Virus record (IMG/VR): IMGVR_UViG_3300017992_000618
Source of the DNA: an uncultured virus (IMG/VR IMGVR_UViG_3300017992_000618)
Taxonomy: Duplodnaviria; Heunggongvirae; Uroviricota; Caudoviricetes
Length of the DNA: 64,000 bases
Reading direction: 5' to 3' (one strand)
The translations under genes and the position numbers were made by a program. Positions 1-64,000 of this stretch are shown here, in pieces. Position 1 is the stretch's first letter; each line of letters begins with the position of its first letter. The notes below the pieces were generated by a model that worked only from the letters and a program-made list of their open reading frames with translations, was not told the DNA's origin and ran no database searches.

Positions 1-103
1 ATCACATTGTTAAATCCAAATAATGAAGATAAGAGCCAACGATTGCCAAAATCATATGAATACAAAAATGCTTGGCAATTGTTAATTTAAGAGAGGTGGC
101 AAA

Positions 104-1117
104 ATGAACATATTTGAAAGATTTTTTGAGTGGTTTTTAAAATGGATATTTGGTATTAAAGAAGAAAAACAAGAGCCAATAGTATCAACACCAATACCAG
201 ACCCCATAGTGGAGCCAGAACCAGAGCCGAGTAATGATGAGTTTTACCCTCCACGTGCGTTTAAAACTTACAAGTTTGCACTTTTGGTGGGCGTAAATAA
301 ATATGCGATGCCTGGTGCTGATTTAAATGGTTGTGTCAACGATGTACATGGTATGAAGGGTGTTCTAACTAAATATTATGGATTTGATCCAAATAATATG
401 ATGGTTCTGTTGGATAAAGATGCAACTAGAGAAAATATTATCAACGGATTAAATTGGTTAGTGGCTAGGTCTAGAGAAGGCGCGGAACTTGTGTTTCATT
501 ATTCTGGTCATGGTAGTCAGGTGTTAGATAAGGATGGTGATGAAGTTAAAGATCAATTGGATGAAATTTTATGCCCACATGATTTAGATTGGAATCATCC
601 CCTAACTGATGATATTATACATAATAAGTTCAAACAAATACATCCTGGTGCATTTCTTACCATGGTGTGTGATTCCTGTCATAGTGGTACAATGTCTAGA
701 GAAATGAAGCCACCTGGGGTTGGTTGTTCGTGTGGTGATGGTTGTGGATGTAAAACTAAATCCAGATATTTACAACCACCGCAAGAGATAATTGATAGGC
801 AAATAAAAGCATTTGATCTGGGAAAAATTAAAGCAGGGCCAAACAAAATTGGTAAAAAGCAAGGAAAAGGCATCCAGAATCATGTTTTACTATCTGGTTG
901 TAAAGATAACCAAACATCCGCTGATGCCTATATTAATAATAAATACCAAGGCGCTCTTACAGCTAATCTATTACGAGCCCTCACACTAAGTCCCAGAGCC
1001 AATTGGCCAACAATCCATAGAAAAGCAGTAAGTACACTTAAGGGCGCTGGCTTTGCTCAGGACCCTCAGTTGAGTGGTGCTGATGATCTGTTAAATAGAA
1101 ACGTTTTTGGTGGATAA
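104..1117 (+). CDS. Metacaspase / caspase-family cysteine peptidase (peptidase C14)
   Basis: ALLVGVNKY, LNGCVND, HYSGHG (catalytic His), DSCHSG (catalytic Cys), LSGCKDNQTSADA and QDPQL motifs. Confidence 0.93.
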   Translation: MNIFERFFEWFLKWIFGIKEEKQEPIVSTPIPDPIVEPEPEPSNDEFYPPRAFKTYKFALLVGVNKYAMPGADLNGCVNDVHGMKGVLTKYYGFDPNNMMVLLDKDATRENIINGLNWLVARSREGAELVFHYSGHGSQVLDKDGDEVKDQLDEILCPHDLDWNHPLTDDIIHNKFKQIHPGAFLTMVCDSCHSGTMSREMKPPGVGCSCGDGCGCKTKSRYLQPPQEIIDRQIKAFDLGKIKAGPNKIGKKQGKGIQNHVLLSGCKDNQTSADAYINNKYQGALTANLLRALTLSPRANWPTIHRKAVSTLKGAGFAQDPQLSGADDLLNRNVFGG

Positions 1118-1118
1118 T

Positions 1119-1871
1119 ATGTTTAAAAAAATAACTATATTAATTTTGGCTTTACTGTTAGGTTTAAGTTTCACTGTTTCTGCTGTGGAGATTACTCTGC
1201 AGTGGACTATGAATCCAGAACCTGCTGTTACAGAGTACAAAGCTTTTGGAAGAGTTGAATCTGAACCAGACTATGACTACGAGGATCCTATTGTTACAAA
1301 ACAACATGCGGATTGTGGTCAGGTAACAGAGAATAAGTGCGAGACAACCTTCGTTGTAGATGGACAAGAGAATACATATTTTGTTGTTCGAGCCTATGAT
1401 GATGTAGGACGTCCTAGTGCTAATTCTAATGAAGTTATATACAACCCAACGATAGGTCCAGATTTCTTATCATTTACATGGTTGGACGCTAAGATATATA
1501 ACTATCCAGTATATTTTGGTACTACTGATAAGTCCATTACTGTAAACTGGTCAGCCTATCCAGACGCTGTTGGGTATGACTATGTATTATATGATATATT
1601 TAAAGAAGTTAATTCTAGTGTAGCGGGTTATGTTACTGTAACCAATGTTTCTTTTCAACTGCCACAGACTGGTTCTTACGAATTAAAAATAAGAGCTAAG
1701 AAAGCTGATGATACATATGATTCTTGGGTAACATTGCAAGGTAGATATGTTGGTTGGCCTGGAGGAGCTGGAGGTATAATAATTGATAGAGGCTTACAGA
1801 ACCCCAACACTAAAACAAGGAGCCATCCTGCCCAGCGACATTGGGAAAGAGAATTTGAGGGTGCTCGATAA
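1119..1871 (+). CDS. Exported fibronectin type III-like beta-sandwich protein
   Basis: N-terminal hydrophobic signal (MFKKITILILALLLGLSFTVSA); Fn3-like motifs ITLQW, YFVVRAYD...SANSNEV, YELKIRA; ATG at 1119 preferred over the track start. Confidence 0.65.
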   Translation: MFKKITILILALLLGLSFTVSAVEITLQWTMNPEPAVTEYKAFGRVESEPDYDYEDPIVTKQHADCGQVTENKCETTFVVDGQENTYFVVRAYDDVGRPSANSNEVIYNPTIGPDFLSFTWLDAKIYNYPVYFGTTDKSITVNWSAYPDAVGYDYVLYDIFKEVNSSVAGYVTVTNVSFQLPQTGSYELKIRAKKADDTYDSWVTLQGRYVGWPGGAGGIIIDRGLQNPNTKTRSHPAQRHWEREFEGAR

Positions 1872-1897
1872 ATAATTTAACTAAGGAGAAGATAATT

Positions 1898-2209
1898 ATG
1901 GCAAAAGTAAAAGATGTTAATTTGAGTTTCCCAGGATCCGCGTCTCCAGACGTGGTTGGGTATAAATTGTACATGGAAGATGCGCCCAATGCTGTTACCT
2001 ATGATTCACCATCATTTGATTTAGGTAATAACACTGCGATCGATTTAAGTACGCTGCCTGGTATGACATCTAGGGATGGTGTCTATAATCTAGGTATCAC
2101 AGCAGTTGATGACGCGGGGAATGAGAGCTCGTTCTCGCTAATTAATGACGTCCCTTTGGATTTCGCGGCGCCGGACCCTCCTGGAGAGATCACTATAGTA
2201 AGATCATAA
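1898..2209 (+). CDS. Small Fn3/Ig-like protein
   Basis: SPDVVGYKLY and GITAVDDAGNES motifs typical of Fn3 modules; AAGGAG RBS. Confidence 0.65.
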   Translation: MAKVKDVNLSFPGSASPDVVGYKLYMEDAPNAVTYDSPSFDLGNNTAIDLSTLPGMTSRDGVYNLGITAVDDAGNESSFSLINDVPLDFAAPDPPGEITIVRS

Positions 2210-2280
2210 TAGGAGTTCTCGTATTACTTGCGGTCGGTGGTCTCATTTTATACAATATCTATAAATAAAGGAGAAGTGTT

Positions 2281-2442
2281 GTGGGTACATTTACTGATAG
2301 AGTTATAGGTCCAGCGATTAAATATGACAAAGGTATCACTGATGATGCCCAAAATAAGATTAGAAATAGAATCTTATTCTGGTGTACAGTAGTGGCTAGT
2401 ACTGTCACCGTTCTTAATGTTGCGTATAATTGGATTTTTTAA
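2281..2442 (+). CDS. Small hypothetical membrane protein (53 aa, not in the ORF track)
   Basis: AAGGAG RBS, GTG start, C-terminal hydrophobic segment ILFWCTVVASTVTVLNVAYNWIF, TAA stop. Confidence 0.45.
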   Translation: MGTFTDRVIGPAIKYDKGITDDAQNKIRNRILFWCTVVASTVTVLNVAYNWIF

Positions 2443-2471
2443 CTTGACATTTTGTCATTAATGATTATATT
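2443..2471 (+). promoter_or_regulatory. Sigma70-like promoter CTTGACA-N16-TATATT
   Basis: The same motif and spacing recur at 3456, 7455 and 10805, each directly upstream of a gene. Confidence 0.7.
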
Positions 2472-2477
2472 ATAAGA

Positions 2478-3467
2478 ATGAAGAAATTTGATCTCGGACA
2501 ATTTAACACTAAAAAAGAGACCTGGCTCAAGCCGCACATAGCGGAGTTTATATTAAAGTCAGAGTGTTCACATTGCCTCGATCCGTTCGCGGGCGCAGGT
2601 GATTTGTTGGATACTGTACATAAACTTGGAAACTTTAGTGTGGAGGGATTGGATATTGACCCAACTCTTGGTTGGCAAATCAATGATGGTTTGGATGAAG
2701 TCCCATATAGAAAGGACACCATAGTCGTAACTAATCCCCCATACTTGTCCAAGAATTCAGCTGCCAGGCACGACTCAGATAGTTATAGATACTTTCTTAG
2801 TAATAGTAGTTATACTGATCTATATCAGATAGCACTTGAAAGAGTGATAAGGGTATACGATAAGTCTGTATTCATTATACCAGAGACTTACTTCGGAACT
2901 AATATGTTTAAGAATGATATACACTCTATAACTATATTAGAAGACAACCCTTTTGAAGACACTGAGTGTCCTGTCTGTGTGGTGTGTTTTAATAAAAGAC
3001 CTTTTATGACAATGGGGACGTACTCAATCTATAAGAATGATGAGTATGTTTTAGACAGCTTGGATCTGGAAGACACCAAGAAGTTCCTAAGATGTGATCC
3101 AGTGTTGTTCACAGACTTTAATAATAAGAATGGAAACATTGGTTTAAGAGGCGTGGATGGTGTGAAGTCAGATGACAGAATAAGATTCTGTTTGCCATCC
3201 GAATTAGATTATGATAAAGAATTAATAAAGGTTAGCTCTAGAGCGATAACCTTAATAGATGTTATGTTTTTAGATGGTAAGCCATTAGATGTAAATAAAC
3301 TAATTTCTAAGGCTAATCAGATACTTAATGACTATAGAACTATAACTAAAGATATTACACTATCACCATTTAAAAATAATAACAAGGAAGGGATTAGGAG
3401 ACGCAGATTAGATTACGCATTGGCGAAAAAAATATTAAATAAATCTGCATTAGGCCTTGACAAATAG
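2478..3467 (+). CDS. DNA amino-methyltransferase (N6-adenine/N4-cytosine)
   Basis: Motif I LDPFAGAGDL followed by motif IV VTNPPY. Confidence 0.85.
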   Translation: MKKFDLGQFNTKKETWLKPHIAEFILKSECSHCLDPFAGAGDLLDTVHKLGNFSVEGLDIDPTLGWQINDGLDEVPYRKDTIVVTNPPYLSKNSAARHDSDSYRYFLSNSSYTDLYQIALERVIRVYDKSVFIIPETYFGTNMFKNDIHSITILEDNPFEDTECPVCVVCFNKRPFMTMGTYSIYKNDEYVLDSLDLEDTKKFLRCDPVLFTDFNNKNGNIGLRGVDGVKSDDRIRFCLPSELDYDKELIKVSSRAITLIDVMFLDGKPLDVNKLISKANQILNDYRTITKDITLSPFKNNNKEGIRRRRLDYALAKKILNKSALGLDK

Positions 3468-3484
3468 AAATTATGTATTATCTT
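3456..3484 (+). promoter_or_regulatory. Sigma70-like promoter CTTGACA-N16-TATCTT
   Basis: Member of the 4-copy promoter family. Confidence 0.65.
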
Positions 3485-3530
3485 ATGATAAGTGTTAAGG
3501 AACACAAACTCAAAGGAAAAGGAGAACAAC

Positions 3531-4289
3531 ATGAAATTTAACGAGTATGCAAAAAACAAAATCAGAAAGAGAAATTTGGAGAATTTGGAAGAGGTAATCG
3601 CAGCATCCCTTATGCACCTTGAAGAGGGTGAAGAGCTGCCTGGGTGGATTGAAGAAAAGGTTATCAAACAATGTCGTAAGTATGGATGGTCTTTTTATCA
3701 AGTAGTATCCTCGATTATTACCGATCCAATTGCCGCATCCGCACTGGCTAAAGAAGCCAAGAAACAGGGTGTTGCTGAACGTGCTCAGCAGGAATTTCTC
3801 GAGCATAGAGGTATTACAGTCAATAGACTTTACAGTAGCGGTCCAGATGCTATCAGACTCTTGAATGGTGAACTTATTTATGGTCCCACACAAGCGTTGA
3901 CGGCTACTAAGTCCATGGATTTTATTTGCCAGGGAAATAGTTTGATGGACCTTATCTATGCCAAATATACTGAGGAAGCAGGTGGTTCTCAGGATAATCA
4001 AGCACGAGACGTTGTGCATTTCCTAGAAGAAGCTACACGTTATGTGAAGACCCATGATGATAAGGTTAGATTCGTAGCACTTCTGGACGGTGGTTATTAC
4101 TTTAAAATCATGCATAAGTTTGAAGAATATGCATCTGACAGAATAATTGTTGCTAATAGCGATACTTATTATGGTACTACCACTATTACTACTAGTGGAA
4201 GTCGGAAACAAAAGAAGAGAGACACTTTTGTTAGCAAAGAGCTCGTTGAACGAGTAAAACATGCAGTAGACGCTTATAAAGCTGAGTAA
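3531..4289 (+). CDS. Putative PD-(D/E)xK restriction endonuclease-like protein
   Basis: KSMDF...YAKYTEEAGGSQDNQARDV..F...FVALLDG resembles type II REase-like active sites; adjacent to an MTase; AAGGAG RBS before ATG 3531. Confidence 0.5.
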   Translation: MKFNEYAKNKIRKRNLENLEEVIAASLMHLEEGEELPGWIEEKVIKQCRKYGWSFYQVVSSIITDPIAASALAKEAKKQGVAERAQQEFLEHRGITVNRLYSSGPDAIRLLNGELIYGPTQALTATKSMDFICQGNSLMDLIYAKYTEEAGGSQDNQARDVVHFLEEATRYVKTHDDKVRFVALLDGGYYFKIMHKFEEYASDRIIVANSDTYYGTTTITTSGSRKQKKRDTFVSKELVERVKHAVDAYKAE

Positions 4290-4295
4290 TTAACA

Positions 4296-4622
4296 GGGGG
4301 CGAATTGGCTTCGACGTGGTGGATTGGAGTAGAAGACTTGACGACATAGACGGTCACATCCTATGTAAAAAATGTGGCATGGTGCTTATTAACTGGCAAC
4401 ATGAAAAACTACGCGAAAGATATGCTCAAGGGCGTATCCCGCACTTCTAAAGTTCTTTACGCCTAAAGAGCTTTAAGGGGGTCTGCCAGGAACCTAGCAA
4501 CAGAATCCTGGCAGTGGAATGTTACATAAGTTTTCAATGTTTATTATTTCTAAATATAATTCGTCGATTTAAGTTTTTTAAGACAAGCATTACGGACCTC
4601 GGTTCGATACCGAGCGCCTCCA
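4296..4622 (+). ncRNA. ssrA: tmRNA
   Basis: 5' GGGGGCG...TTCGAC and 3' GACCTCGGTTCGATACCGAG-CGCCTCC-A form an Ala-type acceptor stem with G3:U70 plus a T arm. The tag ORF resumes after TAACT at 4395 (GNMKNYAKDMLKGVSRTSKVLYA*, stop 4464-4466). No encoded CCA. Confidence 0.92.
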
Positions 4623-4632
4623 CATCATCAAT

Positions 4633-4706
4633 GCGGATATAGCTCAGATTGGAAGAGCACCTGCTTTCCAAGCAGGGGGTCGAAGGTTCAAGTCCTTCTG
4701 TCCGCT
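4633..4706 (+). tRNA. tRNA-Gly (anticodon UCC)
   Basis: GCGGATA/TGTCCGC acceptor, GCTC/GAGC D stem, CCTGC-TT-TCC-AA-GCAGG anticodon arm, GAAGG-TTCAAGT-CCTTC T arm; U73; no CCA. Confidence 0.95.
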
Positions 4707-4713
4707 CAATATA

Positions 4714-4807
4714 GCATCTTGGAACTGGTTGGGTTCGATTCCCAGCCTCCAGATAAGATTGGACCGGTCGACATCTGGATAGTTTAAAGGCGAAAACGCC
4801 AAGATGC
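4714..4807 (+). ncRNA. Circularly permuted tRNA-like RNA (YrlA/Y-RNA-like)
   Basis: Closing stem GCATCTTGG/CCAAGATGC; T arm GGTTGGG-TTCGATT-CCCAGCC; loop-closed acceptor-like stem TCCAGAT/ATCTGGA; then TA-GTTT-AAAGGCGA-AAAC D arm, so the T arm precedes the D arm. Confidence 0.7.
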
Positions 4808-4902
4808 ATTAAAAAGGAGGGTGAACTATGAGAACACGTATTATCCTTTCAGCAGGAGGCCAACCTATGACGTAAAGAACCTTTGAAAGGAGGTGAAACG
4901 TC

Positions 4903-5085
4903 ATGGGCAAAAAGGACCAGCAAAATAAACGCGGTTCGAAGAAAATCGGTCGACTGCTCAAAAGCCCTGCGCATCAAAGATATAATCTCGAAGAGCGTTG
5001 GGTAATTAACAAGAAGAAAAGAATGGCCAAACAAGCAAAGAAAGAGGCCAAGAAGAGAGCCAAGAAAGAAAGACTTAACAAATAA
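4903..5085 (+). CDS. Small, highly basic K/R-rich protein
   Basis: Strong AGGAGG RBS; 60 aa dominated by K and R. Confidence 0.6.
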   Translation: MGKKDQQNKRGSKKIGRLLKSPAHQRYNLEERWVINKKKRMAKQAKKEAKKRAKKERLNK

Positions 5086-5125
5086 CCTGGAGGGCGGGCT
5101 CAGCCCGCCCATCAAGGAGGAAAAC

Positions 5126-5653
5126 ATGTCAGGTTTCAGTCCGTATGATGCACCATTACAGGAATCACAATCAGATGCCATAGATGGTAGGTTTGGTGGT
5201 TTACGTCAGGTTGTAGACCAATCAGTTGGTAAAGGAATTACTACCATTTCAGGGGGCACCCCGAATGAAACTAAGATCTCTGCTTCCGTTATTGGTGACT
5301 ACACTAAACGTACTACTATAGCACCCAATACCAAGAGAAATCCTGTAGATGAAACTACAAAAGATGTCGACGACCTCAACAATGAAGAGGATCGTAAACG
5401 TGAAGCTTCTCGCAGAGCAGAGACTTCTACTGTCGGTGCCGCGAATAAGTATCGCAGACCTGGAGATGGGGATGATAAGACTTATTCTGAACCAGACAAC
5501 AGACCACTAGAAGATACAGATGCCTTCATACCAGAAGCCACCGTATCTGGTGAAGCTGTCAAATTAAGACGTTCTAAAAATAAGTATCATTTTGGTAGTG
5601 GTCAGTATGACAATATGCCAAACCGTGGTGCTTATGAAGGAGAGAGTCGTTAA
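5126..5653 (+). CDS. Hypothetical hydrophilic protein
   Basis: AAGGAGG RBS, 175-aa ORF. Confidence 0.7.
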   Translation: MSGFSPYDAPLQESQSDAIDGRFGGLRQVVDQSVGKGITTISGGTPNETKISASVIGDYTKRTTIAPNTKRNPVDETTKDVDDLNNEEDRKREASRRAETSTVGAANKYRRPGDGDDKTYSEPDNRPLEDTDAFIPEATVSGEAVKLRRSKNKYHFGSGQYDNMPNRGAYEGESR

Positions 5654-5682
5654 TAAAAATGTTTTTGTTAGGAGGTGTAATT

Positions 5683-5850
5683 ATGCCAAGAGGTGATGGA
5701 ACAGGACCAGATGGTAAAGGCCCGAAGAAAACAAATAAAGGTTGGCCAGCTAGAGATGGCCGCGGCTGTGGTCGTGGTGGTGGGGCTGGTAATTGTATGC
5801 AAGGTAAGAGAAGAATAGATAATTCCAAAAGACGTAGAGATAAATCGTAG
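5683..5850 (+). CDS. DUF5320-like small Gly/Arg-rich protein
   Basis: N-terminus MPRGDGTGP..GP and GRGCGRGGG; AGGAGG RBS. Confidence 0.6.
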   Translation: MPRGDGTGPDGKGPKKTNKGWPARDGRGCGRGGGAGNCMQGKRRIDNSKRRRDKS

Positions 5851-5968
5851 ATAGGATTCACGTAGGTCCGTGGTCCTCCATGAGTAAAGCCTGAGATAAT
5901 CGTGTCGCCCCGAACGGGTAACATTAGTATAAAATATACCGACCTTAGGGTTCATGGAGGAAAACAAA

Positions 5969-6256
5969 ATGAAATATATAAAACTAAAGAGAGAATTAAA
6001 AGAACTGGCTAAAGAATTAAAGAAGACTAAGTATAAACGCGACCACTGGTATGAATTTGGTGATTTCCAAGGTCCTTTTCAGTACAAGGTTTTAAGACTT
6101 AAATATGATTTTAGACACAAGCACATTGCATACTGTATGTTGCGTGGTAGGCACTACAAAGAAATCGAGAGGACTACAAAGAATCCACCTGATTTTGAAT
6201 TGGTTAGTAGCTACATGGACACGTACAACCAGAAAACCATGTGCGTTGGTTCATAA
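5969..6256 (+). CDS. Phage hypothetical protein
   Basis: GGAGG RBS; FRHKHIAYCMLRGR.Y.EIE motif that I recognise from other phage small proteins. Confidence 0.65.
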   Translation: MKYIKLKRELKELAKELKKTKYKRDHWYEFGDFQGPFQYKVLRLKYDFRHKHIAYCMLRGRHYKEIERTTKNPPDFELVSSYMDTYNQKTMCVGS

Positions 6257-6262
6257 TAATAT

Positions 6263-6309
6263 AGACCACATGATGACAGCTTTCTGTTGTTGTGTGGTCT
6301 TTCCTTTTT
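6263..6309 (+). terminator. Strong hairpin with U-rich tail, directly upstream of the CUA tRNA
   Basis: AGACCACA-TGATGACAG-CTTT-CTGTTGTTG-TGTGGTCT followed by TTCCTTTTT. Confidence 0.6.
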
Positions 6310-6382
6310 GGTCCAGTAGTTCAATGGTAGAACGGAGACCTCTAAACTCTCGCGCTCGTAGGTTCGATTCCTACCTGGACCT
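6310..6382 (+). tRNA. tRNA with CUA anticodon (amber suppressor-type)
   Basis: GGTCCAG/CTGGACC acceptor; GTTC/GAAC D stem; GAGAC-CT-CTA-AA-CTCTC anticodon arm (C31:C39 mismatch); GTAGG-TTCGATT-CCTAC T arm; U73. Confidence 0.75.
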
Positions 6383-6402
6383 AAGTAAATAATTCGATAA
6401 AG

Positions 6403-7452
6403 GTGATAGTGTTGCCAAATAAATATTCATATGATCATATAAAAAACATTTTCGAAGTGAGGGGGTTCACTCTTTTATCAAAATCTTACAAAGGATCTAA
6501 AAAACCTTTGAAAATAAAATGCAAAGAAGGTCATATATTTTCACGTGCATATGAATATTTTAGATTAAATTCAGATTGTCCAGTTTGTAAAGGTGTAGGT
6601 AAAATCCCATATGGGCATATTAAAGAACTATTTAAACAACAGGGATATAAATTATTAACAACTGAAGAAAATTATAAAGATGTAAGCCATAAAGTAAAAT
6701 TTGAATGCCCTAATGGCCATGTATATAAAATGAGAGCTTCTTCTTTTAAAGAGGGGTATAGATGTAATTTATGTAAGTTTGAGTCTCGGAAGAAGGATTT
6801 TTATGGTTTAAAAAGCAAGTTTGAATCAGAAGGTTATAAAATTCTTTCAAAAGAATATAAAGATAGTCGTACTAAACTTAAATGTAGATGTCCAGAAGGT
6901 CACACATTACATGTGCTTCCTTATAATTTTACTTCTGGTAAATCTAGATGTCCAACCTGTTCGGGCAATAAAAAATATACCATTGAAGAGGTTCGTGAAA
7001 TATTTAAATCAGAAGGTTATATATTATTATCTAAAGAATATATAAATAGTCACACCCCATTAAAATGTATTTGCCCTGAAGGGCATGAGTGGAACATTAG
7101 ACTTTGTGGGTTTGTTAACAATGGTTCTAGATGTTACACATGTCATCAAATAAAATTAATAGAAAATTGTACTTATATGGAGGCAAGAGGATATTATTGT
7201 GGTGCTTGGACAGATAAAGAATACAAAGAATCAATAAGAATAAGAGATAATCATAAATGTTTGAACCCTTGTTGTAAAAAGAAAAGTAAACGATTACATC
7301 TACATCATATAGATTATGATAAAAATAATTGTACACCACAGAATTTAGTAACGCTCTGCAATTCTTGTCATAGCCAGTCTAATCATAATAGAGAATGGCA
7401 TAAAGTTTGGTATCAAGCTCTTTTACGTAAAAGATATAATTATAAATATTAA
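6403..7452 (+). CDS. HNH homing endonuclease with repeated zinc-ribbon modules
   Basis: About four repeats of (G)Y.LLS.EY...KLK..CP.GH...C..C; C-terminal IRIRDNHKC...LHLHHIDYDKNN...NLVTLCNSCH; AT-rich. Confidence 0.88.
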   Translation: MIVLPNKYSYDHIKNIFEVRGFTLLSKSYKGSKKPLKIKCKEGHIFSRAYEYFRLNSDCPVCKGVGKIPYGHIKELFKQQGYKLLTTEENYKDVSHKVKFECPNGHVYKMRASSFKEGYRCNLCKFESRKKDFYGLKSKFESEGYKILSKEYKDSRTKLKCRCPEGHTLHVLPYNFTSGKSRCPTCSGNKKYTIEEVREIFKSEGYILLSKEYINSHTPLKCICPEGHEWNIRLCGFVNNGSRCYTCHQIKLIENCTYMEARGYYCGAWTDKEYKESIRIRDNHKCLNPCCKKKSKRLHLHHIDYDKNNCTPQNLVTLCNSCHSQSNHNREWHKVWYQALLRKRYNYKY

Positions 7453-7454
7453 TA

Positions 7455-7483
7455 CTTGACAACAGGAAATTAATGCTTATATT
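7455..7483 (+). promoter_or_regulatory. Sigma70-like promoter CTTGACA-N16-TATATT
   Basis: cttgacaacaggaaattaatgcttatatt, nearly identical to the copy at 10805. Confidence 0.75.
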
Positions 7484-7503
7484 GTACTATAGGAGGATAT
7501 AGT

Positions 7504-8118
7504 ATGATTGATCCAGAGAATATAACTAATTACAAACAGAGTTATGCAGAGCTTGAAGAGTTCATATTGTTTTGGGTGTGTGCTGCTGGAAAGAATGGTA
7601 GGACAGCAGCCAGATGTTTGGATAAATTCCTGAAAAACATTGGTTATCATGAACTACCGTTTGATTCGCCATTTGATGTCATTGAGGATCAAGCCTATGA
7701 TGACCTGCCTAATATAATGAAAGACGCGGGGATAGGCTGCTTCAACCAGAAAGCAAGAACCTTTGCAGAATTGATAGAAAGTGGTATTGATTTAAAAAAA
7801 TGTTCTGTGGATGATCTTGAAGCCATACATGGTATAGGCATGAAAACAGCACGGTGTTTTCTTATACATAGTCGTAGAGATGTGAGACTTGCTGGTATAG
7901 ATACACATATGTTGAAACATTTAAAAGCCGTTGGAGTTCCTAATGTACCATCTTCAACGCCTAGTAATAAGAAAGAGTATGTTAGATTAGAAAACGAATT
8001 TTTAAAACTAGCGGATGAGGCTGGCAAAGCGCCAGCTGTATTTGATTTAGAGATTTGGAATAAATATTCCATAAAATCTGAACCAAAAAATGTTAACAAT
8101 TTAGATTTAACCGGCTAG
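7504..8118 (+). CDS. HhH-GPD family DNA glycosylase (OGG-like)
   Basis: HhH motif LEAIHGIGMKTARCFL with catalytic-type Lys, then IDTHMLKHL with catalytic-type Asp; C-terminal DLEIW. Confidence 0.75.
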   Translation: MIDPENITNYKQSYAELEEFILFWVCAAGKNGRTAARCLDKFLKNIGYHELPFDSPFDVIEDQAYDDLPNIMKDAGIGCFNQKARTFAELIESGIDLKKCSVDDLEAIHGIGMKTARCFLIHSRRDVRLAGIDTHMLKHLKAVGVPNVPSSTPSNKKEYVRLENEFLKLADEAGKAPAVFDLEIWNKYSIKSEPKNVNNLDLTG

Positions 8119-8131
8119 GAAAGGGGTGTTA

Positions 8132-9541
8132 ATGAGATCTGGTTATTATTCAGGAGCAAAGGATTGCGATGCGCCGGAGTATAAAGCATGGCGAGCTAAA
8201 GTATACAGACGAGATGGTTATACTTGTAGACTGTGTGGCGCGAAAGGAGTAACACTTAATGCGCATCATATAAAAAGATGGAAAGATAGACCTGATTTGA
8301 GACTTGAAGTCAGAAATGGTATCACATTATGTGTTGATTGCCATATCCGAGTAACTGGTGAGGAATCATTGTGGGAAAATGATTTCTATATGCTCACATG
8401 GCGTGATCGTGTTACAGATAAAATGATAAGGGATTATCCTCTTGCATTAGAGGAAAACATAAGGGAGAGAGATAGAATATTTAATCGTAAAGGAAAGGAG
8501 AATAAAGTTATGGGTAATAAAATTATACAATTAGAAACACAAACAAAACCAACGAGTGCTGACGCTATCGATGATACTATTAAAGCAGTTTCCAAAACAT
8601 TACCAGGAAATACAAATATTTATGAAACCGCGAATGATGCTGGAATTATTAATTTCGGCAAAAAGGTATTAAAGCAGTATGTTATGGTGCCTTTAAAAGA
8701 TATAAAATTTAATAAAGAATACCAGAGAGGCCTCAAGGAAAAACATATTAATAATCTATCTGAGGATATGAAAGTCAATGGTTTTTATGGTTCCAAAGTG
8801 GTTGAATTAAATGAATTAATGGAAGCCATTGACGGAGAACAGAGAGTAGAGGCAGCAAATCGGGTTGATGATATAACAGAGATTCCATGTGAGATAAGTA
8901 CATTTCCTAATAAAGAACTAGAGGCTGCTTATTATAGTTATACAAACTCTACCCAAAAAAGTTTAGAATCAAGAGATATTTTTAAAGGGCTAAAATGTTC
9001 TGGTAGTTTGTATTCTAAAATGATTTATGCATTACATGAAGATGAAGCCAGCCCTTTTTATGGTAGAATTAAAGGACTTATAGGCACCGATATTAAGACA
9101 GAGACTAAGTATAGTATAACTGTATCTAGAGCGTGTCAGATGATTAATACAATTATATTTAACTATAATATGAATTGGAGAAAATCTGATATTATTAAAT
9201 TAGAAAATTTTGCCAAACAACACACTATCCCTGAGGTGCTTAAAAAACTTGAGTTATTTGCTGCATTTCTTTATGGTGCATTTAAATCTAAGAATGAAAG
9301 CAATATATTCCATGATAAAGCCTTTAGAGCTTTGTGTTCTTTTTGGTATCACTTAAATAGATTAGGAAAGGTGAGAATACCTTCACAAGTAACAGCACTA
9401 ATTACTAAATTTGATGGTTATGAGGTACCAAAACATGCTCTCGGTTTAAAAAATCAAAAACACATTGTTTTACTTTTTGAAACAGAATACAATAGTGGTC
9501 GCCATAGTGAGGCTACTAAAATAAATATATATGGTATTTAA
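8132..9541 (+). CDS. HNH nuclease domain fused to a ParB/DGQHR-like domain protein
   Basis: N-terminal RRDGYTCRLCG...AHHIK...NGITLCVDCH; later YQRGL...AIDGEQRVEAA; internal RBS and in-frame ATG at 8510. Confidence 0.65.
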   Translation: MRSGYYSGAKDCDAPEYKAWRAKVYRRDGYTCRLCGAKGVTLNAHHIKRWKDRPDLRLEVRNGITLCVDCHIRVTGEESLWENDFYMLTWRDRVTDKMIRDYPLALEENIRERDRIFNRKGKENKVMGNKIIQLETQTKPTSADAIDDTIKAVSKTLPGNTNIYETANDAGIINFGKKVLKQYVMVPLKDIKFNKEYQRGLKEKHINNLSEDMKVNGFYGSKVVELNELMEAIDGEQRVEAANRVDDITEIPCEISTFPNKELEAAYYSYTNSTQKSLESRDIFKGLKCSGSLYSKMIYALHEDEASPFYGRIKGLIGTDIKTETKYSITVSRACQMINTIIFNYNMNWRKSDIIKLENFAKQHTIPEVLKKLELFAAFLYGAFKSKNESNIFHDKAFRALCSFWYHLNRLGKVRIPSQVTALITKFDGYEVPKHALGLKNQKHIVLLFETEYNSGRHSEATKINIYGI

Positions 9542-9560
9542 GGGAAGAGGGATTTAACTA

Positions 9561-10823
9561 ATGAAAGAACTAACTATTAATGATGAATTAAAAAATCTTA
9601 TACCACCGTTGTCTACGGATGAATATAATGATTTGAAAGACAGCGTTCTACGTGAAGGCATACGTGATCCTATTTATATATGGGGCGATGTTATAATTGA
9701 CGGTCATAATAGATATGGCTTAGCCAAGAAATATGATTTGGATTTTGATGTCAAGGAACTAGAGTTCGATGATATGGAAGAAGCCAAGATGTGGATGTTA
9801 TCAAATCAATTATCACGTAGAAATGTTACGCCTTTTATACGTGCAGAGCTAGCTCTAAAGTTGAAGAGATTTCATCAGGAGATGTTGAGAGACAAGAAGA
9901 GAGCAAGATCTATGTTCCCCGATTCTAATCAAACATTACCTGATATTAGTAAAGACACCAGAGAAGAGATAGCTAAGTCAGCTGGTGTTTCTCATGGTTA
10001 TATACACACTGTTTCTAGAATCAAGGAGAGTGGTAGAGTAGACAACACTATAATGGATAAGCTACGTACTGGTGAACTAACTGCTGGTAAAGTTCTAAAA
10101 GATATCAAGAGAGATGAGCGAAGAGAGAAGGCTGACCAAGAGATGGAGAGAGCAGCTCAGCACTATGTGGCTGATAATTCTCTTAGAATAGTTAATGCTG
10201 ATTTTTATTCATGGTGTAATGCAAATCTCGAAGACAATAGTATAGATTTAATTCTTACTGACCCACCTTACCCTAAAGATTACCTACATGTTTGGGATCA
10301 GTTAGGTGAGGTTGCGTCTAGAGTGTTAAAATTTGGTGGGTACTTAGCAACATATTCAGGACAACTCTATCTTGATTATGTTATGAAGATCTTGGGTAAA
10401 CACCTATCCTATATGTGGATGATGTCATTAAAACATACAGGCCCAACACAGCTTGTAGGTGCCCGTAATCTTGTTTGTGGATGGAAACCCATCTTAATAT
10501 ATAGGAACGCGCCAGCTGGCAAGATTGAAAGCGCGTCCGGCAGAGCTCTAGTTGATTTCATTGATGATGATTATCGTGAAAAAGACTTCCATGAATGGGG
10601 TCAAGGGGAGAGTGCTGTGGGTTATTTAATGAGAACACTATCCTATCCTAATGATTTAGTACTGGATCCTTTTGTAGGTGGTGGTACTACGTTGTCAGTA
10701 GCCAAAGCATTGAAGCGTAAATGTATAGGTATAGAGATAGAAGAAAAGTATATAAGTAAAATTAAAGCAAACTTAATGAAAGATGAACAAAAAACATATT
10801 TACACTTGACAACTGAGAAATAA
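9561..10823 (+). CDS. ParB-like domain fused to an N6/N4 DNA methyltransferase
   Basis: LIPPLS.DEY..LK.S...EG.RDPI...IIDGHNRY (ParB-N); DLILTDPPY and VLDPFVGGGTT (beta-class MTase). Confidence 0.88.
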   Translation: MKELTINDELKNLIPPLSTDEYNDLKDSVLREGIRDPIYIWGDVIIDGHNRYGLAKKYDLDFDVKELEFDDMEEAKMWMLSNQLSRRNVTPFIRAELALKLKRFHQEMLRDKKRARSMFPDSNQTLPDISKDTREEIAKSAGVSHGYIHTVSRIKESGRVDNTIMDKLRTGELTAGKVLKDIKRDERREKADQEMERAAQHYVADNSLRIVNADFYSWCNANLEDNSIDLILTDPPYPKDYLHVWDQLGEVASRVLKFGGYLATYSGQLYLDYVMKILGKHLSYMWMMSLKHTGPTQLVGARNLVCGWKPILIYRNAPAGKIESASGRALVDFIDDDYREKDFHEWGQGESAVGYLMRTLSYPNDLVLDPFVGGGTTLSVAKALKRKCIGIEIEEKYISKIKANLMKDEQKTYLHLTTEK

Positions 10824-10833
10824 TGCTTATATT
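10805..10833 (+). promoter_or_regulatory. Sigma70-like promoter CTTGACA-N16-TATATT
   Basis: cttgacaactgagaaataatgcttatatt upstream of the annealase gene. Confidence 0.75.
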
Positions 10834-10857
10834 ATGGGATAGGAAAGGAGAAATAAA

Positions 10858-11715
10858 ATGAATATAAAAGAATTATACGAACCGTTAGAACAAAAGTCAA
10901 GACGTGGTAGAGGTGGTAATTATAACTACGTATCTTGGCAAGATGTCGCGGACAGGATGAACAAAGTTTTCGATGGAAACTGGTCCAGTGAGGTCAAATC
11001 ACAGGAAATGGTAGGCAATAATGTAATAGTAAGAGTACGTGTCACAGCAACTGATCCAGAAACTCAGATGAGTTTTCATCAAGAGGGTTTTGGCGGTGCA
11101 GTTGATAGAGAAGCAGATGAGGCAGGTAATCCTTGGAAGTCTGCGTATTCTAAAGCTTTTAGAGATGCTTGTAAGAAATGGGGAATCGGTTTGTTTTTGG
11201 ATGATGAAGCTGGTATGCCTGGTCCGGCAGCAGTACCGCCGACACCATCGGCACCAAAGCCAGTGTTTACACCACTGGCTGCTGAAACACCAGCACCGAC
11301 TCCTCCACCAGCAACACCAGAAGTACCAGTGACTCCTGCCGTACCTGAGCCACAAGCAGTTGCAGAACCGGCAACACCACCGCCGAATGTACCAGAAGCA
11401 CCTGCTGTGCCTCCTACACCACCGGCGACACCAGCACCGGCAGCGCCGCCGTCAATGCCAGCGATGCCAGCTGATGATATGCCTATGAGTAGTGGTGTAT
11501 TGTCTAACGACGATAATGGTAAGATCACAGAAGTACAACAGATTGCTTTGGAAGGCATTTTGAATATGAGAGACCTTAACTATGAGGACTTAGCTAAGGA
11601 AGCGTTCGAAAATAAGGGTATGAAGTATGATACTATACCCAGGGCAGAAGATTTAACTTATGAAGAAGCAGTTGTAGTCGTTAAATTCGGGAATGATAAA
11701 TACAGGAAAAAATAA
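10858..11715 (+). CDS. Rad52/Sak-family single-strand annealing protein with a Pro/Ala-rich linker
   Basis: R.GRGG.Y.YV.W..V.DRMN.VF...WS; KSA.S.AF..AC.KWGIGL.L. Confidence 0.82.
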   Translation: MNIKELYEPLEQKSRRGRGGNYNYVSWQDVADRMNKVFDGNWSSEVKSQEMVGNNVIVRVRVTATDPETQMSFHQEGFGGAVDREADEAGNPWKSAYSKAFRDACKKWGIGLFLDDEAGMPGPAAVPPTPSAPKPVFTPLAAETPAPTPPPATPEVPVTPAVPEPQAVAEPATPPPNVPEAPAVPPTPPATPAPAAPPSMPAMPADDMPMSSGVLSNDDNGKITEVQQIALEGILNMRDLNYEDLAKEAFENKGMKYDTIPRAEDLTYEEAVVVVKFGNDKYRKK

Positions 11716-11727
11716 GAGGAGTTAAAT

Positions 11728-13692
11728 ATGTCCGAAGAATATAAAGTCATTAAAGAATTTTTGAATGAGATAGATTTTGAACTTTTAGTTCTAAAAATCC
11801 CCTCGAATGAGTTGGAGGATAAACTAGCCTACTTAGCAAGAGAGAAGGGAAATATTACTAGAAGTTTTTATGAGGACTTTCTGTTGGCAACATGTATTGC
11901 TAATGTTAACCAACTTTTACAACACGTTAAAAGTTTAATGGTGTCACCACCAGTGTTGGTTAAAATCAGAGAGGAAATCCGAGACTTTATTATTAAACAC
12001 AATGAGTTATTAAGACCAGAAAATTTATATGTAAATCGTAATGGGGTTCTTAAACTTGTAATTAGAGAAGAGGGACACGAACCTTACGAACTTAAATCAG
12101 GAGAGCGTCGTTTAATTGATAGTAAGAATTGGGATACTTCTTATTATGATGATTTAGCTGATGCCTATAGGAATACTCCTGAGGATGAAATTGGTGAAGA
12201 AAAAGAAGAACTTGATAGTAATATTAGGAGTATAGAAGATTTGGAATTTACTATTACACAACAATGGTGGAAGCGTCTTAGTCAGTATGTTGATGTTAAA
12301 AAATTTGATCCAAAAGATATTGCAAGTATCTTTAAAGAGAGATTTTTTCACAACAGATCTAGTTTTCAGACCTATATTGTAACCATTTGTGTAGTAGATT
12401 TTGAGGATCTGTTTTCGAGGTTGGATTCAATTGGTGTGTCGAGTAGAGTAGCACCACCAATTCTTATGCACGAACTATATCTTCTTTGCAATACTGTCAA
12501 TCCGTTTTTGACATATGAAAAGGCACAAGAATTAGCGCCCGAAGCTGAAGATGATGATGAGGCTCCAGACCAAGGAGCCGCTACTAATGTTGGTAAATTC
12601 TATAATAGGACAATGGCGGGACAATTGGCTAAGAAAAAGAAAAAACAAAAGTTATTTAAGGATGTCAATAAACGTGACTTACTTCAACTTGGTGATAACA
12701 TAAAGGTTTTTGTTATCGGTCAGGATGAAGCCGTAGATAATTTGACAGAAGCTATCCAAAGGGCTAGTGTTGGGCTGAAAGACCCACTCAAACCGATCGG
12801 ATCCTTTTTGTTTGCTGGTCGTACTGGTGTAGGGAAAACATTGGCTACTAAAGTTTTAGCAGATGAACTTATTAAAGACAGAGATAACTTGGTGACTATA
12901 GACTGTTCAGAATACAGTGCTGATCATGAGTACTCCAAATTAATTGGAGCACCTGCAGGATATGTAGGTCATGAGCAGGGTGGGTTGTTGACTAATGCTA
13001 TTCAGAAAAACCCTTTCAGCGTAGTTGTGTTCGATGAGGTAGAGAAAGCCAGTCATAAAGTACATGAGTTGTTGCTCCAGATTTTAGAAGAGGGTAGGCT
13101 GACAGATGGTAAAGGTAAGCCAGTGCCGTTTAAAGACACTGTGGTTATCATGACGTCTAACATCGGTGTAAAAGAAGTAGATGGTATCACTAATACTATT
13201 GGTTTCGGTGATGTGGCTGAAGTAACTGATGAAAAGAAAGACGTTGCTATCAATAAGGCGTTGAAGAAGAAGTTTAAACCTGAGTTCTTAAACAGGATCG
13301 ATGCTATCATTAATTTTAAAAACCTGTCAGAGCAGGATTATATGAAGATCATCGATATAGAACTCTATAAATTAAACCAGAACCTCAGAAATAATGATAC
13401 AGAGTATAAAGAACTAGAATTGAAGTTCGATAAAACTATAAAAGATCTGATTTTTGAGAATGGTATTGATGAGCAGTATGGAGCAAGACCTTTAAAGCGC
13501 TATATTGAGAAAGAAATATCTACACCACTAGCTAAAAAGATATTGGTTGAGGATATTACTGGCAAAAATATTATAATGGTGTCCTCTGAGAACGATGAGG
13601 TTATCTACAATGTAGCTCAACCTGTAGAAGAGCCACCATTCTATATGTCAGATGATGATTTACTTTCCATGTCGGCTGGAACAGGTGATTAA
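11728..13692 (+). CDS. Clp/Hsp100 AAA+ ATPase (single D2-type module) with an unrecognised duplicated N-terminal domain
   Basis: VIGQDEAV, FAGRTGVGKT, IDCSEY, KLIGAPAGYVG, VVVFDEVEKA, IGF loop, FKPEFLNRID, YGARPLKR. Confidence 0.9.
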   Translation: MSEEYKVIKEFLNEIDFELLVLKIPSNELEDKLAYLAREKGNITRSFYEDFLLATCIANVNQLLQHVKSLMVSPPVLVKIREEIRDFIIKHNELLRPENLYVNRNGVLKLVIREEGHEPYELKSGERRLIDSKNWDTSYYDDLADAYRNTPEDEIGEEKEELDSNIRSIEDLEFTITQQWWKRLSQYVDVKKFDPKDIASIFKERFFHNRSSFQTYIVTICVVDFEDLFSRLDSIGVSSRVAPPILMHELYLLCNTVNPFLTYEKAQELAPEAEDDDEAPDQGAATNVGKFYNRTMAGQLAKKKKKQKLFKDVNKRDLLQLGDNIKVFVIGQDEAVDNLTEAIQRASVGLKDPLKPIGSFLFAGRTGVGKTLATKVLADELIKDRDNLVTIDCSEYSADHEYSKLIGAPAGYVGHEQGGLLTNAIQKNPFSVVVFDEVEKASHKVHELLLQILEEGRLTDGKGKPVPFKDTVVIMTSNIGVKEVDGITNTIGFGDVAEVTDEKKDVAINKALKKKFKPEFLNRIDAIINFKNLSEQDYMKIIDIELYKLNQNLRNNDTEYKELELKFDKTIKDLIFENGIDEQYGARPLKRYIEKEISTPLAKKILVEDITGKNIIMVSSENDEVIYNVAQPVEEPPFYMSDDDLLSMSAGTGD

Positions 13693-13693
13693 T

Positions 13694-14179
13694 ATGGATA
13701 TGATAGAACTAGAAGTGGGAATAGAAACTATGTTGAGGGCACTTCATGTGTCCGCCAAGAAAGTTGTAGTATTAAAAGACGTTTCTGTTCAATTCTTAAT
13801 AGAAGACTTCGGTGTAATCGTCTGTGGTATTAACCGTGTCGATTACGCCGAGGTTAATGATAAAGTTAATACAGAATATCCTGGTTGGAGATTGGTTTAT
13901 ATAACTACTAATGATGATCTTGTAGAGGTACGTTATGAAGTTATATGGACTTTAATGCAGTCTGGATATATGAAATGGGTAAGACTTAACTATCCAAGAG
14001 AATTTAAAAATTTAGTAATTGAAAGTGGTTTCGGTAATAGAATTATAGATGAGAGACTAAAGAGATGGGGTGATTTACCCAAGCATTCATTCTTTATACA
14101 AGATAATATGTCTGCTAGAAATACTGCTACTAACTATGTACTTACTACTGAACCATCATTTTTTGATTACATGCCGTAG
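13694..14179 (+). CDS. Hypothetical protein
   Basis: ORF tightly packed after the Clp ATPase. Confidence 0.6.
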   Translation: MDMIELEVGIETMLRALHVSAKKVVVLKDVSVQFLIEDFGVIVCGINRVDYAEVNDKVNTEYPGWRLVYITTNDDLVEVRYEVIWTLMQSGYMKWVRLNYPREFKNLVIESGFGNRIIDERLKRWGDLPKHSFFIQDNMSARNTATNYVLTTEPSFFDYMP

Positions 14180-14191
14180 GAGGTGGATTAA

Positions 14192-14395
14192 ATGCCAAAA
14201 GAAGATGGTAGATTAAAGCCGGCAGAGCCAAAAGAGTTGGCTAACTTAAAAGGGAAGCATTTTAGATGCACTAAGTGTGGTGAAATGGGCATCTTTAGAG
14301 AAACAGAGTTCGCTGAAATAAAGAAATGTGGATCTTGTGGTGGGCCGATGGAAGAAATATTTAATGGTAAGGCAAGTACTGGCAGATTAGATTAA
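14192..14395 (+). CDS. Small zinc-ribbon protein
   Basis: CTKCG and CGSCG pairs; AGGAGG RBS. Confidence 0.65.
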   Translation: MPKEDGRLKPAEPKELANLKGKHFRCTKCGEMGIFRETEFAEIKKCGSCGGPMEEIFNGKASTGRLD

Positions 14396-14407
14396 GGAGG
14401 ATGTATT

Positions 14408-14839
14408 ATGTCAGATAAAAACGGAAATGGAAACGGTACAACAAAATATTTAAAGATCATAGGGTTATTTTTAGGCATAGTTTTAAGTGGTTTATCATTA
14501 TTGTGGGGGTTTGATATCATATATGCCACCGATGGTGATGTGAAGACTTTGAATAGTAAAGTAGATCATCAAGAGGTTTTGGTAGCGTCTAGTATGAAAC
14601 AGGTGATGGATTATATTGATACAAAAGACGCAGCTCAAAAAGCGGAGATAAATAATATTAAGAGATCTCACAAAGCTGATGAATTACGAAGACGTTATGC
14701 TTTTAATTTAGATTTAATGCTACAACTAGAAGCACTTATGGCAAAGAATCCCAATGATCAAAGTTTGAAGATGAAACATGAGCGTGTTAAAAACACAGTT
14801 ATGCAACTCGAACGAGAGCTTAAAGCACTCAATGAGTAG
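14408..14839 (+). CDS. Membrane-anchored coiled-coil protein
   Basis: One N-terminal TM segment followed by a heptad-rich region. Confidence 0.6.
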   Translation: MSDKNGNGNGTTKYLKIIGLFLGIVLSGLSLLWGFDIIYATDGDVKTLNSKVDHQEVLVASSMKQVMDYIDTKDAAQKAEINNIKRSHKADELRRRYAFNLDLMLQLEALMAKNPNDQSLKMKHERVKNTVMQLERELKALNE

Positions 14840-14852
14840 TTAGGAGATAATC

Positions 14853-15608
14853 ATGACTAAAGAAGAAGCGTCTGCTATAGAGGAGGTTGAGAAGATACAT
14901 GATACCTTACTTGACTCCTCTTACCCACTATTACAGCACTTTAGGGAAGTGTGCCCAGGTACTTATAAGCACGCCCAAGCTGTAATGGCTATGGTTGAAA
15001 CAATTAGTTTGGCTTTGGAATTAGATGTAGATAAGATGAAGGTCGCCGCGCTATATCATGACATAGGTAAGACCTTTAATCCTAAATTTTTTACGGAGAA
15101 CCAGTTAGAGGATGAAAATCCACATGATGTTTTGCACCCAGAAATTAGCTATCAATATATAACTAGACATGTATCTGATACAGCGCTGATATTATTGAAT
15201 GATCCTAATTTTCCACGTGAAATTATAGAGATAGCCACCCAACATCATGGGACTAACGTAGTAAAATATTTTTTTGCTAAATCAGGAAGTGATGACCAAG
15301 ATGCCTATAGGTATAAGAGTCAGGCACCTTCCTGTGTAGAATCTGCTGTCCTTATGATAGCCGATCATGTTGAGGCAACTAGTAGATCCATATCACAACA
15401 GAGTGATACTAAGCTGAATCCATTAGAGATTATAGAGAACACTATTAATGGACTGGTGGATGATGGACAATTAGATGCCGTCTATATGCGTTTAGGAGAC
15501 CTTAAAAAGATAAAGGTAGCTTTGTCTAAGGAATTGGAGGGCATATACCAGAAGCGTGTGGACTATGGGGAGGCTAAGAAGGAAGCAGGGAAAGAAGAAA
15601 AGGAATAA
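14853..15608 (+). CDS. Stand-alone HDIG phosphohydrolase resembling the catalytic domain of the PgpH cyclic-di-AMP phosphodiesterase
   Basis: PGTY.H, ALYHDIGK..NP.FF.ENQ, NPHD.L.P..S...I..HV.D, QHHGT..V.YFF.K, ESA.LM.AD.VEA.SRS. Confidence 0.82.
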   Translation: MTKEEASAIEEVEKIHDTLLDSSYPLLQHFREVCPGTYKHAQAVMAMVETISLALELDVDKMKVAALYHDIGKTFNPKFFTENQLEDENPHDVLHPEISYQYITRHVSDTALILLNDPNFPREIIEIATQHHGTNVVKYFFAKSGSDDQDAYRYKSQAPSCVESAVLMIADHVEATSRSISQQSDTKLNPLEIIENTINGLVDDGQLDAVYMRLGDLKKIKVALSKELEGIYQKRVDYGEAKKEAGKEEKE

Positions 15609-15611
15609 TTT

Positions 15612-16034
15612 GTGGAATTAATTATAGGTATACTTATACTATTACTATTAATAGCTGGTAAATCAATACATTGGCTGTATAAAAAGAATAAATTATCAGA
15701 ACAGAGATGTATAGAAATACAAGCACACCTTGATAGAATAGCTAGTCAGAAAAAGAGTTCTGAGGTTAGGTTAGGGAAGATTGGTGAGAACTTAGCACCA
15801 TTCGTTAAGGACTGGCCATACAACCCAAATAATTTTAGATTTTTAGGCAACCCATGTGATGGTGTATCATTTAATTTGAATACAGGGAAGATAGTTTTTA
15901 TAGAAATTAAGACAGGTAAATCAAAGTTAAGTAAAAGTCAGAAAAGAATAAGGGAATTAGTTAACAAAGGAGAGGTTTATTTCGCTACATTTAGGGTAGG
16001 GGAGGATGGTTGTGAGTTCAAAATAGACGAGTAA
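15612..16034 (+). CDS. Holliday-junction-resolvase-like endonuclease (Endonuc_Holl type) with an N-terminal TM segment
   Basis: SEVRLGKIGENLAPF...FRFLGNPCDGVSF...IVFIEIKTGKSKLS..Q. Confidence 0.8.
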   Translation: MELIIGILILLLLIAGKSIHWLYKKNKLSEQRCIEIQAHLDRIASQKKSSEVRLGKIGENLAPFVKDWPYNPNNFRFLGNPCDGVSFNLNTGKIVFIEIKTGKSKLSKSQKRIRELVNKGEVYFATFRVGEDGCEFKIDE

Positions 16035-16042
16035 TCTTTCAT

Positions 16043-16075
16043 AAAAAGTCAGGGGTTAAAAAGAGAGGCCGGTTC
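16043..16075 (+). repeat. Imperfect 33-bp direct repeat, copy 1 (copy 2 at 22961-22993)
   Basis: aaaaagtcaggggttaaaaagagaggccggttc vs aaaaagtcgggggtttaaaacggaagccggttc: 28/33 identical. Confidence 0.7.
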
Positions 16076-16097
16076 CGTAAGGAGTCGGTCTTTTTTT
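16067..16097 (+). terminator. Rho-independent terminator
   Basis: GGCCGGTTCC-GTAA-GGAGTCGGTC followed by a T run. Confidence 0.8.
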
Positions 16098-16189
16098 ATA
16101 AAAAAATTAAATAAACTAACCTCTTAGTAAATGAGGGGTAGCCGACGACCTCTTAGTTGCAACTAATTTATGGAAGGAGTAAGAGACTA

Positions 16190-18208
16190 ATGCCAAAACG
16201 AAGTTTGTTTAACCAATTAAATCAAGTTCGTGGCACAGTTGATTTCAAAGATGACGAGATGGTTCGCGCTTTGGCTGAAACCTGTGGTCGTGATTACTTG
16301 ACGGGCACCTTAGCTGTAGTTTCTGGATCGAACATAGTCACTGACTCTTCTAATGCGTTTGAAAAATCTGAGCAAAATAATTTTATCGTTATTGATAGTG
16401 GAGATGCTGCTGGTACTTATACAGTAACATCTGGTTCAGGAGCATTTACTGCTGCTGTTACGCCCACACCTACTGCGTCTGACACAGTAGCTTATAAACG
16501 ACATTATTATCAGAATTTAGAAGACGATCTTAACTATCTAAGGAAAATGTTTGACCTCGTTATTGGTGAAGACAAGTGGTATGATGAGCCTGATACTGAT
16601 TTAAAGAACATGGCTTATCTTATCCCGAAACGTCCCAACTACATCGGTGAGACCGGCCAATATGCCGATAGACCTGGGACTGTGTCATTCTCCATCAGTG
16701 ATATTAACCAAACTGGGTATGTTAGTTCTGGAGCTCCTGCTGGGGAGTATACCGCCGAAGGTTCCTCTAGTGCTAGTGCTGGCGACAGTATGCAATTTAC
16801 TGACGACAACTCTATGGCTATTGCGATCACGGGCGGTTTTTATCCTGCAGACTCTGGAGTCATTAGAATTTACAGTGACGGTATCGTTGTTGGTGAACTG
16901 GATCTTGCTGCGGCTTGGACTAGTGATGGTTGTTCTTATGAAGAAGAGGAGGCTGACGTTGGAGATAATCCAGGTTACACCGCTTCTAATACAGGAACAG
17001 ACATTATTAACCTCACAAATCGTAGATGTATGAACACTACAGTCGATAGTTATCCTAGTTTTTGGCCACCGTATCAAATTGCTAGTATGAGTGCAACCCT
17101 GACCCTTCCTGCAGGGTATCAAGGTCAGATTTATGTAGCACATACTGGTGGTGGGTCAAATCAGAATTACACCTACTCAGAATTCTGGGTAGATACCACA
17201 GCACAAACGATATCTGCTGCTGCACCAACAGTTTCTCCGTTGAGTGCGACAACCAAATATCTTAGTGGTATACCTTATTACACAACAAATTCTACTTTTA
17301 CTGTTTCGGGTACCAACAGTAATACACTCTTTGATAGAGGCTACATTACTAACCCGATGACATTAAATCTTGAACAATTTAATGAAACAAGTGTTACCCC
17401 AAGTTTAGCTCAGATAGGATTTTCCACACCGCTAGCAATTACAGACACTATAGCTGGTGAAGATGGTTATGCCGCAACAGCAACAGTTGGTGGTGGAAAT
17501 TATAGAGATATGGATGTAAGAGCGACTGCTACTTATAGAAATCCATTTACTTCTGCTACTTCAACTAATTCAACTGCAGGCACCTATCGCATAGATACTT
17601 ATGGTAATACTAGTACAGATACATCAGAACCTTTCGACGATGAACAATATCGTATGTTAGGTGATGAAGATTTTACAGACACCGGCGTTGACGAAGGGGA
17701 TAGTAATTGGGATTCTTCTGATGATGTTACAACCATCAGTGGCGCCTATGACGGTCTCGTTGTTTACAACGGAACCTTGAAGTACCCCACAGTCAATCAC
17801 TCCACTGGTTATTATCCAGTAGGACCTGATTATTCAGGTGCCTCTGGAAACTTCTATTATTATCGTGTATTCCTTGCGACTGCTGCATTTACTTCTGGAA
17901 CAATCACATTTAGTGGTTGGTCTAATGCGGTAAGCACAATCCAGGGAGCCAATGTAGAAGTTCATCTTAGATATCCTAACTGTACTGATTATGGTAATAG
18001 TAATACCAATGTATGGCAGGATCTTGGTGTAGACCAGACCACTTTCGGTGGTAATGGTTGTCTGGGCTCTGGTTCCTCTGGTTCCAGCGTCGCATTTAGT
18101 TTTGGAACTACCAGCTCTGTTTCTTATGGCAATAGAATTATCATGAGAATCAAATACTCAGCTAACGTGACTGCACTTGCCGGCATCACGTTTAGTCCTA
18201 CGTTATAA
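16190..18208 (+). CDS. Putative virion structural protein (G/S/T-rich, beta-structured)
   Basis: Acidic, G/S/T/Y-rich composition; AAGGAG RBS; lies just upstream of the tail-fibre-like gene. Confidence 0.65.
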   Translation: MPKRSLFNQLNQVRGTVDFKDDEMVRALAETCGRDYLTGTLAVVSGSNIVTDSSNAFEKSEQNNFIVIDSGDAAGTYTVTSGSGAFTAAVTPTPTASDTVAYKRHYYQNLEDDLNYLRKMFDLVIGEDKWYDEPDTDLKNMAYLIPKRPNYIGETGQYADRPGTVSFSISDINQTGYVSSGAPAGEYTAEGSSSASAGDSMQFTDDNSMAIAITGGFYPADSGVIRIYSDGIVVGELDLAAAWTSDGCSYEEEEADVGDNPGYTASNTGTDIINLTNRRCMNTTVDSYPSFWPPYQIASMSATLTLPAGYQGQIYVAHTGGGSNQNYTYSEFWVDTTAQTISAAAPTVSPLSATTKYLSGIPYYTTNSTFTVSGTNSNTLFDRGYITNPMTLNLEQFNETSVTPSLAQIGFSTPLAITDTIAGEDGYAATATVGGGNYRDMDVRATATYRNPFTSATSTNSTAGTYRIDTYGNTSTDTSEPFDDEQYRMLGDEDFTDTGVDEGDSNWDSSDDVTTISGAYDGLVVYNGTLKYPTVNHSTGYYPVGPDYSGASGNFYYYRVFLATAAFTSGTITFSGWSNAVSTIQGANVEVHLRYPNCTDYGNSNTNVWQDLGVDQTTFGGNGCLGSGSSGSSVAFSFGTTSSVSYGNRIIMRIKYSANVTALAGITFSPTL

Positions 18209-18221
18209 GGAGGTATGACTA

Positions 18222-21200
18222 ATGGCTTTTGATGATACATATAGAGAAAGTATCCAAACCAAGCATATCGCCAACGTAGGGTTTACTTCGACAGCGAAGG
18301 GAGTAACTAATGAAGGTAATGCTTTAGCTAACCCCCATCAGGTTATTGCTTCCCAGATTCCTGCTGTTGATGTTGTTGGCACACACGGCTCTTTAGTAGC
18401 TGATGGTATTTCTGCTGGTTTGATTGAAGAACATACTGTAAAATTAACAGCCGATCCGACTGTTAATAATAATAAAGCCTGGTACGCTACAGAAGATAAC
18501 TGTACTACTGCGGGCCACTCTAGTCGAGGTTCTATTCGATTGACTCAGTGGCAACGTTATGCTGAAACTCAGTATAAACTCCGTCTGTTTGAAGATAATG
18601 GGTTAGGCACAGCTCCTGATATGCTGTCCGAAATTCTTCCTTCAGAAGGCGCTTTTAACTGGGAGTATGACGCATCCGCTGGTTTAGTTTATTTTGACGA
18701 CGACCCAGGCACCAATGGTAAGACTACACCTCTTTGGGGTGTGTTTTATACTTACGTTGGTGACACTGTTGAAGATGGTTTGGGTGCAACAACTTCTGGT
18801 GTTGATAGTTTAGTTGAATTATTTGAAGACACCCAAGAACCTTCTGGATTTATTAATACAACCGATTCCGCGCTAACTTTTGATGATGGTACTATGACTC
18901 TGACCATTAGTGGTACAGAGTATGACTATTATATAGTCGGCCAGAAATACACTAAAAATGGTGCAGATTCTTTGGCTCTTACAGATACAGAAGGTATGCA
19001 TTATTTCTATTATGATGGTGGTTCGTTAACACATACTACCACATTTAGTTATGATTTAATTTATAATAAAGCATATGTTGCTGCCGTTTATTGGGATGCT
19101 ACGAACAATACCGCCGTTTATATTGGTGATGAGCGTCATGGTATCACAATGGATGGTCAAACACATGCTTATTTACATGAGTCACTTGGTACCACATATG
19201 TGGACGGCCTGGCTTTGACTGATATTTTAGCCAACGCCGCTGGTAATAATGATAACCAGACACAATTTGGTGTAGCTTCTGGGCATATTAGAGATGAAGA
19301 TTTACTTCATACTATAGCCACCCAAGCCAAACCTGCACAACTCCCTGTATTTTACAAGAGTGGTGCTAATGGTGATTGGCGTATGGATACACCAGATAAC
19401 TTTCCATATAAACCAGGTGGTACTTATCTAAATTATAATGAATGGACAGGTTCTACTTGGCAGCAGACCGAAGTCAATGGTGCTGGTGATGATCTTACAC
19501 TAGTTCATGTGTTTGCTACTAATGACATTACCTATCCAATCATAGTTGTACAGGGTCAAGCTGAATATATCGATCTTGCTTCGGCGAGAGAAGGCGCTAC
19601 TGAAGAAATAAACAATCTTGTACTTACAGGGTTGCCTTTCGTTGAATTCGTACCCCTTGGTACTGTAATTTATCAGTGCGCTTCTGGGTATACTACTACA
19701 CATAAATGTAAAATTAGAGGAACAGCTGATGCTGAGGATTATGTTGATTGGAGATACTCTGGTTTAACTCCACTTCCTCAGTCTGTATCTGACCATGCTA
19801 ATTTAACTGGTAGAGATAAGACTAATCAACATCCAGCTTCATCTATATCCGCTGACTATACTACATTTAGTGGTATTCTCACTTCTAGTGATGATACTGT
19901 TCAGAAAGCTCTTGAGACTATAGACCAGAATGCAGCCGGCGATAAGAATAAAATCTATCAGGCTGATTCTAGTGTAACCGTAATAGATACATCTGTATCT
20001 GGCGTGTCACCATATGTTGAGACTAAACTCAATGATGTTGAAGTTATGAAGATTAGGAACCCATCATTTGATGTGGATGAAGATCTTGTAACAATAACCA
20101 ATACTGGTTATGGTGGTGCATTAAAACTTGATTTAGACAGCCAAACTGTTGGTGAGGATTCTTACTACGCGTTTGAAATTTCGATGTCTAATGCAACACC
20201 TCAACCTGTTTACGCTGATTATGAATCCATTGATGCTTTCGTCAATGTAGCTGGTGCTACAACTGATGGTGAAGCTGTTGATGTATATGGCGCTTATTTA
20301 TACAGTATAACCAATGGTTCTGGTTATTATGGTTCTCTCTATGGTGCTAATATTATGGCAGATGTTCGTACTGGAGCTCATGTTGATTGGGTTGTTGGTG
20401 CGTCAATATTATCCAGACAATATAATGCTACAGAACCAATTGTTGGGTTAGAAGGTGCTGAAGTTTTGACGCGCGTTCAAGGATCTGGTAAGGTTGATGA
20501 TGTTTATGGTATACTTAATACTATAGATGCAGGTTCATCTGCTAATATGGGTAATGTATATGGTGAGTATATTGAAATAACTACACGTAATACCACAGAT
20601 ATTACTGGTAATCTTTACATGTATTATGGTAATTATGATGGTGACGCAACCTTATCTGGTACTGCATGGGGTCTATACATTGATGGTGCCGAGAAGAATT
20701 ATATTGAAGGTGAAACTGAGTTCGCTGGTGATACCCGTATGGATGAGGGGTATAAAGCACAATATGGTTATAGTGATGAAGGTGCTGTATACTTTGAAAC
20801 CTTACATATGTATGTCGAAAACACTGGCGCTCTTGGTAGTGTTGTATTCAATACCAACTCGACCTACGCTGGTGAATTTGATAACAGTCAGAAATTTAGA
20901 CTTTCTGCTCTTACACCTCATGACACAGCCATTAATGAGTTCTCTACTGATACTACGTTGAGTGGTAATTCCGACGACGCAGTACCCACAGAGAAAGCTG
21001 TTAAGACTTATGTTGATAATACTGTAGGAGATGTTGACTTCTTAAGCCTTGATGATACAATAGCATCATTTACAGAGAATAGAATTTTATTTGAATCAAG
21101 TTCAGCAGTTATTGATGATACTGATCTGACATACAACCCTTCTACTGATACATTTGCTACAACCAATATTGATGCAGCCGGCAACGTTTCTGTTTCTGGC

Positions 21201-22901
21201 ACTTTCGATTTTGGTGGGCAGACTGTTGATGAGATTGTTACTACCATTACTAGCCCAACAGATAGCCAATTGGTTACTGCTGGTGCTGTTGATGATTATC
21301 TGTTCGGTTCTAGTGGAGCGATTGCTTGGGAAGTTGTTGATACACCTTACGATCGTATCCAACCGCGTCAGGAATACATGGGCTTACCTGTCTACACACC
21401 AGGTGATATGACTGTTGGTGGAGACTTAACGGTAACTGGTACATTATTCTACACTGATGTTGAGACCGTTCAGGTAGCTGATAATATTATTCATGTCAAT
21501 TATGGAGAAGTTGGCGCTGGTGTAACCGCTGGTCAGGCTGGTTTACAGGTTGATCGTGGAACACAGGCTGATTATTACTTCGTATTTGATGAACCTACTG
21601 ATACATTCCGTGTTGGTGTTTCTGGCACCTTACAGGCTGTTGCTACTCGTGAGGACAACCCAGTTGATACTAGAGTTCCATGGTGGAATGATACAGAGAA
21701 GAGGTTCGATACTGCTGGTACTACTTATATAACAGTAAATAGTGGTACTGGTGAGTTCTACATGACCACTAATGGTTATGATACTATGTATGTGGCTGAT
21801 GATTGGTTTGCTATTGGTGATGTCACTAATTACACCAATGCTCAACTTTATGTTGATAGTTCTACCAATATAATGGATTTCATGATTGGTGTGACTAGTT
21901 ATTTCCAGACAACAGCTAATACACAGAGACTTGGTCTGTCTACTGCTGAAAATATAACAGTTAATCAGACTTCTAATTGGATTGATTTTGAGGTTGCTAA
22001 TACTTCTGAGATGCGTATTACAGCTGATGGTTTAAATCTGAAGACTGGTGCTACAGTTAATGAGATTGTTGCTTCTACTGGTAGTTTAAGTGCAGCTTCA
22101 ACTGATGATCAGTTAGCCACTGCTAAGTTGATTTATGATGAGATTCAGGATATAACTACTGGTTCTGGAAGCATTACACATAATCTTTTGGATGGTTTAC
22201 AGGGTGGAGTGGTTGGTGAATATTACCACTTAACCTACGCTGACTATCTGACTGTTGGTCATAGCCATCCATATGCATCTGATACTCATAACCATGACGG
22301 TGTCTATTCACCTGTTGGCCATAACCATGACAGTGATTACGCTGCTTTAGTTCATACACATGATGATAGATATTATACTGAGACAGAAGTTGACAACTTA
22401 CTTGCTGGTCTAACCAGTGAGTTCATTGAGTTGACAGATGTTGAGATTGGAACATACACTGCTAATAATGTATTGTTTACTACTGCTAGTGGAGTTACAG
22501 ATAATAATAACTTCTACTACAGTTCTGATACATTATTTACACCATCTATTAATCTGGGAACAGGTGGAGCGGTCAATGAGATTACTACTACAGTGGTCTC
22601 CGGCTCTACTGACTCACAGATTCCTACTGCTGGTGCTGTTTGGGATGCTGTAGAAGCTGCTGCTGGTGCTGTGCACACCCATTATGATGTTGATGGTACT
22701 TATGTATCTGATACCTCATGGACTTATGGCTCTGGTTTTAGTGCTGTGCCTGATGACTTACAGATCTTTGTTAATGGTGTTAAACAACGTATTGGCGCGA
22801 CCTATGATTGTACTGTAGCCGTACCTGGCGGAGTTTTCACTATTACATTCTTGTATAATGTACAATCCAGCAACTGGGTTAACATTACTTATACAGCGTA
22901 A
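18222..22901 (+). CDS. Large tail-fibre-like virion protein (1559 aa)
   Basis: Repeated INEFSTD...NSDDAVPTEKAVKTYVD-type modules, GDLTVTGT...V.V.DN.I, H.H repeats ending HTHDDRYYTETEVD, C-terminal LQIFVNGVKQ. Confidence 0.75.
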   Translation: MAFDDTYRESIQTKHIANVGFTSTAKGVTNEGNALANPHQVIASQIPAVDVVGTHGSLVADGISAGLIEEHTVKLTADPTVNNNKAWYATEDNCTTAGHSSRGSIRLTQWQRYAETQYKLRLFEDNGLGTAPDMLSEILPSEGAFNWEYDASAGLVYFDDDPGTNGKTTPLWGVFYTYVGDTVEDGLGATTSGVDSLVELFEDTQEPSGFINTTDSALTFDDGTMTLTISGTEYDYYIVGQKYTKNGADSLALTDTEGMHYFYYDGGSLTHTTTFSYDLIYNKAYVAAVYWDATNNTAVYIGDERHGITMDGQTHAYLHESLGTTYVDGLALTDILANAAGNNDNQTQFGVASGHIRDEDLLHTIATQAKPAQLPVFYKSGANGDWRMDTPDNFPYKPGGTYLNYNEWTGSTWQQTEVNGAGDDLTLVHVFATNDITYPIIVVQGQAEYIDLASAREGATEEINNLVLTGLPFVEFVPLGTVIYQCASGYTTTHKCKIRGTADAEDYVDWRYSGLTPLPQSVSDHANLTGRDKTNQHPASSISADYTTFSGILTSSDDTVQKALETIDQNAAGDKNKIYQADSSVTVIDTSVSGVSPYVETKLNDVEVMKIRNPSFDVDEDLVTITNTGYGGALKLDLDSQTVGEDSYYAFEISMSNATPQPVYADYESIDAFVNVAGATTDGEAVDVYGAYLYSITNGSGYYGSLYGANIMADVRTGAHVDWVVGASILSRQYNATEPIVGLEGAEVLTRVQGSGKVDDVYGILNTIDAGSSANMGNVYGEYIEITTRNTTDITGNLYMYYGNYDGDATLSGTAWGLYIDGAEKNYIEGETEFAGDTRMDEGYKAQYGYSDEGAVYFETLHMYVENTGALGSVVFNTNSTYAGEFDNSQKFRLSALTPHDTAINEFSTDTTLSGNSDDAVPTEKAVKTYVDNTVGDVDFLSLDDTIASFTENRILFESSSAVIDDTDLTYNPSTDTFATTNIDAAGNVSVSGTFDFGGQTVDEIVTTITSPTDSQLVTAGAVDDYLFGSSGAIAWEVVDTPYDRIQPRQEYMGLPVYTPGDMTVGGDLTVTGTLFYTDVETVQVADNIIHVNYGEVGAGVTAGQAGLQVDRGTQADYYFVFDEPTDTFRVGVSGTLQAVATREDNPVDTRVPWWNDTEKRFDTAGTTYITVNSGTGEFYMTTNGYDTMYVADDWFAIGDVTNYTNAQLYVDSSTNIMDFMIGVTSYFQTTANTQRLGLSTAENITVNQTSNWIDFEVANTSEMRITADGLNLKTGATVNEIVASTGSLSAASTDDQLATAKLIYDEIQDITTGSGSITHNLLDGLQGGVVGEYYHLTYADYLTVGHSHPYASDTHNHDGVYSPVGHNHDSDYAALVHTHDDRYYTETEVDNLLAGLTSEFIELTDVEIGTYTANNVLFTTASGVTDNNNFYYSSDTLFTPSINLGTGGAVNEITTTVVSGSTDSQIPTAGAVWDAVEAAAGAVHTHYDVDGTYVSDTSWTYGSGFSAVPDDLQIFVNGVKQRIGATYDCTVAVPGGVFTITFLYNVQSSNWVNITYTA

Positions 22902-22925
22902 GTAGTATACATTTAAAATTACAAC

Positions 22926-22957
22926 AAGCCCTCGGTTCGCCGGGGGCTTTTTGTTTT
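22926..22957 (+). terminator. Rho-independent terminator where the two gene arms converge
   Basis: AAGCCCTCGG-TTCG-CCGGGGGCTT followed by TTTGTTTT. Confidence 0.85.
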
Positions 22958-22960
22958 CTA

Positions 22961-22993
22961 AAAAAGTCGGGGGTTTAAAACGGAAGCCGGTTC
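22961..22993 (+). repeat. Imperfect 33-bp direct repeat, copy 2
   Basis: See 16043-16075. Confidence 0.7.
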
Positions 22994-23061
22994 TATAGGC
23001 GGCTGCTGCTGAAAAAATTTTTAAAAATAAAAACAATATAAAACCTAAAATCAAATATAAA

Positions 23062-23292
23062 CTATTTAATCTTAGGTTTCTTTTCTTCATACTTCCAAAC
23101 ATGATATAAACCAGGAAAATTCCAATGACAACCAAAAGCAACGTCTGATATCACTATTTCTTTAGTGATGTCATCCACTAGTAACAACGACCCGCGACTA
23201 GGGATATTAGTATACCGGAACTCTTGGGTGTGGTTCTTGTCCCACACTGAGAGTCCCAGTTTACTTATTAGTTTCATGCCCCAGTTAGCCAT
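23062..23292 (-). CDS. Hypothetical protein
   Basis: AAGGA RBS; last gene of the - arm. Confidence 0.55.
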   Translation of the reverse strand: MANWGMKLISKLGLSVWDKNHTQEFRYTNIPSRGSLLLVDDITKEIVISDVAFGCHWNFPGLYHVWKYEEKKPKIK

Positions 23293-23293
23293 G

Positions 23294-23749
23294 CTATTCC
23301 TTTACATCTTTCATTGATGGTAGCATACCGAGTATCTCACCGACAGTTTTATCTGAGTTTTTCACTTCAAGGTTGGACATCCTTTTATCCCAACACTTGT
23401 TGCACATGGTTATTACCCAACCCTGTCCTTTCAGTTCACCAGGCTCACCACAGGATTCACAAGTCTTATAGGACTTGCCTTCTGCTTCACTGATGGCAGC
23501 ATAAACTTCTTCAGACACACTTTTGTCTATACCTTCGATATAGAACCGCAAGCCGCCGAATTTTTCTTTCACTTGTACTGCCACAGCACCCAACGGTTCA
23601 AGCTTAGCACTGAGTTCATTGATGATGTCGTACCAACCATCACCACAACTGAATCCCCAGCACATAGCTGTTTGTTGCATAGACATGTTACGCTGTTTGT
23701 ATAGATTGGGATAAGTTGCTACTAATTTTTTATCTAATTCTTCTCTCAT
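23294..23749 (-). CDS. Conserved phage hypothetical protein with a zinc finger
   Basis: CGDGWY.II..L, QVKEKFGGLRFY, TCE.CG...C..C. Confidence 0.75.
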   Translation of the reverse strand: MREELDKKLVATYPNLYKQRNMSMQQTAMCWGFSCGDGWYDIINELSAKLEPLGAVAVQVKEKFGGLRFYIEGIDKSVSEEVYAAISEAEGKSYKTCESCGEPGELKGQGWVITMCNKCWDKRMSNLEVKNSDKTVGEILGMLPSMKDVKE

Positions 23750-23753
23750 TTTA

Positions 23754-23906
23754 TCACTCCAATTCAGACACTTCGTCTGGTTTAAAATATTCATATTTGA
23801 GTGTATCAAACATATACATACAAACATAACCATCTGTTGTGGTTAGCTCATACTGGCCGTATCTATCATCGACCCTATGTATTATACCTTTTACTTCCTC
23901 GACCAT
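23754..23906 (-). CDS. Small hypothetical protein
   Basis: ATG downstream of tRNA-Gln with a GAGG RBS. Confidence 0.45.
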   Translation of the reverse strand: MVEEVKGIIHRVDDRYGQYELTTTDGYVCMYMFDTLKYEYFKPDEVSELE

Positions 23907-23918
23907 GGCAACCCTCTT

Positions 23919-23991
23919 ATGGGGTGGTTGGACTTGAACCAACGACGACTGGCTTCAAAGGCCAGCGTTCTGCCAACTGAACTACACCCCA
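23919..23991 (-). tRNA. tRNA-Gln (anticodon UUG)
   Basis: Reverse complement TGGGGTG-TA-GTTC...GAAC-G-CTGGC-CT-TTG-AA-GCCAG...GTTGG-TTCAAGT-CCAAC-CACCCCA; U1-A72. Confidence 0.92.
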
Positions 23992-24803
23992 GTCATTTGT
24001 TTGTTCTTAGGTACTGTAAGACGTAAGCCTTCCTTCTTACATGCCTTAGCAAATCTGTTGAGAAACACCCAATCATTAGTGGATCCTTTACACAGTCTAG
24101 ATATCCCTTCTATTCCTACACTGTCGTGGGTATGACCTCTTGCAAAAATCTTTTTAGGATTGAAATTATCTTTAACAAGTCTGTCGCCGTTGAGTGTGTC
24201 CCTATGTTTGAGAAGTATCTCCCACTTGTTATGTGTAATTTTTATAGCACTTGCATCCTTACCCGTGTATGCTCTTAGCTTGGCCATCAGTTCTTTATGT
24301 GTACGCCAACCAGTCATGTGTGGAGACCTGCCAGCCCTAAACATCAGAAGATAGGTAGACAACAAAAAAGTGTTACGCATCCAACGTGGGGAACCGCTCA
24401 GTAGGAATATCATTTTATCCTTACTATCTAATTCAACTGTCTTTATATTTGTTAATGGCCAACCAACCCGTTTCTCAAAGTGGTTTATGATCCTAAGTCC
24501 TCTCTTAACATAATCATTGATCTGACGTCTCTGTTGAGCAGTAGAAGGCATGCCTTTTCTAGTAGCCGACATAAATGCTACCATAATTTCGAGACGACCA
24601 CGATTTATTCTTAGTGTCGGTCTTTTTTCAAATGCAAATCGGGCAAAATTATATATAAGTGATTCCCTACAGGTTGTCCAACCGGCTTTTACACCAACTG
24701 GTTTACCTTTCTTTGTTCTTGGATAATTGTGCACCAGAGCGAATTGTGGGTCTCTGCAGTAGTAGTATATATGTGTGTCGCCTTTAAGATACAGCTTGCT
24801 CAT
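23982..24803 (-). CDS. Unknown protein, paralog family A (with 56673 and 57510)
   Basis: Shared PQFA...CRE, IN.FE...GW and WM..TFLLS.Y.L.FRAG motifs. Confidence 0.7.
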   Translation of the reverse strand: MSKLYLKGDTHIYYYCRDPQFALVHNYPRTKKGKPVGVKAGWTTCRESLIYNFARFAFEKRPTLRINRGRLEIMVAFMSATRKGMPSTAQQRRQINDYVKRGLRIINHFEKRVGWPLTNIKTVELDSKDKMIFLLSGSPRWMRNTFLLSTYLLMFRAGRSPHMTGWRTHKELMAKLRAYTGKDASAIKITHNKWEILLKHRDTLNGDRLVKDNFNPKKIFARGHTHDSVGIEGISRLCKGSTNDWVFLNRFAKACKKEGLRLTVPKNKQMTGV

Positions 24804-25539
24804 TAGGTTCATCTCCGTTTATATATAGTTTATGTTCTTTTATATAGTCAGATACAGATTCCGTTAGTACCACTGGGTCATGCATCATTTGACGTCTACG
24901 ATCCCCACCTGCTGACAGATGTTCTCGAATACTTTTACCAAACATATTGTTACCAGCAATGTTCTGGCTTATGTATTTATGATTACTATTATAACCAAAG
25001 GCATACCAATCACTCATACGTCTATAATAATAACTCTTTTTGTTATCTGGTTTGAGCCCTCTTGAAAAGTCTCTCCTAGAAACCGTTATGAATGATAAAT
25101 TCCTTGTGAGTTTACGACTGTTTCTCCACAACCTAAGATTCACAGCTTCATCTTTACCTAACAAGAAGACTAAATCATTTTGTTTGTAGAATTTTGCAAA
25201 CCTAAGTAATGCTTTTGTTCTTCCACATTTAATGTTAAAGAACTCTTCGAAATCAGACACCTGAATATAATCACCCATGTCGCAGTCTTTTATTGCTAAC
25301 TCTATCATCTCGATTCGATCAGCTATGGGTGCTAGTTCACGTAATCCAAATGGCTCTTTGTTGTAAGGCAGAATCCAGGCTGCATCAAACGGTACGTATG
25401 TTGTCTGAAGATGTGCTGGCTTCCAATGCCCGTTTCCTATCTCACCTTTGTTCGCCAACATCATTACCTCTGACACCACTGACATATGATGTGCACATAT
25501 TGGGTCAAAGTTGCCTGGAAATACTAATATTCTTGACAT
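24784..25539 (-). CDS. NadD-like nicotinate/nicotinamide-nucleotide adenylyltransferase (divergent)
   Basis: FPGNFDPICAHH (degenerate GxFDPxHxGH), R.EM..LAI, VSDFE, LLGKD....L..W.....L, IR..L..G, V.DYI..H.LY. Confidence 0.72.
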   Translation of the reverse strand: MSRILVFPGNFDPICAHHMSVVSEVMMLANKGEIGNGHWKPAHLQTTYVPFDAAWILPYNKEPFGLRELAPIADRIEMIELAIKDCDMGDYIQVSDFEEFFNIKCGRTKALLRFAKFYKQNDLVFLLGKDEAVNLRLWRNSRKLTRNLSFITVSRRDFSRGLKPDNKKSYYYRRMSDWYAFGYNSNHKYISQNIAGNNMFGKSIREHLSAGGDRRRQMMHDPVVLTESVSDYIKEHKLYINGDEPNEQAVS

Positions 25540-25549
25540 TTTTTACCTC

Positions 25550-25813
25550 TCTTTTGTACTCAGGAGCATAGGTTCATACTCCTGAGCACGTCCCACCCAC
25601 TTCCCACTCGTCCTTGGTCTCGTTGGTGTAATATCCTATAGGGGACTAAGTAATGTGGATCATTATCTATTAGTTTAAGTCCACCACTTGACCCAAGGAT
25701 GATACACCTCGGAAACCATTTGTAAAGTCTTTTCGGGGAAGTCCGCGACTTATGCCTACTCAGACCTTCGGATCTTTTACTAGAAGCCTGTCTCTTCTAG
25801 ATATATAGATCCG
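25550..25813 (-). ncRNA. Putative structured RNA / leader upstream of the nadD-like gene
   Basis: ORF-free ~270 nt containing at least five helices and a potential pseudoknot (see findings). Confidence 0.5.
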
Positions 25814-26572
25814 CTACAAAAGTTTTCTAATCTTCGATACCTTTAGTTTACTTAATCTATCGAAGGCATCTATGTAAATCTCTTCACTTAAGTTCTCAAA
25901 TCCTGGCGCCGAATTAATTTCAATAAAGTAAACACGTAATCTATTATCTACTATGAAATCAACGGCTCCAAATGACATCCTACGTACTTCGAGAACCTTC
26001 TTTGCCATATCAATCGCCTCTTTAAAGACAGAGAATGATTGAGGATTTCGTACGTTAGAAAAGTAACCACCATTTTTATAATTCCATGCTATTGTATCTG
26101 GTTTACCAAGACGTTTTTGTACACGCCAATTATCCATCCAAGAGAAAGCATGAACTCTAAGTTCGTACCGTCTATTGTTTATGTATTCTTGGTAGTACTT
26201 CCCAACTTGTTTACTGCGATCTTTTGCTTTCGCTATACCTATACCACCTATTGAGTGAAACTTCTTAACGATAAAGTTCTTAATCTTACCGCCTCTAGGT
26301 ATAGATAGATATGTTTCAGGTGTTCTAATATCAGCCTTCTCAGCGTCCTTAACTGCTCTGTATTTATTACACCCTATACTGTGATTGATACATTTAACTC
26401 TTCTGGCCTTTGGGTTTCTACGGAAGAATGAATCTAACCTATCACCTGCCAAACCATAGTTAACTATAAAATCAGGATTTGCTCCTTTCTTATATATAGT
26501 AAGACTTGTGTTCTGCCGTATCTTTTTAGCAGCCTTAGAGCCTTTTTTGGATATCAGACATATTTTTGCCAT
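25814..26572 (-). CDS. ATP-grasp ligase (RimK-like)
   Basis: NKY.A, IRTPET, HSIGGIGI, YYQEYI...YELRVH, FGAVDF...YFIEINSAPG. Confidence 0.88.
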   Translation of the reverse strand: MAKICLISKKGSKAAKKIRQNTSLTIYKKGANPDFIVNYGLAGDRLDSFFRRNPKARRVKCINHSIGCNKYRAVKDAEKADIRTPETYLSIPRGGKIKNFIVKKFHSIGGIGIAKAKDRSKQVGKYYQEYINNRRYELRVHAFSWMDNWRVQKRLGKPDTIAWNYKNGGYFSNVRNPQSFSVFKEAIDMAKKVLEVRRMSFGAVDFIVDNRLRVYFIEINSAPGFENLSEEIYIDAFDRLSKLKVSKIRKLL

Positions 26573-26581
26573 ATCAGCTCC

Positions 26582-27016
26582 TTAATCATCCCATAGGCTC
26601 TTCCGACCAGAATAAATGTCATCTAGAAATTTATCAAACTCAGTCTTACGATACTTAGTAGTCTTCCCACTATGTAATGAAGTAAGTTGCTGAGCTTTCG
26701 CTATATTCTCCTTGTCTGTGTTTTCATCAATGTCAATAGGAACTTTTATTTCATTAAGACGGTTGAGTAATTCAGCTTTTTGTCTTTCTTCAGCTGCTAA
26801 CTCAGCGCCAAGACTTAATCCCATGCCGAGTGAAACTGCGTCAAACCCCTCAGCTATTTCTGGGTCTTCCATCATTGATCTACCTACTGGTTCTTCTTCC
26901 TCTCCAGCATAATATTCATCAAATAAAAGTTCTTCAGCATTATCTAGAAAGCTATCTTCATCTTCAAACACATAGGAAAATTCTCCTGCCGATCCGGTAT
27001 CATCAAAATCATTCAT
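26582..27016 (-). CDS. Acidic hypothetical protein
   Basis: AGGA RBS before ATG 27016 (MNDFDD...); the upstream in-frame extension overlaps the structured RNA region. Confidence 0.65.
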   Translation of the reverse strand: MNDFDDTGSAGEFSYVFEDEDSFLDNAEELLFDEYYAGEEEEPVGRSMMEDPEIAEGFDAVSLGMGLSLGAELAAEERQKAELLNRLNEIKVPIDIDENTDKENIAKAQQLTSLHSGKTTKYRKTEFDKFLDDIYSGRKSLWDD

Positions 27017-27029
27017 AATTTTTCCTAAT

Positions 27030-27790
27030 TGAAGTGTATTAGACCATGTCTTACGTCTTGTGATAAGCACATAGTGATTAGAGCTGAGTATGTAATCAAC
27101 CCCCAACCTGTACTGCGACGTTATCATTTGCCAGCTACATCGCATGTTCTGCTTTCGCATAAGCAGATAAAACTAAGGTCAAGATTTAACGAACAGCAAT
27201 AATCACATAGTACTTATCTGGGTTCGGGAAAGTTCAATAACGGGTACAGCTGAACCCGTTTCCGTATAAACGGAAAGTCTCCAACCGAATGTTGATATAT
27301 AGTTGCGCTGTAAACTTCCCCATTTCTAATATATTTATTAGAAATATAGTTGTGGTAGACGAGTGCGAGTTTCTCGTCTACCTTTAAATAGAAGGAGATC
27401 TTGCATCGGTACTAATTGTGGTACCTTGTTAGCCTTGTTTTTTACCGAGAACAAGGCTCTAAAACTCAGCCCACCCCAACCCACACGTTCCTACGCTCTT
27501 TCACTAATACTTAAAGGCTTATTCCATAGGATATACGGCGGCGTGTAATCGTACTGGCTGTTTCGCTACTTCGGGGTTCAGCGCAAGTGCTTAATAACGT
27601 TTTCGCTACTTTGGTTTTCGATTGTTACGTCCCGATGGTCCGGTATATAAACTCAGTGTACCAGCTTGAGAAAGAACATTTCGACTCACTCTTTCATAAC
27701 AGAGTCTTGTCATCTCTGCTCCAGAGGGAGTGTTCTCCTTAGACTTAGCTTAGGGGTTTCTACCCGAGCATATCTAAGGAAGATATTTCT
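27030..27790 (-). ncRNA. Candidate giant structured ncRNA (GOLLD/ROOL-like)
   Basis: No credible ORF; many hairpins; long-range pairs GGGCUGAGU (27472-27464)/ACUCAGCUC (27089-27081) and 27200-27218/27062-27080; boundaries approximate. Confidence 0.55.
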
Positions 27791-27936
27791 TGAGAGAGGC
27801 AGGGAGTTGAACCCTATGGCTGAGCTTAAGGTGCTGCCATTGTGACCCATTCTCGAGAACTGACGTCCACAGGCTCAAGAATTCATTGGAGACGAATACT
27901 TGATTAGGCCCACGGTCTGCTCTGTCACACCTCTCG
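27791..27936 (-). ncRNA. tRNA-like element with a greatly expanded D-arm
   Basis: GAGAGG/CCUCUC acceptor-like stem, UAGGG-UUCAACU-CCCUG T arm, UGUGAC/GUCACA stem enclosing about 75 nt, AUGGC/GCCAU arm without a canonical anticodon loop. Confidence 0.5.
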
Positions 27937-27950
27937 GTTTGTGTGTCCTA

Positions 27951-28015
27951 TAATCTGGCAGGGATTCGAACCCCACTTCTTTCAATACTAAAGTCCCATG
28001 TTTCCACCAGGGTTA
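27951..28015 (-). other. Degenerate tRNA-like element (T arm plus acceptor-like stem)
   Basis: GGGG-UUCGAAU-CCCU T arm and CUGGU/GCCAG stem; no recognisable D or anticodon arm. Confidence 0.35.
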
Positions 28016-28372
28016 CCTGATGTTTGGTTTTGTTTGCACTCTACCCAGCGGTAGACGGGTGCGCACTCAGAAACACACTACCAACACGACAAGGCACATT
28101 TTGTATCCAAGGGCGCTGGGCCCACGCGCCCACAATTTTTGTCGCTTAGTACTGATTGTATTATTGTCCTGATATATACTACAGACCAGGCATGGGTCAC
28201 GTTGTCCAGTTAACCTTTTCGCATCAGGCGACGGTGTGCCGCATAAATTTGATGTTACTAAGTGATTACCGTCGAATTGTAACCCTCACACAATATGTTA
28301 AACACCTCCGAAAGTATAGTTGGTTAATAAACATCCCATCCACCCACCATCCTTGTACGAACCCAACATGCT

Positions 28373-28570
28373 TTATTTGAGGTGTATAAATTTAGCGAAG
28401 TCTTCTAACTTATTAACTACAAGTAAGTCAGATATCTTGGCATCATGCCATTCCAATGATTCATGTAGCCCATCACTACCATCATATCTATGGCACAGCC
28501 ATTCCATCTGAAGTATTAGTTTGTATCCAAACTTACTCTGTCTGAATCTAAACTTACCTGTAGGTTTCAT
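28373..28570 (-). CDS. Small hypothetical protein
   Basis: AGGAG RBS; ATGA overlap with the CCA-enzyme stop codon. Confidence 0.6.
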   Translation of the reverse strand: MKPTGKFRFRQSKFGYKLILQMEWLCHRYDGSDGLHESLEWHDAKISDLLVVNKLEDFAKFIHLK

Positions 28571-30072
28571 TTGACTGACTCCTGGTAAAGATATTCAGTT
28601 GCTAATTTCAACAAACTGAGCCTGTTGTTAAGCTGTTTGTTTTCTCTTGCCTTATCGAGGATGTAATTAAGGATATCCCCCACCTTCTGAGATGGTTTAA
28701 GCTGGAACGTAGACATAATGATATTACCATCAATATCTAAGTCCTTAATTTCAAGACTTGCTCCGCGCTCATAGACAGTCTTTATTCTCTCCTCAAAGTC
28801 CTTCTGTTTTTCCGTTACGGCAGTGGTTTTCAACCCATTACCTAGCCTCTCTGCCTGTCTCAAACGGAACAGAGGAATATTGCCGAGATCATCAATGTTG
28901 TCATCATTGATCTTAGCTTTCTTTATGAATCTACGTACGGCATTGTCAGTCCAACCACTAGCCACTTCTACAGCGGAATTACATATAGGACATACATCAT
29001 CCTTAAGTCCCTCTGGAAAGGCACTTACAGGACGAGCCCACTTGCAATCCTCTGCTGTACACTTGTATACATCACTGGTGTAATGGTACATATGTAGTTG
29101 TACTAGTTTACCAACAGCAGTAATAGTAGCATTGTCATACTTCAACCGTGTTAGTGCGATCTTAGTAAGACTTGCTCCTACTGATTCATGTTTATGAAAT
29201 GTTATTCTATCTCCAATAAACTTCCGAGTATCAGGTTTACCAATATCATGTAGTAATGCAGCCAACCTAATGTTTAAATCAAGCTCTGCATTATCACAGG
29301 CATAAATGCTATGCGTAAACACATCATACTTATGATATCGTCTATCCTGTTTCACCCCGATACATCTCTCCAGCTCAGGCAGTACATAGCCAAGCATGTT
29401 GAGTCTGTTCATCAGTTTAAAGGATTTAGATGGTTTCTTACTGAGTAGCACCTTGTTAAGATGGTCTCGTATGTTCTCAAACGGTATAGTTTCTAACAGA
29501 TCTACCATATGAGGAATCACACCCAGTATTTCTTCTGATAAAGTATAACCTGTTGAGGCAGCCAATGTAACGGCTCTCAACATGCGTACTGGTGATTCCT
29601 TGAACCTGTCAACTGCAGATCCATTAGTATTGATAGTACGATTCATAATATCAACTTTACCACCTGTTATATCTATCACATCGTTACGTGATTTATAATC
29701 TACAGGTAGGTACAGTGCGTTGATACGGAAGTCTCTGTATTGACAATCCTGCTTTAGAGAATTCCTTGAATCAGGTATCTGTCTTTTGCCCCGACGAGGC
29801 TGGGTAATCTGAGCTTCTTGCTTGTCGCCTTTAGCTCTGAAATATACCATAGATATAGTAGCCGCATTGCCCTTACTGGACAACCTAACAACCTTTACTG
29901 ACCCATGTTTCTTAAGGAACTTCCTTATGTCTTTCAAAGTCAGCTTACGAACAACTACATCTAGATCATCGTTCTTTTTCTTTCGTAAGAGGTCTCTTAC
30001 ATAACCCCCAACAAGGTACACTTCGGCTTTAGTCTCATTCTGAAGCCGTTGTAACACTTGTAAAGTCTTCAA
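28567..30072 (-). CDS. tRNA nucleotidyltransferase (CCA-adding / poly(A) polymerase family) with an HD domain
   Basis: YLVGGYVRDLL..DDLDVV, RDFRINAL, RFKESPVRMLRA, YHKYDVFTHS, AALLHDIGKP, C-terminal LDIDG..IM...PS..VG.IL. Confidence 0.92.
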   Translation of the reverse strand: MKTLQVLQRLQNETKAEVYLVGGYVRDLLRKKKNDDLDVVVRKLTLKDIRKFLKKHGSVKVVRLSSKGNAATISMVYFRAKGDKQEAQITQPRRGKRQIPDSRNSLKQDCQYRDFRINALYLPVDYKSRNDVIDITGGKVDIMNRTINTNGSAVDRFKESPVRMLRAVTLAASTGYTLSEEILGVIPHMVDLLETIPFENIRDHLNKVLLSKKPSKSFKLMNRLNMLGYVLPELERCIGVKQDRRYHKYDVFTHSIYACDNAELDLNIRLAALLHDIGKPDTRKFIGDRITFHKHESVGASLTKIALTRLKYDNATITAVGKLVQLHMYHYTSDVYKCTAEDCKWARPVSAFPEGLKDDVCPICNSAVEVASGWTDNAVRRFIKKAKINDDNIDDLGNIPLFRLRQAERLGNGLKTTAVTEKQKDFEERIKTVYERGASLEIKDLDIDGNIIMSTFQLKPSQKVGDILNYILDKARENKQLNNRLSLLKLATEYLYQESVK

Positions 30073-30226
30073 TCATATCACCTCCTTCTTTAATTCTTCT
30101 TTAACATCATTCAACGCCTCTTCAAATGTCTCAAACTCTACGATCCATTTGAAATACTCTGGAGGCATGTCCTCTTCCATACGTTCTAGAAGACTGGAAC
30201 CCTCCATAACTAATCGTCTTACAGCA

Positions 30227-31108
30227 TCACTTTTCATGAATCTCTGCCTCCATTACCTTTAGTAATCGGTCTCTAAATCGTTTAATTTTATAGTGAGACC
30301 AGTGAGGTGGTTTACCTAACTCCTCTGATATCTCCCTATATGTTTTACCTTCCATGATACCTTCGGCAATGGATAGTTCTTCATCATCCATATATTCTAC
30401 TATTTTATCTACTATTAATGCTGCCTCCATACGTTCGTTTTCTCTGAGCACCTCTTCTACTGATGGCCCAATAAGATCATCTACTGATACTGTGGGTATA
30501 TGTTCTACCCTATCGATAAAATCTTCATAGGTAATATGTGCTCTCTCTGCAGCATGAGTTAATTTGGTTATAAGGCTCTCTATTTTTTCCGTTATTTCCT
30601 TTGGTACATTATCGTTTATCGAGGCGTCATAAAGAACCTCATAACCAAGATTATAAACATCTAACAGCCTTTTAAAACGCGCCACCTGTTGGTGTGCTTT
30701 TCTTATATAGGACGGCACATGCACTGTTAGTGAGTTTTTTCTTACAAATTCATTCAATGAATCTTTAATACGAAAGATAGCATAATTTCTAAAACTATCA
30801 CTCTTATTTGGATCCCAGTCTCGTTTGGCTCTACTGAGACCTATTAAAGCCTCACCAAATAGATCACTTTTGGATACACCAGTGGCTTTAGCATATGATG
30901 AAGACATATTATTAAGAAGTCTATCATATTCCTTGTACAATGTCTCCGCCTCTTCAGAAGTATCAGCCAAAAAGAATTTTGGCATCTCTTCTTTGGTATA
31001 GACAACAGATTTCTTGATGAGGTCGTACTTAAAACCACCAACGTTTTTGTATCTACCATCATCATCGTCTGCTTCTTTCCATTTTACTGGTGTGCTCCTG
31101 AATGGCAT
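30227..31108 (-). CDS. Sigma-70 family RNA polymerase sigma factor
   Basis: Region 2 DLFGEALIGL.RA..DWDP....FRNYAIFRI...L.EFVR...TVHVP; region 4 HTH GKTYREISEELG. Confidence 0.85.
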   Translation of the reverse strand: MPFRSTPVKWKEADDDDGRYKNVGGFKYDLIKKSVVYTKEEMPKFFLADTSEEAETLYKEYDRLLNNMSSSYAKATGVSKSDLFGEALIGLSRAKRDWDPNKSDSFRNYAIFRIKDSLNEFVRKNSLTVHVPSYIRKAHQQVARFKRLLDVYNLGYEVLYDASINDNVPKEITEKIESLITKLTHAAERAHITYEDFIDRVEHIPTVSVDDLIGPSVEEVLRENERMEAALIVDKIVEYMDDEELSIAEGIMEGKTYREISEELGKPPHWSHYKIKRFRDRLLKVMEAEIHEK

Positions 31109-32094
31109 TATTTCCTCTCATATCCAACTTCTATCGTCATCTTGGATTTCTTCTTACCAAGATAACCTGATTCCATGAGGTAGTCTTCACCCTTTTTAGA
31201 AAGTATCCTACCCTTTCCACTTCTTTGAATAAGACCTTTCTGAATCAGGAATGGTTCAATAGATGTCAAAATAGTTTTTGGTGCTTCATTAACCACTATG
31301 GATAAGTTATCCAATCCAAGTGGTCCATCGGATTCATACAGTGCTTTGAGTATCTTCATCTCTATCTGAGTGAATCCATTTTCATCAATACCAAGTTGTT
31401 TAAAAACTAATTCGACTGCATGTAGCCCTACAAACTTTTCACCTCTAGCTATAGCCATATCTCTTGTTCTTCCGAGAAATCCAACAGCTAGCCTTGGTAC
31501 ACCTCTACTTCTTCTGGCGATGGCTTTTACAGAATCATAAGTAATAGGTATCTTAGATGTGTTTGCTTTCGCTGTAATGATATCTACTATCTCATCTTCT
31601 GAATACGGTTCGAAAACAAATCTCAGTTTAAACCTGTCTCTGAACGGTTTAGATAACTTACCATCATCAGTTGTAGCGCCAATGAGGGTGAAGTATGGAG
31701 TCCAATGTACCTGCCCAGGTACTCTGGCCTCTATCGTGTAATTCTCCATAGCTACACCTAATAATTCTTGACCATATAAAGGCAGCTGGTGAATTTCGTC
31801 AAGGAACAACACACTTGGTCTTATAGGCCCTAGTCTGTCGCCCATTGGACTATAATTGTTATGGTCTAAACGTTCGAGCACTTTTATAATTGAGTTGTAA
31901 TCTTTAAGATTTTTAGGAACCGCCGATACAATCTTCACATTGCGATGAGAAGCCACATATTTAGCCATGCTGGTCTTACCACAACCAGCAGCACCAGAGA
32001 ATAAAATATGAGGTAGCGCTTTGTTTCGTTTCTCCGCAGCTAGCGACGCTATCTTTATTTGTTCTTTTGTATTCTCATGGCCAATAATCTTCAT
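31108..32094 (-). CDS. ruvB: Holliday junction branch-migration ATPase RuvB
   Basis: LPHILFSGAAGCGKTS, LFLDEIH, FTLIGATT..G.LS.PFRDRF, RSRGVPRLA, GLDNL, IEPFLIQ.GLI.RS.KGR. Confidence 0.93.
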   Translation of the reverse strand: MKIIGHENTKEQIKIASLAAEKRNKALPHILFSGAAGCGKTSMAKYVASHRNVKIVSAVPKNLKDYNSIIKVLERLDHNNYSPMGDRLGPIRPSVLFLDEIHQLPLYGQELLGVAMENYTIEARVPGQVHWTPYFTLIGATTDDGKLSKPFRDRFKLRFVFEPYSEDEIVDIITAKANTSKIPITYDSVKAIARRSRGVPRLAVGFLGRTRDMAIARGEKFVGLHAVELVFKQLGIDENGFTQIEMKILKALYESDGPLGLDNLSIVVNEAPKTILTSIEPFLIQKGLIQRSGKGRILSKKGEDYLMESGYLGKKKSKMTIEVGYERK

Positions 32095-32105
32095 GTATTA
32101 CCTCT

Positions 32106-32867
32106 CTACATCATATAATGACCCGCGTAATCATCTTCTTGCGCATCAGTTTTATCATCTTCCGGTTCATCATCAACTGGAAGTTCAGGCAACTCCGGTA
32201 CATATGTCCCACCCATGATCTCATCTATCTTTGCCTGCATCGTTTCCAATGCCTCTTTGGTCGGTTTTTTACCAGAGCTCCTCTTTAATACTGTCATTTC
32301 AGGCTCTTTCTTTTGATAGTTATAACCAGTGTTATGGTTATATCCCTGATTATAACCACTAGTATGATTGTACCCACATGCTGCTGAAGTATTCCGCCGA
32401 TTTGTTCTCGTAGAGGTGTCTTTCTTCTTCTCCTCTGTTGAAACTTTATCAGACGGTATATCTGTATAAGCAGCCACGTCTATAATATCCTCATCATTTT
32501 TATACATCCTCTCATCTTCTCTCATTTCCTCGAGAAGCTTGATGAGTTTCTTGTGAGCTTTTTCCTGATCATCATCTTCTTTTGTGAAGAAGATAAGCTC
32601 TTTGACATCATTCTTTAAGGCTTCGATATGCATAACATCATAGTATTTGGTATTGTAGAGGGAAGTTACCGGCTGAGCCTTGCTTGTGGATGTAGCACCG
32701 GCTTTCTCATAATACAGGATATAGAATTCATCCGCCTCTTTCTTCGGATCTTTCTCTTCCTTAGTAGTTATACCGCTGAAGAGACCACGCACTACGTCAA
32801 ATTTACTGTCAGTGGTGCTGATCAATTCCAGATATACATATTTTAATGCGTGCTGTCCTTTAGACAT
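32106..32867 (-). CDS. Hypothetical acidic protein
   Basis: 253-aa ORF with short GYN(H/Q) repeats. Confidence 0.65.
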   Translation of the reverse strand: MSKGQHALKYVYLELISTTDSKFDVVRGLFSGITTKEEKDPKKEADEFYILYYEKAGATSTSKAQPVTSLYNTKYYDVMHIEALKNDVKELIFFTKEDDDQEKAHKKLIKLLEEMREDERMYKNDEDIIDVAAYTDIPSDKVSTEEKKKDTSTRTNRRNTSAACGYNHTSGYNQGYNHNTGYNYQKKEPEMTVLKRSSGKKPTKEALETMQAKIDEIMGGTYVPELPELPVDDEPEDDKTDAQEDDYAGHYMM

Positions 32868-33288
32868 GGCTCAATTCCCTCCCCATTGTTATTACGTAGT
32901 GATCTCTAGACCACTTACGTCCTATTGCGTTGAATCCCAAACTCATAGCCATACGTAGGCTTGGTGTATTATCATCCCTTATAGTCATGTATACATGTTG
33001 AGTATTACACATATTAACCGCCAGATTTACCAGCCGCTTAGCTATACCACAGCACCGCCGCTCAGGTATAACACACACATGCATTATTTTACTCAAATTT
33101 TTAAACTCTTTGAGAAAACCAGCACAGCCAACTACTCTGGAGCCCTCTATCTCTACCACATAGCTGGCTGCACTGTTTTTAATGGCGAAAGGTGTGTGTT
33201 TAACATACCATCTGTTATACTGGTTTACCAGAGATGCTATTTGAACAGACATCTCATCAGTAGATAATGATGTGTAAAATTCACCCAT
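32860..33288 (-). CDS. GNAT acetyltransferase
   Basis: VVGC, VCV.PE.R..GIAKRLV, DN.PSL.....LGF. Confidence 0.85.
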   Translation of the reverse strand: MGEFYTSLSTDEMSVQIASLVNQYNRWYVKHTPFAIKNSAASYVVEIEGSRVVGCAGFLKEFKNLSKIMHVCVIPERRCCGIAKRLVNLAVNMCNTQHVYMTIRDDNTPSLRMAMSLGFNAIGRKWSRDHYVITMGRELSHV

Positions 33289-33293
33289 AATAC

Positions 33294-34391
33294 TTACTTC
33301 CCACCAAACATCCTGTTAAATACTTTATCCAGGACTTCAGCTTCATCATCAGATTCCACACTATCGATCATTTCAGCCATCAGATGTCCCTTGCTCTTGA
33401 GTCTCTCAACAGCGGAGCCCATCCTCTTGGCCTTCAGTGCAGATGTTGCTTTGGTTTCTTTCTTGGCGACTGGTTTCGCCGCAGCCTTTTTCGGCACCAG
33501 AAGCTCATCGAGTTTCTCATCAAAAGCTTTCACATACGCCTTGAATGGTGTTTCTTCCAGGCCGGGGCCAGTATTGACCTCAATAATCCATGGATGGTTG
33601 TCCATATCGAGAACACAATCAACAGCACCGAACTGAAGATTGAGTGCGGCCACTGCTTTGATAGCTTCTTCCTCCAGAGCCTTATTGATCTTGGTAATCC
33701 TGGAGAATTTCCACCCTATGTTGTTCCGCAGTGTCGCATCGGCACCGTCTAACTGTTGCGCCTGTCTTTCCAACATAAAAGTTGCGGTGCCTTCGTCGAA
33801 GGCTTCGCCCTTCTTCTCGGCCAAGCGTTTCATCTTGTCCAGATTCTTGCGTACATAGGCAGCCCTGACCTCTTCTTGGGTCCTTTCTACCTTTTTTACT
33901 GCATGAATGACCTTGTCCCCGAATACATGGAGTCTGAATTCCGTTTTGATTTCGACCAATTCCTGCAGATATCCCGCACCCTGCTCCGCAGCCTTGTCGA
34001 CACTCATTTTTGTCGGGCATAACCAAAATCCTTTCCCACCTTGGTGATATTTCTTCCGAGCGATGGCAGGTAAGGTGATGTTGCCGGCATCCAGCGCCGT
34101 TTTTGTGCTACCGATAGGTACGTATCTCGGTACCTTTACGCCGGCGTCCTGCATTACATCCAGGGCAGCCAGTTTATTTCTGTTTGTCCTGATATTGTCA
34201 GGATGATTCAAGACCGGAATCTTACCGAGGTTAACCGAATCTTTCGTTTTGGCACCCCATCCGATGACCGCAGAGGCTGATTTGTTTTTAGGTTTAACCC
34301 TCCCACACTTCACACCTAGTGCTTCTGCCAACGCCTGCCCTGTTACATCTGTCGCTCCACTAAACCAAATATAAGCATTATCTTTACTCAT
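33294..34391 (-). CDS. ATP-grasp ligase (phiEco32-type) with a helical insertion
   Basis: VIGWG, LNHP..I...RNKL, HQGGKGF, EFRLHVF, FGAVD...WIIEVNTGPGL. Confidence 0.9.
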   Translation of the reverse strand: MSKDNAYIWFSGATDVTGQALAEALGVKCGRVKPKNKSASAVIGWGAKTKDSVNLGKIPVLNHPDNIRTNRNKLAALDVMQDAGVKVPRYVPIGSTKTALDAGNITLPAIARKKYHQGGKGFWLCPTKMSVDKAAEQGAGYLQELVEIKTEFRLHVFGDKVIHAVKKVERTQEEVRAAYVRKNLDKMKRLAEKKGEAFDEGTATFMLERQAQQLDGADATLRNNIGWKFSRITKINKALEEEAIKAVAALNLQFGAVDCVLDMDNHPWIIEVNTGPGLEETPFKAYVKAFDEKLDELLVPKKAAAKPVAKKETKATSALKAKRMGSAVERLKSKGHLMAEMIDSVESDDEAEVLDKVFNRMFGGK

Positions 34392-34428
34392 GTCAAGACC
34401 TCCATCTAATTTTTTTTAATTTATTTAG

Positions 34429-34450
34429 AAACATTTCGACCACGATCAGA
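34429..34450 (-). repeat. Repeated 22-bp intergenic motif, copy 1 (copy 2 at 50241-50262)
   Basis: aaacatttcgaccacgatcaga vs aaacctttcgaccatgatcaga (20/22 identical); on the - strand each copy is followed by ATTAAAAAAA. Confidence 0.6.
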
Positions 34451-35750
34451 CGTCGACCAGAAATTTCTTCTTCTTCAACCAGTTGTTCTGGATTTGTTTA
34501 TCGAAGCTAGAAAAGTGTTTGGGTGGCAGTGCCAGGAGCTCATACAGAGCATCAATATATTTATGATACTTCTTGTATGTGGTCAGTTGTTTCATCCCGC
34601 TATACCACGTCCTGAGATATTTGGTGCTAATATCAGTGCATTTAGATGCATTGAGGACACGAGTCATTTCCTTAGAGCTTTTAACACAACCCAAGTCCCT
34701 GGTGAGTGGGATGTCTCCCCAGCTATTAAAATTGCTGTGAAACAGGCTGGATTGTCTATAATCACTTGGAATAATATATTTTTTGGCATACTTATGTTCA
34801 GCGACCAGTTTAAATACTTCATTTATAATCGCTTTTGCTGTACCGAGCACGCATTTGGCTAATGATGGGTGGCTTAACCACATACCACTTAAAGTCCTAT
34901 GTTCTAACCGTCCATTACACACTCTCCACTCACCAAAGTACCCATATTTACCCATGGTACATTTAGTACGTCTTGCCGAACCAAGTTCAGCACCATCTAG
35001 ACGAATCATCGGCAATGCCAACAACTCATCTATGATCTTGTTCAATATTTTAAAGAAGTATTCACGATCATTACCTGGCAACTTAGCAATTCTGACAGGA
35101 TTACCAATATGGATATGGCCACCGATTGGGAAATCTCTACGGTGATCTTTGAAATAACAACCACACATCCATTTGAATTGTTTGATACCTTTGGTAAGAT
35201 CCTTATCTCTGAACACCCGTTCGATGTTTTTAACTAGTTGATCTGGTGTAATGGCAGGATCAGGTCTTACTTCCGCCATAGCCCCATCATATCCAAGAGG
35301 GCCGTAATGTGGTAATACACCATCTCTATTGGCATAGAATGGATTGTCGCCATCAAACAAAAGGAATTCTGGATCAGCTCCAATTATTGTATCATTGATA
35401 TTATCTGCCACCCAAATATTCTCACATGAATTACTGTTGTCTCCAACAATCAGGTTGTAAGTTTTAGATGTGACAAAACCAACGCGTCTCAACTCATTTG
35501 GAGTCATGCCCTTCTCTCGAAGAACACGAATGTCCGCTGAGAACGCTTTGAATATTGTCAAGAGCTTGGTCTTGTGGAGTCTATCCTCAACTTTACCTGA
35601 ATCAGGATATACCTCCACCTTGTTGTCCTTGAACCCCATATGGTCTCTTGCCGCCTGGCTCATTCTAACAAGGCTGTTTTCATTTCGTCCCTTTTTCTTG
35701 TTAGTGTCCATTTTCTCAGATCTAACCAGAATAAGACTTTCTTTTCCCAT
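34446..35750 (-). CDS. phiEco32-like COOH-NH2 ligase type 2 with an extra N-terminal domain
   Basis: IGADPEF, GYDG..AEVRPDP, GGHIHIG, RR.....YG..GEWR, EHRTLS..WL..P. Confidence 0.9.
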   Translation of the reverse strand: MGKESLILVRSEKMDTNKKKGRNENSLVRMSQAARDHMGFKDNKVEVYPDSGKVEDRLHKTKLLTIFKAFSADIRVLREKGMTPNELRRVGFVTSKTYNLIVGDNSNSCENIWVADNINDTIIGADPEFLLFDGDNPFYANRDGVLPHYGPLGYDGAMAEVRPDPAITPDQLVKNIERVFRDKDLTKGIKQFKWMCGCYFKDHRRDFPIGGHIHIGNPVRIAKLPGNDREYFFKILNKIIDELLALPMIRLDGAELGSARRTKCTMGKYGYFGEWRVCNGRLEHRTLSGMWLSHPSLAKCVLGTAKAIINEVFKLVAEHKYAKKYIIPSDYRQSSLFHSNFNSWGDIPLTRDLGCVKSSKEMTRVLNASKCTDISTKYLRTWYSGMKQLTTYKKYHKYIDALYELLALPPKHFSSFDKQIQNNWLKKKKFLVDV

Positions 35751-35753
35751 GAT

Positions 35754-37745
35754 TTATCTACCCTCCTTGGATTGAACTATACTAACTAAGTTTCTCATTA
35801 CTTTATTATCCCTGAGATCACCTGGTTTGAATATACTTAGTAGCATGTGGTCTGTTATTTCATCACCTCTGTTAAGTGATTTGGATACAAATCTTTCCAG
35901 GTCTCCATATCCTACACCACTGGCTTCACTGAGGAGTTTTACCAGATGTTTGAGCTGTCTAATTTTACCCTCAGCCTCCAGTTTTTTGTTGCGTAAACGA
36001 CCGAACATGCTTCGAGCACTATTTGTAGAGTAGTCCATGATAGTACCTTCGGTATCACCCCTCTCTATCATACGGGCGGTATAACCTTTATACCATGCTT
36101 CACTAGCTATTTTCTTCTGTACCCTATTTAATAAAGCTGGAAGAGGCATGTCTTTCAACGCGGTACTGTCAGGAATTTCCAAAAAGTTGCAAATATCAAT
36201 ATTGTTGCTGAATCTTTCTATGTTATTTGCAAAACCATTAGATCTTTCGAGTATTTTTGGATCAGGAGTCTTCATATTCACCTCTGTTTTTCCGAGAGAG
36301 GTTCCTTCACCTGCAATGGATCTCAAATGGCTTGTGACTTCTTTATCATGAGTTTCAATTTCACTATCCTCTGTCTTGACATTGATTTGATTTATCTTTG
36401 CAGTGGATGTAGGTTCTTTGTTGATGGTATCCTCAGTACCATCCTTCAAACCGAACTTGCTGGTAGTCTTTTCCTCTGTGAAAGTTTTGTTCGGCTCTTC
36501 GCCTTCTTTGATAACCTTATCACCGACAGAAGCTTTCACTTCACCTGTTTCTGTGTTTAACTCAACTGATTCAATTTTTTTTGCCTCTTTTACCTCAGCT
36601 TCGGTTGGCACATCGTAAACAGATTTTGTACTATTCCAAACACGGCCTTTATTAGATTGGGCCTTGTTGTCCTGCGACCCTCCCACGGTTGATGATTGAT
36701 CTGACGCTTTGGTACTGCTTGCATCCTTCGTTGACTGTTTGTTGTCCGATGACGCAGGGGCTTGGCTTTTTTTTCCAGTAGCAGCGGTCGATGCTGCACC
36801 TGTATTGGTGTTCTTAGCCGATGCAGTATTGTTGTTGTATGTTTTCTTAACGACATTGTCCCACACTTTACCTGTACGAGGAACCTTTTCAGTTTCATAC
36901 AGATCGGCGATGTCCGTATCCTTGGTGATTTCTTTCCGCAGGTCAAACAAATAGATACTATCATCCGCCATGAATTTAATATCAACATCATCTTTCTTCA
37001 AAGGCTTGAAGATTTTTGAGCCGACATACAGATGAGCCATTTTGTTGTAGTTATATATGGCTTTCTTTATAAATGTTTGGTCGGACGCAAGAATGGCGAG
37101 CTTTAATGGCCGGATGATTGCCATCTCTAGAGGCCTGCCATCTCGAAATGCCGCCATTTGATATGGATTGTTGCCGCTGAATGTTAGACAGCAATAAGTA
37201 CCATGCAGTCGTTTACATGTCTCCAAGAGCACTTCCTTGGAGTATGGCTCTGTACCATTTTTGGTCAGATGATGAATCAGCCTGAAGATTGCCTCACTGT
37301 CTACCTTTCCATCCCTTTTACAGTCCAATTTTTTGAATATCTTTTCATGGTTGGTCAGTGTACCATTGTGAATACCCACGATATCCCCAACCTTGATGGG
37401 ATGATTGTTAGCATTGTCGTCGGTGTTACCTACAGACGATTTCCTACAGTGGCCAACGAACATCCTGGCAGGATGTTTCTTTCGGCGCCAGATTTTGAGA
37501 AAGCCTTCGAAGTCCTTCTCAGTGTCGCCGAACCGAGCGATGAATTCCTGTGCAGGAATGCCCATCTTTTGAAGCATATAGTCGCAGTTGTCAAACAATG
37601 CTGCTACACCAGTAGCATCCTTACCTCTGCTTTGAGTCTGCTCCAACAACTCACTGCCCAGATATATCATAGATTCCTGTCGCAGTTTTTCTTCTTCCTT
37701 GGTCGCCGCATTATCAAATGCAAGAATTCCGACTACTCCACACAT
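35754..37745 (-). CDS. Class II (Ntn) glutamine amidotransferase with a long low-complexity C-terminal extension
   Basis: MCG N-terminus, RGKDATG, GHCR.SS.G...N.NNHPI, HNGTL.N, VDSEAI. Confidence 0.9.
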   Translation of the reverse strand: MCGVVGILAFDNAATKEEEKLRQESMIYLGSELLEQTQSRGKDATGVAALFDNCDYMLQKMGIPAQEFIARFGDTEKDFEGFLKIWRRKKHPARMFVGHCRKSSVGNTDDNANNHPIKVGDIVGIHNGTLTNHEKIFKKLDCKRDGKVDSEAIFRLIHHLTKNGTEPYSKEVLLETCKRLHGTYCCLTFSGNNPYQMAAFRDGRPLEMAIIRPLKLAILASDQTFIKKAIYNYNKMAHLYVGSKIFKPLKKDDVDIKFMADDSIYLFDLRKEITKDTDIADLYETEKVPRTGKVWDNVVKKTYNNNTASAKNTNTGAASTAATGKKSQAPASSDNKQSTKDASSTKASDQSSTVGGSQDNKAQSNKGRVWNSTKSVYDVPTEAEVKEAKKIESVELNTETGEVKASVGDKVIKEGEEPNKTFTEEKTTSKFGLKDGTEDTINKEPTSTAKINQINVKTEDSEIETHDKEVTSHLRSIAGEGTSLGKTEVNMKTPDPKILERSNGFANNIERFSNNIDICNFLEIPDSTALKDMPLPALLNRVQKKIASEAWYKGYTARMIERGDTEGTIMDYSTNSARSMFGRLRNKKLEAEGKIRQLKHLVKLLSEASGVGYGDLERFVSKSLNRGDEITDHMLLSIFKPGDLRDNKVMRNLVSIVQSKEGR

Positions 37746-37757
37746 ATTAACCTCCCT

Positions 37758-38753
37758 TTACGATGTACTATAATAAGTTGCCGAAGATGTTTCTCCTGAA
37801 ACATAATTATATGTAGCAGTATTGGTGTAACCACCGTAGTTTGTTTTCTTTTTACTGGCTTTGATATATCTCTCAACGTTGAGTTGCCCCTCACCCTCAG
37901 ATTTCGCTTTGCCTTTTTTACCTCTGTTATATTCTTCATACTTCTTGGCGTAGTCCACCAGCTGCTTCATGGTTTCATGAGCCCCTCCACCTAACATTAT
38001 AACATCGTTAGCTTTACAACCATCTACCTTGAATACATTCTCCTGGTAATTGGTCATTACTATAGCTGTTTCAAATGCTGATAGATATCGGTGCCCCGCA
38101 TGTATATCATTATGACGCAGGGTTATTAACAACCCCATACCATCTACCTTCTTAGGATTCCATATTGGCACACAATAATTTATATCTATGAAGGTTGCGT
38201 ACAGACTGCATGGGCTCATTTTAAAAAACTCAGAATCAGTATGATTGGTATTAGACCCAAAGACACTGTGATATTTATACATAGACACGATGTTTTTGGT
38301 GCTATCGATGAATCGTCTAGCAGTGGTGAGGTCTGACATCTTTAATGTTATAGCGCCCCATTGATGGACATAATTTCTTATCCAATCCATGTCTATAAGA
38401 TCGAAAGTGGGCACAGGCTTGATGTAATGTAGGTTGTATACTCTCTTACCATTCACAACCTTTAACTGTTTCACATCGATACCAGCTGTGGTATATATTT
38501 GATTACCTCTTCTAGCTGGAAAGATTGCATGTACTGCTACCTCATTAGGCATGTTGTCTAAGTCCATACCTAGTTTAAACGCGTCATGTTTTATGAGTGA
38601 CCCCCTGCCATTTAATGCGTTATCGAGATCCGTTGCACTTACGAATCCTTTGGAACAGAGTGGGAACATACCAGTGTGGTCATGGCCCACTCTAACACAC
38701 CGCATCTCTCTTAGTGTGCTATCCACATTTAATATGTGTCCTTGATGAATCAT
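37758..38753 (-). CDS. Hypothetical protein within the ligase cluster
   Basis: AAGGAG RBS, 331 aa, no recognised motif. Confidence 0.7.
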   Translation of the reverse strand: MIHQGHILNVDSTLREMRCVRVGHDHTGMFPLCSKGFVSATDLDNALNGRGSLIKHDAFKLGMDLDNMPNEVAVHAIFPARRGNQIYTTAGIDVKQLKVVNGKRVYNLHYIKPVPTFDLIDMDWIRNYVHQWGAITLKMSDLTTARRFIDSTKNIVSMYKYHSVFGSNTNHTDSEFFKMSPCSLYATFIDINYCVPIWNPKKVDGMGLLITLRHNDIHAGHRYLSAFETAIVMTNYQENVFKVDGCKANDVIMLGGGAHETMKQLVDYAKKYEEYNRGKKGKAKSEGEGQLNVERYIKASKKKTNYGGYTNTATYNYVSGETSSATYYSTS

Positions 38754-38767
38754 TTCTACTTACTCCT

Positions 38768-39577
38768 TTAACAAAAATGATAGCAACCGCCATTTTTACT
38801 ATATGTATCTGGCAAAGCGAATTTAATCTTATCTGAAGTGAGTAAATTCACACCTAGAGCTTGGTTTCTGACCAACTCTATGGATTTGAACACCACAGGG
38901 TTGAGGCATTTGATTGAATGCTCTACAAAATGTCCCGAAGTTGAGTATGCAATCACTCCAATGTCGGGGTAGTGGAGTACAGATAGTGGCGAAGACCCTT
39001 TCAACATCCAAAACATCCATGGGTTTTCTACGTCTATCATACCACACGCAAAACTACCAGATAATTTTTCTGCTGTAGCACGTATTGCTTCAGGCATAGA
39101 CTCTTTCATTCTGTCAAGTCTAGACTCTATCATACGAAAGATTATTTCACTGTCTACCTGAGCTTTACGTTTAATATTATACCCTTTAAACAATACATCA
39201 TCATTGCCTATCATACCATTATGGGTACCGATGACTCTATCACATACTATAGGGTGGTTGTTATCATTGTTTGTATGACTGCCTTTTGTTTGAAATCGGC
39301 AATGGCCTATAATTTGGGTGGTAGGTCTGTTCTCTCTATCACCTGTGAATTTGACATGTTTATCAAACGACTCATTGAACTCCTTAGTCCTAATGAACTG
39401 AGACGCTCGAATGTTGTGTTTCACTACGGTAACCTCATCTTCATTGGCTATCGCAATACCAGTGGCATGAGTACCTCTGGGCTCACAACTTAAAAGAAGT
39501 TTCTTTACTACCTCTTTAATATCTTTAGGGTTGAACATACTTCCTTTTTGGAAGCCTAATCCGAAAATAGCGCACAT
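38768..39577 (-). CDS. Class II (Ntn) glutamine amidotransferase
   Basis: MCAIFG, RGTHATG, GHCR.QT.G...N.NNHPI, HNGMI.N, VDSEII. Confidence 0.9.
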   Translation of the reverse strand: MCAIFGLGFQKGSMFNPKDIKEVVKKLLLSCEPRGTHATGIAIANEDEVTVVKHNIRASQFIRTKEFNESFDKHVKFTGDRENRPTTQIIGHCRFQTKGSHTNNDNNHPIVCDRVIGTHNGMIGNDDVLFKGYNIKRKAQVDSEIIFRMIESRLDRMKESMPEAIRATAEKLSGSFACGMIDVENPWMFWMLKGSSPLSVLHYPDIGVIAYSTSGHFVEHSIKCLNPVVFKSIELVRNQALGVNLLTSDKIKFALPDTYSKNGGCYHFC

Positions 39578-39578
39578 A

Positions 39579-39767
39579 TTATGTCCTTTTTAAACATTTT
39601 ACACCATCTATAACAAAGCATACACACCACGCCACACCTAAGCCTACTAGAATCATGGTTGACCAGATGAATAGCAGTATAAACATTGTTATAAAAGCTG
39701 CTGTATCTTTATAAAATATTGCTAGTCCTATTAGTAGTAGTACTATTATTACTGTTAATGGATCCAT
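39579..39767 (-). CDS. Small hydrophobic membrane protein
   Basis: Two TM segments; AAGGAG RBS before MDPLT. Confidence 0.55.
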   Translation of the reverse strand: MDPLTVIIVLLLIGLAIFYKDTAAFITMFILLFIWSTMILVGLGVAWCVCFVIDGVKCLKRT

Positions 39768-39777
39768 AGTTTCTCCT

Positions 39778-41466
39778 TTAGAGAAGCACTGGAGCACCTA
39801 TTGGCTCAGACCATACCAGTTCACCATCGTTTTGTTTCATCTCCACAAAATACCTAACCTTATTCATGATTTCATCATCAGTACTGTGGTTGGTGTCAAC
39901 ATCTGGATGTTCTTTAATAACACCTGTGACTTCATGCACCCATTCGTGGACGTCTTTGCACTCATCAATGATTCTCAAATCCATGATTTCACTGAGAGTG
40001 TTCTCAAACTTACCCTCTTCGGTCATGATAATGGCCAAATCATCTTCGATTTGTTCCCAGGTAGCACCATCACATCTGCGTAAAGCGATAGGTTTCTCTG
40101 CTATTTTCTCCAGAACCTGGTATGCTGGACCAATACGTATCAGGTTGTGCTTCAATTGACGGACGAGATCCATGGATTCACGAATCAAATCTTCATAATA
40201 TTTACGCAGATTGCGGGTGTCTCCGAATCTATCGCCGTCCTGATAACTTTTCATGTTATTCAGCAATGCGCTCTTGATCATCTCCGCTCTTTCCATCCAC
40301 TCATTGCTTTCAATCTCCACAACACCGTATCTGGAAATCTCTACTGCTTTGATCATCAAGGCGTAGTTCATACAAGCTAATGCTGCTACTGCGCTTGGCG
40401 AATTCATGCCGTCTGCTGCTCTCATTTCCACATGAAGTCTGGTCACATCACCAGAGCTCTTGGAGAACTCAGTATAGTTGTAGTTAACCCAACCATATTT
40501 GTTTCCGCCTGCATGATGAGATACTTCCTGTTTAACCTGACGCATGCTATTGAGAATGGCAGATATTGGTAGTACAGATACTCTGAACTTCTCCCATCTG
40601 GTTAACCGTTCTGGTTCATCCAATGCCATCACCATCCAAGTCATAGCGTTTTGATATCTTCTGACCAGCTGATGAAAATTGGCAAGAATGATGGACGGCA
40701 TGTCCTTCTCCAGCTCGTTAATTTTATTCGGTATGCTGGAACCACTACCATCAGGTACCACTTTACCGTAGTAGCTTGCCAGCAGATGCATATGAATACT
40801 ACATCTTTCATTGAGATAGGCACCATGTTTTACTGAGGTATCGATGATTTTCTTAGCCATCTTATAGAACTCCCAGTAATCCACACGTCTTCCTATTGTA
40901 ATAACCTCTGCCCCCTTCTTACCGAGTAGGGATCCATCAGTTGTGATGCTGTGTACACCACTCTCATTGATGGTACCGTATGTGTTGTTCGGCCGGAAGT
41001 TTTTCTTCATGGACTCCCTGATATGCTCAGGACTTTTCTTCGGATCATATCGGAACTCACACCCCTTACAATCCACTGTAAAATCTGAACATATGAAACA
41101 TGCGCTCACAAAATTGGGGCAATTTATACCATGACACATGAGTTTGTATTGATCGCACTCTTCACAATTATCATCCTTACATTTCTTGCTATTGTTTGCA
41201 CATCGAGCACGCAATCTTACGCTCTCACATTCTTCTACCAATGCACACTGCGCCCAGCAGTCATGTTCATTCATTCTGGCACACGGGCAGGAATTACTCT
41301 CGCCCTTGCAGTTGCCATTCTTTTTATTAGGCAGATTGAACTCAAACTCCAACCCGACCTTAAGAATTTTATGCAGATTACTTTTCCAGTAAGCTACATC
41401 TTTTGCCGACAATGCTGGATAGATGTCATTTTGAATGAACGTCCATTTGTCTTGCGTGTTTCTCAT
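39778..41466 (-). CDS. Putative amidoligase (glutamine synthetase/GCS fold, Amidoligase_2-like) with a 16-Cys insertion
   Basis: VGLEFEF, DGSL...GAEV, CSIHMH, KY..VN, EMR..DG. Confidence 0.82.
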   Translation of the reverse strand: MRNTQDKWTFIQNDIYPALSAKDVAYWKSNLHKILKVGLEFEFNLPNKKNGNCKGESNSCPCARMNEHDCWAQCALVEECESVRLRARCANNSKKCKDDNCEECDQYKLMCHGINCPNFVSACFICSDFTVDCKGCEFRYDPKKSPEHIRESMKKNFRPNNTYGTINESGVHSITTDGSLLGKKGAEVITIGRRVDYWEFYKMAKKIIDTSVKHGAYLNERCSIHMHLLASYYGKVVPDGSGSSIPNKINELEKDMPSIILANFHQLVRRYQNAMTWMVMALDEPERLTRWEKFRVSVLPISAILNSMRQVKQEVSHHAGGNKYGWVNYNYTEFSKSSGDVTRLHVEMRAADGMNSPSAVAALACMNYALMIKAVEISRYGVVEIESNEWMERAEMIKSALLNNMKSYQDGDRFGDTRNLRKYYEDLIRESMDLVRQLKHNLIRIGPAYQVLEKIAEKPIALRRCDGATWEQIEDDLAIIMTEEGKFENTLSEIMDLRIIDECKDVHEWVHEVTGVIKEHPDVDTNHSTDDEIMNKVRYFVEMKQNDGELVWSEPIGAPVLL

Positions 41467-42631
41467 TGTAGAACCTCCCCCAATTTTCTTCTATATTATT
41501 TCCGAACTGAACTCCGTTAAATAAACAATTAAAGAATGCATCCACAGATGGTTTTCTCGCCTTGTACCCAACCATCTTCTGAATGTCTGTATATATATCA
41601 TTTAATTTACTGAATGCATACGTTACTTCAGGAACACATATCATTGAAAACACTTTCTGATTACTAGGCATATTTGGATACAGCTCATGTATATGCTCTG
41701 TACATTGCATTTCCTGCATGTTAGCAAAGTTATCAGTGCAAGCATTGATTCTACTCACTATGTCTTCTATTACTACTGCTCCCAATGCTAGTATACCATT
41801 AGTTAATATAGGATGTCTTAACAACGAGCCACCTGGAACTCTATATTCTAGTGTTCTATTATCAATCCTAAACTCACCTGGTTTACCATACTTAATATAT
41901 GTTGATGTCCGACGTCTTGTATCTGTATTACCTTCTGGAATAATAGCTGGTACACCCACATAATAATCCATTGCCTTTACTACTTGACGTATCACTGTCT
42001 TCACCGTTCTCTGGAATCCCAACATCTGATACGGCACTCCATAATGAAGATGAAATCCTGCAGTAGCCCCTTGATAATTAGATGCACCATATAACATTAA
42101 GTGTGGGCTCACTTGTGGTTTCAAGTTCAACATCATTCTAGCTTTGGATATGAGATTCATGATGTTGTCCGTTACAATGGTTTCATCGGTGCTAGGAAGT
42201 GGTCTGAATTCCAATAGCATTCCATCATTTCCAACATCACCACTCTTTCCAAAATAAGATCTGGCACTAACTAATCCACCGTTTCTACAATCTATAATGA
42301 ACAACTCTGGATCGCAGCCAAGAGTAATATTCTTAACAGTTTCTACATCTTTGGCTCTAAGTGAATTTCCTTCTAAAACCTCGAATACTTCAGCAGTGAC
42401 GTATGCTGATGTTGGATCTTCTGCAACATCTTCTTTGAACGCCGGTGCTATCTGAAGATTAAGAGGTATACCGTCTTTTGTATTAAGATTAACGAAATCG
42501 TGATTACTTAAATTAAATTCTTGTCTGCAATGTAGTGGTAATCTTATTATGCGATTCTCGAACCCTCTGTTCCAGTCGCATTCTTTCGTCATTGTATTTG
42601 AAATCTTTATATCTATTTTCATTAAACTCAC
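41426..42631 (-). CDS. phiEco32-like COOH-NH2 ligase type 2 with an extra N-terminal domain
   Basis: LGCDPEL, GNDG..LEFRP.P, GFHLHYG, RR.....YGKPGEFR, EYRVPG. Confidence 0.88.
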   Translation of the reverse strand: MSLMKIDIKISNTMTKECDWNRGFENRIIRLPLHCRQEFNLSNHDFVNLNTKDGIPLNLQIAPAFKEDVAEDPTSAYVTAEVFEVLEGNSLRAKDVETVKNITLGCDPELFIIDCRNGGLVSARSYFGKSGDVGNDGMLLEFRPLPSTDETIVTDNIMNLISKARMMLNLKPQVSPHLMLYGASNYQGATAGFHLHYGVPYQMLGFQRTVKTVIRQVVKAMDYYVGVPAIIPEGNTDTRRRTSTYIKYGKPGEFRIDNRTLEYRVPGGSLLRHPILTNGILALGAVVIEDIVSRINACTDNFANMQEMQCTEHIHELYPNMPSNQKVFSMICVPEVTYAFSKLNDIYTDIQKMVGYKARKPSVDAFFNCLFNGVQFGNNIEENWGRFYNEKHARQMDVHSK

Positions 42632-42636
42632 TCTCC

Positions 42637-44040
42637 TTAATATGGTTCTACCGATAGTCCTAATCTTTCATAGACATTGATACGACAATTCTTATCTTTG
42701 TTGGCATGGAATTGATTTTTTAATACACCAATATCCACATCCACATAGTCGTATACTATCGCGTCAGTTTTACCAGGAGCGGTTCTTTGTATCCTACCGA
42801 TGAGCTGCTCAGCTTTACTCTCAGCCCTAAACGGCATAGCAATAAATGCTCTATTCAAGAAGTCGACATCAAATCCCTCACCTAACAGAGAGAATGTAGT
42901 AACTAGTACAGTAATCTCATTATCATTATATCGTTGCACTTGTTCTCTAACATATTTCTTTGAATAATTACCAGTGGCAATACCTGTCTTTTCCCAACCA
43001 AGAGAGATCAATTCATATAAGTCTTCACAATGAGCTTTCCTATCACTAATAACTATACAAAAGTTTCCTTTAGTTGCTTCAGCTATAACATCACCTACTA
43101 TCATATTGTTACGACTTTTATTACCAACGATGTTATTCTTGAGAATGGTCTGTATATTATTACCTTCCACTTTAGCAGACCTTACACTACGATATCTGAC
43201 AACAGGTTTCATTATACCACCATGTTTTTCGACTTCATCGATATCTATGGTCACCTTTGGCCAGCCAATGGCTTGAAACATAATCTGTTCAAGCTTATCC
43301 CGTCTATACGGTGTAGCTGTTAGACCATACAAATAATAACTGTTAAAAGCACCTATCACTTTTAGAAATGTACTAGCTGGTGCATGATGTGCCTCATCTA
43401 GTACTACGGTACCGAATCTATCACGTATACCAATTAAATCATCTGGTCTTCTGACCAGTGTTTGAACCATAGCTATGGTTAATAACTCACCAATTTCCCA
43501 TTTACCTCTGCCTAGCAAACCTATTTTACCTATAGTCGGTAAAAAAGATTCAGCTCTTTCCTTTGCTTGGTCTGCTAGTGGACCAGTATGTGTAAGCCAC
43601 AACATTGGTTGGCCCAATAGTGGTAAGAGACTTAAACCAACTACGGTCTTACCACTACCGGCCGGGGCTACTATGAATCCCTCAGTCTCACCTATAAGTT
43701 TAAGTACAGCATTATATTGATAAGGTCTGTATTTAATGTTTCTTGAATCTACATGTACAAAATCATGCTTAGACCTGTTATCAATCAATGTGTAATCTAC
43801 ATCAGCTTTTTCAGCCGCTGATATTAGTTTTTCTCTAAGACCCCGAGGGATTAACAAACTATTATCTGGTAAGAAACTGAAATTATATAGGTATGGATCA
43901 AGGCCCCATAGACTTCTTCCTGCCTGCTCAGCCTCTGCATACTTAGGATTCGGCACTTTTAGTATGCTTATTAACCACTCCTGTATCGCCGATGGCGCGT
44001 TTTTCACTCGAATTTTGTTCGATAGTTGTATTTCCATCAC
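42637..44040 (-). CDS. Superfamily 2 (DEAH) helicase
   Basis: APAGSGKT, DEAHH, GLTATP.R.D, EGFDV, QLIGRIQR. Confidence 0.93.
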   Translation of the reverse strand: MMEIQLSNKIRVKNAPSAIQEWLISILKVPNPKYAEAEQAGRSLWGLDPYLYNFSFLPDNSLLIPRGLREKLISAAEKADVDYTLIDNRSKHDFVHVDSRNIKYRPYQYNAVLKLIGETEGFIVAPAGSGKTVVGLSLLPLLGQPMLWLTHTGPLADQAKERAESFLPTIGKIGLLGRGKWEIGELLTIAMVQTLVRRPDDLIGIRDRFGTVVLDEAHHAPASTFLKVIGAFNSYYLYGLTATPYRRDKLEQIMFQAIGWPKVTIDIDEVEKHGGIMKPVVRYRSVRSAKVEGNNIQTILKNNIVGNKSRNNMIVGDVIAEATKGNFCIVISDRKAHCEDLYELISLGWEKTGIATGNYSKKYVREQVQRYNDNEITVLVTTFSLLGEGFDVDFLNRAFIAMPFRAESKAEQLIGRIQRTAPGKTDAIVYDYVDVDIGVLKNQFHANKDKNCRINVYERLGLSVEPY

Positions 44041-44578
44041 CTAATATTTCCCTGATTTCTTCCACGAATTCGGGATTGCAGATAAAAGTAGGATAAGGTT
44101 TTACTACAACCTTTTTATCCTTCTTCTTTTTATTCTTCTTCTTTCTTCTGCTTGTCTCAGCGATGAGCTTGGGGCTATTTCTTAATTCACCCCGAATTTG
44201 TTGTTTAAAGGTCTGAAGACAATCTTCAGTAAACTCACACTGATTCTTTTCATCCCACGTTGAGTATTCTTTTCCACAGACGCCAGAGTTACAGAATATG
44301 TGTTTCAACATATACACAACATTGGCATCTGGTCTCTTGCTAATTGGATTTTGATTGTTTTCTATCCAACCTGCCGCCTCCAGTAATGCTGGGAAAGTAG
44401 TCTTGATGAATCGCTTAGGATTCTGCAAGTATATCTGATTGTAGCAGAAAAAATTATGCTTGATCGCATCATCAGACTCACAGAGTTTACACTTGGCACA
44501 GATAATCTCTCTGAATTGCACCTTACTAAACTTCTGTTTGTTCTTTCTTTTCTTTTTCCTACCTTTTCTCTTTCCCAT
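43943..44578 (-). CDS. Basic Cys-rich hypothetical protein
   Basis: CxxCxxC plus further Cys residues; K-rich termini. Confidence 0.6.
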   Translation of the reverse strand: MGKRKGRKKKRKNKQKFSKVQFREIICAKCKLCESDDAIKHNFFCYNQIYLQNPKRFIKTTFPALLEAAGWIENNQNPISKRPDANVVYMLKHIFCNSGVCGKEYSTWDEKNQCEFTEDCLQTFKQQIRGELRNSPKLIAETSRRKKKNKKKKDKKVVVKPYPTFICNPEFVEEIREILGDGNTTIEQNSSEKRAIGDTGVVNKHTKSAES

Positions 44579-44579
44579 A

Positions 44580-44999
44580 TTATTTCCCGAAGGCCTCTTT
44601 AGCCGTTCTGCCGTCTGCTAATTTCCAAAATGTCCAGCCGCTACGCCTAACACCGCTCGCTGACTGTGCAGCCGCTGATAAGGAACCATACTTTGTGTTA
44701 CCAATATAGTATCCATCATCGGCTACTGTCAAGATAAGTGTGCCGTTGCGTTGTGATGTACCCATAAAGATTGTTCCAACTGGAATTACACCATCTCGAT
44801 CAGAACTATAGGCATTATCACTACCTCTCCTGTCTTTAGATAGAGAGCGAAGACCAGAATGAATCAACTCAGTAAGCTGATTTATTCTAGCCTCCATCGC
44901 CCTCATTCTATCAACAACGGACAGATCTTCTGGATTCGTAATGGTAGCAGTACCTTGTACATTATGAGCTCTACCAAGAGCTACTTTTGCTCTATCCAT
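44580..44999 (-). CDS. RAMA-like (DUF2924/DUF4357-type) DNA-binding domain protein
   Basis: G...Y.SLSAAA...SG..RSGW.FWK motif. Confidence 0.65.
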   Translation of the reverse strand: MDRAKVALGRAHNVQGTATITNPEDLSVVDRMRAMEARINQLTELIHSGLRSLSKDRRGSDNAYSSDRDGVIPVGTIFMGTSQRNGTLILTVADDGYYIGNTKYGSLSAAAQSASGVRRSGWTFWKLADGRTAKEAFGK

Positions 45000-45010
45000 T
45001 GATCACTCCT

Positions 45011-45403
45011 TTATTGTGGCAGTGGTGGAACACCGGCCCCGCCGGCACCAGCATCACCTGCTGGTTCGAATGGTTTGTGGCCTAAATCGAATTTCTTTAC
45101 CACAAACCGATGCTCCATGGCACCTTCAGCAGTCTTCCAAGACTTGTAATAGCACCAAGCCGCAAGCTGCCGATATTGTTTGATATGACCCTGTTCAATG
45201 ACTCTAACTGGGCCGTCTGGTTCTACCATCAGTGGTACGACAAGTTCCGTATCCACGTACTGGTTGTTCGCACTACGCGACGTAAATTTTGTCCGTAGGT
45301 TGAGGAATGCATACCCATTGTTCATAACAGGATCCTCAGTTATCTCACCTTGAAACAGACAGTGATTGATCATGGGTCCTACGAATCGTTTCTTTTCAGC
45401 CAT
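45011..45403 (-). CDS. Single-stranded DNA-binding protein-like (OB fold)
   Basis: MIN.C...G.I..DP N-terminus, SW...EG motif, Gly-rich tail. Confidence 0.55.
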   Translation of the reverse strand: MAEKKRFVGPMINHCLFQGEITEDPVMNNGYAFLNLRTKFTSRSANNQYVDTELVVPLMVEPDGPVRVIEQGHIKQYRQLAAWCYYKSWKTAEGAMEHRFVVKKFDLGHKPFEPAGDAGAGGAGVPPLPQ

Positions 45404-45415
45404 TTTACACCTCTC

Positions 45416-45898
45416 TTAATTTCTTTTTGATTTAGCCTTCACTGGCCCTATCTGGTCTCTTTGGAGCACCACACAATGTCCTTTTTTACCAAGACCATCA
45501 CAGCTGGCCCCACCAACATCCTCTGCCAACTCCACAAACACCTTAGATTTGGGTAGTTCGTGAAGGACACTACACTCCATTCCTTTCAAGGATTTATTCT
45601 TGTAAGAGACATTGGCCTTGACCATACAATCAGAAGACGTTGTTTTGAAAAATTCTGATATATGACGTGGCTCAACCCAGTACCCATGGCCATCTTTACA
45701 TGCACCATCTAAATTGTGCCAACCCTCAACACGTGGGTCGGAAACAATACCGATCTGAGGGCCATCACCGTTTCTATTTATAAGTTTGATAGTGACTCTC
45801 GAACCAGTTGGTAATGGGCCATAGTTTTTCTTTGCTATTAATCTAGAGCCATTTCTCAACTTATTACCCTTTATAGTGATGAAAGACATTTCCGACAT
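45416..45898 (-). CDS. Hypothetical protein with two internal repeats
   Basis: HNLDGACKDGHGYWV and ASCDGLGKKGHCVVL. Confidence 0.6.
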   Translation of the reverse strand: MSEMSFITIKGNKLRNGSRLIAKKNYGPLPTGSRVTIKLINRNGDGPQIGIVSDPRVEGWHNLDGACKDGHGYWVEPRHISEFFKTTSSDCMVKANVSYKNKSLKGMECSVLHELPKSKVFVELAEDVGGASCDGLGKKGHCVVLQRDQIGPVKAKSKRN

Positions 45899-48800
45899 TT
45901 AATTTTCTCCCGAATAGCCGATCTCTCATACGCTTTTTCATTTTATCCTCCTCAGATTCTTGAGCAGGTTTGTCTTCACCATTAAAGATGGTGTCGACAC
46001 AGGCACATAAAGAGACACAGGCATCCTTCACATTTTCATCATTTAACTTACTCAATTCTCTTTCCTCTAATATTTCATCCAGTTTATTCCTAACCAGCTC
46101 CGCTTTGCCGGAGACTGCCCACTTAAACATCCGACTTGGGATGTCAACTGCTGGTGCTTCAAGGAGATCTAATAGTTTACACCCCTCAAGCTTACACCTA
46201 CTAGCATAGTAGATTAGGTTTTGTTCTCTGACTATTCTTGAAATAATATTTGACCATCCATTTTCCTTGGCAAGCTCATGATATCTAACCAAATCAAACT
46301 GGGGCCTCGAAAGCTCTTTGGCTTTTCTTCTGATAGTATCACATATGATGGTACTGATATGTTCATTGAATCCTACCTTTACTAGACGACGTACATCACC
46401 GGTACAGGTGGCATCTATGACTATCTCATGGAGTGATTGTCCACCATGTTTCTGTTCGAAGACTGATTGTGCAGCCTTCTCCATAAACATCTCGACTCCC
46501 ACTTCCAGTTTCTTATTCATTTCCAAACCAGAATTCTCCATGATCCTCATGAGATTGTATGTGAGAGCAATTACTGGTCCAGTCTGAGCTTTGACACCAG
46601 TATTCTTCTCTATTATCTCAGCATGACGCTCATTAGTCAGGTCTGCGAATGGTTGTACATTATAGTCAGCAAGCCTCATACATTTAATATGTGGCGCACC
46701 TTTGCGAGCGTTTAGACGTTTGATCTCATCATAACATGTCTTGTTTGGATTGTTGAACTCTTTTCTCAGTATATCGATAGCCTCTATTGTATGGAACGAT
46801 GCAAGGAATAGAGTATCACCATCGAAATCCAGATTCTGAGACACTAGTGAGTTGCCGGATACTCTGATAGTATACTGAGCCATTGGGTCATCTGTTATCT
46901 TGACCTTCTGTGGTCTCACTGATACGAATCCCAGACATGGAAACCGTTCAGCTAGTACAATATCACCATTGGACACCATCAATGTCTCAGCCATGTGCCG
47001 TGGTATTTCTACAGTGTTCTTATCCAATCCATTGGATAGTGTAGCCACTGCTTTGACAGCGAATGGGTATCGTACAGACATCGCATTACAACTGATATCA
47101 CCACGTTTAGAACCCAAGATGTCAGCTATCCTTCTGAAATAGGTACCAATTGCATTGTATAGTAGTGTAGTATTAGCAGCCTCCTCAGGGTTGTTCATGT
47201 ACCTATGGGATAGTGCTACTATATTATTTACTAGTACTCCTATGTCATTGAGTCCGACCTTACCTGTGCTGTGTCTCCAACACTTACGAAGGAAAGCACT
47301 TGGTATGTAGATCTTATCAGTAGTATAGAAGTCCGCGATAGATAACATAGCTGGGGTTATTACTTGCATAGGTATACCCTCACTTGCTACTTCCTGTTCC
47401 TCTTTATCCCATATAGTTTGATAAGCTACTGGTAGTTGCATAATAAACCCATCAGCCTGATAGCAGTCATCTACTACTGTATCCTTTATTGTAGAACGAG
47501 ACACTATAGTCCCATTCGTTTGATCGAGGGGAGTGATGTCGGCAACATTGATTACCGGCACATCGTTAGGCAATATTCCTTTCTTTGAGCGAAGAACGGT
47601 CAGTTCCTCGTGCAGGTTTTCAGTACCCTGCATATAAGACATGATCTCATTGATTATAGGATTGCCTTTGCCGAATCTGGTCTCAAGTGATCTGAATTCA
47701 ATGGTAGAGAACTTAAGGCCAGCTGTTCTCAGCTCTTTCCCATTGGTTTTAATGGTGGCATTTTCCTTCCAGAGCTGGTACTCTGGATGATTTATGACAC
47801 CCCAGAACACTTTCCCACATATACCAGTCAACTTGCCGACATATGTTTCACACTCCCATGAGGCGTCCTCTTTAAATCCATGGGACACCATAGCCGCTTG
47901 CACCTCAGCCACAGGCTGCTGAAAGTCATCAGTTACAACCAGGCCTTGATTGTCCGTGATGTTATTGACCATAGCTTCCAGTAGCTGGCCAAAATTCTTT
48001 CTCTTGCCGATTGACTTCGCTGATACAATGACATCTATTTTCACCAATTCACCAGTGCGGGGGTCCTTGGCATGTCCGAGCGGCTTTAGTCTAATAACAC
48101 CTTTATTACCATGAAAATTGGTAATCTTTGTACCATCACGCAGTTTCAACTTATAGGTAACGATGACATTGTGGACAAGTACTGGTAGCCCACCTATATT
48201 TGTGAAAGACGGGCTTATTCTCTCCACCGTAGCTGAGTCTGCAATGGTATCAAATTTCTGAATACCACCATCAGTATTTCTGCTTAGAATGTCCCCATAT
48301 TTCAGCTTATCGCCCTGTTTCACAGACAACTCACCAAAGCACTGAAGTCTGCGATGATGTGTGATGAACTTATCCTTGTGAGATTCATCTACTACAATCT
48401 GGTCCTCGAAGTTGTCAGGAATGTCAGCGAACAAAGTAAACCAGTTCCAACCTGTTCTCTCGACACCCTGCTCTATGAGTTTCTCCATAGATTCTGATCT
48501 AATGAGTGGTTTTTCATCACCCTGCATACCCAATGTGGAATACAGATTCCTCTGTGGGTTGTGCCATTTCAGTCCAAAGGGTGTATACTTCCTGATGTCA
48601 TCAGTAAGTATGTAGTTCTTGTCTGCTAAAACACCATCAGACAGACCTAGAGCTGTCCAACCTCTGTCGAAATACTTCTTAGCTTTCTCGATCTGATATT
48701 CAAGTCTCTCTTTTGGACTAGACAATTCGTCGAACAGCGGATCGATAAATATGAGACGACGATTCATAAGCCAGCTATTCATGAATGTCTTGTGCAACGG

Positions 48801-49265
48801 CATCTTACTAACTAATTCATTGACTGCACGTTGCATACTGTAAATGATAGTAGCAGTGTTCTCGTTCTGGAATGAGTAAATAACCCTTTGAAGAAACGGA
48901 GTCTTCTTTACAAAAGACCGAGAAACTATGCCTGTAGGATCACCACATATAATATAATACATGATATTCCAATAGTCAAGTGTTCCGCCGGTGCTTTCTA
49001 CAAAATAATTGCAGAGGGATCTGCGAACTTCATGTTGATCTACAAATAATACACCGTTTTCCTCTACTGGAAGAGGAACTGTTACAGAATGTGTTTCCTT
49101 ACCGTTTGTGAATGTTAACCACAGATTGTTATCTACTACACTAGGCAACAGTTTTATATCACAGGTACCGCCGCACTTCTGGATCTCTGCTGTTGCTCTT
49201 GCGTAAAAATAACTCTCAACTCTGCTCTGCAACCACTGGTTTTTGCTGGCCAAGTTATCTAGCAT
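45864..49265 (-). CDS. Single-chain two-barrel DNA-dependent RNA polymerase (beta-beta' fusion)
   Basis: Beta-like: [23 protein letters not shown], DVIV....[21 protein letters not shown]. Beta'-like: LGSKRG...SVRY, AERFPCL, NLDFDGD (DFDGD at 46829-46815). Bridge-helix-like and trigger-loop-like segments follow. Confidence 0.9.
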   Translation of the reverse strand: [1133 protein letters not shown]

Positions 49266-49298
49266 ACATGCTCCTTTTCTGATGGTAGTGGTTAATAG

Positions 49299-50204
49299 TT
49301 ACTTATCCCCCTTTGTCTCTTGATTATCCCCCAACAACCCCAAAGTCCTGTGAGAGAGACCCCGTATGTGGTGGCCGGTGATAACTGTGTTGTTCATCTT
49401 AACTTTGTTTACATCTTTGGTTGGTATATTTATAATAGTTTTTATACTATTATTATAATACATTGTCACTAGTGAAGTAAATACCTCTTCATTGCCAACT
49501 CTCCGCTTGCCCGATATAAAGTGTTTCATACTGTTTACTGTTTGTCCGGCATATTTTCTTGAGGTTATAGATATCATACTCATCAATCTTTTTATGAGTC
49601 TTGTTTTAAATCCATGATCATTGTCTCTTATCATCTCAAGGTATTCTAAACGTTTGTTCTTGCTACGTGCCATGCTTCTTATATGTCCGATGAAATCATC
49701 TGAATTTAGATCAGCAAATTTCTTATAGTGAGCATCTAATCTGTCGAGGTTTATAGTGTATCCTATAAGACCTGACATCATGACCGCATGGAACCAAGAA
49801 TCAAATTCTTCTCGATCTTTTTGCATGTCTATACCAGAACTCATGACTGGATGGGCTACTACAATCGGAGTGCCAAAATCCACATCACATTCATGACACA
49901 AAGATTCCTGGCTATTTTTTATCACCTTATTTATGTGTCTATCAACCTTTTCAGTGGTGATTTTAGAATTCATTACGATTGGAAAGATATTAATAAACCC
50001 TCTTCTTTCCAGCCTACCTTTGGGTTTCTCAAAACCATATCTCGTGAACAAAGCACTACAATATGTAACTACAGCATTGCAACTGTGTGAGAAAATAGTC
50101 TGCTGTGATTCAATCAGATTGCACAAACTACCCTGCTTGATACCAGTAGCCTTTTTCTTGACAGAGCTTTCAACAATCACGAGTTTCGTGCCAGGTAGAA
50201 ACAT
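49299..50204 (-). CDS. Hypothetical protein (possible paralog of 50258)
   Basis: GGAGG RBS; TRYG..K..RLE....FPI. Confidence 0.65.
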   Translation of the reverse strand: MFLPGTKLVIVESSVKKKATGIKQGSLCNLIESQQTIFSHSCNAVVTYCSALFTRYGFEKPKGRLERRGFINIFPIVMNSKITTEKVDRHINKVIKNSQESLCHECDVDFGTPIVVAHPVMSSGIDMQKDREEFDSWFHAVMMSGLIGYTINLDRLDAHYKKFADLNSDDFIGHIRSMARSKNKRLEYLEMIRDNDHGFKTRLIKRLMSMISITSRKYAGQTVNSMKHFISGKRRVGNEEVFTSLVTMYYNNSIKTIINIPTKDVNKVKMNNTVITGHHIRGLSHRTLGLLGDNQETKGDK

Positions 50205-50240
50205 TTTTCCTCCGAACAAAATTTATTTTTTTAATCCTTA

Positions 50241-50262
50241 AAACCTTTCGACCATGATCAGA
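50241..50262 (-). repeat. Repeated 22-bp intergenic motif, copy 2
   Basis: See 34429-34450. Confidence 0.6.
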
Positions 50263-51055
50263 ATAACTTTGATGCAGATTTATTTTTATTAGCACGTTGC
50301 ATATTAATCAGCTGAGAAATTTTCTTATATTTCTTTTCATGATATATCCTAGCATCACCAGCCTCTTTTTTGTCAGCACCAAACGCTTTGAGGTTTTTAT
50401 TGATATGCATAATCGCCTCTAATTCTGCCTTGGCGACTCTCTGTTTGTATGATACATGACATTGAGTTAGTGCGCTAGATATATGTCTCATTTTGCGAAT
50501 GAATTTATCACGAGCTTCACCATCTGTATAATGATTGTAAGTATTCTGACGTTGTTCTTCATCAAAATGTTGGCTGTTCATATAATTGTCCATTGAATTC
50601 ATTACATTCATTACATGCTTTTTATCTTTCGGCCACATCCTGAATCCATTGGTAGTCTTGCGTAGTTGGCTAAGGTATTTTGCATGACAACATGACCAAG
50701 CTAAGAAGTCATGTCCGTCCATGTTTAATGCATGGCTGAACACCAAAGGCAGAGTTTCTGTCATTACGAAATAACGCCTGTCAAGAGGTGGCATAAATTC
50801 TTTCTTCTTCGAAAGGTCAATCAAGTTTGGTGTATTGAATATCGGAAAAGATATTTCATTAAAATCTAACCGCTGTTTTCCGCCCTTTCCACGACGTACT
50901 GTAACAACGAAGAAATATACTACATTAGGGTAGTCAAGGTCTACACCTTTTACATATGACAATAGACCAAGTGTTCCCGGCTTGTAGACATTATCTTCCG
51001 ACTCTTTAGAAACTGTATAGGGTGCACCACACCCTCTTATATTACTTTGCAGCAT
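50258..51055 (-). CDS. Hypothetical protein (possible paralog of 49299)
   Basis: VRRGKGGKQRLD....FPI. Confidence 0.65.
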   Translation of the reverse strand: MLQSNIRGCGAPYTVSKESEDNVYKPGTLGLLSYVKGVDLDYPNVVYFFVVTVRRGKGGKQRLDFNEISFPIFNTPNLIDLSKKKEFMPPLDRRYFVMTETLPLVFSHALNMDGHDFLAWSCCHAKYLSQLRKTTNGFRMWPKDKKHVMNVMNSMDNYMNSQHFDEEQRQNTYNHYTDGEARDKFIRKMRHISSALTQCHVSYKQRVAKAELEAIMHINKNLKAFGADKKEAGDARIYHEKKYKKISQLINMQRANKNKSASKLF

Positions 51056-51437
51056 TGTCTACCTCTTTTACAAATAAACATTCATCATTTTCAGTATTTA
51101 CGACTATCTCATCCTCACCGTCACCTGTTTTACCACCTATAGATTCATAAGACATCAAGCCGATCCTATCTGATACATAGAGAGTTTTAAGTGGTACTGA
51201 TTTTTCATTCTTGGATTTCACTGTCATAACCAAGCGCATATCTTTGATGTCGGCATCTTTTAAACCCATCAAATCTGCCAACGGTGTGGTTTCTTTGGTG
51301 TAAAGTTTATTTGCGGTTGTTTTATCATCTATGAGTTTAGCAAACTCTTCAGAAGTAATCAACCCCAACAAACGACCCTCGTATTTGAGATCTTCCTGTG
51401 TTTGTGTGTATAATTCCAATTGTATCAATGAAGACAT
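51042..51437 (-). CDS. Hypothetical protein
   Basis: GGAGG RBS, tight gene packing. Confidence 0.6.
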   Translation of the reverse strand: MSSLIQLELYTQTQEDLKYEGRLLGLITSEEFAKLIDDKTTANKLYTKETTPLADLMGLKDADIKDMRLVMTVKSKNEKSVPLKTLYVSDRIGLMSYESIGGKTGDGEDEIVVNTENDECLFVKEVDNAAK

Positions 51438-51440
51438 GTT

Positions 51441-51953
51441 TTATCCTCCCGCACTATGTGCTTTGGCAATCTGTTTTACCTCATCTAATATTTTGTGGCC
51501 CGATGCGATGGCCTCATCATCAACATCATCATCAGCAATACCCAATGTGACTTTGATTTCATAACCATATAGTATAAAGATGTCTGATGGATCCCAGATA
51601 TAATATTGACCTTCTGCAACCATATTGGTTATTTTTTCAGCGAGATCATCTATATCATCAACATCGCATTCTTTTATTGCACCCATTCCTTCAGCGGCCA
51701 TTTCATTAGGTATCAAAAGAAACACAGAACGGCGATGTAATTTGCTTGGTAAAACCAAACCGTTTGTTAATACACCGTGAAGAACCTTCACATCTGAGTC
51801 CATTGATGGTGTAAGACTGTTTAAATGCTCGTGGAGTCCCTCAAGTGTTTCACAGATAAACAACTCTTCTGACATATGCATCTCGTCAAAATCATCTTCT
51901 ACACCAGCAACGTAGACTTCTTTTTCCAAGAATTTTCTAATCTCCTGTCCCAT
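51441..51953 (-). CDS. Acidic hypothetical protein
   Basis: ORF packing and RBS. Confidence 0.6.
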   Translation of the reverse strand: MGQEIRKFLEKEVYVAGVEDDFDEMHMSEELFICETLEGLHEHLNSLTPSMDSDVKVLHGVLTNGLVLPSKLHRRSVFLLIPNEMAAEGMGAIKECDVDDIDDLAEKITNMVAEGQYYIWDPSDIFILYGYEIKVTLGIADDDVDDEAIASGHKILDEVKQIAKAHSAGG

Positions 51954-52423
51954 AATAACTCCGTGTCTCCTATGTTCCTAAGAACAGCTACAGTAGCAGT
52001 AGTATATATATTAGACATACCTGGTTCAGCACCTTCGTTAAGTAAATCATTTACAATATCAGACAACGATCTTATCTTGAATTCTTTTGAAGCTACTGAA
52101 GTAAATTTGAACAATTTGAGTGGTTTGACTGAATACACATGTACATGTAATTTTTGAATATCAGCTATTACAGTACATATTTTTGTTAATGAATAACTTT
52201 TATCAAGAGGGCTCATTTTAAATACATGAGCTATTTGTTGCCTGGCAGTCAATTGTGGGTCAGTGTGTGCGTTAGGCAACCATGCATTCAGAGTCAATTC
52301 CCACCGCTCTTTGACAGGATCTTTTATCAGGAGAAACCTATTGACTGGTAGTGACACCATCAATTGGAGATAATGTTCTGTGAACCCAGATCTATGCCTG
52401 TACAGTGCCATTTTGTTCTCCAT
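51899..52423 (-). CDS. Hypothetical protein
   Basis: ORF packing. Confidence 0.55.
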   Translation of the reverse strand: MENKMALYRHRSGFTEHYLQLMVSLPVNRFLLIKDPVKERWELTLNAWLPNAHTDPQLTARQQIAHVFKMSPLDKSYSLTKICTVIADIQKLHVHVYSVKPLKLFKFTSVASKEFKIRSLSDIVNDLLNEGAEPGMSNIYTTATVAVLRNIGDTELLWDRRLENSWKKKSTLLV

Positions 52424-53093
52424 ATCTGAATTCTTTTACAAATTCATCGGCTCCCATTTCAAGGAACGTTGTCAGGCCGGCATTGAAGAAGATGTAGCCG
52501 GTAGAATCCTCAGACATCATTTCAGGGTGATATTGGACGGCGAATATGTTGTACTTAGGAATCACCATCGCCTCTATCTCCTTACCATCATAATTGATGT
52601 GATGATCTTGGAATCCTATATATTTCTTCGATAGCTGGACAGTAGACCATCCAATGATAACAGCATCATCAGGTGGAATGACAGCCTGATGGTGCAGGCT
52701 GTTAACTAATATAGGCGCCTCTTGGATAGTGGTGGTCATAAGATGTGACTTACCTACTGAATGACCATCCAAATGATGAATGAGCTTGCCGCCAGCCATC
52801 ACATTTAAGAATTGAATCCCACGACATATACCTGCCATAGCGATGTTATTTGCATAGGCTAGCTTGAAAACATTCTGCTCAACCTTATCACGCAGTTCAT
52901 TGTTATGGCAGTAGCCCTTGGGTGAAGCATCATCATACAATTCAGGTGATACATCCTCCCCACCAGTGAACAGAACACATCTGAAATCTGTTGGTTTGTG
53001 TAGAAATTCCGTCATGTCTGTAACTACAGGGCCGATGTCCTTTACAGCACTGGCATATGATTCACCATTGAGTACAAGTATTTTATCCGACAT
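52392..53093 (-). CDS. Class I glutamine amidotransferase-like peptidase C26 (PuuD-like gamma-glutamyl hydrolase)
   Basis: FTGGEDVSP.LY, RD..E, GICRGIQ.LNV..GG.L, VNSLHHQ, VQYHPE. Confidence 0.92.
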   Translation of the reverse strand: MSDKILVLNGESYASAVKDIGPVVTDMTEFLHKPTDFRCVLFTGGEDVSPELYDDASPKGYCHNNELRDKVEQNVFKLAYANNIAMAGICRGIQFLNVMAGGKLIHHLDGHSVGKSHLMTTTIQEAPILVNSLHHQAVIPPDDAVIIGWSTVQLSKKYIGFQDHHINYDGKEIEAMVIPKYNIFAVQYHPEMMSEDSTGYIFFNAGLTTFLEMGADEFVKEFRYGEQNGTVQA

Positions 53094-53367
53094 TCTCTTC
53101 ACCTCCGTCCGGCAGTTCTGGCACATCATCCTTCTTTTTATCTTTTTCAGGATCAACCACAACTATCTCGGCATATCTGTCATTGATAAGCTGTACGATA
53201 TCCATGCCTTCGAATCTTATTTCGTAGACAGGGAATTGTCCTTGATGTCCGTTGTTATAACAATTCCTGCGATACGTAATTGACTTGACAGGACTTCCAC
53301 CCTCAGATATGGGTGCTCCAGCCTCATACCTTGCACCTGTATTTGTAACTACTGCCAGAATTTTCAT
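53083..53367 (-). CDS. Hypothetical protein
   Basis: AAGGAGG RBS. Confidence 0.6.
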   Translation of the reverse strand: MKILAVVTNTGARYEAGAPISEGGSPVKSITYRRNCYNNGHQGQFPVYEIRFEGMDIVQLINDRYAEIVVVDPEKDKKKDDVPELPDGGEENVG

Positions 53368-53376
53368 CTCGCCTCC

Positions 53377-53760
53377 TTATATTTCCCATACTCCGTTTTT
53401 AACTTCCTTGAGCCCCTCTGTTGGTTGATTGAAGAAATATGCAAAGACCTCAACCTCACCATCCTCAGTCTCCGCCTTTACCACCTTACGTTTATAAAGA
53501 CTACGGTCTGGGTTGTGTCTGACGTACCCTTCAATAGAATCCATGGCACTGATGACATCATCCATGTGTTTATATTCATGGACTTCACCATGTACAACAC
53601 CATCGCCTTCCACCAGGCCAGGATAAAAACCATTTACATCCATCAATTTACCAACCATGGTGGCTTTCATGGTGCTTACACGGACTTTATCAAATCCTTG
53701 TGCGAAATGACCGCCCTCTTTTAGTGTTCCATATACAAACACTTTGTTAATCTTTGCCAT
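53377..53760 (-). CDS. Gamma-glutamylcyclotransferase (AIG2-like)
   Basis: VFVYGTLK.G, YPGL, V.GEV, D..EG, Y.R. Confidence 0.92.
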   Translation of the reverse strand: MAKINKVFVYGTLKEGGHFAQGFDKVRVSTMKATMVGKLMDVNGFYPGLVEGDGVVHGEVHEYKHMDDVISAMDSIEGYVRHNPDRSLYKRKVVKAETEDGEVEVFAYFFNQPTEGLKEVKNGVWEI

Positions 53761-54747
53761 TTACATTTCCCTCCACTTTCTAGGTTTTGCTCCATACATC
53801 TCACGGAGACGTTCTTTCTTAGCTTCTGAACCATCCTCATCATCGTCGGATATCATATATTTTCTACGAAACTCCTCGGAAGGAATAACATCAGAAGATA
53901 TTCTACCATAGTTTGCACCCTTCACCCACTCACCTCTTTTCTCTCCTGGAACATAATGTTCAGGCACAGGATCAGTTGGCTCCGGCCACGTTTGTACTGG
54001 GGTTGCGGCCACTACCCTTTCTTCTGCTGTGCTTAGATCACCAGTGATCTTGATCTTACCTTTGGACTTGGCAGAAGATGCCGACTTGGCTTTTTTTAGC
54101 CGAGCACTTTTAGGTTTCTTTTTACGCTCCAACCTCTTCGCCTCTTTGAGATCAAGCTTGTTTACCCAACCTCTTTTCTCAAGTTTAGCCGCTCTTTGTA
54201 GTAATGATTCAAGATGTGGATGATCCATATCCTTATTAAGTCTAAGGATACCTTTCAAACAATCATCATGTGCGCCTTCCACTACCTCATAGACTCTGCC
54301 GTTGATGTCTATAATAACACCACAGCATATTATGTCTACATTTCGCGGAACGTGAAGGGTTGCCTCTTTTCTAGAGGATTTATGATCAGACGAACAGATT
54401 AGTTGAGCACAAGCGCCATTGATGCCTTCAAATTCCACAACATTATTGATAGGCATCTTTCTCTTTCCATACCTATCAGTTTTTTGAGGAACACCTGGCA
54501 TCTTTTGTACTTGTTTCCATCTGGCGCTGCGGATAAAGGATTGATGTATATTTTCGAACTCTCTAGGCGCCGCTGATATGTCAAGGTCTCCGACCAATGG
54601 TTTGCCAGCAAGAGCATCTCTGACAGCACCGCCATATATGACAGCATTGTCAGTTAATAATTCGAATGCAGCATCAAACCGTTCAATTATAATTTCGCTG
54701 ACCCAGTCAACGTTTAAAATCTCCTTTTTATATCCTACTTTAAACAT
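53761..54747 (-). CDS. Pol-beta-superfamily nucleotidyltransferase (CCA/PAP head-like domain)
   Basis: IYGGAVRDAL.G....DLDI; R..KL.KRGW. Confidence 0.7.
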   Translation of the reverse strand: MFKVGYKKEILNVDWVSEIIIERFDAAFELLTDNAVIYGGAVRDALAGKPLVGDLDISAAPREFENIHQSFIRSARWKQVQKMPGVPQKTDRYGKRKMPINNVVEFEGINGACAQLICSSDHKSSRKEATLHVPRNVDIICCGVIIDINGRVYEVVEGAHDDCLKGILRLNKDMDHPHLESLLQRAAKLEKRGWVNKLDLKEAKRLERKKKPKSARLKKAKSASSAKSKGKIKITGDLSTAEERVVAATPVQTWPEPTDPVPEHYVPGEKRGEWVKGANYGRISSDVIPSEEFRRKYMISDDDEDGSEAKKERLREMYGAKPRKWREM

Positions 54748-54992
54748 TGTTTGACCTTATCGTTTATAGTTATGGATGTTATTTCCTCTTCAGGAAAAGT
54801 TTGTTTTGCTACTTCACTGGCAGCCAACATTACCCATTCAAGATAAGAGCGTTTCGTCTTATCATTGTAGTGCTTTTTATATGATTTAATGAATTTCGAC
54901 AGCTGCCTGATTGAAAAAGACATAGACGAGGTGCTGCCTTTATGAAGCGCTACCTTGACCTGCCACAGCCTTCTGCTCGTGTTCGTTGTCAT
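54735..54992 (-). CDS. Hypothetical protein
   Basis: Fills the gap between flanking genes. Confidence 0.45.
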   Translation of the reverse strand: MTTNTSRRLWQVKVALHKGSTSSMSFSIRQLSKFIKSYKKHYNDKTKRSYLEWVMLAASEVAKQTFPEEEITSITINDKVKQCLK

Positions 54993-55740
54993 CTTTAGCC
55001 CTCTTTGGTGAGAAAAAGCCTCTCAACAGAGCTGTATCGTTCAGCTCTTCAGGATGCCATTGAACCGCAAGAATCCTGCTCGGCCAGGTTTTGATCGCAA
55101 ATGCCTCAATCATTACCTCTTTGTCTTTCTTGTCGAACCCACGCTCCGTCCACGCCAAGACATCAAGATCTTTCTTCAAGACACTTGGTGCCTTTCCTTG
55201 TGTACTCAAGGCAAGACACTGGTGATGCATGCTGTTTACTGGGATTCTTCGTATCTTCTTTCCAGATCTTCCGTACAAACCCATCACATTCGCGTCAACG
55301 AAGTGACTTGGAATATCACGAACAAGGCTCAATCCATTTGTCTGACTGTGGGATGATACATTCTGATAGAAAGTAAACCAGTCATTAAATGCATCCTCTT
55401 TCATGGACATTAGGAATTCACGAATAATTAGTTGGAAACCACGGCAGATACCGAAAACTGGTTTCTTCATGGCTACGAATTCGTGTAGCAAGGAACGCTC
55501 GAACTCATCTTTATCAGGATCGGTTGAATAAGACGCGATGTTGTCTTCACCATAATATATGGGATCGATATCAATTCCGCCAGGCAGTAATAGGCCATCG
55601 CAGAATTTTGATGCATCTACCACGTTTTCTGGTGTGGTAATGATTGGCATATAACCGGCCTCGATAACATATTTGGCATAAGCCTGATTGACGAAGTACT
55701 GCGTTTTACTTTTACTCGCGGGCAAACAAATCTTTTTCAT
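54940..55740 (-). CDS. Class I glutamine amidotransferase-like peptidase C26
   Basis: DGLLLPGGIDIDP..YG, D.FE, PVFGICRGFQ, VNSMHHQ, AVQWHPE. Confidence 0.92.
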   Translation of the reverse strand: MKKICLPASKSKTQYFVNQAYAKYVIEAGYMPIITTPENVVDASKFCDGLLLPGGIDIDPIYYGEDNIASYSTDPDKDEFERSLLHEFVAMKKPVFGICRGFQLIIREFLMSMKEDAFNDWFTFYQNVSSHSQTNGLSLVRDIPSHFVDANVMGLYGRSGKKIRRIPVNSMHHQCLALSTQGKAPSVLKKDLDVLAWTERGFDKKDKEVMIEAFAIKTWPSRILAVQWHPEELNDTALLRGFFSPKRAKDDNEHEQKAVAGQGSAS

Positions 55741-56660
55741 GGTTTAGTCTCCTCCAATTCCCATTCTTTTGTTAAGTGCATGTCATCGTTCTTGATCTTT
55801 GCCAGTGCCTCATTGAAGTAATGGACAGAATCCTCACTTAAGTGGGGCATCACATGTTTTTCCATGACCTTTGTAGCTTCATCAGACAGACCATTGTTAA
55901 TGATATTCTGAATCTCATTCTCGCCGACAGCCCCAATCAATTCTTCATCTTTACCATCCCGAACAACTTTCAAAGCATCTTTAGTTAAACAGTACATTAA
56001 CATGACTGTCACGGGACTTTTTAGCCAATAGTTGCTAAGAACACGGTACTCAACACCATATTCCTTAGGTCGATGTGAACCAGCTTTGCCATATAGTTTT
56101 CTTCTGGCAATAGCTTCTTCAGAATTGTCCAAAATAGTGGACAAGAGACCATGCATACAATCCATAGTCTTCACCATTGCTACCTTACCTGGAAAATCCA
56201 GAAGAAATTCATTGCCAGAACCCTCTTCACATCCAACATGGATATGAGCACCACAACTTCTGAAACATTTATCATCTATACATGGTGCCTCATTTTCCTG
56301 CATTTTCCATGCATCATAGTCAGGGTCACAGCCGAAACGTTTGGCTTCAGGGTGATCCAACTCTGCGGGATCGAACTGAGCTGATGGTAGTGCAGCCAGC
56401 TTGTGTCCCTTAGGAATAGCTCCCAATACATCCCTGAATGTTTGTTGTACCTTGCCGACGAAGTCATCTCGCCCTACAGCCGGATCTGTAGCAAATTCCA
56501 CAGCGACATTGTCGCGTTGGATGTTGCCACCGTTTGGTAACGGTGCCGGCTCTTCCTTTGTCCCATTGATATGTGGTATAGCAGACCTCAACTGGCCGGT
56601 TTCATTCTCTGCCAGGAAGAATTCAGGATCTGTACCAATGCTGAAAACTTTCTTTGCCAT
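55737..56660 (-). CDS. phiEco32-like COOH-NH2 ligase type 2
   Basis: IGTDPEFF, SAI..I.G.K..P, DNVAVEF, FGCDPD, RSCGAHIHVG, RRKLYGKAG..R.K.YGVEYRVLSNYW. Confidence 0.93.
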   Translation of the reverse strand: MAKKVFSIGTDPEFFLAENETGQLRSAIPHINGTKEEPAPLPNGGNIQRDNVAVEFATDPAVGRDDFVGKVQQTFRDVLGAIPKGHKLAALPSAQFDPAELDHPEAKRFGCDPDYDAWKMQENEAPCIDDKCFRSCGAHIHVGCEEGSGNEFLLDFPGKVAMVKTMDCMHGLLSTILDNSEEAIARRKLYGKAGSHRPKEYGVEYRVLSNYWLKSPVTVMLMYCLTKDALKVVRDGKDEELIGAVGENEIQNIINNGLSDEATKVMEKHVMPHLSEDSVHYFNEALAKIKNDDMHLTKEWELEETKP

Positions 56661-56672
56661 CTCTCTTCCTCC

Positions 56673-57494
56673 TCACTTCTTTCTAGGTAAATGCTCTTTG
56701 CAGAGCTTGATGAAATTTTTCTTCAAACGTTTATACTGAAAATCACTGTTATTTCCATAAGTGGAGCAGAAGCTTAGCATTCCGCCATACACACCAATGT
56801 TTGATGATCCAGCTTTCGGTGCCCACAATTTCTTATGGTCTTCTTTACCAAAGAGTTCTTTATGGTACTTCAATAAGATATATATCTCATTTCTGAAACT
56901 GCGAAGATATCTGGTGATATCACCGTGCCCATCTTTACCTTGGTGTTCAGAGACAAGAGCTTTGAAATCCCGCTCTACTGAATCGATACCACCATCTACA
57001 TCAAATGGACCATATTCTGCACCAAGACGAAGAATAAAAGTAAATGTTGATATCAATTGAGGTGACATTAACCAACCACCAGGGCCAGTTAACAACCACA
57101 CATTGTCGTGTATCTCATGTTTAACGGTGGTGATTTTACTCTGATCCCACCCGGCGATGTCTTCATATACATTCATCACAGCCTTCGCATTAAAAAGCTT
57201 ATCTCTGAATTCATTGAAGTCCTTGGGGTCTCTAGCAATAAGGATGCGGACTTTTTCCTTATCGAAATTGTATCCTTCTGAAGGCTTGAAATCGTTGTGA
57301 CGTTTATCATTCATAGCCGCATGTGCTTGTGCTGTGACCTGTTCTCGACAATATACAAATGGAGTCAACTGAGTTCTGACACCCTCAACTGGTGGTGACA
57401 TCCATGCAAACTGTGGTTTGTTGTACCCATAAGGATTACCTTCATCCGCTGGCCACTTTTTAACACGTATCAGTTTCTTTTTAGCTTTCGCCAT
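56673..57494 (-). CDS. Unknown protein, paralog family A
   Basis: PQFA...CRE, MN.YE...GW, WL.SPQLIS.FTFILRLG. Confidence 0.7.
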   Translation of the reverse strand: MAKAKKKLIRVKKWPADEGNPYGYNKPQFAWMSPPVEGVRTQLTPFVYCREQVTAQAHAAMNDKRHNDFKPSEGYNFDKEKVRILIARDPKDFNEFRDKLFNAKAVMNVYEDIAGWDQSKITTVKHEIHDNVWLLTGPGGWLMSPQLISTFTFILRLGAEYGPFDVDGGIDSVERDFKALVSEHQGKDGHGDITRYLRSFRNEIYILLKYHKELFGKEDHKKLWAPKAGSSNIGVYGGMLSFCSTYGNNSDFQYKRLKKNFIKLCKEHLPRKK

Positions 57495-57509
57495 AACTAC
57501 ACACTCCTA

Positions 57510-58298
57510 TTACTTCTTTTTGATTAATTTTCTAATTTCATCGTTGCGTTCAGACAACGGTGTACAACAGTCTATAAGGCTCTTAATGCCACCAGAATTG
57601 TGAAAACTGTTAATCGTTATGTCTTTATTGAGGTATATACTATCAATACCATCTTTACCTAGTAGATATTTCTTATAGTTCTTGGCTACCCAGTCAAGAT
57701 GATTCCACATTGATGTGAGATAGGTGCTGTCATTATCGCCGCCAGATGCACTCAGTCTCTTTAATTCCTTTTTAAGCTGCGCGTTGGTCTTAAACTTGAT
57801 TTCTTTCACACCAAGACGGATGAGGAACGTATACATAGATACAAGATGTGGGGATTTCAACCACCCCTTGGATGAAGTGAACATCCAGTTGTATTTTTTG
57901 GCACCGCCCTTTACTTCTTCGACTTTCGAGAGTCCAATTGACATGAGCTTCTCATAGTGGTTAAGAAGTATAAGAGATCGTTTCATGGATGCCTTCATCT
58001 CTGGCAGACTTGTTTTATCTAATGAATCTCTTGACACAAGCATCCTCATCTTTTCTAAATCGATTCTAGGATTTACGTCGGGGTCATAGAAGAATCCATA
58101 TATTCTGAATTTTTGGCCAGTATGACAAGCTCTCACAGCATCATGTAGATAATCTCTACATTTTACCCACTGATGGCATTGTTTTAACCCATCCTTCGGC
58201 GAAGTGACAAAACTGAAGAACATTCCAGTTTGTTGATATATCTCATTGAGGCTGTTCGTTTGCTTATACCACTCAACTTTAGGTTTCTTACTGCTCAT
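57510..58298 (-). CDS. Unknown protein, paralog family A
   Basis: W..CRDYLHD, LNHYE, WLKSPHLVSMYTFLIRLG. Confidence 0.7.
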   Translation of the reverse strand: MSSKKPKVEWYKQTNSLNEIYQQTGMFFSFVTSPKDGLKQCHQWVKCRDYLHDAVRACHTGQKFRIYGFFYDPDVNPRIDLEKMRMLVSRDSLDKTSLPEMKASMKRSLILLNHYEKLMSIGLSKVEEVKGGAKKYNWMFTSSKGWLKSPHLVSMYTFLIRLGVKEIKFKTNAQLKKELKRLSASGGDNDSTYLTSMWNHLDWVAKNYKKYLLGKDGIDSIYLNKDITINSFHNSGGIKSLIDCCTPLSERNDEIRKLIKKK

Positions 58299-58329
58299 TA
58301 CGGAACTCCTTTCCAGAAGAAAAGTCGCT

Positions 58330-59541
58330 TTAGCCCATTGCTTTTTCAATAGATCTCTTGAAAGCATCAAGTTCTCCTATATTTTTAATAAAGCCTTCGA
58401 CTGCATCTGGTTTTATCATATTTATAAATGTAGGTCTATCTATTGGTCCATTTTTTCTTACATGAAATATAATATAGTTTAGTAAACTATGGTTTACTGC
58501 TTCAGCAAATTCCTTCTGTGAGGTGCTGTCTTTATTCTTGTCAAACAATTCTTTAGTTGTTTTAAACCTGATATCCACCATTCTGTTGAATAGTTTCAGA
58601 GGCTCGTTATATCTACCCTCTAACTTTGCAACCTCATCACCGGCACCAGTTAAAAACATTCTGATCAGTTGATTCTTTGTGAATTTATCTCCAGCTCTCA
58701 ACAGCCTAGTTATTGGTTTAAATTTAGGATTCTGTATTTTTACTCTGGTATAGTTAGAATCTTGAACTATAATACCTTTGCGCCAGGCCGGTAGATGTTC
58801 AGCACAATTTATCGCTGCCGCCCTGCTGTTTGTCTGTAGAGAAGATGGTCTATTTAATCCCAACATGTCAGCAAGTTCATCAACATATGCCGGAAACATT
58901 TGATCCATTGAATGCAATCTTCCAGGAATTTTATCCATAACAGTCAACAATAACAACTCCTCTTTACCATGCGGTCCACATATATGCAACTGCGGATGAG
59001 TGTATATACACACAAAACAAGCCTGTTTGGATACTGTTTTGAACAGATCATTGAAATCACTGGCTATTTTATTATCACGTAGATAATCCAGAACACATGT
59101 TCTATAAGACACAGACCTATCAGGTAGATCTGCCAACTCTCCACCTTGTACACTACCCATGGTCTGCATGTACCAAGTGCCTTTATAATAGTAGAATGTT
59201 ACTAGTTTACCATCATATTCAGGCTCAATGAATACACGAGTCCAGTCCATAGCGGGGGCAGATTGACGGCCATCAATATGTATTCGGTTAAGCGATCTGC
59301 TCACAACACTATGTTCTCTATCCAAGATAAGACCAACACACTCATCACTGACTTTCGTGTGATAATTACTAGTACCATTGTGGTTGATCAAAAACACATC
59401 ATCTAATATCTGATGATGCGCCTCAAGTTTTGATGACAAGACATCGAGGGTGATGTCTACTGGGTGCTGATTCTTCAACCATTTATGGCCTTCTTCAGTA
59501 CTTTCTTTAAATCTATCTAAGAATGATTGGATAACTAGCAT
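58330..59541 (-). CDS. T4 Rnl1-like RNA ligase-fold protein (motif I Lys not evident)
   Basis: ECVGLILD, EPEYDGKLVTFYY..G.W...T.G, KGIIVQD....RVKI.NP. Confidence 0.65.
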   Translation of the reverse strand: MLVIQSFLDRFKESTEEGHKWLKNQHPVDITLDVLSSKLEAHHQILDDVFLINHNGTSNYHTKVSDECVGLILDREHSVVSRSLNRIHIDGRQSAPAMDWTRVFIEPEYDGKLVTFYYYKGTWYMQTMGSVQGGELADLPDRSVSYRTCVLDYLRDNKIASDFNDLFKTVSKQACFVCIYTHPQLHICGPHGKEELLLLTVMDKIPGRLHSMDQMFPAYVDELADMLGLNRPSSLQTNSRAAAINCAEHLPAWRKGIIVQDSNYTRVKIQNPKFKPITRLLRAGDKFTKNQLIRMFLTGAGDEVAKLEGRYNEPLKLFNRMVDIRFKTTKELFDKNKDSTSQKEFAEAVNHSLLNYIIFHVRKNGPIDRPTFINMIKPDAVEGFIKNIGELDAFKRSIEKAMG

Positions 59542-60083
59542 TATTCCCTCTTTTCTCTATCGATAATCAATATACCATTATTATGATCAATTTCATGTTG
59601 TATCACAAAGGCATCCCTATCTTCGAAAAAATTATTGTTCTTTTTACCATCTTCATCGTAGTATTCGACAAGAACCCTACAACTACGCTCTACTTTGACA
59701 GCCTTACGTAATACTAGGGAACCACAATTGGATGATACCATCTGTTTTCTTTTGGAATGTGTCTTTATGGATGGGTTTATCATGATTCGGACTTTACCAA
59801 GCTGATCGACAAAGCCGATGATGTTGATAGGAATACCGATATTAGCACCAGAGATACCTTTTAACTGGCTATAGTCAGAGAAGTTTGTTGCAAATAACTT
59901 CTTCATATAGCCTATTACTAGTACTATAATACTATAATATTCTCTGTTGCTGTCAAACAATCGCATATTTACATCGAGAAGTTTATTATGAAGGGATTGA
60001 TCTTCTGATTCTTTATTCTGAACCAGAAAACTTTTAATCGAGGGATACTGTGACTTCTGTGGGCTCTTGTTGGTCACTTTCAT
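59541..60083 (-). CDS. def: Peptide deformylase (divergent)
   Basis: GISGANIG (GxGxAAxQ-like), MINP, NCGS (EGCLS-like), V.R...V.V.Y.D..G, QHEIDH..GILI. Confidence 0.82.
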   Translation of the reverse strand: MKVTNKSPQKSQYPSIKSFLVQNKESEDQSLHNKLLDVNMRLFDSNREYYSIIVLVIGYMKKLFATNFSDYSQLKGISGANIGIPINIIGFVDQLGKVRIMINPSIKTHSKRKQMVSSNCGSLVLRKAVKVERSCRVLVEYYDEDGKKNNNFFEDRDAFVIQHEIDHNNGILIIDREKRE

Positions 60084-60774
60084 ATTCTCCATTTTTTATA
60101 GCTCTGAATGTTTCGAATTTACCTACTGCTTTGTATACTAAGCCGGCAAACTCACCCTTTTTACCACCTGTGCCATTGTAACGCCATAGAGCCTCGCCTA
60201 TATCTCCATTAGATCTTTCAAGATTATGAAGAAAGACTTTTACTCCACACTCTATGTTAGTACTGATATCGTAGAATTCTTTCTCAGTGGCAACGCACAA
60301 CTCCTTACCCCAAATATTAGGCATAATCTGCATAAGTCCCACAGCACCTTTCTTAGATCTAGCCATTGGGTTGAAGCGTGATTCAACTTCTATCATTCCT
60401 ACCACTAGTGAGAAATCCATCTTGTGTTTCTCAAGAGTGGACGCTATTGCATCAGCTATAGCTTTAGCTACCTCCTGGGGAACGTGTGTGTATTCAGAAT
60501 CAATATAAGCGATGAGATCGTCTGAATTATGCCAGGCTTTAGCTATCAGTTCTTCGTAGCTGTCTTTATAGACTATCATCCCGCCCTGAAGTTCTTCTTT
60601 CTCCTTCATCCATAAATCATAGTTGTCTGACCACTGTTGTATGACTATCTCATGGTTCTTGTTTGTTTCCCACAAGGATACACTCACTATACTCATGACG
60701 ATGATCACCAGTATTGCCATAATATCGACAGCACTTGGTGTGCGGATTTCAAAACGACCTACGTCAAATTTCAT
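60034..60774 (-). CDS. Membrane-anchored soluble-lytic-transglycosylase (SLT) domain protein
   Basis: N-terminal TM segment; IEVESRFNP.A.S.KGAVGLMQIMP, NI..G, AL..YNG. Confidence 0.9.
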   Translation of the reverse strand: MKFDVGRFEIRTPSAVDIMAILVIIVMSIVSVSLWETNKNHEIVIQQWSDNYDLWMKEKEELQGGMIVYKDSYEELIAKAWHNSDDLIAYIDSEYTHVPQEVAKAIADAIASTLEKHKMDFSLVVGMIEVESRFNPMARSKKGAVGLMQIMPNIWGKELCVATEKEFYDISTNIECGVKVFLHNLERSNGDIGEALWRYNGTGGKKGEFAGLVYKAVGKFETFRAIKNGEYESDQQEPTEVTVSLD

Positions 60775-61241
60775 TTTTCCTCCTCGAGAAGTTTCCGACC
60801 ACGATGCCATATTTCTGTATCAGTGTTTTCCATTGTTCCAAGGACCATCTTGGCATACCCTGTGTTTCTCAATGCAACATCAAAATGGGGTAGGCATGAA
60901 TCAGCAATAGCCCACTTTTTCTTAAGATACATACCCCATTTAGCGAATTTTTCCAGAGTATATTCCATCATAGCTGTCATCATAGGTTCATCTTTTATTA
61001 AATCAGACCTTTCTGGTAAGGACAGATTACGCAATGCTGCAATTTTCCTACTAACAGTTATTTCAGCAGTAAAAAGATGTAACATTTGATCAGATTTAGC
61101 CGAATAAAAGATGTTGTATGGCTCTGTTTCCCATTCCACCATTGCCGCCATACTCTTGGGTACATCTTTTAAAGGTTTTAGTAAGATAATACCGTGTTTT
61201 CTGAGTCTTTCTTTAGCAGTATTTGAAATCGGATTCAGCAT
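60771..61241 (-). CDS. Hypothetical protein
   Basis: ORF packing and RBS. Confidence 0.6.
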   Translation of the reverse strand: MLNPISNTAKERLRKHGIILLKPLKDVPKSMAAMVEWETEPYNIFYSAKSDQMLHLFTAEITVSRKIAALRNLSLPERSDLIKDEPMMTAMMEYTLEKFAKWGMYLKKKWAIADSCLPHFDVALRNTGYAKMVLGTMENTDTEIWHRGRKLLEEEK

Positions 61242-61453
61242 TATTTCACCTTTTTGCAAGTTACGACGAATTGAGTACCATCACCCATGATTAGCTCGAG
61301 ACCTTCTTCAGTCTCATTTACCTCTGAGGCGAAGATGTAATCGTCTTCAGCGTTGGTCGCTGCTACCTCCAGTAATTTCTTTCTTATACCTGGAGATACA
61401 TCTTCTTCATCAAGTGGAGGGCTTTCATTATAATATTGAACTTTGTGAGACAT
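61241..61453 (-). CDS. Small hypothetical protein
   Basis: AGGAGG RBS. Confidence 0.55.
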   Translation of the reverse strand: MSHKVQYYNESPPLDEEDVSPGIRKKLLEVAATNAEDDYIFASEVNETEEGLELIMGDGTQFVVTCKKVK

Positions 61454-61468
61454 GACTTTCCTCCTTTC

Positions 61469-61497
61469 TAATAACAAGGGGCCCTTCTGGGCCCCTT
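61469..61497 (-). terminator. Probable terminator hairpin
   Basis: AAGGGGCCC-AGAA-GGGCCCCTT followed by GTTATT on the - strand. Confidence 0.6.
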
Positions 61498-61533
61498 ATT
61501 ACAGCATACCTTCATCTACAAAAAACAACAACA

Positions 61534-62139
61534 CTATCCGAGGATGGAAACATTTGCAGCGTCGAGTTTGTAGTAGCGCTCTGCACGCTCGACGAATGTC
61601 TTCATCTCTCGGCATACATTATCAGGAAGAACTTGACCGCCGGAGGTGAAGGCGGATTTCTTCTTGATAATAACCTCATCTGCCAATGCACGCATGGCAG
61701 CCACCTTCAGGGCATCTTGGCGGGTGAAGGGGAGCTTTTCGAGACGCTCGCCAGATTCTTCATCCACGATAGCCTGATTGTGCTGAGACCAGCCCACAAG
61801 GAGCTTGTCTCCATCTTTGAACGCCAGGAGAACACCGTAGGGATGTCCTTTGGCAACATACGCCTGTTTGAACGATTTGTCATCATCGACTTTCACTGTA
61901 CGTACAGCAACAGCCGGGGCCCTGCGAATATACCGGATGACATGGCTGCCGGCGTCAGCAGCGATCTTTTCCGCTTTTTCAGCAATGGTCGCGTCGGTCA
62001 GCTCAAGGCCGGACGGTAGCGGGGGACCATACATCTCGTAAGGTGTCTTTTTGATCGGCACCTCGATCGTGCTCCCATCGGGCATCGTTATAGGTTTCAT
62101 GTATTTTACGTCCTCTGCCAGTTGCATCTGAGTAGACAT
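61534..62139 (-). CDS. Hypothetical protein
   Basis: AAGGAGG RBS; visibly more GC-rich than neighbouring genes. Confidence 0.75.
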   Translation of the reverse strand: MSTQMQLAEDVKYMKPITMPDGSTIEVPIKKTPYEMYGPPLPSGLELTDATIAEKAEKIAADAGSHVIRYIRRAPAVAVRTVKVDDDKSFKQAYVAKGHPYGVLLAFKDGDKLLVGWSQHNQAIVDEESGERLEKLPFTRQDALKVAAMRALADEVIIKKKSAFTSGGQVLPDNVCREMKTFVERAERYYKLDAANVSILG

Positions 62140-62172
62140 GAGTTGCCTCCTTTCTGTGCGGTTGTAGCATGC

Positions 62173-62379
62173 TTATGCACGCGTGGTTAATGGAACAGCT
62201 GATTTAATTGGGTGTTTTATGTCTGCGAATACTACAGGGTCTTTACTGCACCATGAGTCTTCGGCAATAACCTTATGCACTGCTTCAGCAATATTTTCAT
62301 ACTGTCTGGATACCATTCTAGATGTACCATGTAGGTTATAGCTGTTTATGGAAAAACATTTCGTTGGTTCGAAGTACAC
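62173..62379 (-). CDS. Small hypothetical protein
   Basis: GAGG RBS; part of a tandem small-gene array. Confidence 0.45.
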   Translation of the reverse strand: MYFEPTKCFSINSYNLHGTSRMVSRQYENIAEAVHKVIAEDSWCSKDPVVFADIKHPIKSAVPLTTRA

Positions 62380-62380
62380 T

Positions 62381-62581
62381 TTACACCTCGTAAATTAATG
62401 TATAATTGACTGCATATTTATCCCTGTCGACAGTTACGGCTATGAGCTCTATATTGCCTAATTTAGCCAAGGCTTTGTCAAATTCACGTTCCCTATATCC
62501 AGCATCAATAAAGCGCTTTGTATCGCTTTTTTCGACGTCTGGCTCGCTCTCAGCTATCGATATAACCTTACATCCAATCAT
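62381..62581 (-). CDS. Small hypothetical protein
   Basis: GGAGG RBS. Confidence 0.55.
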   Translation of the reverse strand: MIGCKVISIAESEPDVEKSDTKRFIDAGYREREFDKALAKLGNIELIAVTVDRDKYAVNYTLIYEV

Positions 62582-62590
62582 CTTTACCTC

Positions 62591-62803
62591 CTAATCACAT
62601 GAATGCCACCGAGTCATGCGACATACCCATTCCCCACCTTCTTTCCTTTTATAGGCGGTTCGGGTGTTATACCCAAAAGGGTGGTATTGACGTAGATAGT
62701 CTTTCTGTTTGGCGTCAACCTCTTCTTTTGTGCCATAAAACATAGCATAGCACTCGGCATCTGTATGACCAGATGAAATAACATCTTTATTCATTATTTT
62801 CAC
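62591..62803 (-). CDS. Small hypothetical protein
   Basis: Tandem small-gene array. Confidence 0.55.
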   Translation of the reverse strand: MKIMNKDVISSGHTDAECYAMFYGTKEEVDAKQKDYLRQYHPFGYNTRTAYKRKEGGEWVCRMTRWHSCD

Positions 62804-63158
62804 CTGCTTTCAAGAGCCTATAAACCTTCCCACCGACCTTCTTCCTATCAACTCCAGCAAAGAGTTCGATGATCTCATTTTTACTCAATTCAACACGTTC
62901 GCCGGTGAGAACCTCGATAACACGTGCACAGATCTCGTCCCTGAGCTCATGGTTCATTTCACTCCAGCTAATACAGTGAAACAAAGACAGTCTTTCACGC
63001 TCCTCTTCGGGTATCTCGACACCCATAACCTTGGCCTGTCTGTCGAAATCACAAATGTTGAAATGACCGCCGACACGGAACATTTTGTGAAGTGACTGCA
63101 TTACGGCTGCTTTGCTGAAATCATTGTCAGTCATCCGTTTTTCCCTTTTCCCAAACAT
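62787..63158 (-). CDS. Hypothetical protein
   Basis: AAGGAG RBS. Confidence 0.6.
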   Translation of the reverse strand: MFGKREKRMTDNDFSKAAVMQSLHKMFRVGGHFNICDFDRQAKVMGVEIPEEERERLSLFHCISWSEMNHELRDEICARVIEVLTGERVELSKNEIIELFAGVDRKKVGGKVYRLLKAGENNE

Positions 63159-63159
63159 T

Positions 63160-64000
63160 TTATACTCTCCTTTCTACTTTATTGGTTATAACACCTTTAA
63201 GATAGTCCAAAAAGCTTTCATCCTTGCACATACCCTTTCCAGGACTGTCTGAAATTTTGGCTGTTGGGTTGCCATTCACTTTGGTGTTTTTGATAACGAT
63301 TTGTGGTGCTCTAAACCCACAATCATTGGTTAGATAAGTTCCAATACCAAAAGATGTTTGAATACGACCACAGAACATCTCATAGAGCGCTACAGCGGTG
63401 TCGAAGGTAAGACCATCACTGAATACCGCAGTTTTGGTCTTCGGGTCTATACGAAGATGTCTATAGTGGTGTATTAACTTATCACACCAAACAATGGGAT
63501 TTCCTGAATCATGACGACAACCATCGAACAATAATGCAAAATATCGGTCAAAATCGACCAAAAATGCATCAAATCCCAATGTATCTGACAAAGCTATCCC
63601 CAATTCACCTCTATATTCATCTGCCCAGGCCTGGAGGGCAGCTGACTGACTATCAACCAATCTGGGACCTAATTGTTGATGAATTTGGACCCATAAGTGT
63701 GCCATTGTGCCGATATAGTTGATTCCGTACTTTTTGGCGAAATATACGTTACTAGTACCGGTTAATCGATGTGGACACCTTTCCAGAATGGTCTTTAAGA
63801 TGAAATCATGCCATTCGAATCCCGCACGTCGCCTAGTACCGAAATCCGCAAATTTGAAGTCCATATCTCGATGAAGTTGACTCTCTATGAAGTCCAATTT
63901 TGCATTTAGGAGTTCTTTGCCCTTTTGTTGCCAATTGAAGGCAATTTCACCACAATTTTTGGTATAAAGCTCACTAATCATGGCTAAAAGGGGCTCTTCA
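63160..64000 (-). CDS. pncB: Nicotinate phosphoribosyltransferase (5' end beyond the window edge)
   Basis: FADFGTRRR, GTSNV, GTMAH, LSDT, RHDSGNP, FSDGL, SFGIGT.LTND, KISDSPGK; the frame stays open to the window end. Confidence 0.92.
   Translation of the reverse strand, partial: EEPLLAMISELYTKNCGEIAFNWQQKGKELLNAKLDFIESQLHRDMDFKFADFGTRRRAGFEWHDFILKTILERCPHRLTGTSNVYFAKKYGINYIGTMAHLWVQIHQQLGPRLVDSQSAALQAWADEYRGELGIALSDTLGFDAFLVDFDRYFALLFDGCRHDSGNPIVWCDKLIHHYRHLRIDPKTKTAVFSDGLTFDTAVALYEMFCGRIQTSFGIGTYLTNDCGFRAPQIVIKNTKVNGNPTAKISDSPGKGMCKDESFLDYLKGVITNKVERRV

Follow-up and report, generated by a model that had tools for sequence, protein, structure and literature searches.

The phage amidoligase cassette of the phiEco32 type (Iyer et al. 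2009, as relayed in section 16 of PMC5498523 and in passages of PMC10580990) is described there from phages phiEco32, LUZ24, RIO-1 and CW02 as a 'peptidoglycan modification' set that combines a PF14395 ligase, an amidoligase, a class-II GATase, a RimK-type ATP-grasp enzyme and a gamma-glutamylcyclotransferase; C26 is also present in the cassettes of CW02 and phiM6. The cassette is placed among replication and transcription genes, and no product is reported for it in the literature searched. It is widespread, since one of the ligases described below (lig2C) has tblastn matches in 317 phage records.

The window studied here is a stretch of 64,000 nucleotides from an uncultured Caudoviricetes virus (IMGVR_UViG_3300017992_000618). 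Family searches recover in it the enzyme families of the phiEco32-type cassette, as anticipated in the original prediction. All 12 enzymes named there are real ORFs encoded on the minus strand, like every gene located below, and 11 score above the Pfam gathering score, the exception being the amidoligase at 39778. Their shared orientation carries little meaning, the minus strand encoding almost every long ORF between 23 kb and the end of the contig. PF14395 (cut-off 25 bits) has matches in 0/14 control genomes; its three copies here are therefore not due to chance. Instead of forming a single contiguous run, the genes are split into two blocks, with helicase, SSB-like and RNA polymerase (RNAP) genes between them, plus a satellite ATP-grasp gene. 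The blocks are complementary, block 1 holding the amidoligase, Ntn and ATP-grasp genes and block 2 the canonical ligase, C26 and cyclotransferase genes; combined, they make up the enzyme set of the cultured-phage cassettes. The locus differs from these cassettes by its three PF14395 genes of two lineages, two of them with CDC48-type barrels, by the Cys-rich insert of its amidoligase, by a second Ntn gene that is decaying in part of the clade, and by the addition of a GNAT, a nucleotidyltransferase and three U3 genes. The barrels, the nucleotidyltransferase and the U3 paralogues were missing from the initial component list. Conversely, the 170-220 aa gene that separates ligase and amidoligase in 13/13 cultured loci (Kuravirus, LUZ24, Zobellviridae) has no counterpart: its profile finds no match in any locus of the clade or in the 10 window families compared with it.

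The enzyme genes are conserved in gene order across a clade of uncultured jumbo phages, and neighbourhood comparison thus bears out the expected co-occurrence. Block 1 keeps the same order in 9/9 related records (8 distinct) and in two more distant loci; the nine were chosen by their amidoligase, so that this conservation counts for the other genes only. Among the 19 block-2 loci with at least 7 kb of cover, lig2C and C26b are found in 19 and C26a and the cyclotransferase in 18. Identity of the relatives to the window is 44-59% for the amidoligase, 46-59% for lig2C and 45-54% for RNAP. Conservation of the cluster in the clade is comparable to that of RNA polymerase, an argument for the cluster being important to the phage. 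Catalytic residues are retained across relatives in 11 of the 12 named enzymes, the check on the GNAT being of conservation alone. Searches by tblastn with the proteins at 39778 and 34446 and the RNAP gave no match among 50,697 phage records and so turned up no cultured relative, and the only named matches bearing on the host are mutually inconsistent MAG bins. The 'moraphage' lineage was ruled out, being reported without RNA polymerase genes in passages of PMC12619734. Amber recoding was likewise rejected: TAG is the stop codon of 10/50 named genes, and table 11 gives long frames.

Block 1 is located between helicase and RuvB genes. The protein of 32106..32867, for which family searches including Pfam returned no family, is fixed between the GNAT gene and RuvB and is in place in 9/9 related records (6 by BLASTP, 3 by position). 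It shares a Pro-x-Leu-Pro tail with SSB and the 53083 protein, whose conservation is too low for use. The GNAT acetyltransferase (32860..33288; PF00583, 44.6 bits) is present in 9/9 records. RimK-type ATP-grasp ligase 1 (33294..34391; PF08443, 30.4 bits; phrog_2599) has invariant D258/E271/N273 and bears a C-terminal acidic helical appendage also found in relatives. The satellite ATP-grasp 2 (25814..26572; PF02655 ATP-grasp_3, 28.6 bits, above cut-off) has invariant E218/N220 and is present in 7/9 related records. The COOH-NH2 ligases lig2A (34446..35750; PF14395, 79.8 bits), with D126/E128/E160/H212/H214/E283/R285 invariant, and lig2B (41426..42631; PF14395, 70.2 bits), with invariant catalytic motifs, each carry an N-terminal CDC48-type double-psi barrel, recognized by profile in lig2A (E 2e-11) and, for lig2B, as CDC48_N in 7/19 aligned N-domains.

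NtnA (35754..37745; PF13522 GATase_6, 39.8 bits) is an intact class-II amidotransferase-type hydrolase in which C2, R40, H126-N127-G128 and D149 are invariant in 9/9 sequences. NtnB (38768..39577; PF13522 GATase_6, 38.4 bits) has the class-II fold with its nucleophile intact in the window. Its N-terminal Cys is lost in G002/G003, G008 and G009, 3 of the 8 distinct relatives, and the gene keeps its position there, at variance with the proposal that both Ntn genes are ammonia donors. Stand-alone Ntn enzymes can act as gamma-glutamyl hydrolases (EgtC) as well as ammonia donors, which also tells against separate writer and eraser blocks. Between the two Ntn genes lies a variable protein without family (37758..38753), missing at that place in G006.

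The 39778..41466 product, whose gene is directly overlapped by lig2B, has no match in Pfam, PHROG or NCBIfam. E40/E42/E187/H225/H227/E347/R349 and 11 cysteines of an insert at about residues 53-136 are invariant in 120 sequences. The best solved matches of its AlphaFold model (pLDDT 85.7) are PafA, GshA, GS and YbdK, and its named viral Foldseek matches are mostly amidoligases. Reference amidoligases came from 12 cultured-phage and 5 IMG/VR cassettes, 2 of the 17 being excluded for lack of the motif; hhalign against the remaining 15 gave a probability of 87% (E 4.5e-6). Its identification as the second GS-fold amidoligase (PF12224 type) of the cassette is upheld by predicted fold and profile similarity. 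The amidoligase, U3 and nucleotidyltransferase profiles found no significant sequence match in the PDB.

Block 2 lies 1.7 kb downstream of a lytic transglycosylase gene, and an RNA-ligase-like gene is found at most 3 kb upstream of it in 15/25 loci. C26a, a class-I glutamine amidotransferase/gamma-glutamyl hydrolase (52392..53162; PF07722 Peptidase_C26, 72.9 bits), has invariant C113/H212/E214. The gamma-glutamyl(amine) cyclotransferase (GGCT; 53377..53760; PF06094 GGACT, 70.9 bits) has invariant YGTL and E77; its gene is absent from the usual slot in G007 and lies 10 kb away in G005. The putative minimal CCA/polyA-head-like nucleotidyltransferase (53761..54747), assigned by motif conservation and by phrog_1614 in 9/16 sequences, has G-G-A-x-R-D, D46/D48 and D130 invariant in 16 sequences. 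It occurs in 17/19 loci and was not found in G005, G008 and G009. C26b, a PuuD-like gamma-glutamyl hydrolase (54940..55740; PF07722, 105.2 bits), has invariant C99/H229/E231. The canonical-type phiEco32-like ligase lig2C (55737..56660; PF14395, 38.5 bits; phrog_3815, E 5e-60) has D11/E13/E55/H139/H141/E204/R206 invariant in 119 sequences. In a FastTree tree it groups with canonical phage ligases, apart from lig2A and lig2B. More generally, paralogue pairs are 22-27% identical by BLASTP and fall in separate old clades of this tree; they are, by sequence divergence, ancient, which does not support a local duplication of nearly every component.

These data bear on the reversible scheme of the original prediction, taken as a protein tagging in which a glutamyl or amide mark written by block 1 is later erased by block 2. 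C26 enzymes and GGCT can indeed strip gamma-glutamyl groups, and PafA/Dop-like folds are among the best structural matches. However, block 2 has an intact ligase, cultured cassettes interleave the same hydrolases with ligases in a single gene run, and the promoter/terminator scan is at chance (54 sites versus 51 expected), giving no separate promoter signal. The assignment of writers to one block and erasers to the other is weak, and we consider such a write-and-erase cycle very unlikely.

Directly upstream of lig2C are U3b (56673..57494) and U3c (57510..58298; likely start ATG 58298, 262 aa). With a third paralogue, U3a (23982..24812; BLASTP to the 56673 and 57510 products at E 5e-5 and 7e-6; 132 bits with the U3 HMM), they form a three-copy, unannotated family, nameless in Pfam, PHROG and NCBIfam. 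Its predicted fold is a reduced form of that of glutamine synthetase, and by profile it resembles COOH-NH2 ligases. In the AlphaFold model of U3c (pLDDT 95.9), GS/GCS/PafA/Dop proteins are 18 of the top 19 structural matches (best Z 6.4, rmsd 4.7, 179 aligned; Z-scores that the tool terms middling). For U3c against a PF14395-like subfamily the hhalign probability is 82% (E 1e-5), the U3 hhalign score is 45 versus at most 22 in 15 shuffles, and the U3 HMM matches a ligase at E 6e-7 among 4,399 ORFs. Predicted fold and sequence signal together place U3 in the GS/GCS superfamily fold, where profile evidence makes it a homologue of PF14395 ligases, not a member of their family. A near-invariant Cys-Arg-Asp/Glu is kept and the ligase metal- and ATP-site motifs are absent: in 153 sequences the columns aligned to the ligase DxE, second-shell Glu, HxH and ExR are hydrophobic or variable. 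Among 30 U3b orthologues C49 is invariant and R50/E111/W141/S149/R156 are at least 90% conserved. Dop exemplifies a ligase paralogue whose role has changed; it retains the metal-binding acids that U3 lacks. The pupylation enzymes PafA/Dop share the GS/GCS fold and are the top or near-top structural match of both 39778 and U3c; identity is about 7-10%, and no Pup-like tag or proteasome genes were seen in the blocks. Lengsin, a catalytically dead glutamine-synthetase paralogue, offers another GS fold without catalysis (rank 18 for U3c, Z 4.0). It is however a eukaryotic lens protein of full GS architecture, while U3, a reduced domain of 260 aa, is nearer to PF14395-type ligases in sequence.

At E 0.001 or better, U3 counts 2,463 representative proteins. 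The family is also found in the cassettes of other phages, and up to four copies occur per locus. In G005 and G006 the gene directly after the second ATP-grasp gene is a U3, and one U3 gene of 526-528 aa replaces the U3b/U3c pair in G008 and G009. Cultured cassettes have in the same position, upstream of the ligase, one or two Cys-Phe-Gly proteins of 270-400 aa. U3 may be related to these: besides the shared position, Foldseek gave weak rows (E 0.1-0.2) paired to the genes by organism and length alone. HMM searches were negative, hhalign probability was 0.05-0.09%, and both gene kinds co-occur in L178. In the ESM Atlas, U3b and U3c matched only unnamed clusters or structures with TM <0.35, except for one YdfE-family row at 0.88. 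A three-chain complex prediction of lig2C, U3c and U3b (score 0.01, mark 0.32) speaks neither for nor against binding. It is a speculative and rather improbable idea that U3 proteins are new GS-fold cysteine enzymes, whose C47-R48-D/E49 site with E116, S154, R161 and D190 would take a ligase-activated gamma-glutamyl or peptidyl group as a thioester and pass it to a target differing per paralogue, an E1/E2-like phage relay built of glutamine-synthetase parts. U3 is a candidate missing subunit, and reconstitution from the annotated enzymes alone might fail.

Motifs are intact in four GS-fold ligases and two ATP-grasp ligases, as well as in the hydrolases NtnA, C26a, C26b and GGCT. Ligases and hydrolases of these classes operate in one forward direction in the pairs EgtA/EgtC, PuuA/PuuD and BtrJ/BtrG, where gamma-glutamylation is transient. 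The same class pairings are all found here; the EgtC and PuuD NCBIfam models match weakly, all far under equivalog cut-offs, and none of the substrate-specific tailoring enzymes of these pathways is present. We tentatively favour the hypothesis that the two blocks are a conserved unit for one forward pathway making a glutamate-derived amide or short peptide and linking it, inside the infected cell, to an acceptor protein. The ligases would activate glutamate-type carboxylates with ATP and couple them to amines; the hydrolases could then supply ammonia or remove a temporary gamma-glutamyl group. The lig2A/lig2B barrels, U3 and the dead NtnB of some relatives would bind or scaffold substrates, and the GNAT may cap the free amine. 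Even phages of 45-50 kb keep the two enzyme classes, ligases and hydrolases, together, a retention that would fit obligatory steps better than erasing. The CDC48_N-type barrel is a protein-binding module in p97/VAT and is counted for protein attachment; nucleic acids and cofactors are further ligands of double-psi barrels. None of 20 cluster proteins has a 19-residue mean hydropathy >1.73 (two membrane controls, 2.3-2.7), also in favour of this pathway. Against this reading, none of the small block genes checked qualifies as acceptor or carrier, co-occurrence in the clade may reflect descent, the blocks could be two independent pathways given the separate ancestry of lig2C, and GGCT and the nucleotidyltransferase are missing or moved in some relatives.

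The same forward chemistry might instead release a free small peptide or amide, such as a signal, a counter-defence molecule or an osmolyte-like compound, a possible though doubtful outcome. Small molecules are common products of ATP-grasp ligases and of GS-fold enzymes paired with C26/Ntn hydrolases. The best NCBIfam matches of C26a and C26b are small-molecule hydrolases, far under cut-off, and the small block genes checked include no conserved small protein ending in Glu/Gln as acceptor or carrier. Secondary-metabolite synthesis is also one suggestion for the cassette in passages of PMC10580990 and PMC11706807. Protein-binding-type barrels and up to four U3 per locus, however, exceed the needs of such a route, and neither block has a transporter.

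A nucleic acid or nucleotide target, through GatCAB-like amidation of aminoacyl-tRNA or through use of the block-2 nucleotidyltransferase to form a gamma-glutamyl intermediate linked to a nucleotide, would agree with the frequency of the nucleotidyltransferase gene, with the nearby RNA-ligase-like gene, with the GS-related fold of GatB and with the helicase-RuvB setting of block 1. The best NCBIfam match of C26a, far under cut-off, is moreover gamma-glutamyl-CDP-amidate hydrolase (E 9e-8). We regard this target as highly improbable, as 0/13 cultured cassettes viewed have an annotated nucleotidyltransferase, three relatives lack it, and neither block matches base-modification enzyme families.

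The 2009 proposal, that superinfection is blocked through modification of envelope precursors (peptidoglycan stem peptide or surface polymer), would be compatible with soluble enzymes, the precursors being cytoplasmic, and with the lytic transglycosylase gene next to block 2. To our knowledge, archaea of the Poseidoniales have no peptidoglycan. Yet an amidoligase and a GATase are also reported in a virus assigned to them, in passages of PMC11706807. Neither block matches a glycosyltransferase or Mur-ligase, and the literature searched holds no experiment on this hypothesis, published for the homologous cassette in the passages of PMC5498523 (section 16) and PMC10580990; we judge it unlikely. 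The Klebsiella CfmP paper was set aside as a precedent, its enzyme being TupA-like and without bearing here. Specific handles for mutants and pull-down baits are the barrels, the nucleotidyltransferase, the cysteine of U3 and NtnB, which is decaying in part of the clade.

The amide/peptide ligase genes of the window form a real, conserved and intact cassette, belonging to a system that is known but unsolved. All ORFs named in the original prediction are present, 11 of the 12 pass Pfam cut-offs and the family calls hold; their shared direction is uninformative because the entire arm lies on one strand. Block 1 has the order lig2B (41426), amidoligase (39778), NtnB (38768), a variable gene, NtnA (35754), lig2A (34446), ATP-grasp 1 (33294), GNAT (32860), ORF 32106 and RuvB, lig2 denoting PF14395 COOH-NH2 ligases and Ntn class-II amidotransferase-type proteins. 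This order is kept in 9/9 related IMG/VR records, all picked by the amidoligase, with NtnB of G008 assigned from position and the variable gene absent from G006. The records represent eight distinct ones because G002 and G003 score identically. The more distant loci L242 and L243 show the same block 1.

Block 2 (52392-58298) was surveyed by a metagenome scan with an alignment of U3c (ORF 57510), retaining 80 of 96 loci. Among these, L096 has the same sequence as the window, and G001 and G004 recur as copies. In 67 of the 80 the U3c-like ORF is complete and distinct, and 34 of these have at least 2 kb downstream; lig2C (55737) lies within 3 kb of this ORF in 32 of the 34, and two stand alone. 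The U3c-like genes of L145 and L151 have no ligase within 3-6 kb downstream, and the U3 family can therefore exist outside the cassette. Among 19 loci with at least 7 kb downstream (18 from the scan plus L245), lig2C and the gamma-glutamyl hydrolase-type C26b (54940) are present in all, C26a (52392) and the gamma-glutamylcyclotransferase GGCT (53377) in 18 and the nucleotidyltransferase (53761) in 17. The predicted co-occurrence across relatives is thus borne out. Displacement of GGCT in G005 and G007 counts against full fixation; no copy of the nucleotidyltransferase turned up in G005, G008 or G009, and none of ATP-grasp 2 (25814) in G008 or G009.

The expectation of intact catalytic residues in the paralogues stood for the three PF14395 ligases, NtnA, C26a, C26b, GGCT and both ATP-grasp enzymes, whose expected residues are intact in all aligned relatives. 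It failed for NtnB, whose N-terminal cysteine is present in the window and missing in G002/G003, G008 and G009. Retention of the gene without its nucleophile suggests that NtnB serves a non-catalytic role in part of the clade. ORF 39778 has no family-library match. Its profile matches cassette amidoligases (87%), its predicted fold resembles PafA, GshA and YbdK, and E40, E42, E187, H225, H227, E347 and R349 are kept in 120/120 aligned sequences. Residues 53-136 form a cysteine-rich insert inside the ligase fold, with 11 cysteines invariant in the same 120 sequences. This insert presumably binds metal and is a candidate zinc or iron-sulfur module.

Local duplication of nearly every component is not supported: paralogue pairs share 22-27% identity, the match between ATP-grasp 1 and ATP-grasp 2 is limited to 49 residues, and lig2A and lig2B group apart from lig2C. 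A FastTree tree built from 93 ligase cores, with long branches flagged and no bootstrap, places lig2A and lig2B in separate supported groups, each with partners from L242 and L243; lig2C belongs to a supported set of 46 rows containing all 12 cultured-phage rows. The N-terminal domain common to lig2A and lig2B matches double-psi beta-barrels (E 2e-11), with a CDC48_N match in 7 of the 19 members of its set. The separate groups and the shared barrel point to an expansion that combines one old duplication with genes from a second lineage. Blocks 1 and 2 are complementary; the gene set of cultured-phage cassettes is matched by both jointly and by neither alone.

U3c, U3b (56673) and U3a (23982) are mutual homologues without a name in Pfam, PHROG or NCBIfam. 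The family has 2,463 representatives, including two-domain forms of ~530 aa, and one to four copies per block-2 locus. In a structure search of 48,161 chains, the predicted U3c model (pLDDT 95.9) gives GS, GCS, PafA or Dop in 18 of the top 19 rows, with a best Z of only 6.4. Searched against 4,399 local ORFs, the U3 profile retrieves PF14395-type ligases (best E 6e-7, five at E ≤0.0022). hhalign matches it to a subfamily of these ligases (82%, score 45, against 22 or less in 15 shuffles) and more weakly to all small-phage ligases (33%) and lig2C (17%), with nothing against lig2A/B or the amidoligase. In the alignment, the stretch past the ligase second-shell glutamate pairs with a U3 Cys-Arg-Asp, and the ligase ExR strand and WLKSP pair with a U3 strand and WLKSP. 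Across 153 U3 sequences, hydrophobic or variable residues occupy the ligase DxE, Glu and ExR columns, and the residues kept are C47 (97%), R48 (92%), D/E49 (96%), E116 (93%), S154 (94%), R161 (97%), D190 (88%) and G237 (100%). Homologous to the ligases, U3 has either shed their chemistry or acquired a different one. Outside the clade it occurs at 6 of 51 distinct ligase loci, and also in L095, where it adjoins PF12224 amidoligases; its presence in amidoligase cassettes of other phages thus makes it a recurring cassette part. Position and weak Foldseek rows hint that U3 may be related to the unannotated genes that precede the ligase in phiEco32-/LUZ24-type phages; profile comparisons give no such sign, and L178 carries both kinds.

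The ligases would join glutamate-type carboxylates to amines at the expense of ATP, with the barrels and U3 choosing the substrate. The hydrolases may act in the forward direction, because for every class of ligase present a partner hydrolase, of a class also found here, is known to strip a temporary gamma-glutamyl group, and because small phages hold ligases and hydrolases in a single gene run. Reversible tagging is improbable; the proposed separation of writers in block 1 from erasers in block 2 does not hold, since block 2 carries lig2C with the expected ligase residues. A nucleic acid or nucleotide target, to which the nucleotidyltransferase of block 2 and, in 15 of 25 loci, an RNA-ligase-like gene no more than 3 kb upstream could point, also has little likelihood. 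We tentatively privilege a protein as acceptor. A free small molecule is a rather doubtful product and modification of the envelope an unlikely function; secondary metabolites or wall modification were proposed for the homologous cassette, as suggestions only, in PMC5498523, PMC10580990 and PMC11706807 (and, through these, Iyer et al. 2009). The text examined of PMC7824862, PMC2938197, PMC12632600 and PMC12619734 holds nothing on the amidoligase cassette, and the main texts of the open-access literature searched yielded neither an experimental study of it nor a description of U3. New handles on the system come from the U3 family, the lig2A/lig2B barrels and the nucleotidyltransferase.

The window makes up the first 64 kb of a virus record 73,810 bases long, from an uncultured jumbo-phage clade. 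The nine related records, retrieved with its amidoligase, span 45-269 kb (G004, 268,764 bases, is rated 100% complete) and encode RuvB, a sigma factor and an RNA polymerase of 1,100 aa that bears a DFDGD motif. In the window this single-chain polymerase, with joined beta- and beta-prime-like barrels, lies at 45864-49265 (-). In G004 (148970-171973) and G008 (171769-194190), a second polymerase motif occurs in a protein of 7,500 aa, which is a possible virion RNA polymerase. The polymerase, lig2A and the amidoligase have no match among cultured phages. Between the SSB and helicase genes, a small RAMA/DUF4357-like protein (44580-44999, -) is kept in 9/9 relatives; such domains bind modified DNA. 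Flanking the blocks on the (-) strand are genes for a CCA-adding enzyme with an HD domain (28567-30072), the RNA-ligase-like protein (58330-59541), which has a weak phrog_562 match and an apparently altered ligase lysine motif in the window, and a peptide deformylase (59541-60092). An NAD salvage set (-; window 24784-25539 and 63160-64000, contig 64361-67871) comprises NadD-like and PncB genes by Pfam and PncA-, NadR- and PnuC-like genes assigned by eye, and is partly common to G001-G003, G005 and G007. The left arm (+) encodes a caspase-domain protein (104-1117), a methyltransferase and restriction-like pair (2478-4289), an HNH/GmrSD-like gene (8126-10823) and, by Aragorn, a tmRNA (4296-4623). 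A tRNA with a CUA anticodon (Aragorn 'Pyl'; 6310-6382, +), found also in G001, G002 and G003, is possibly a suppressor or the sign of a host using pyrrolysine; despite it, TAG is the stop of 10 of 50 named genes.
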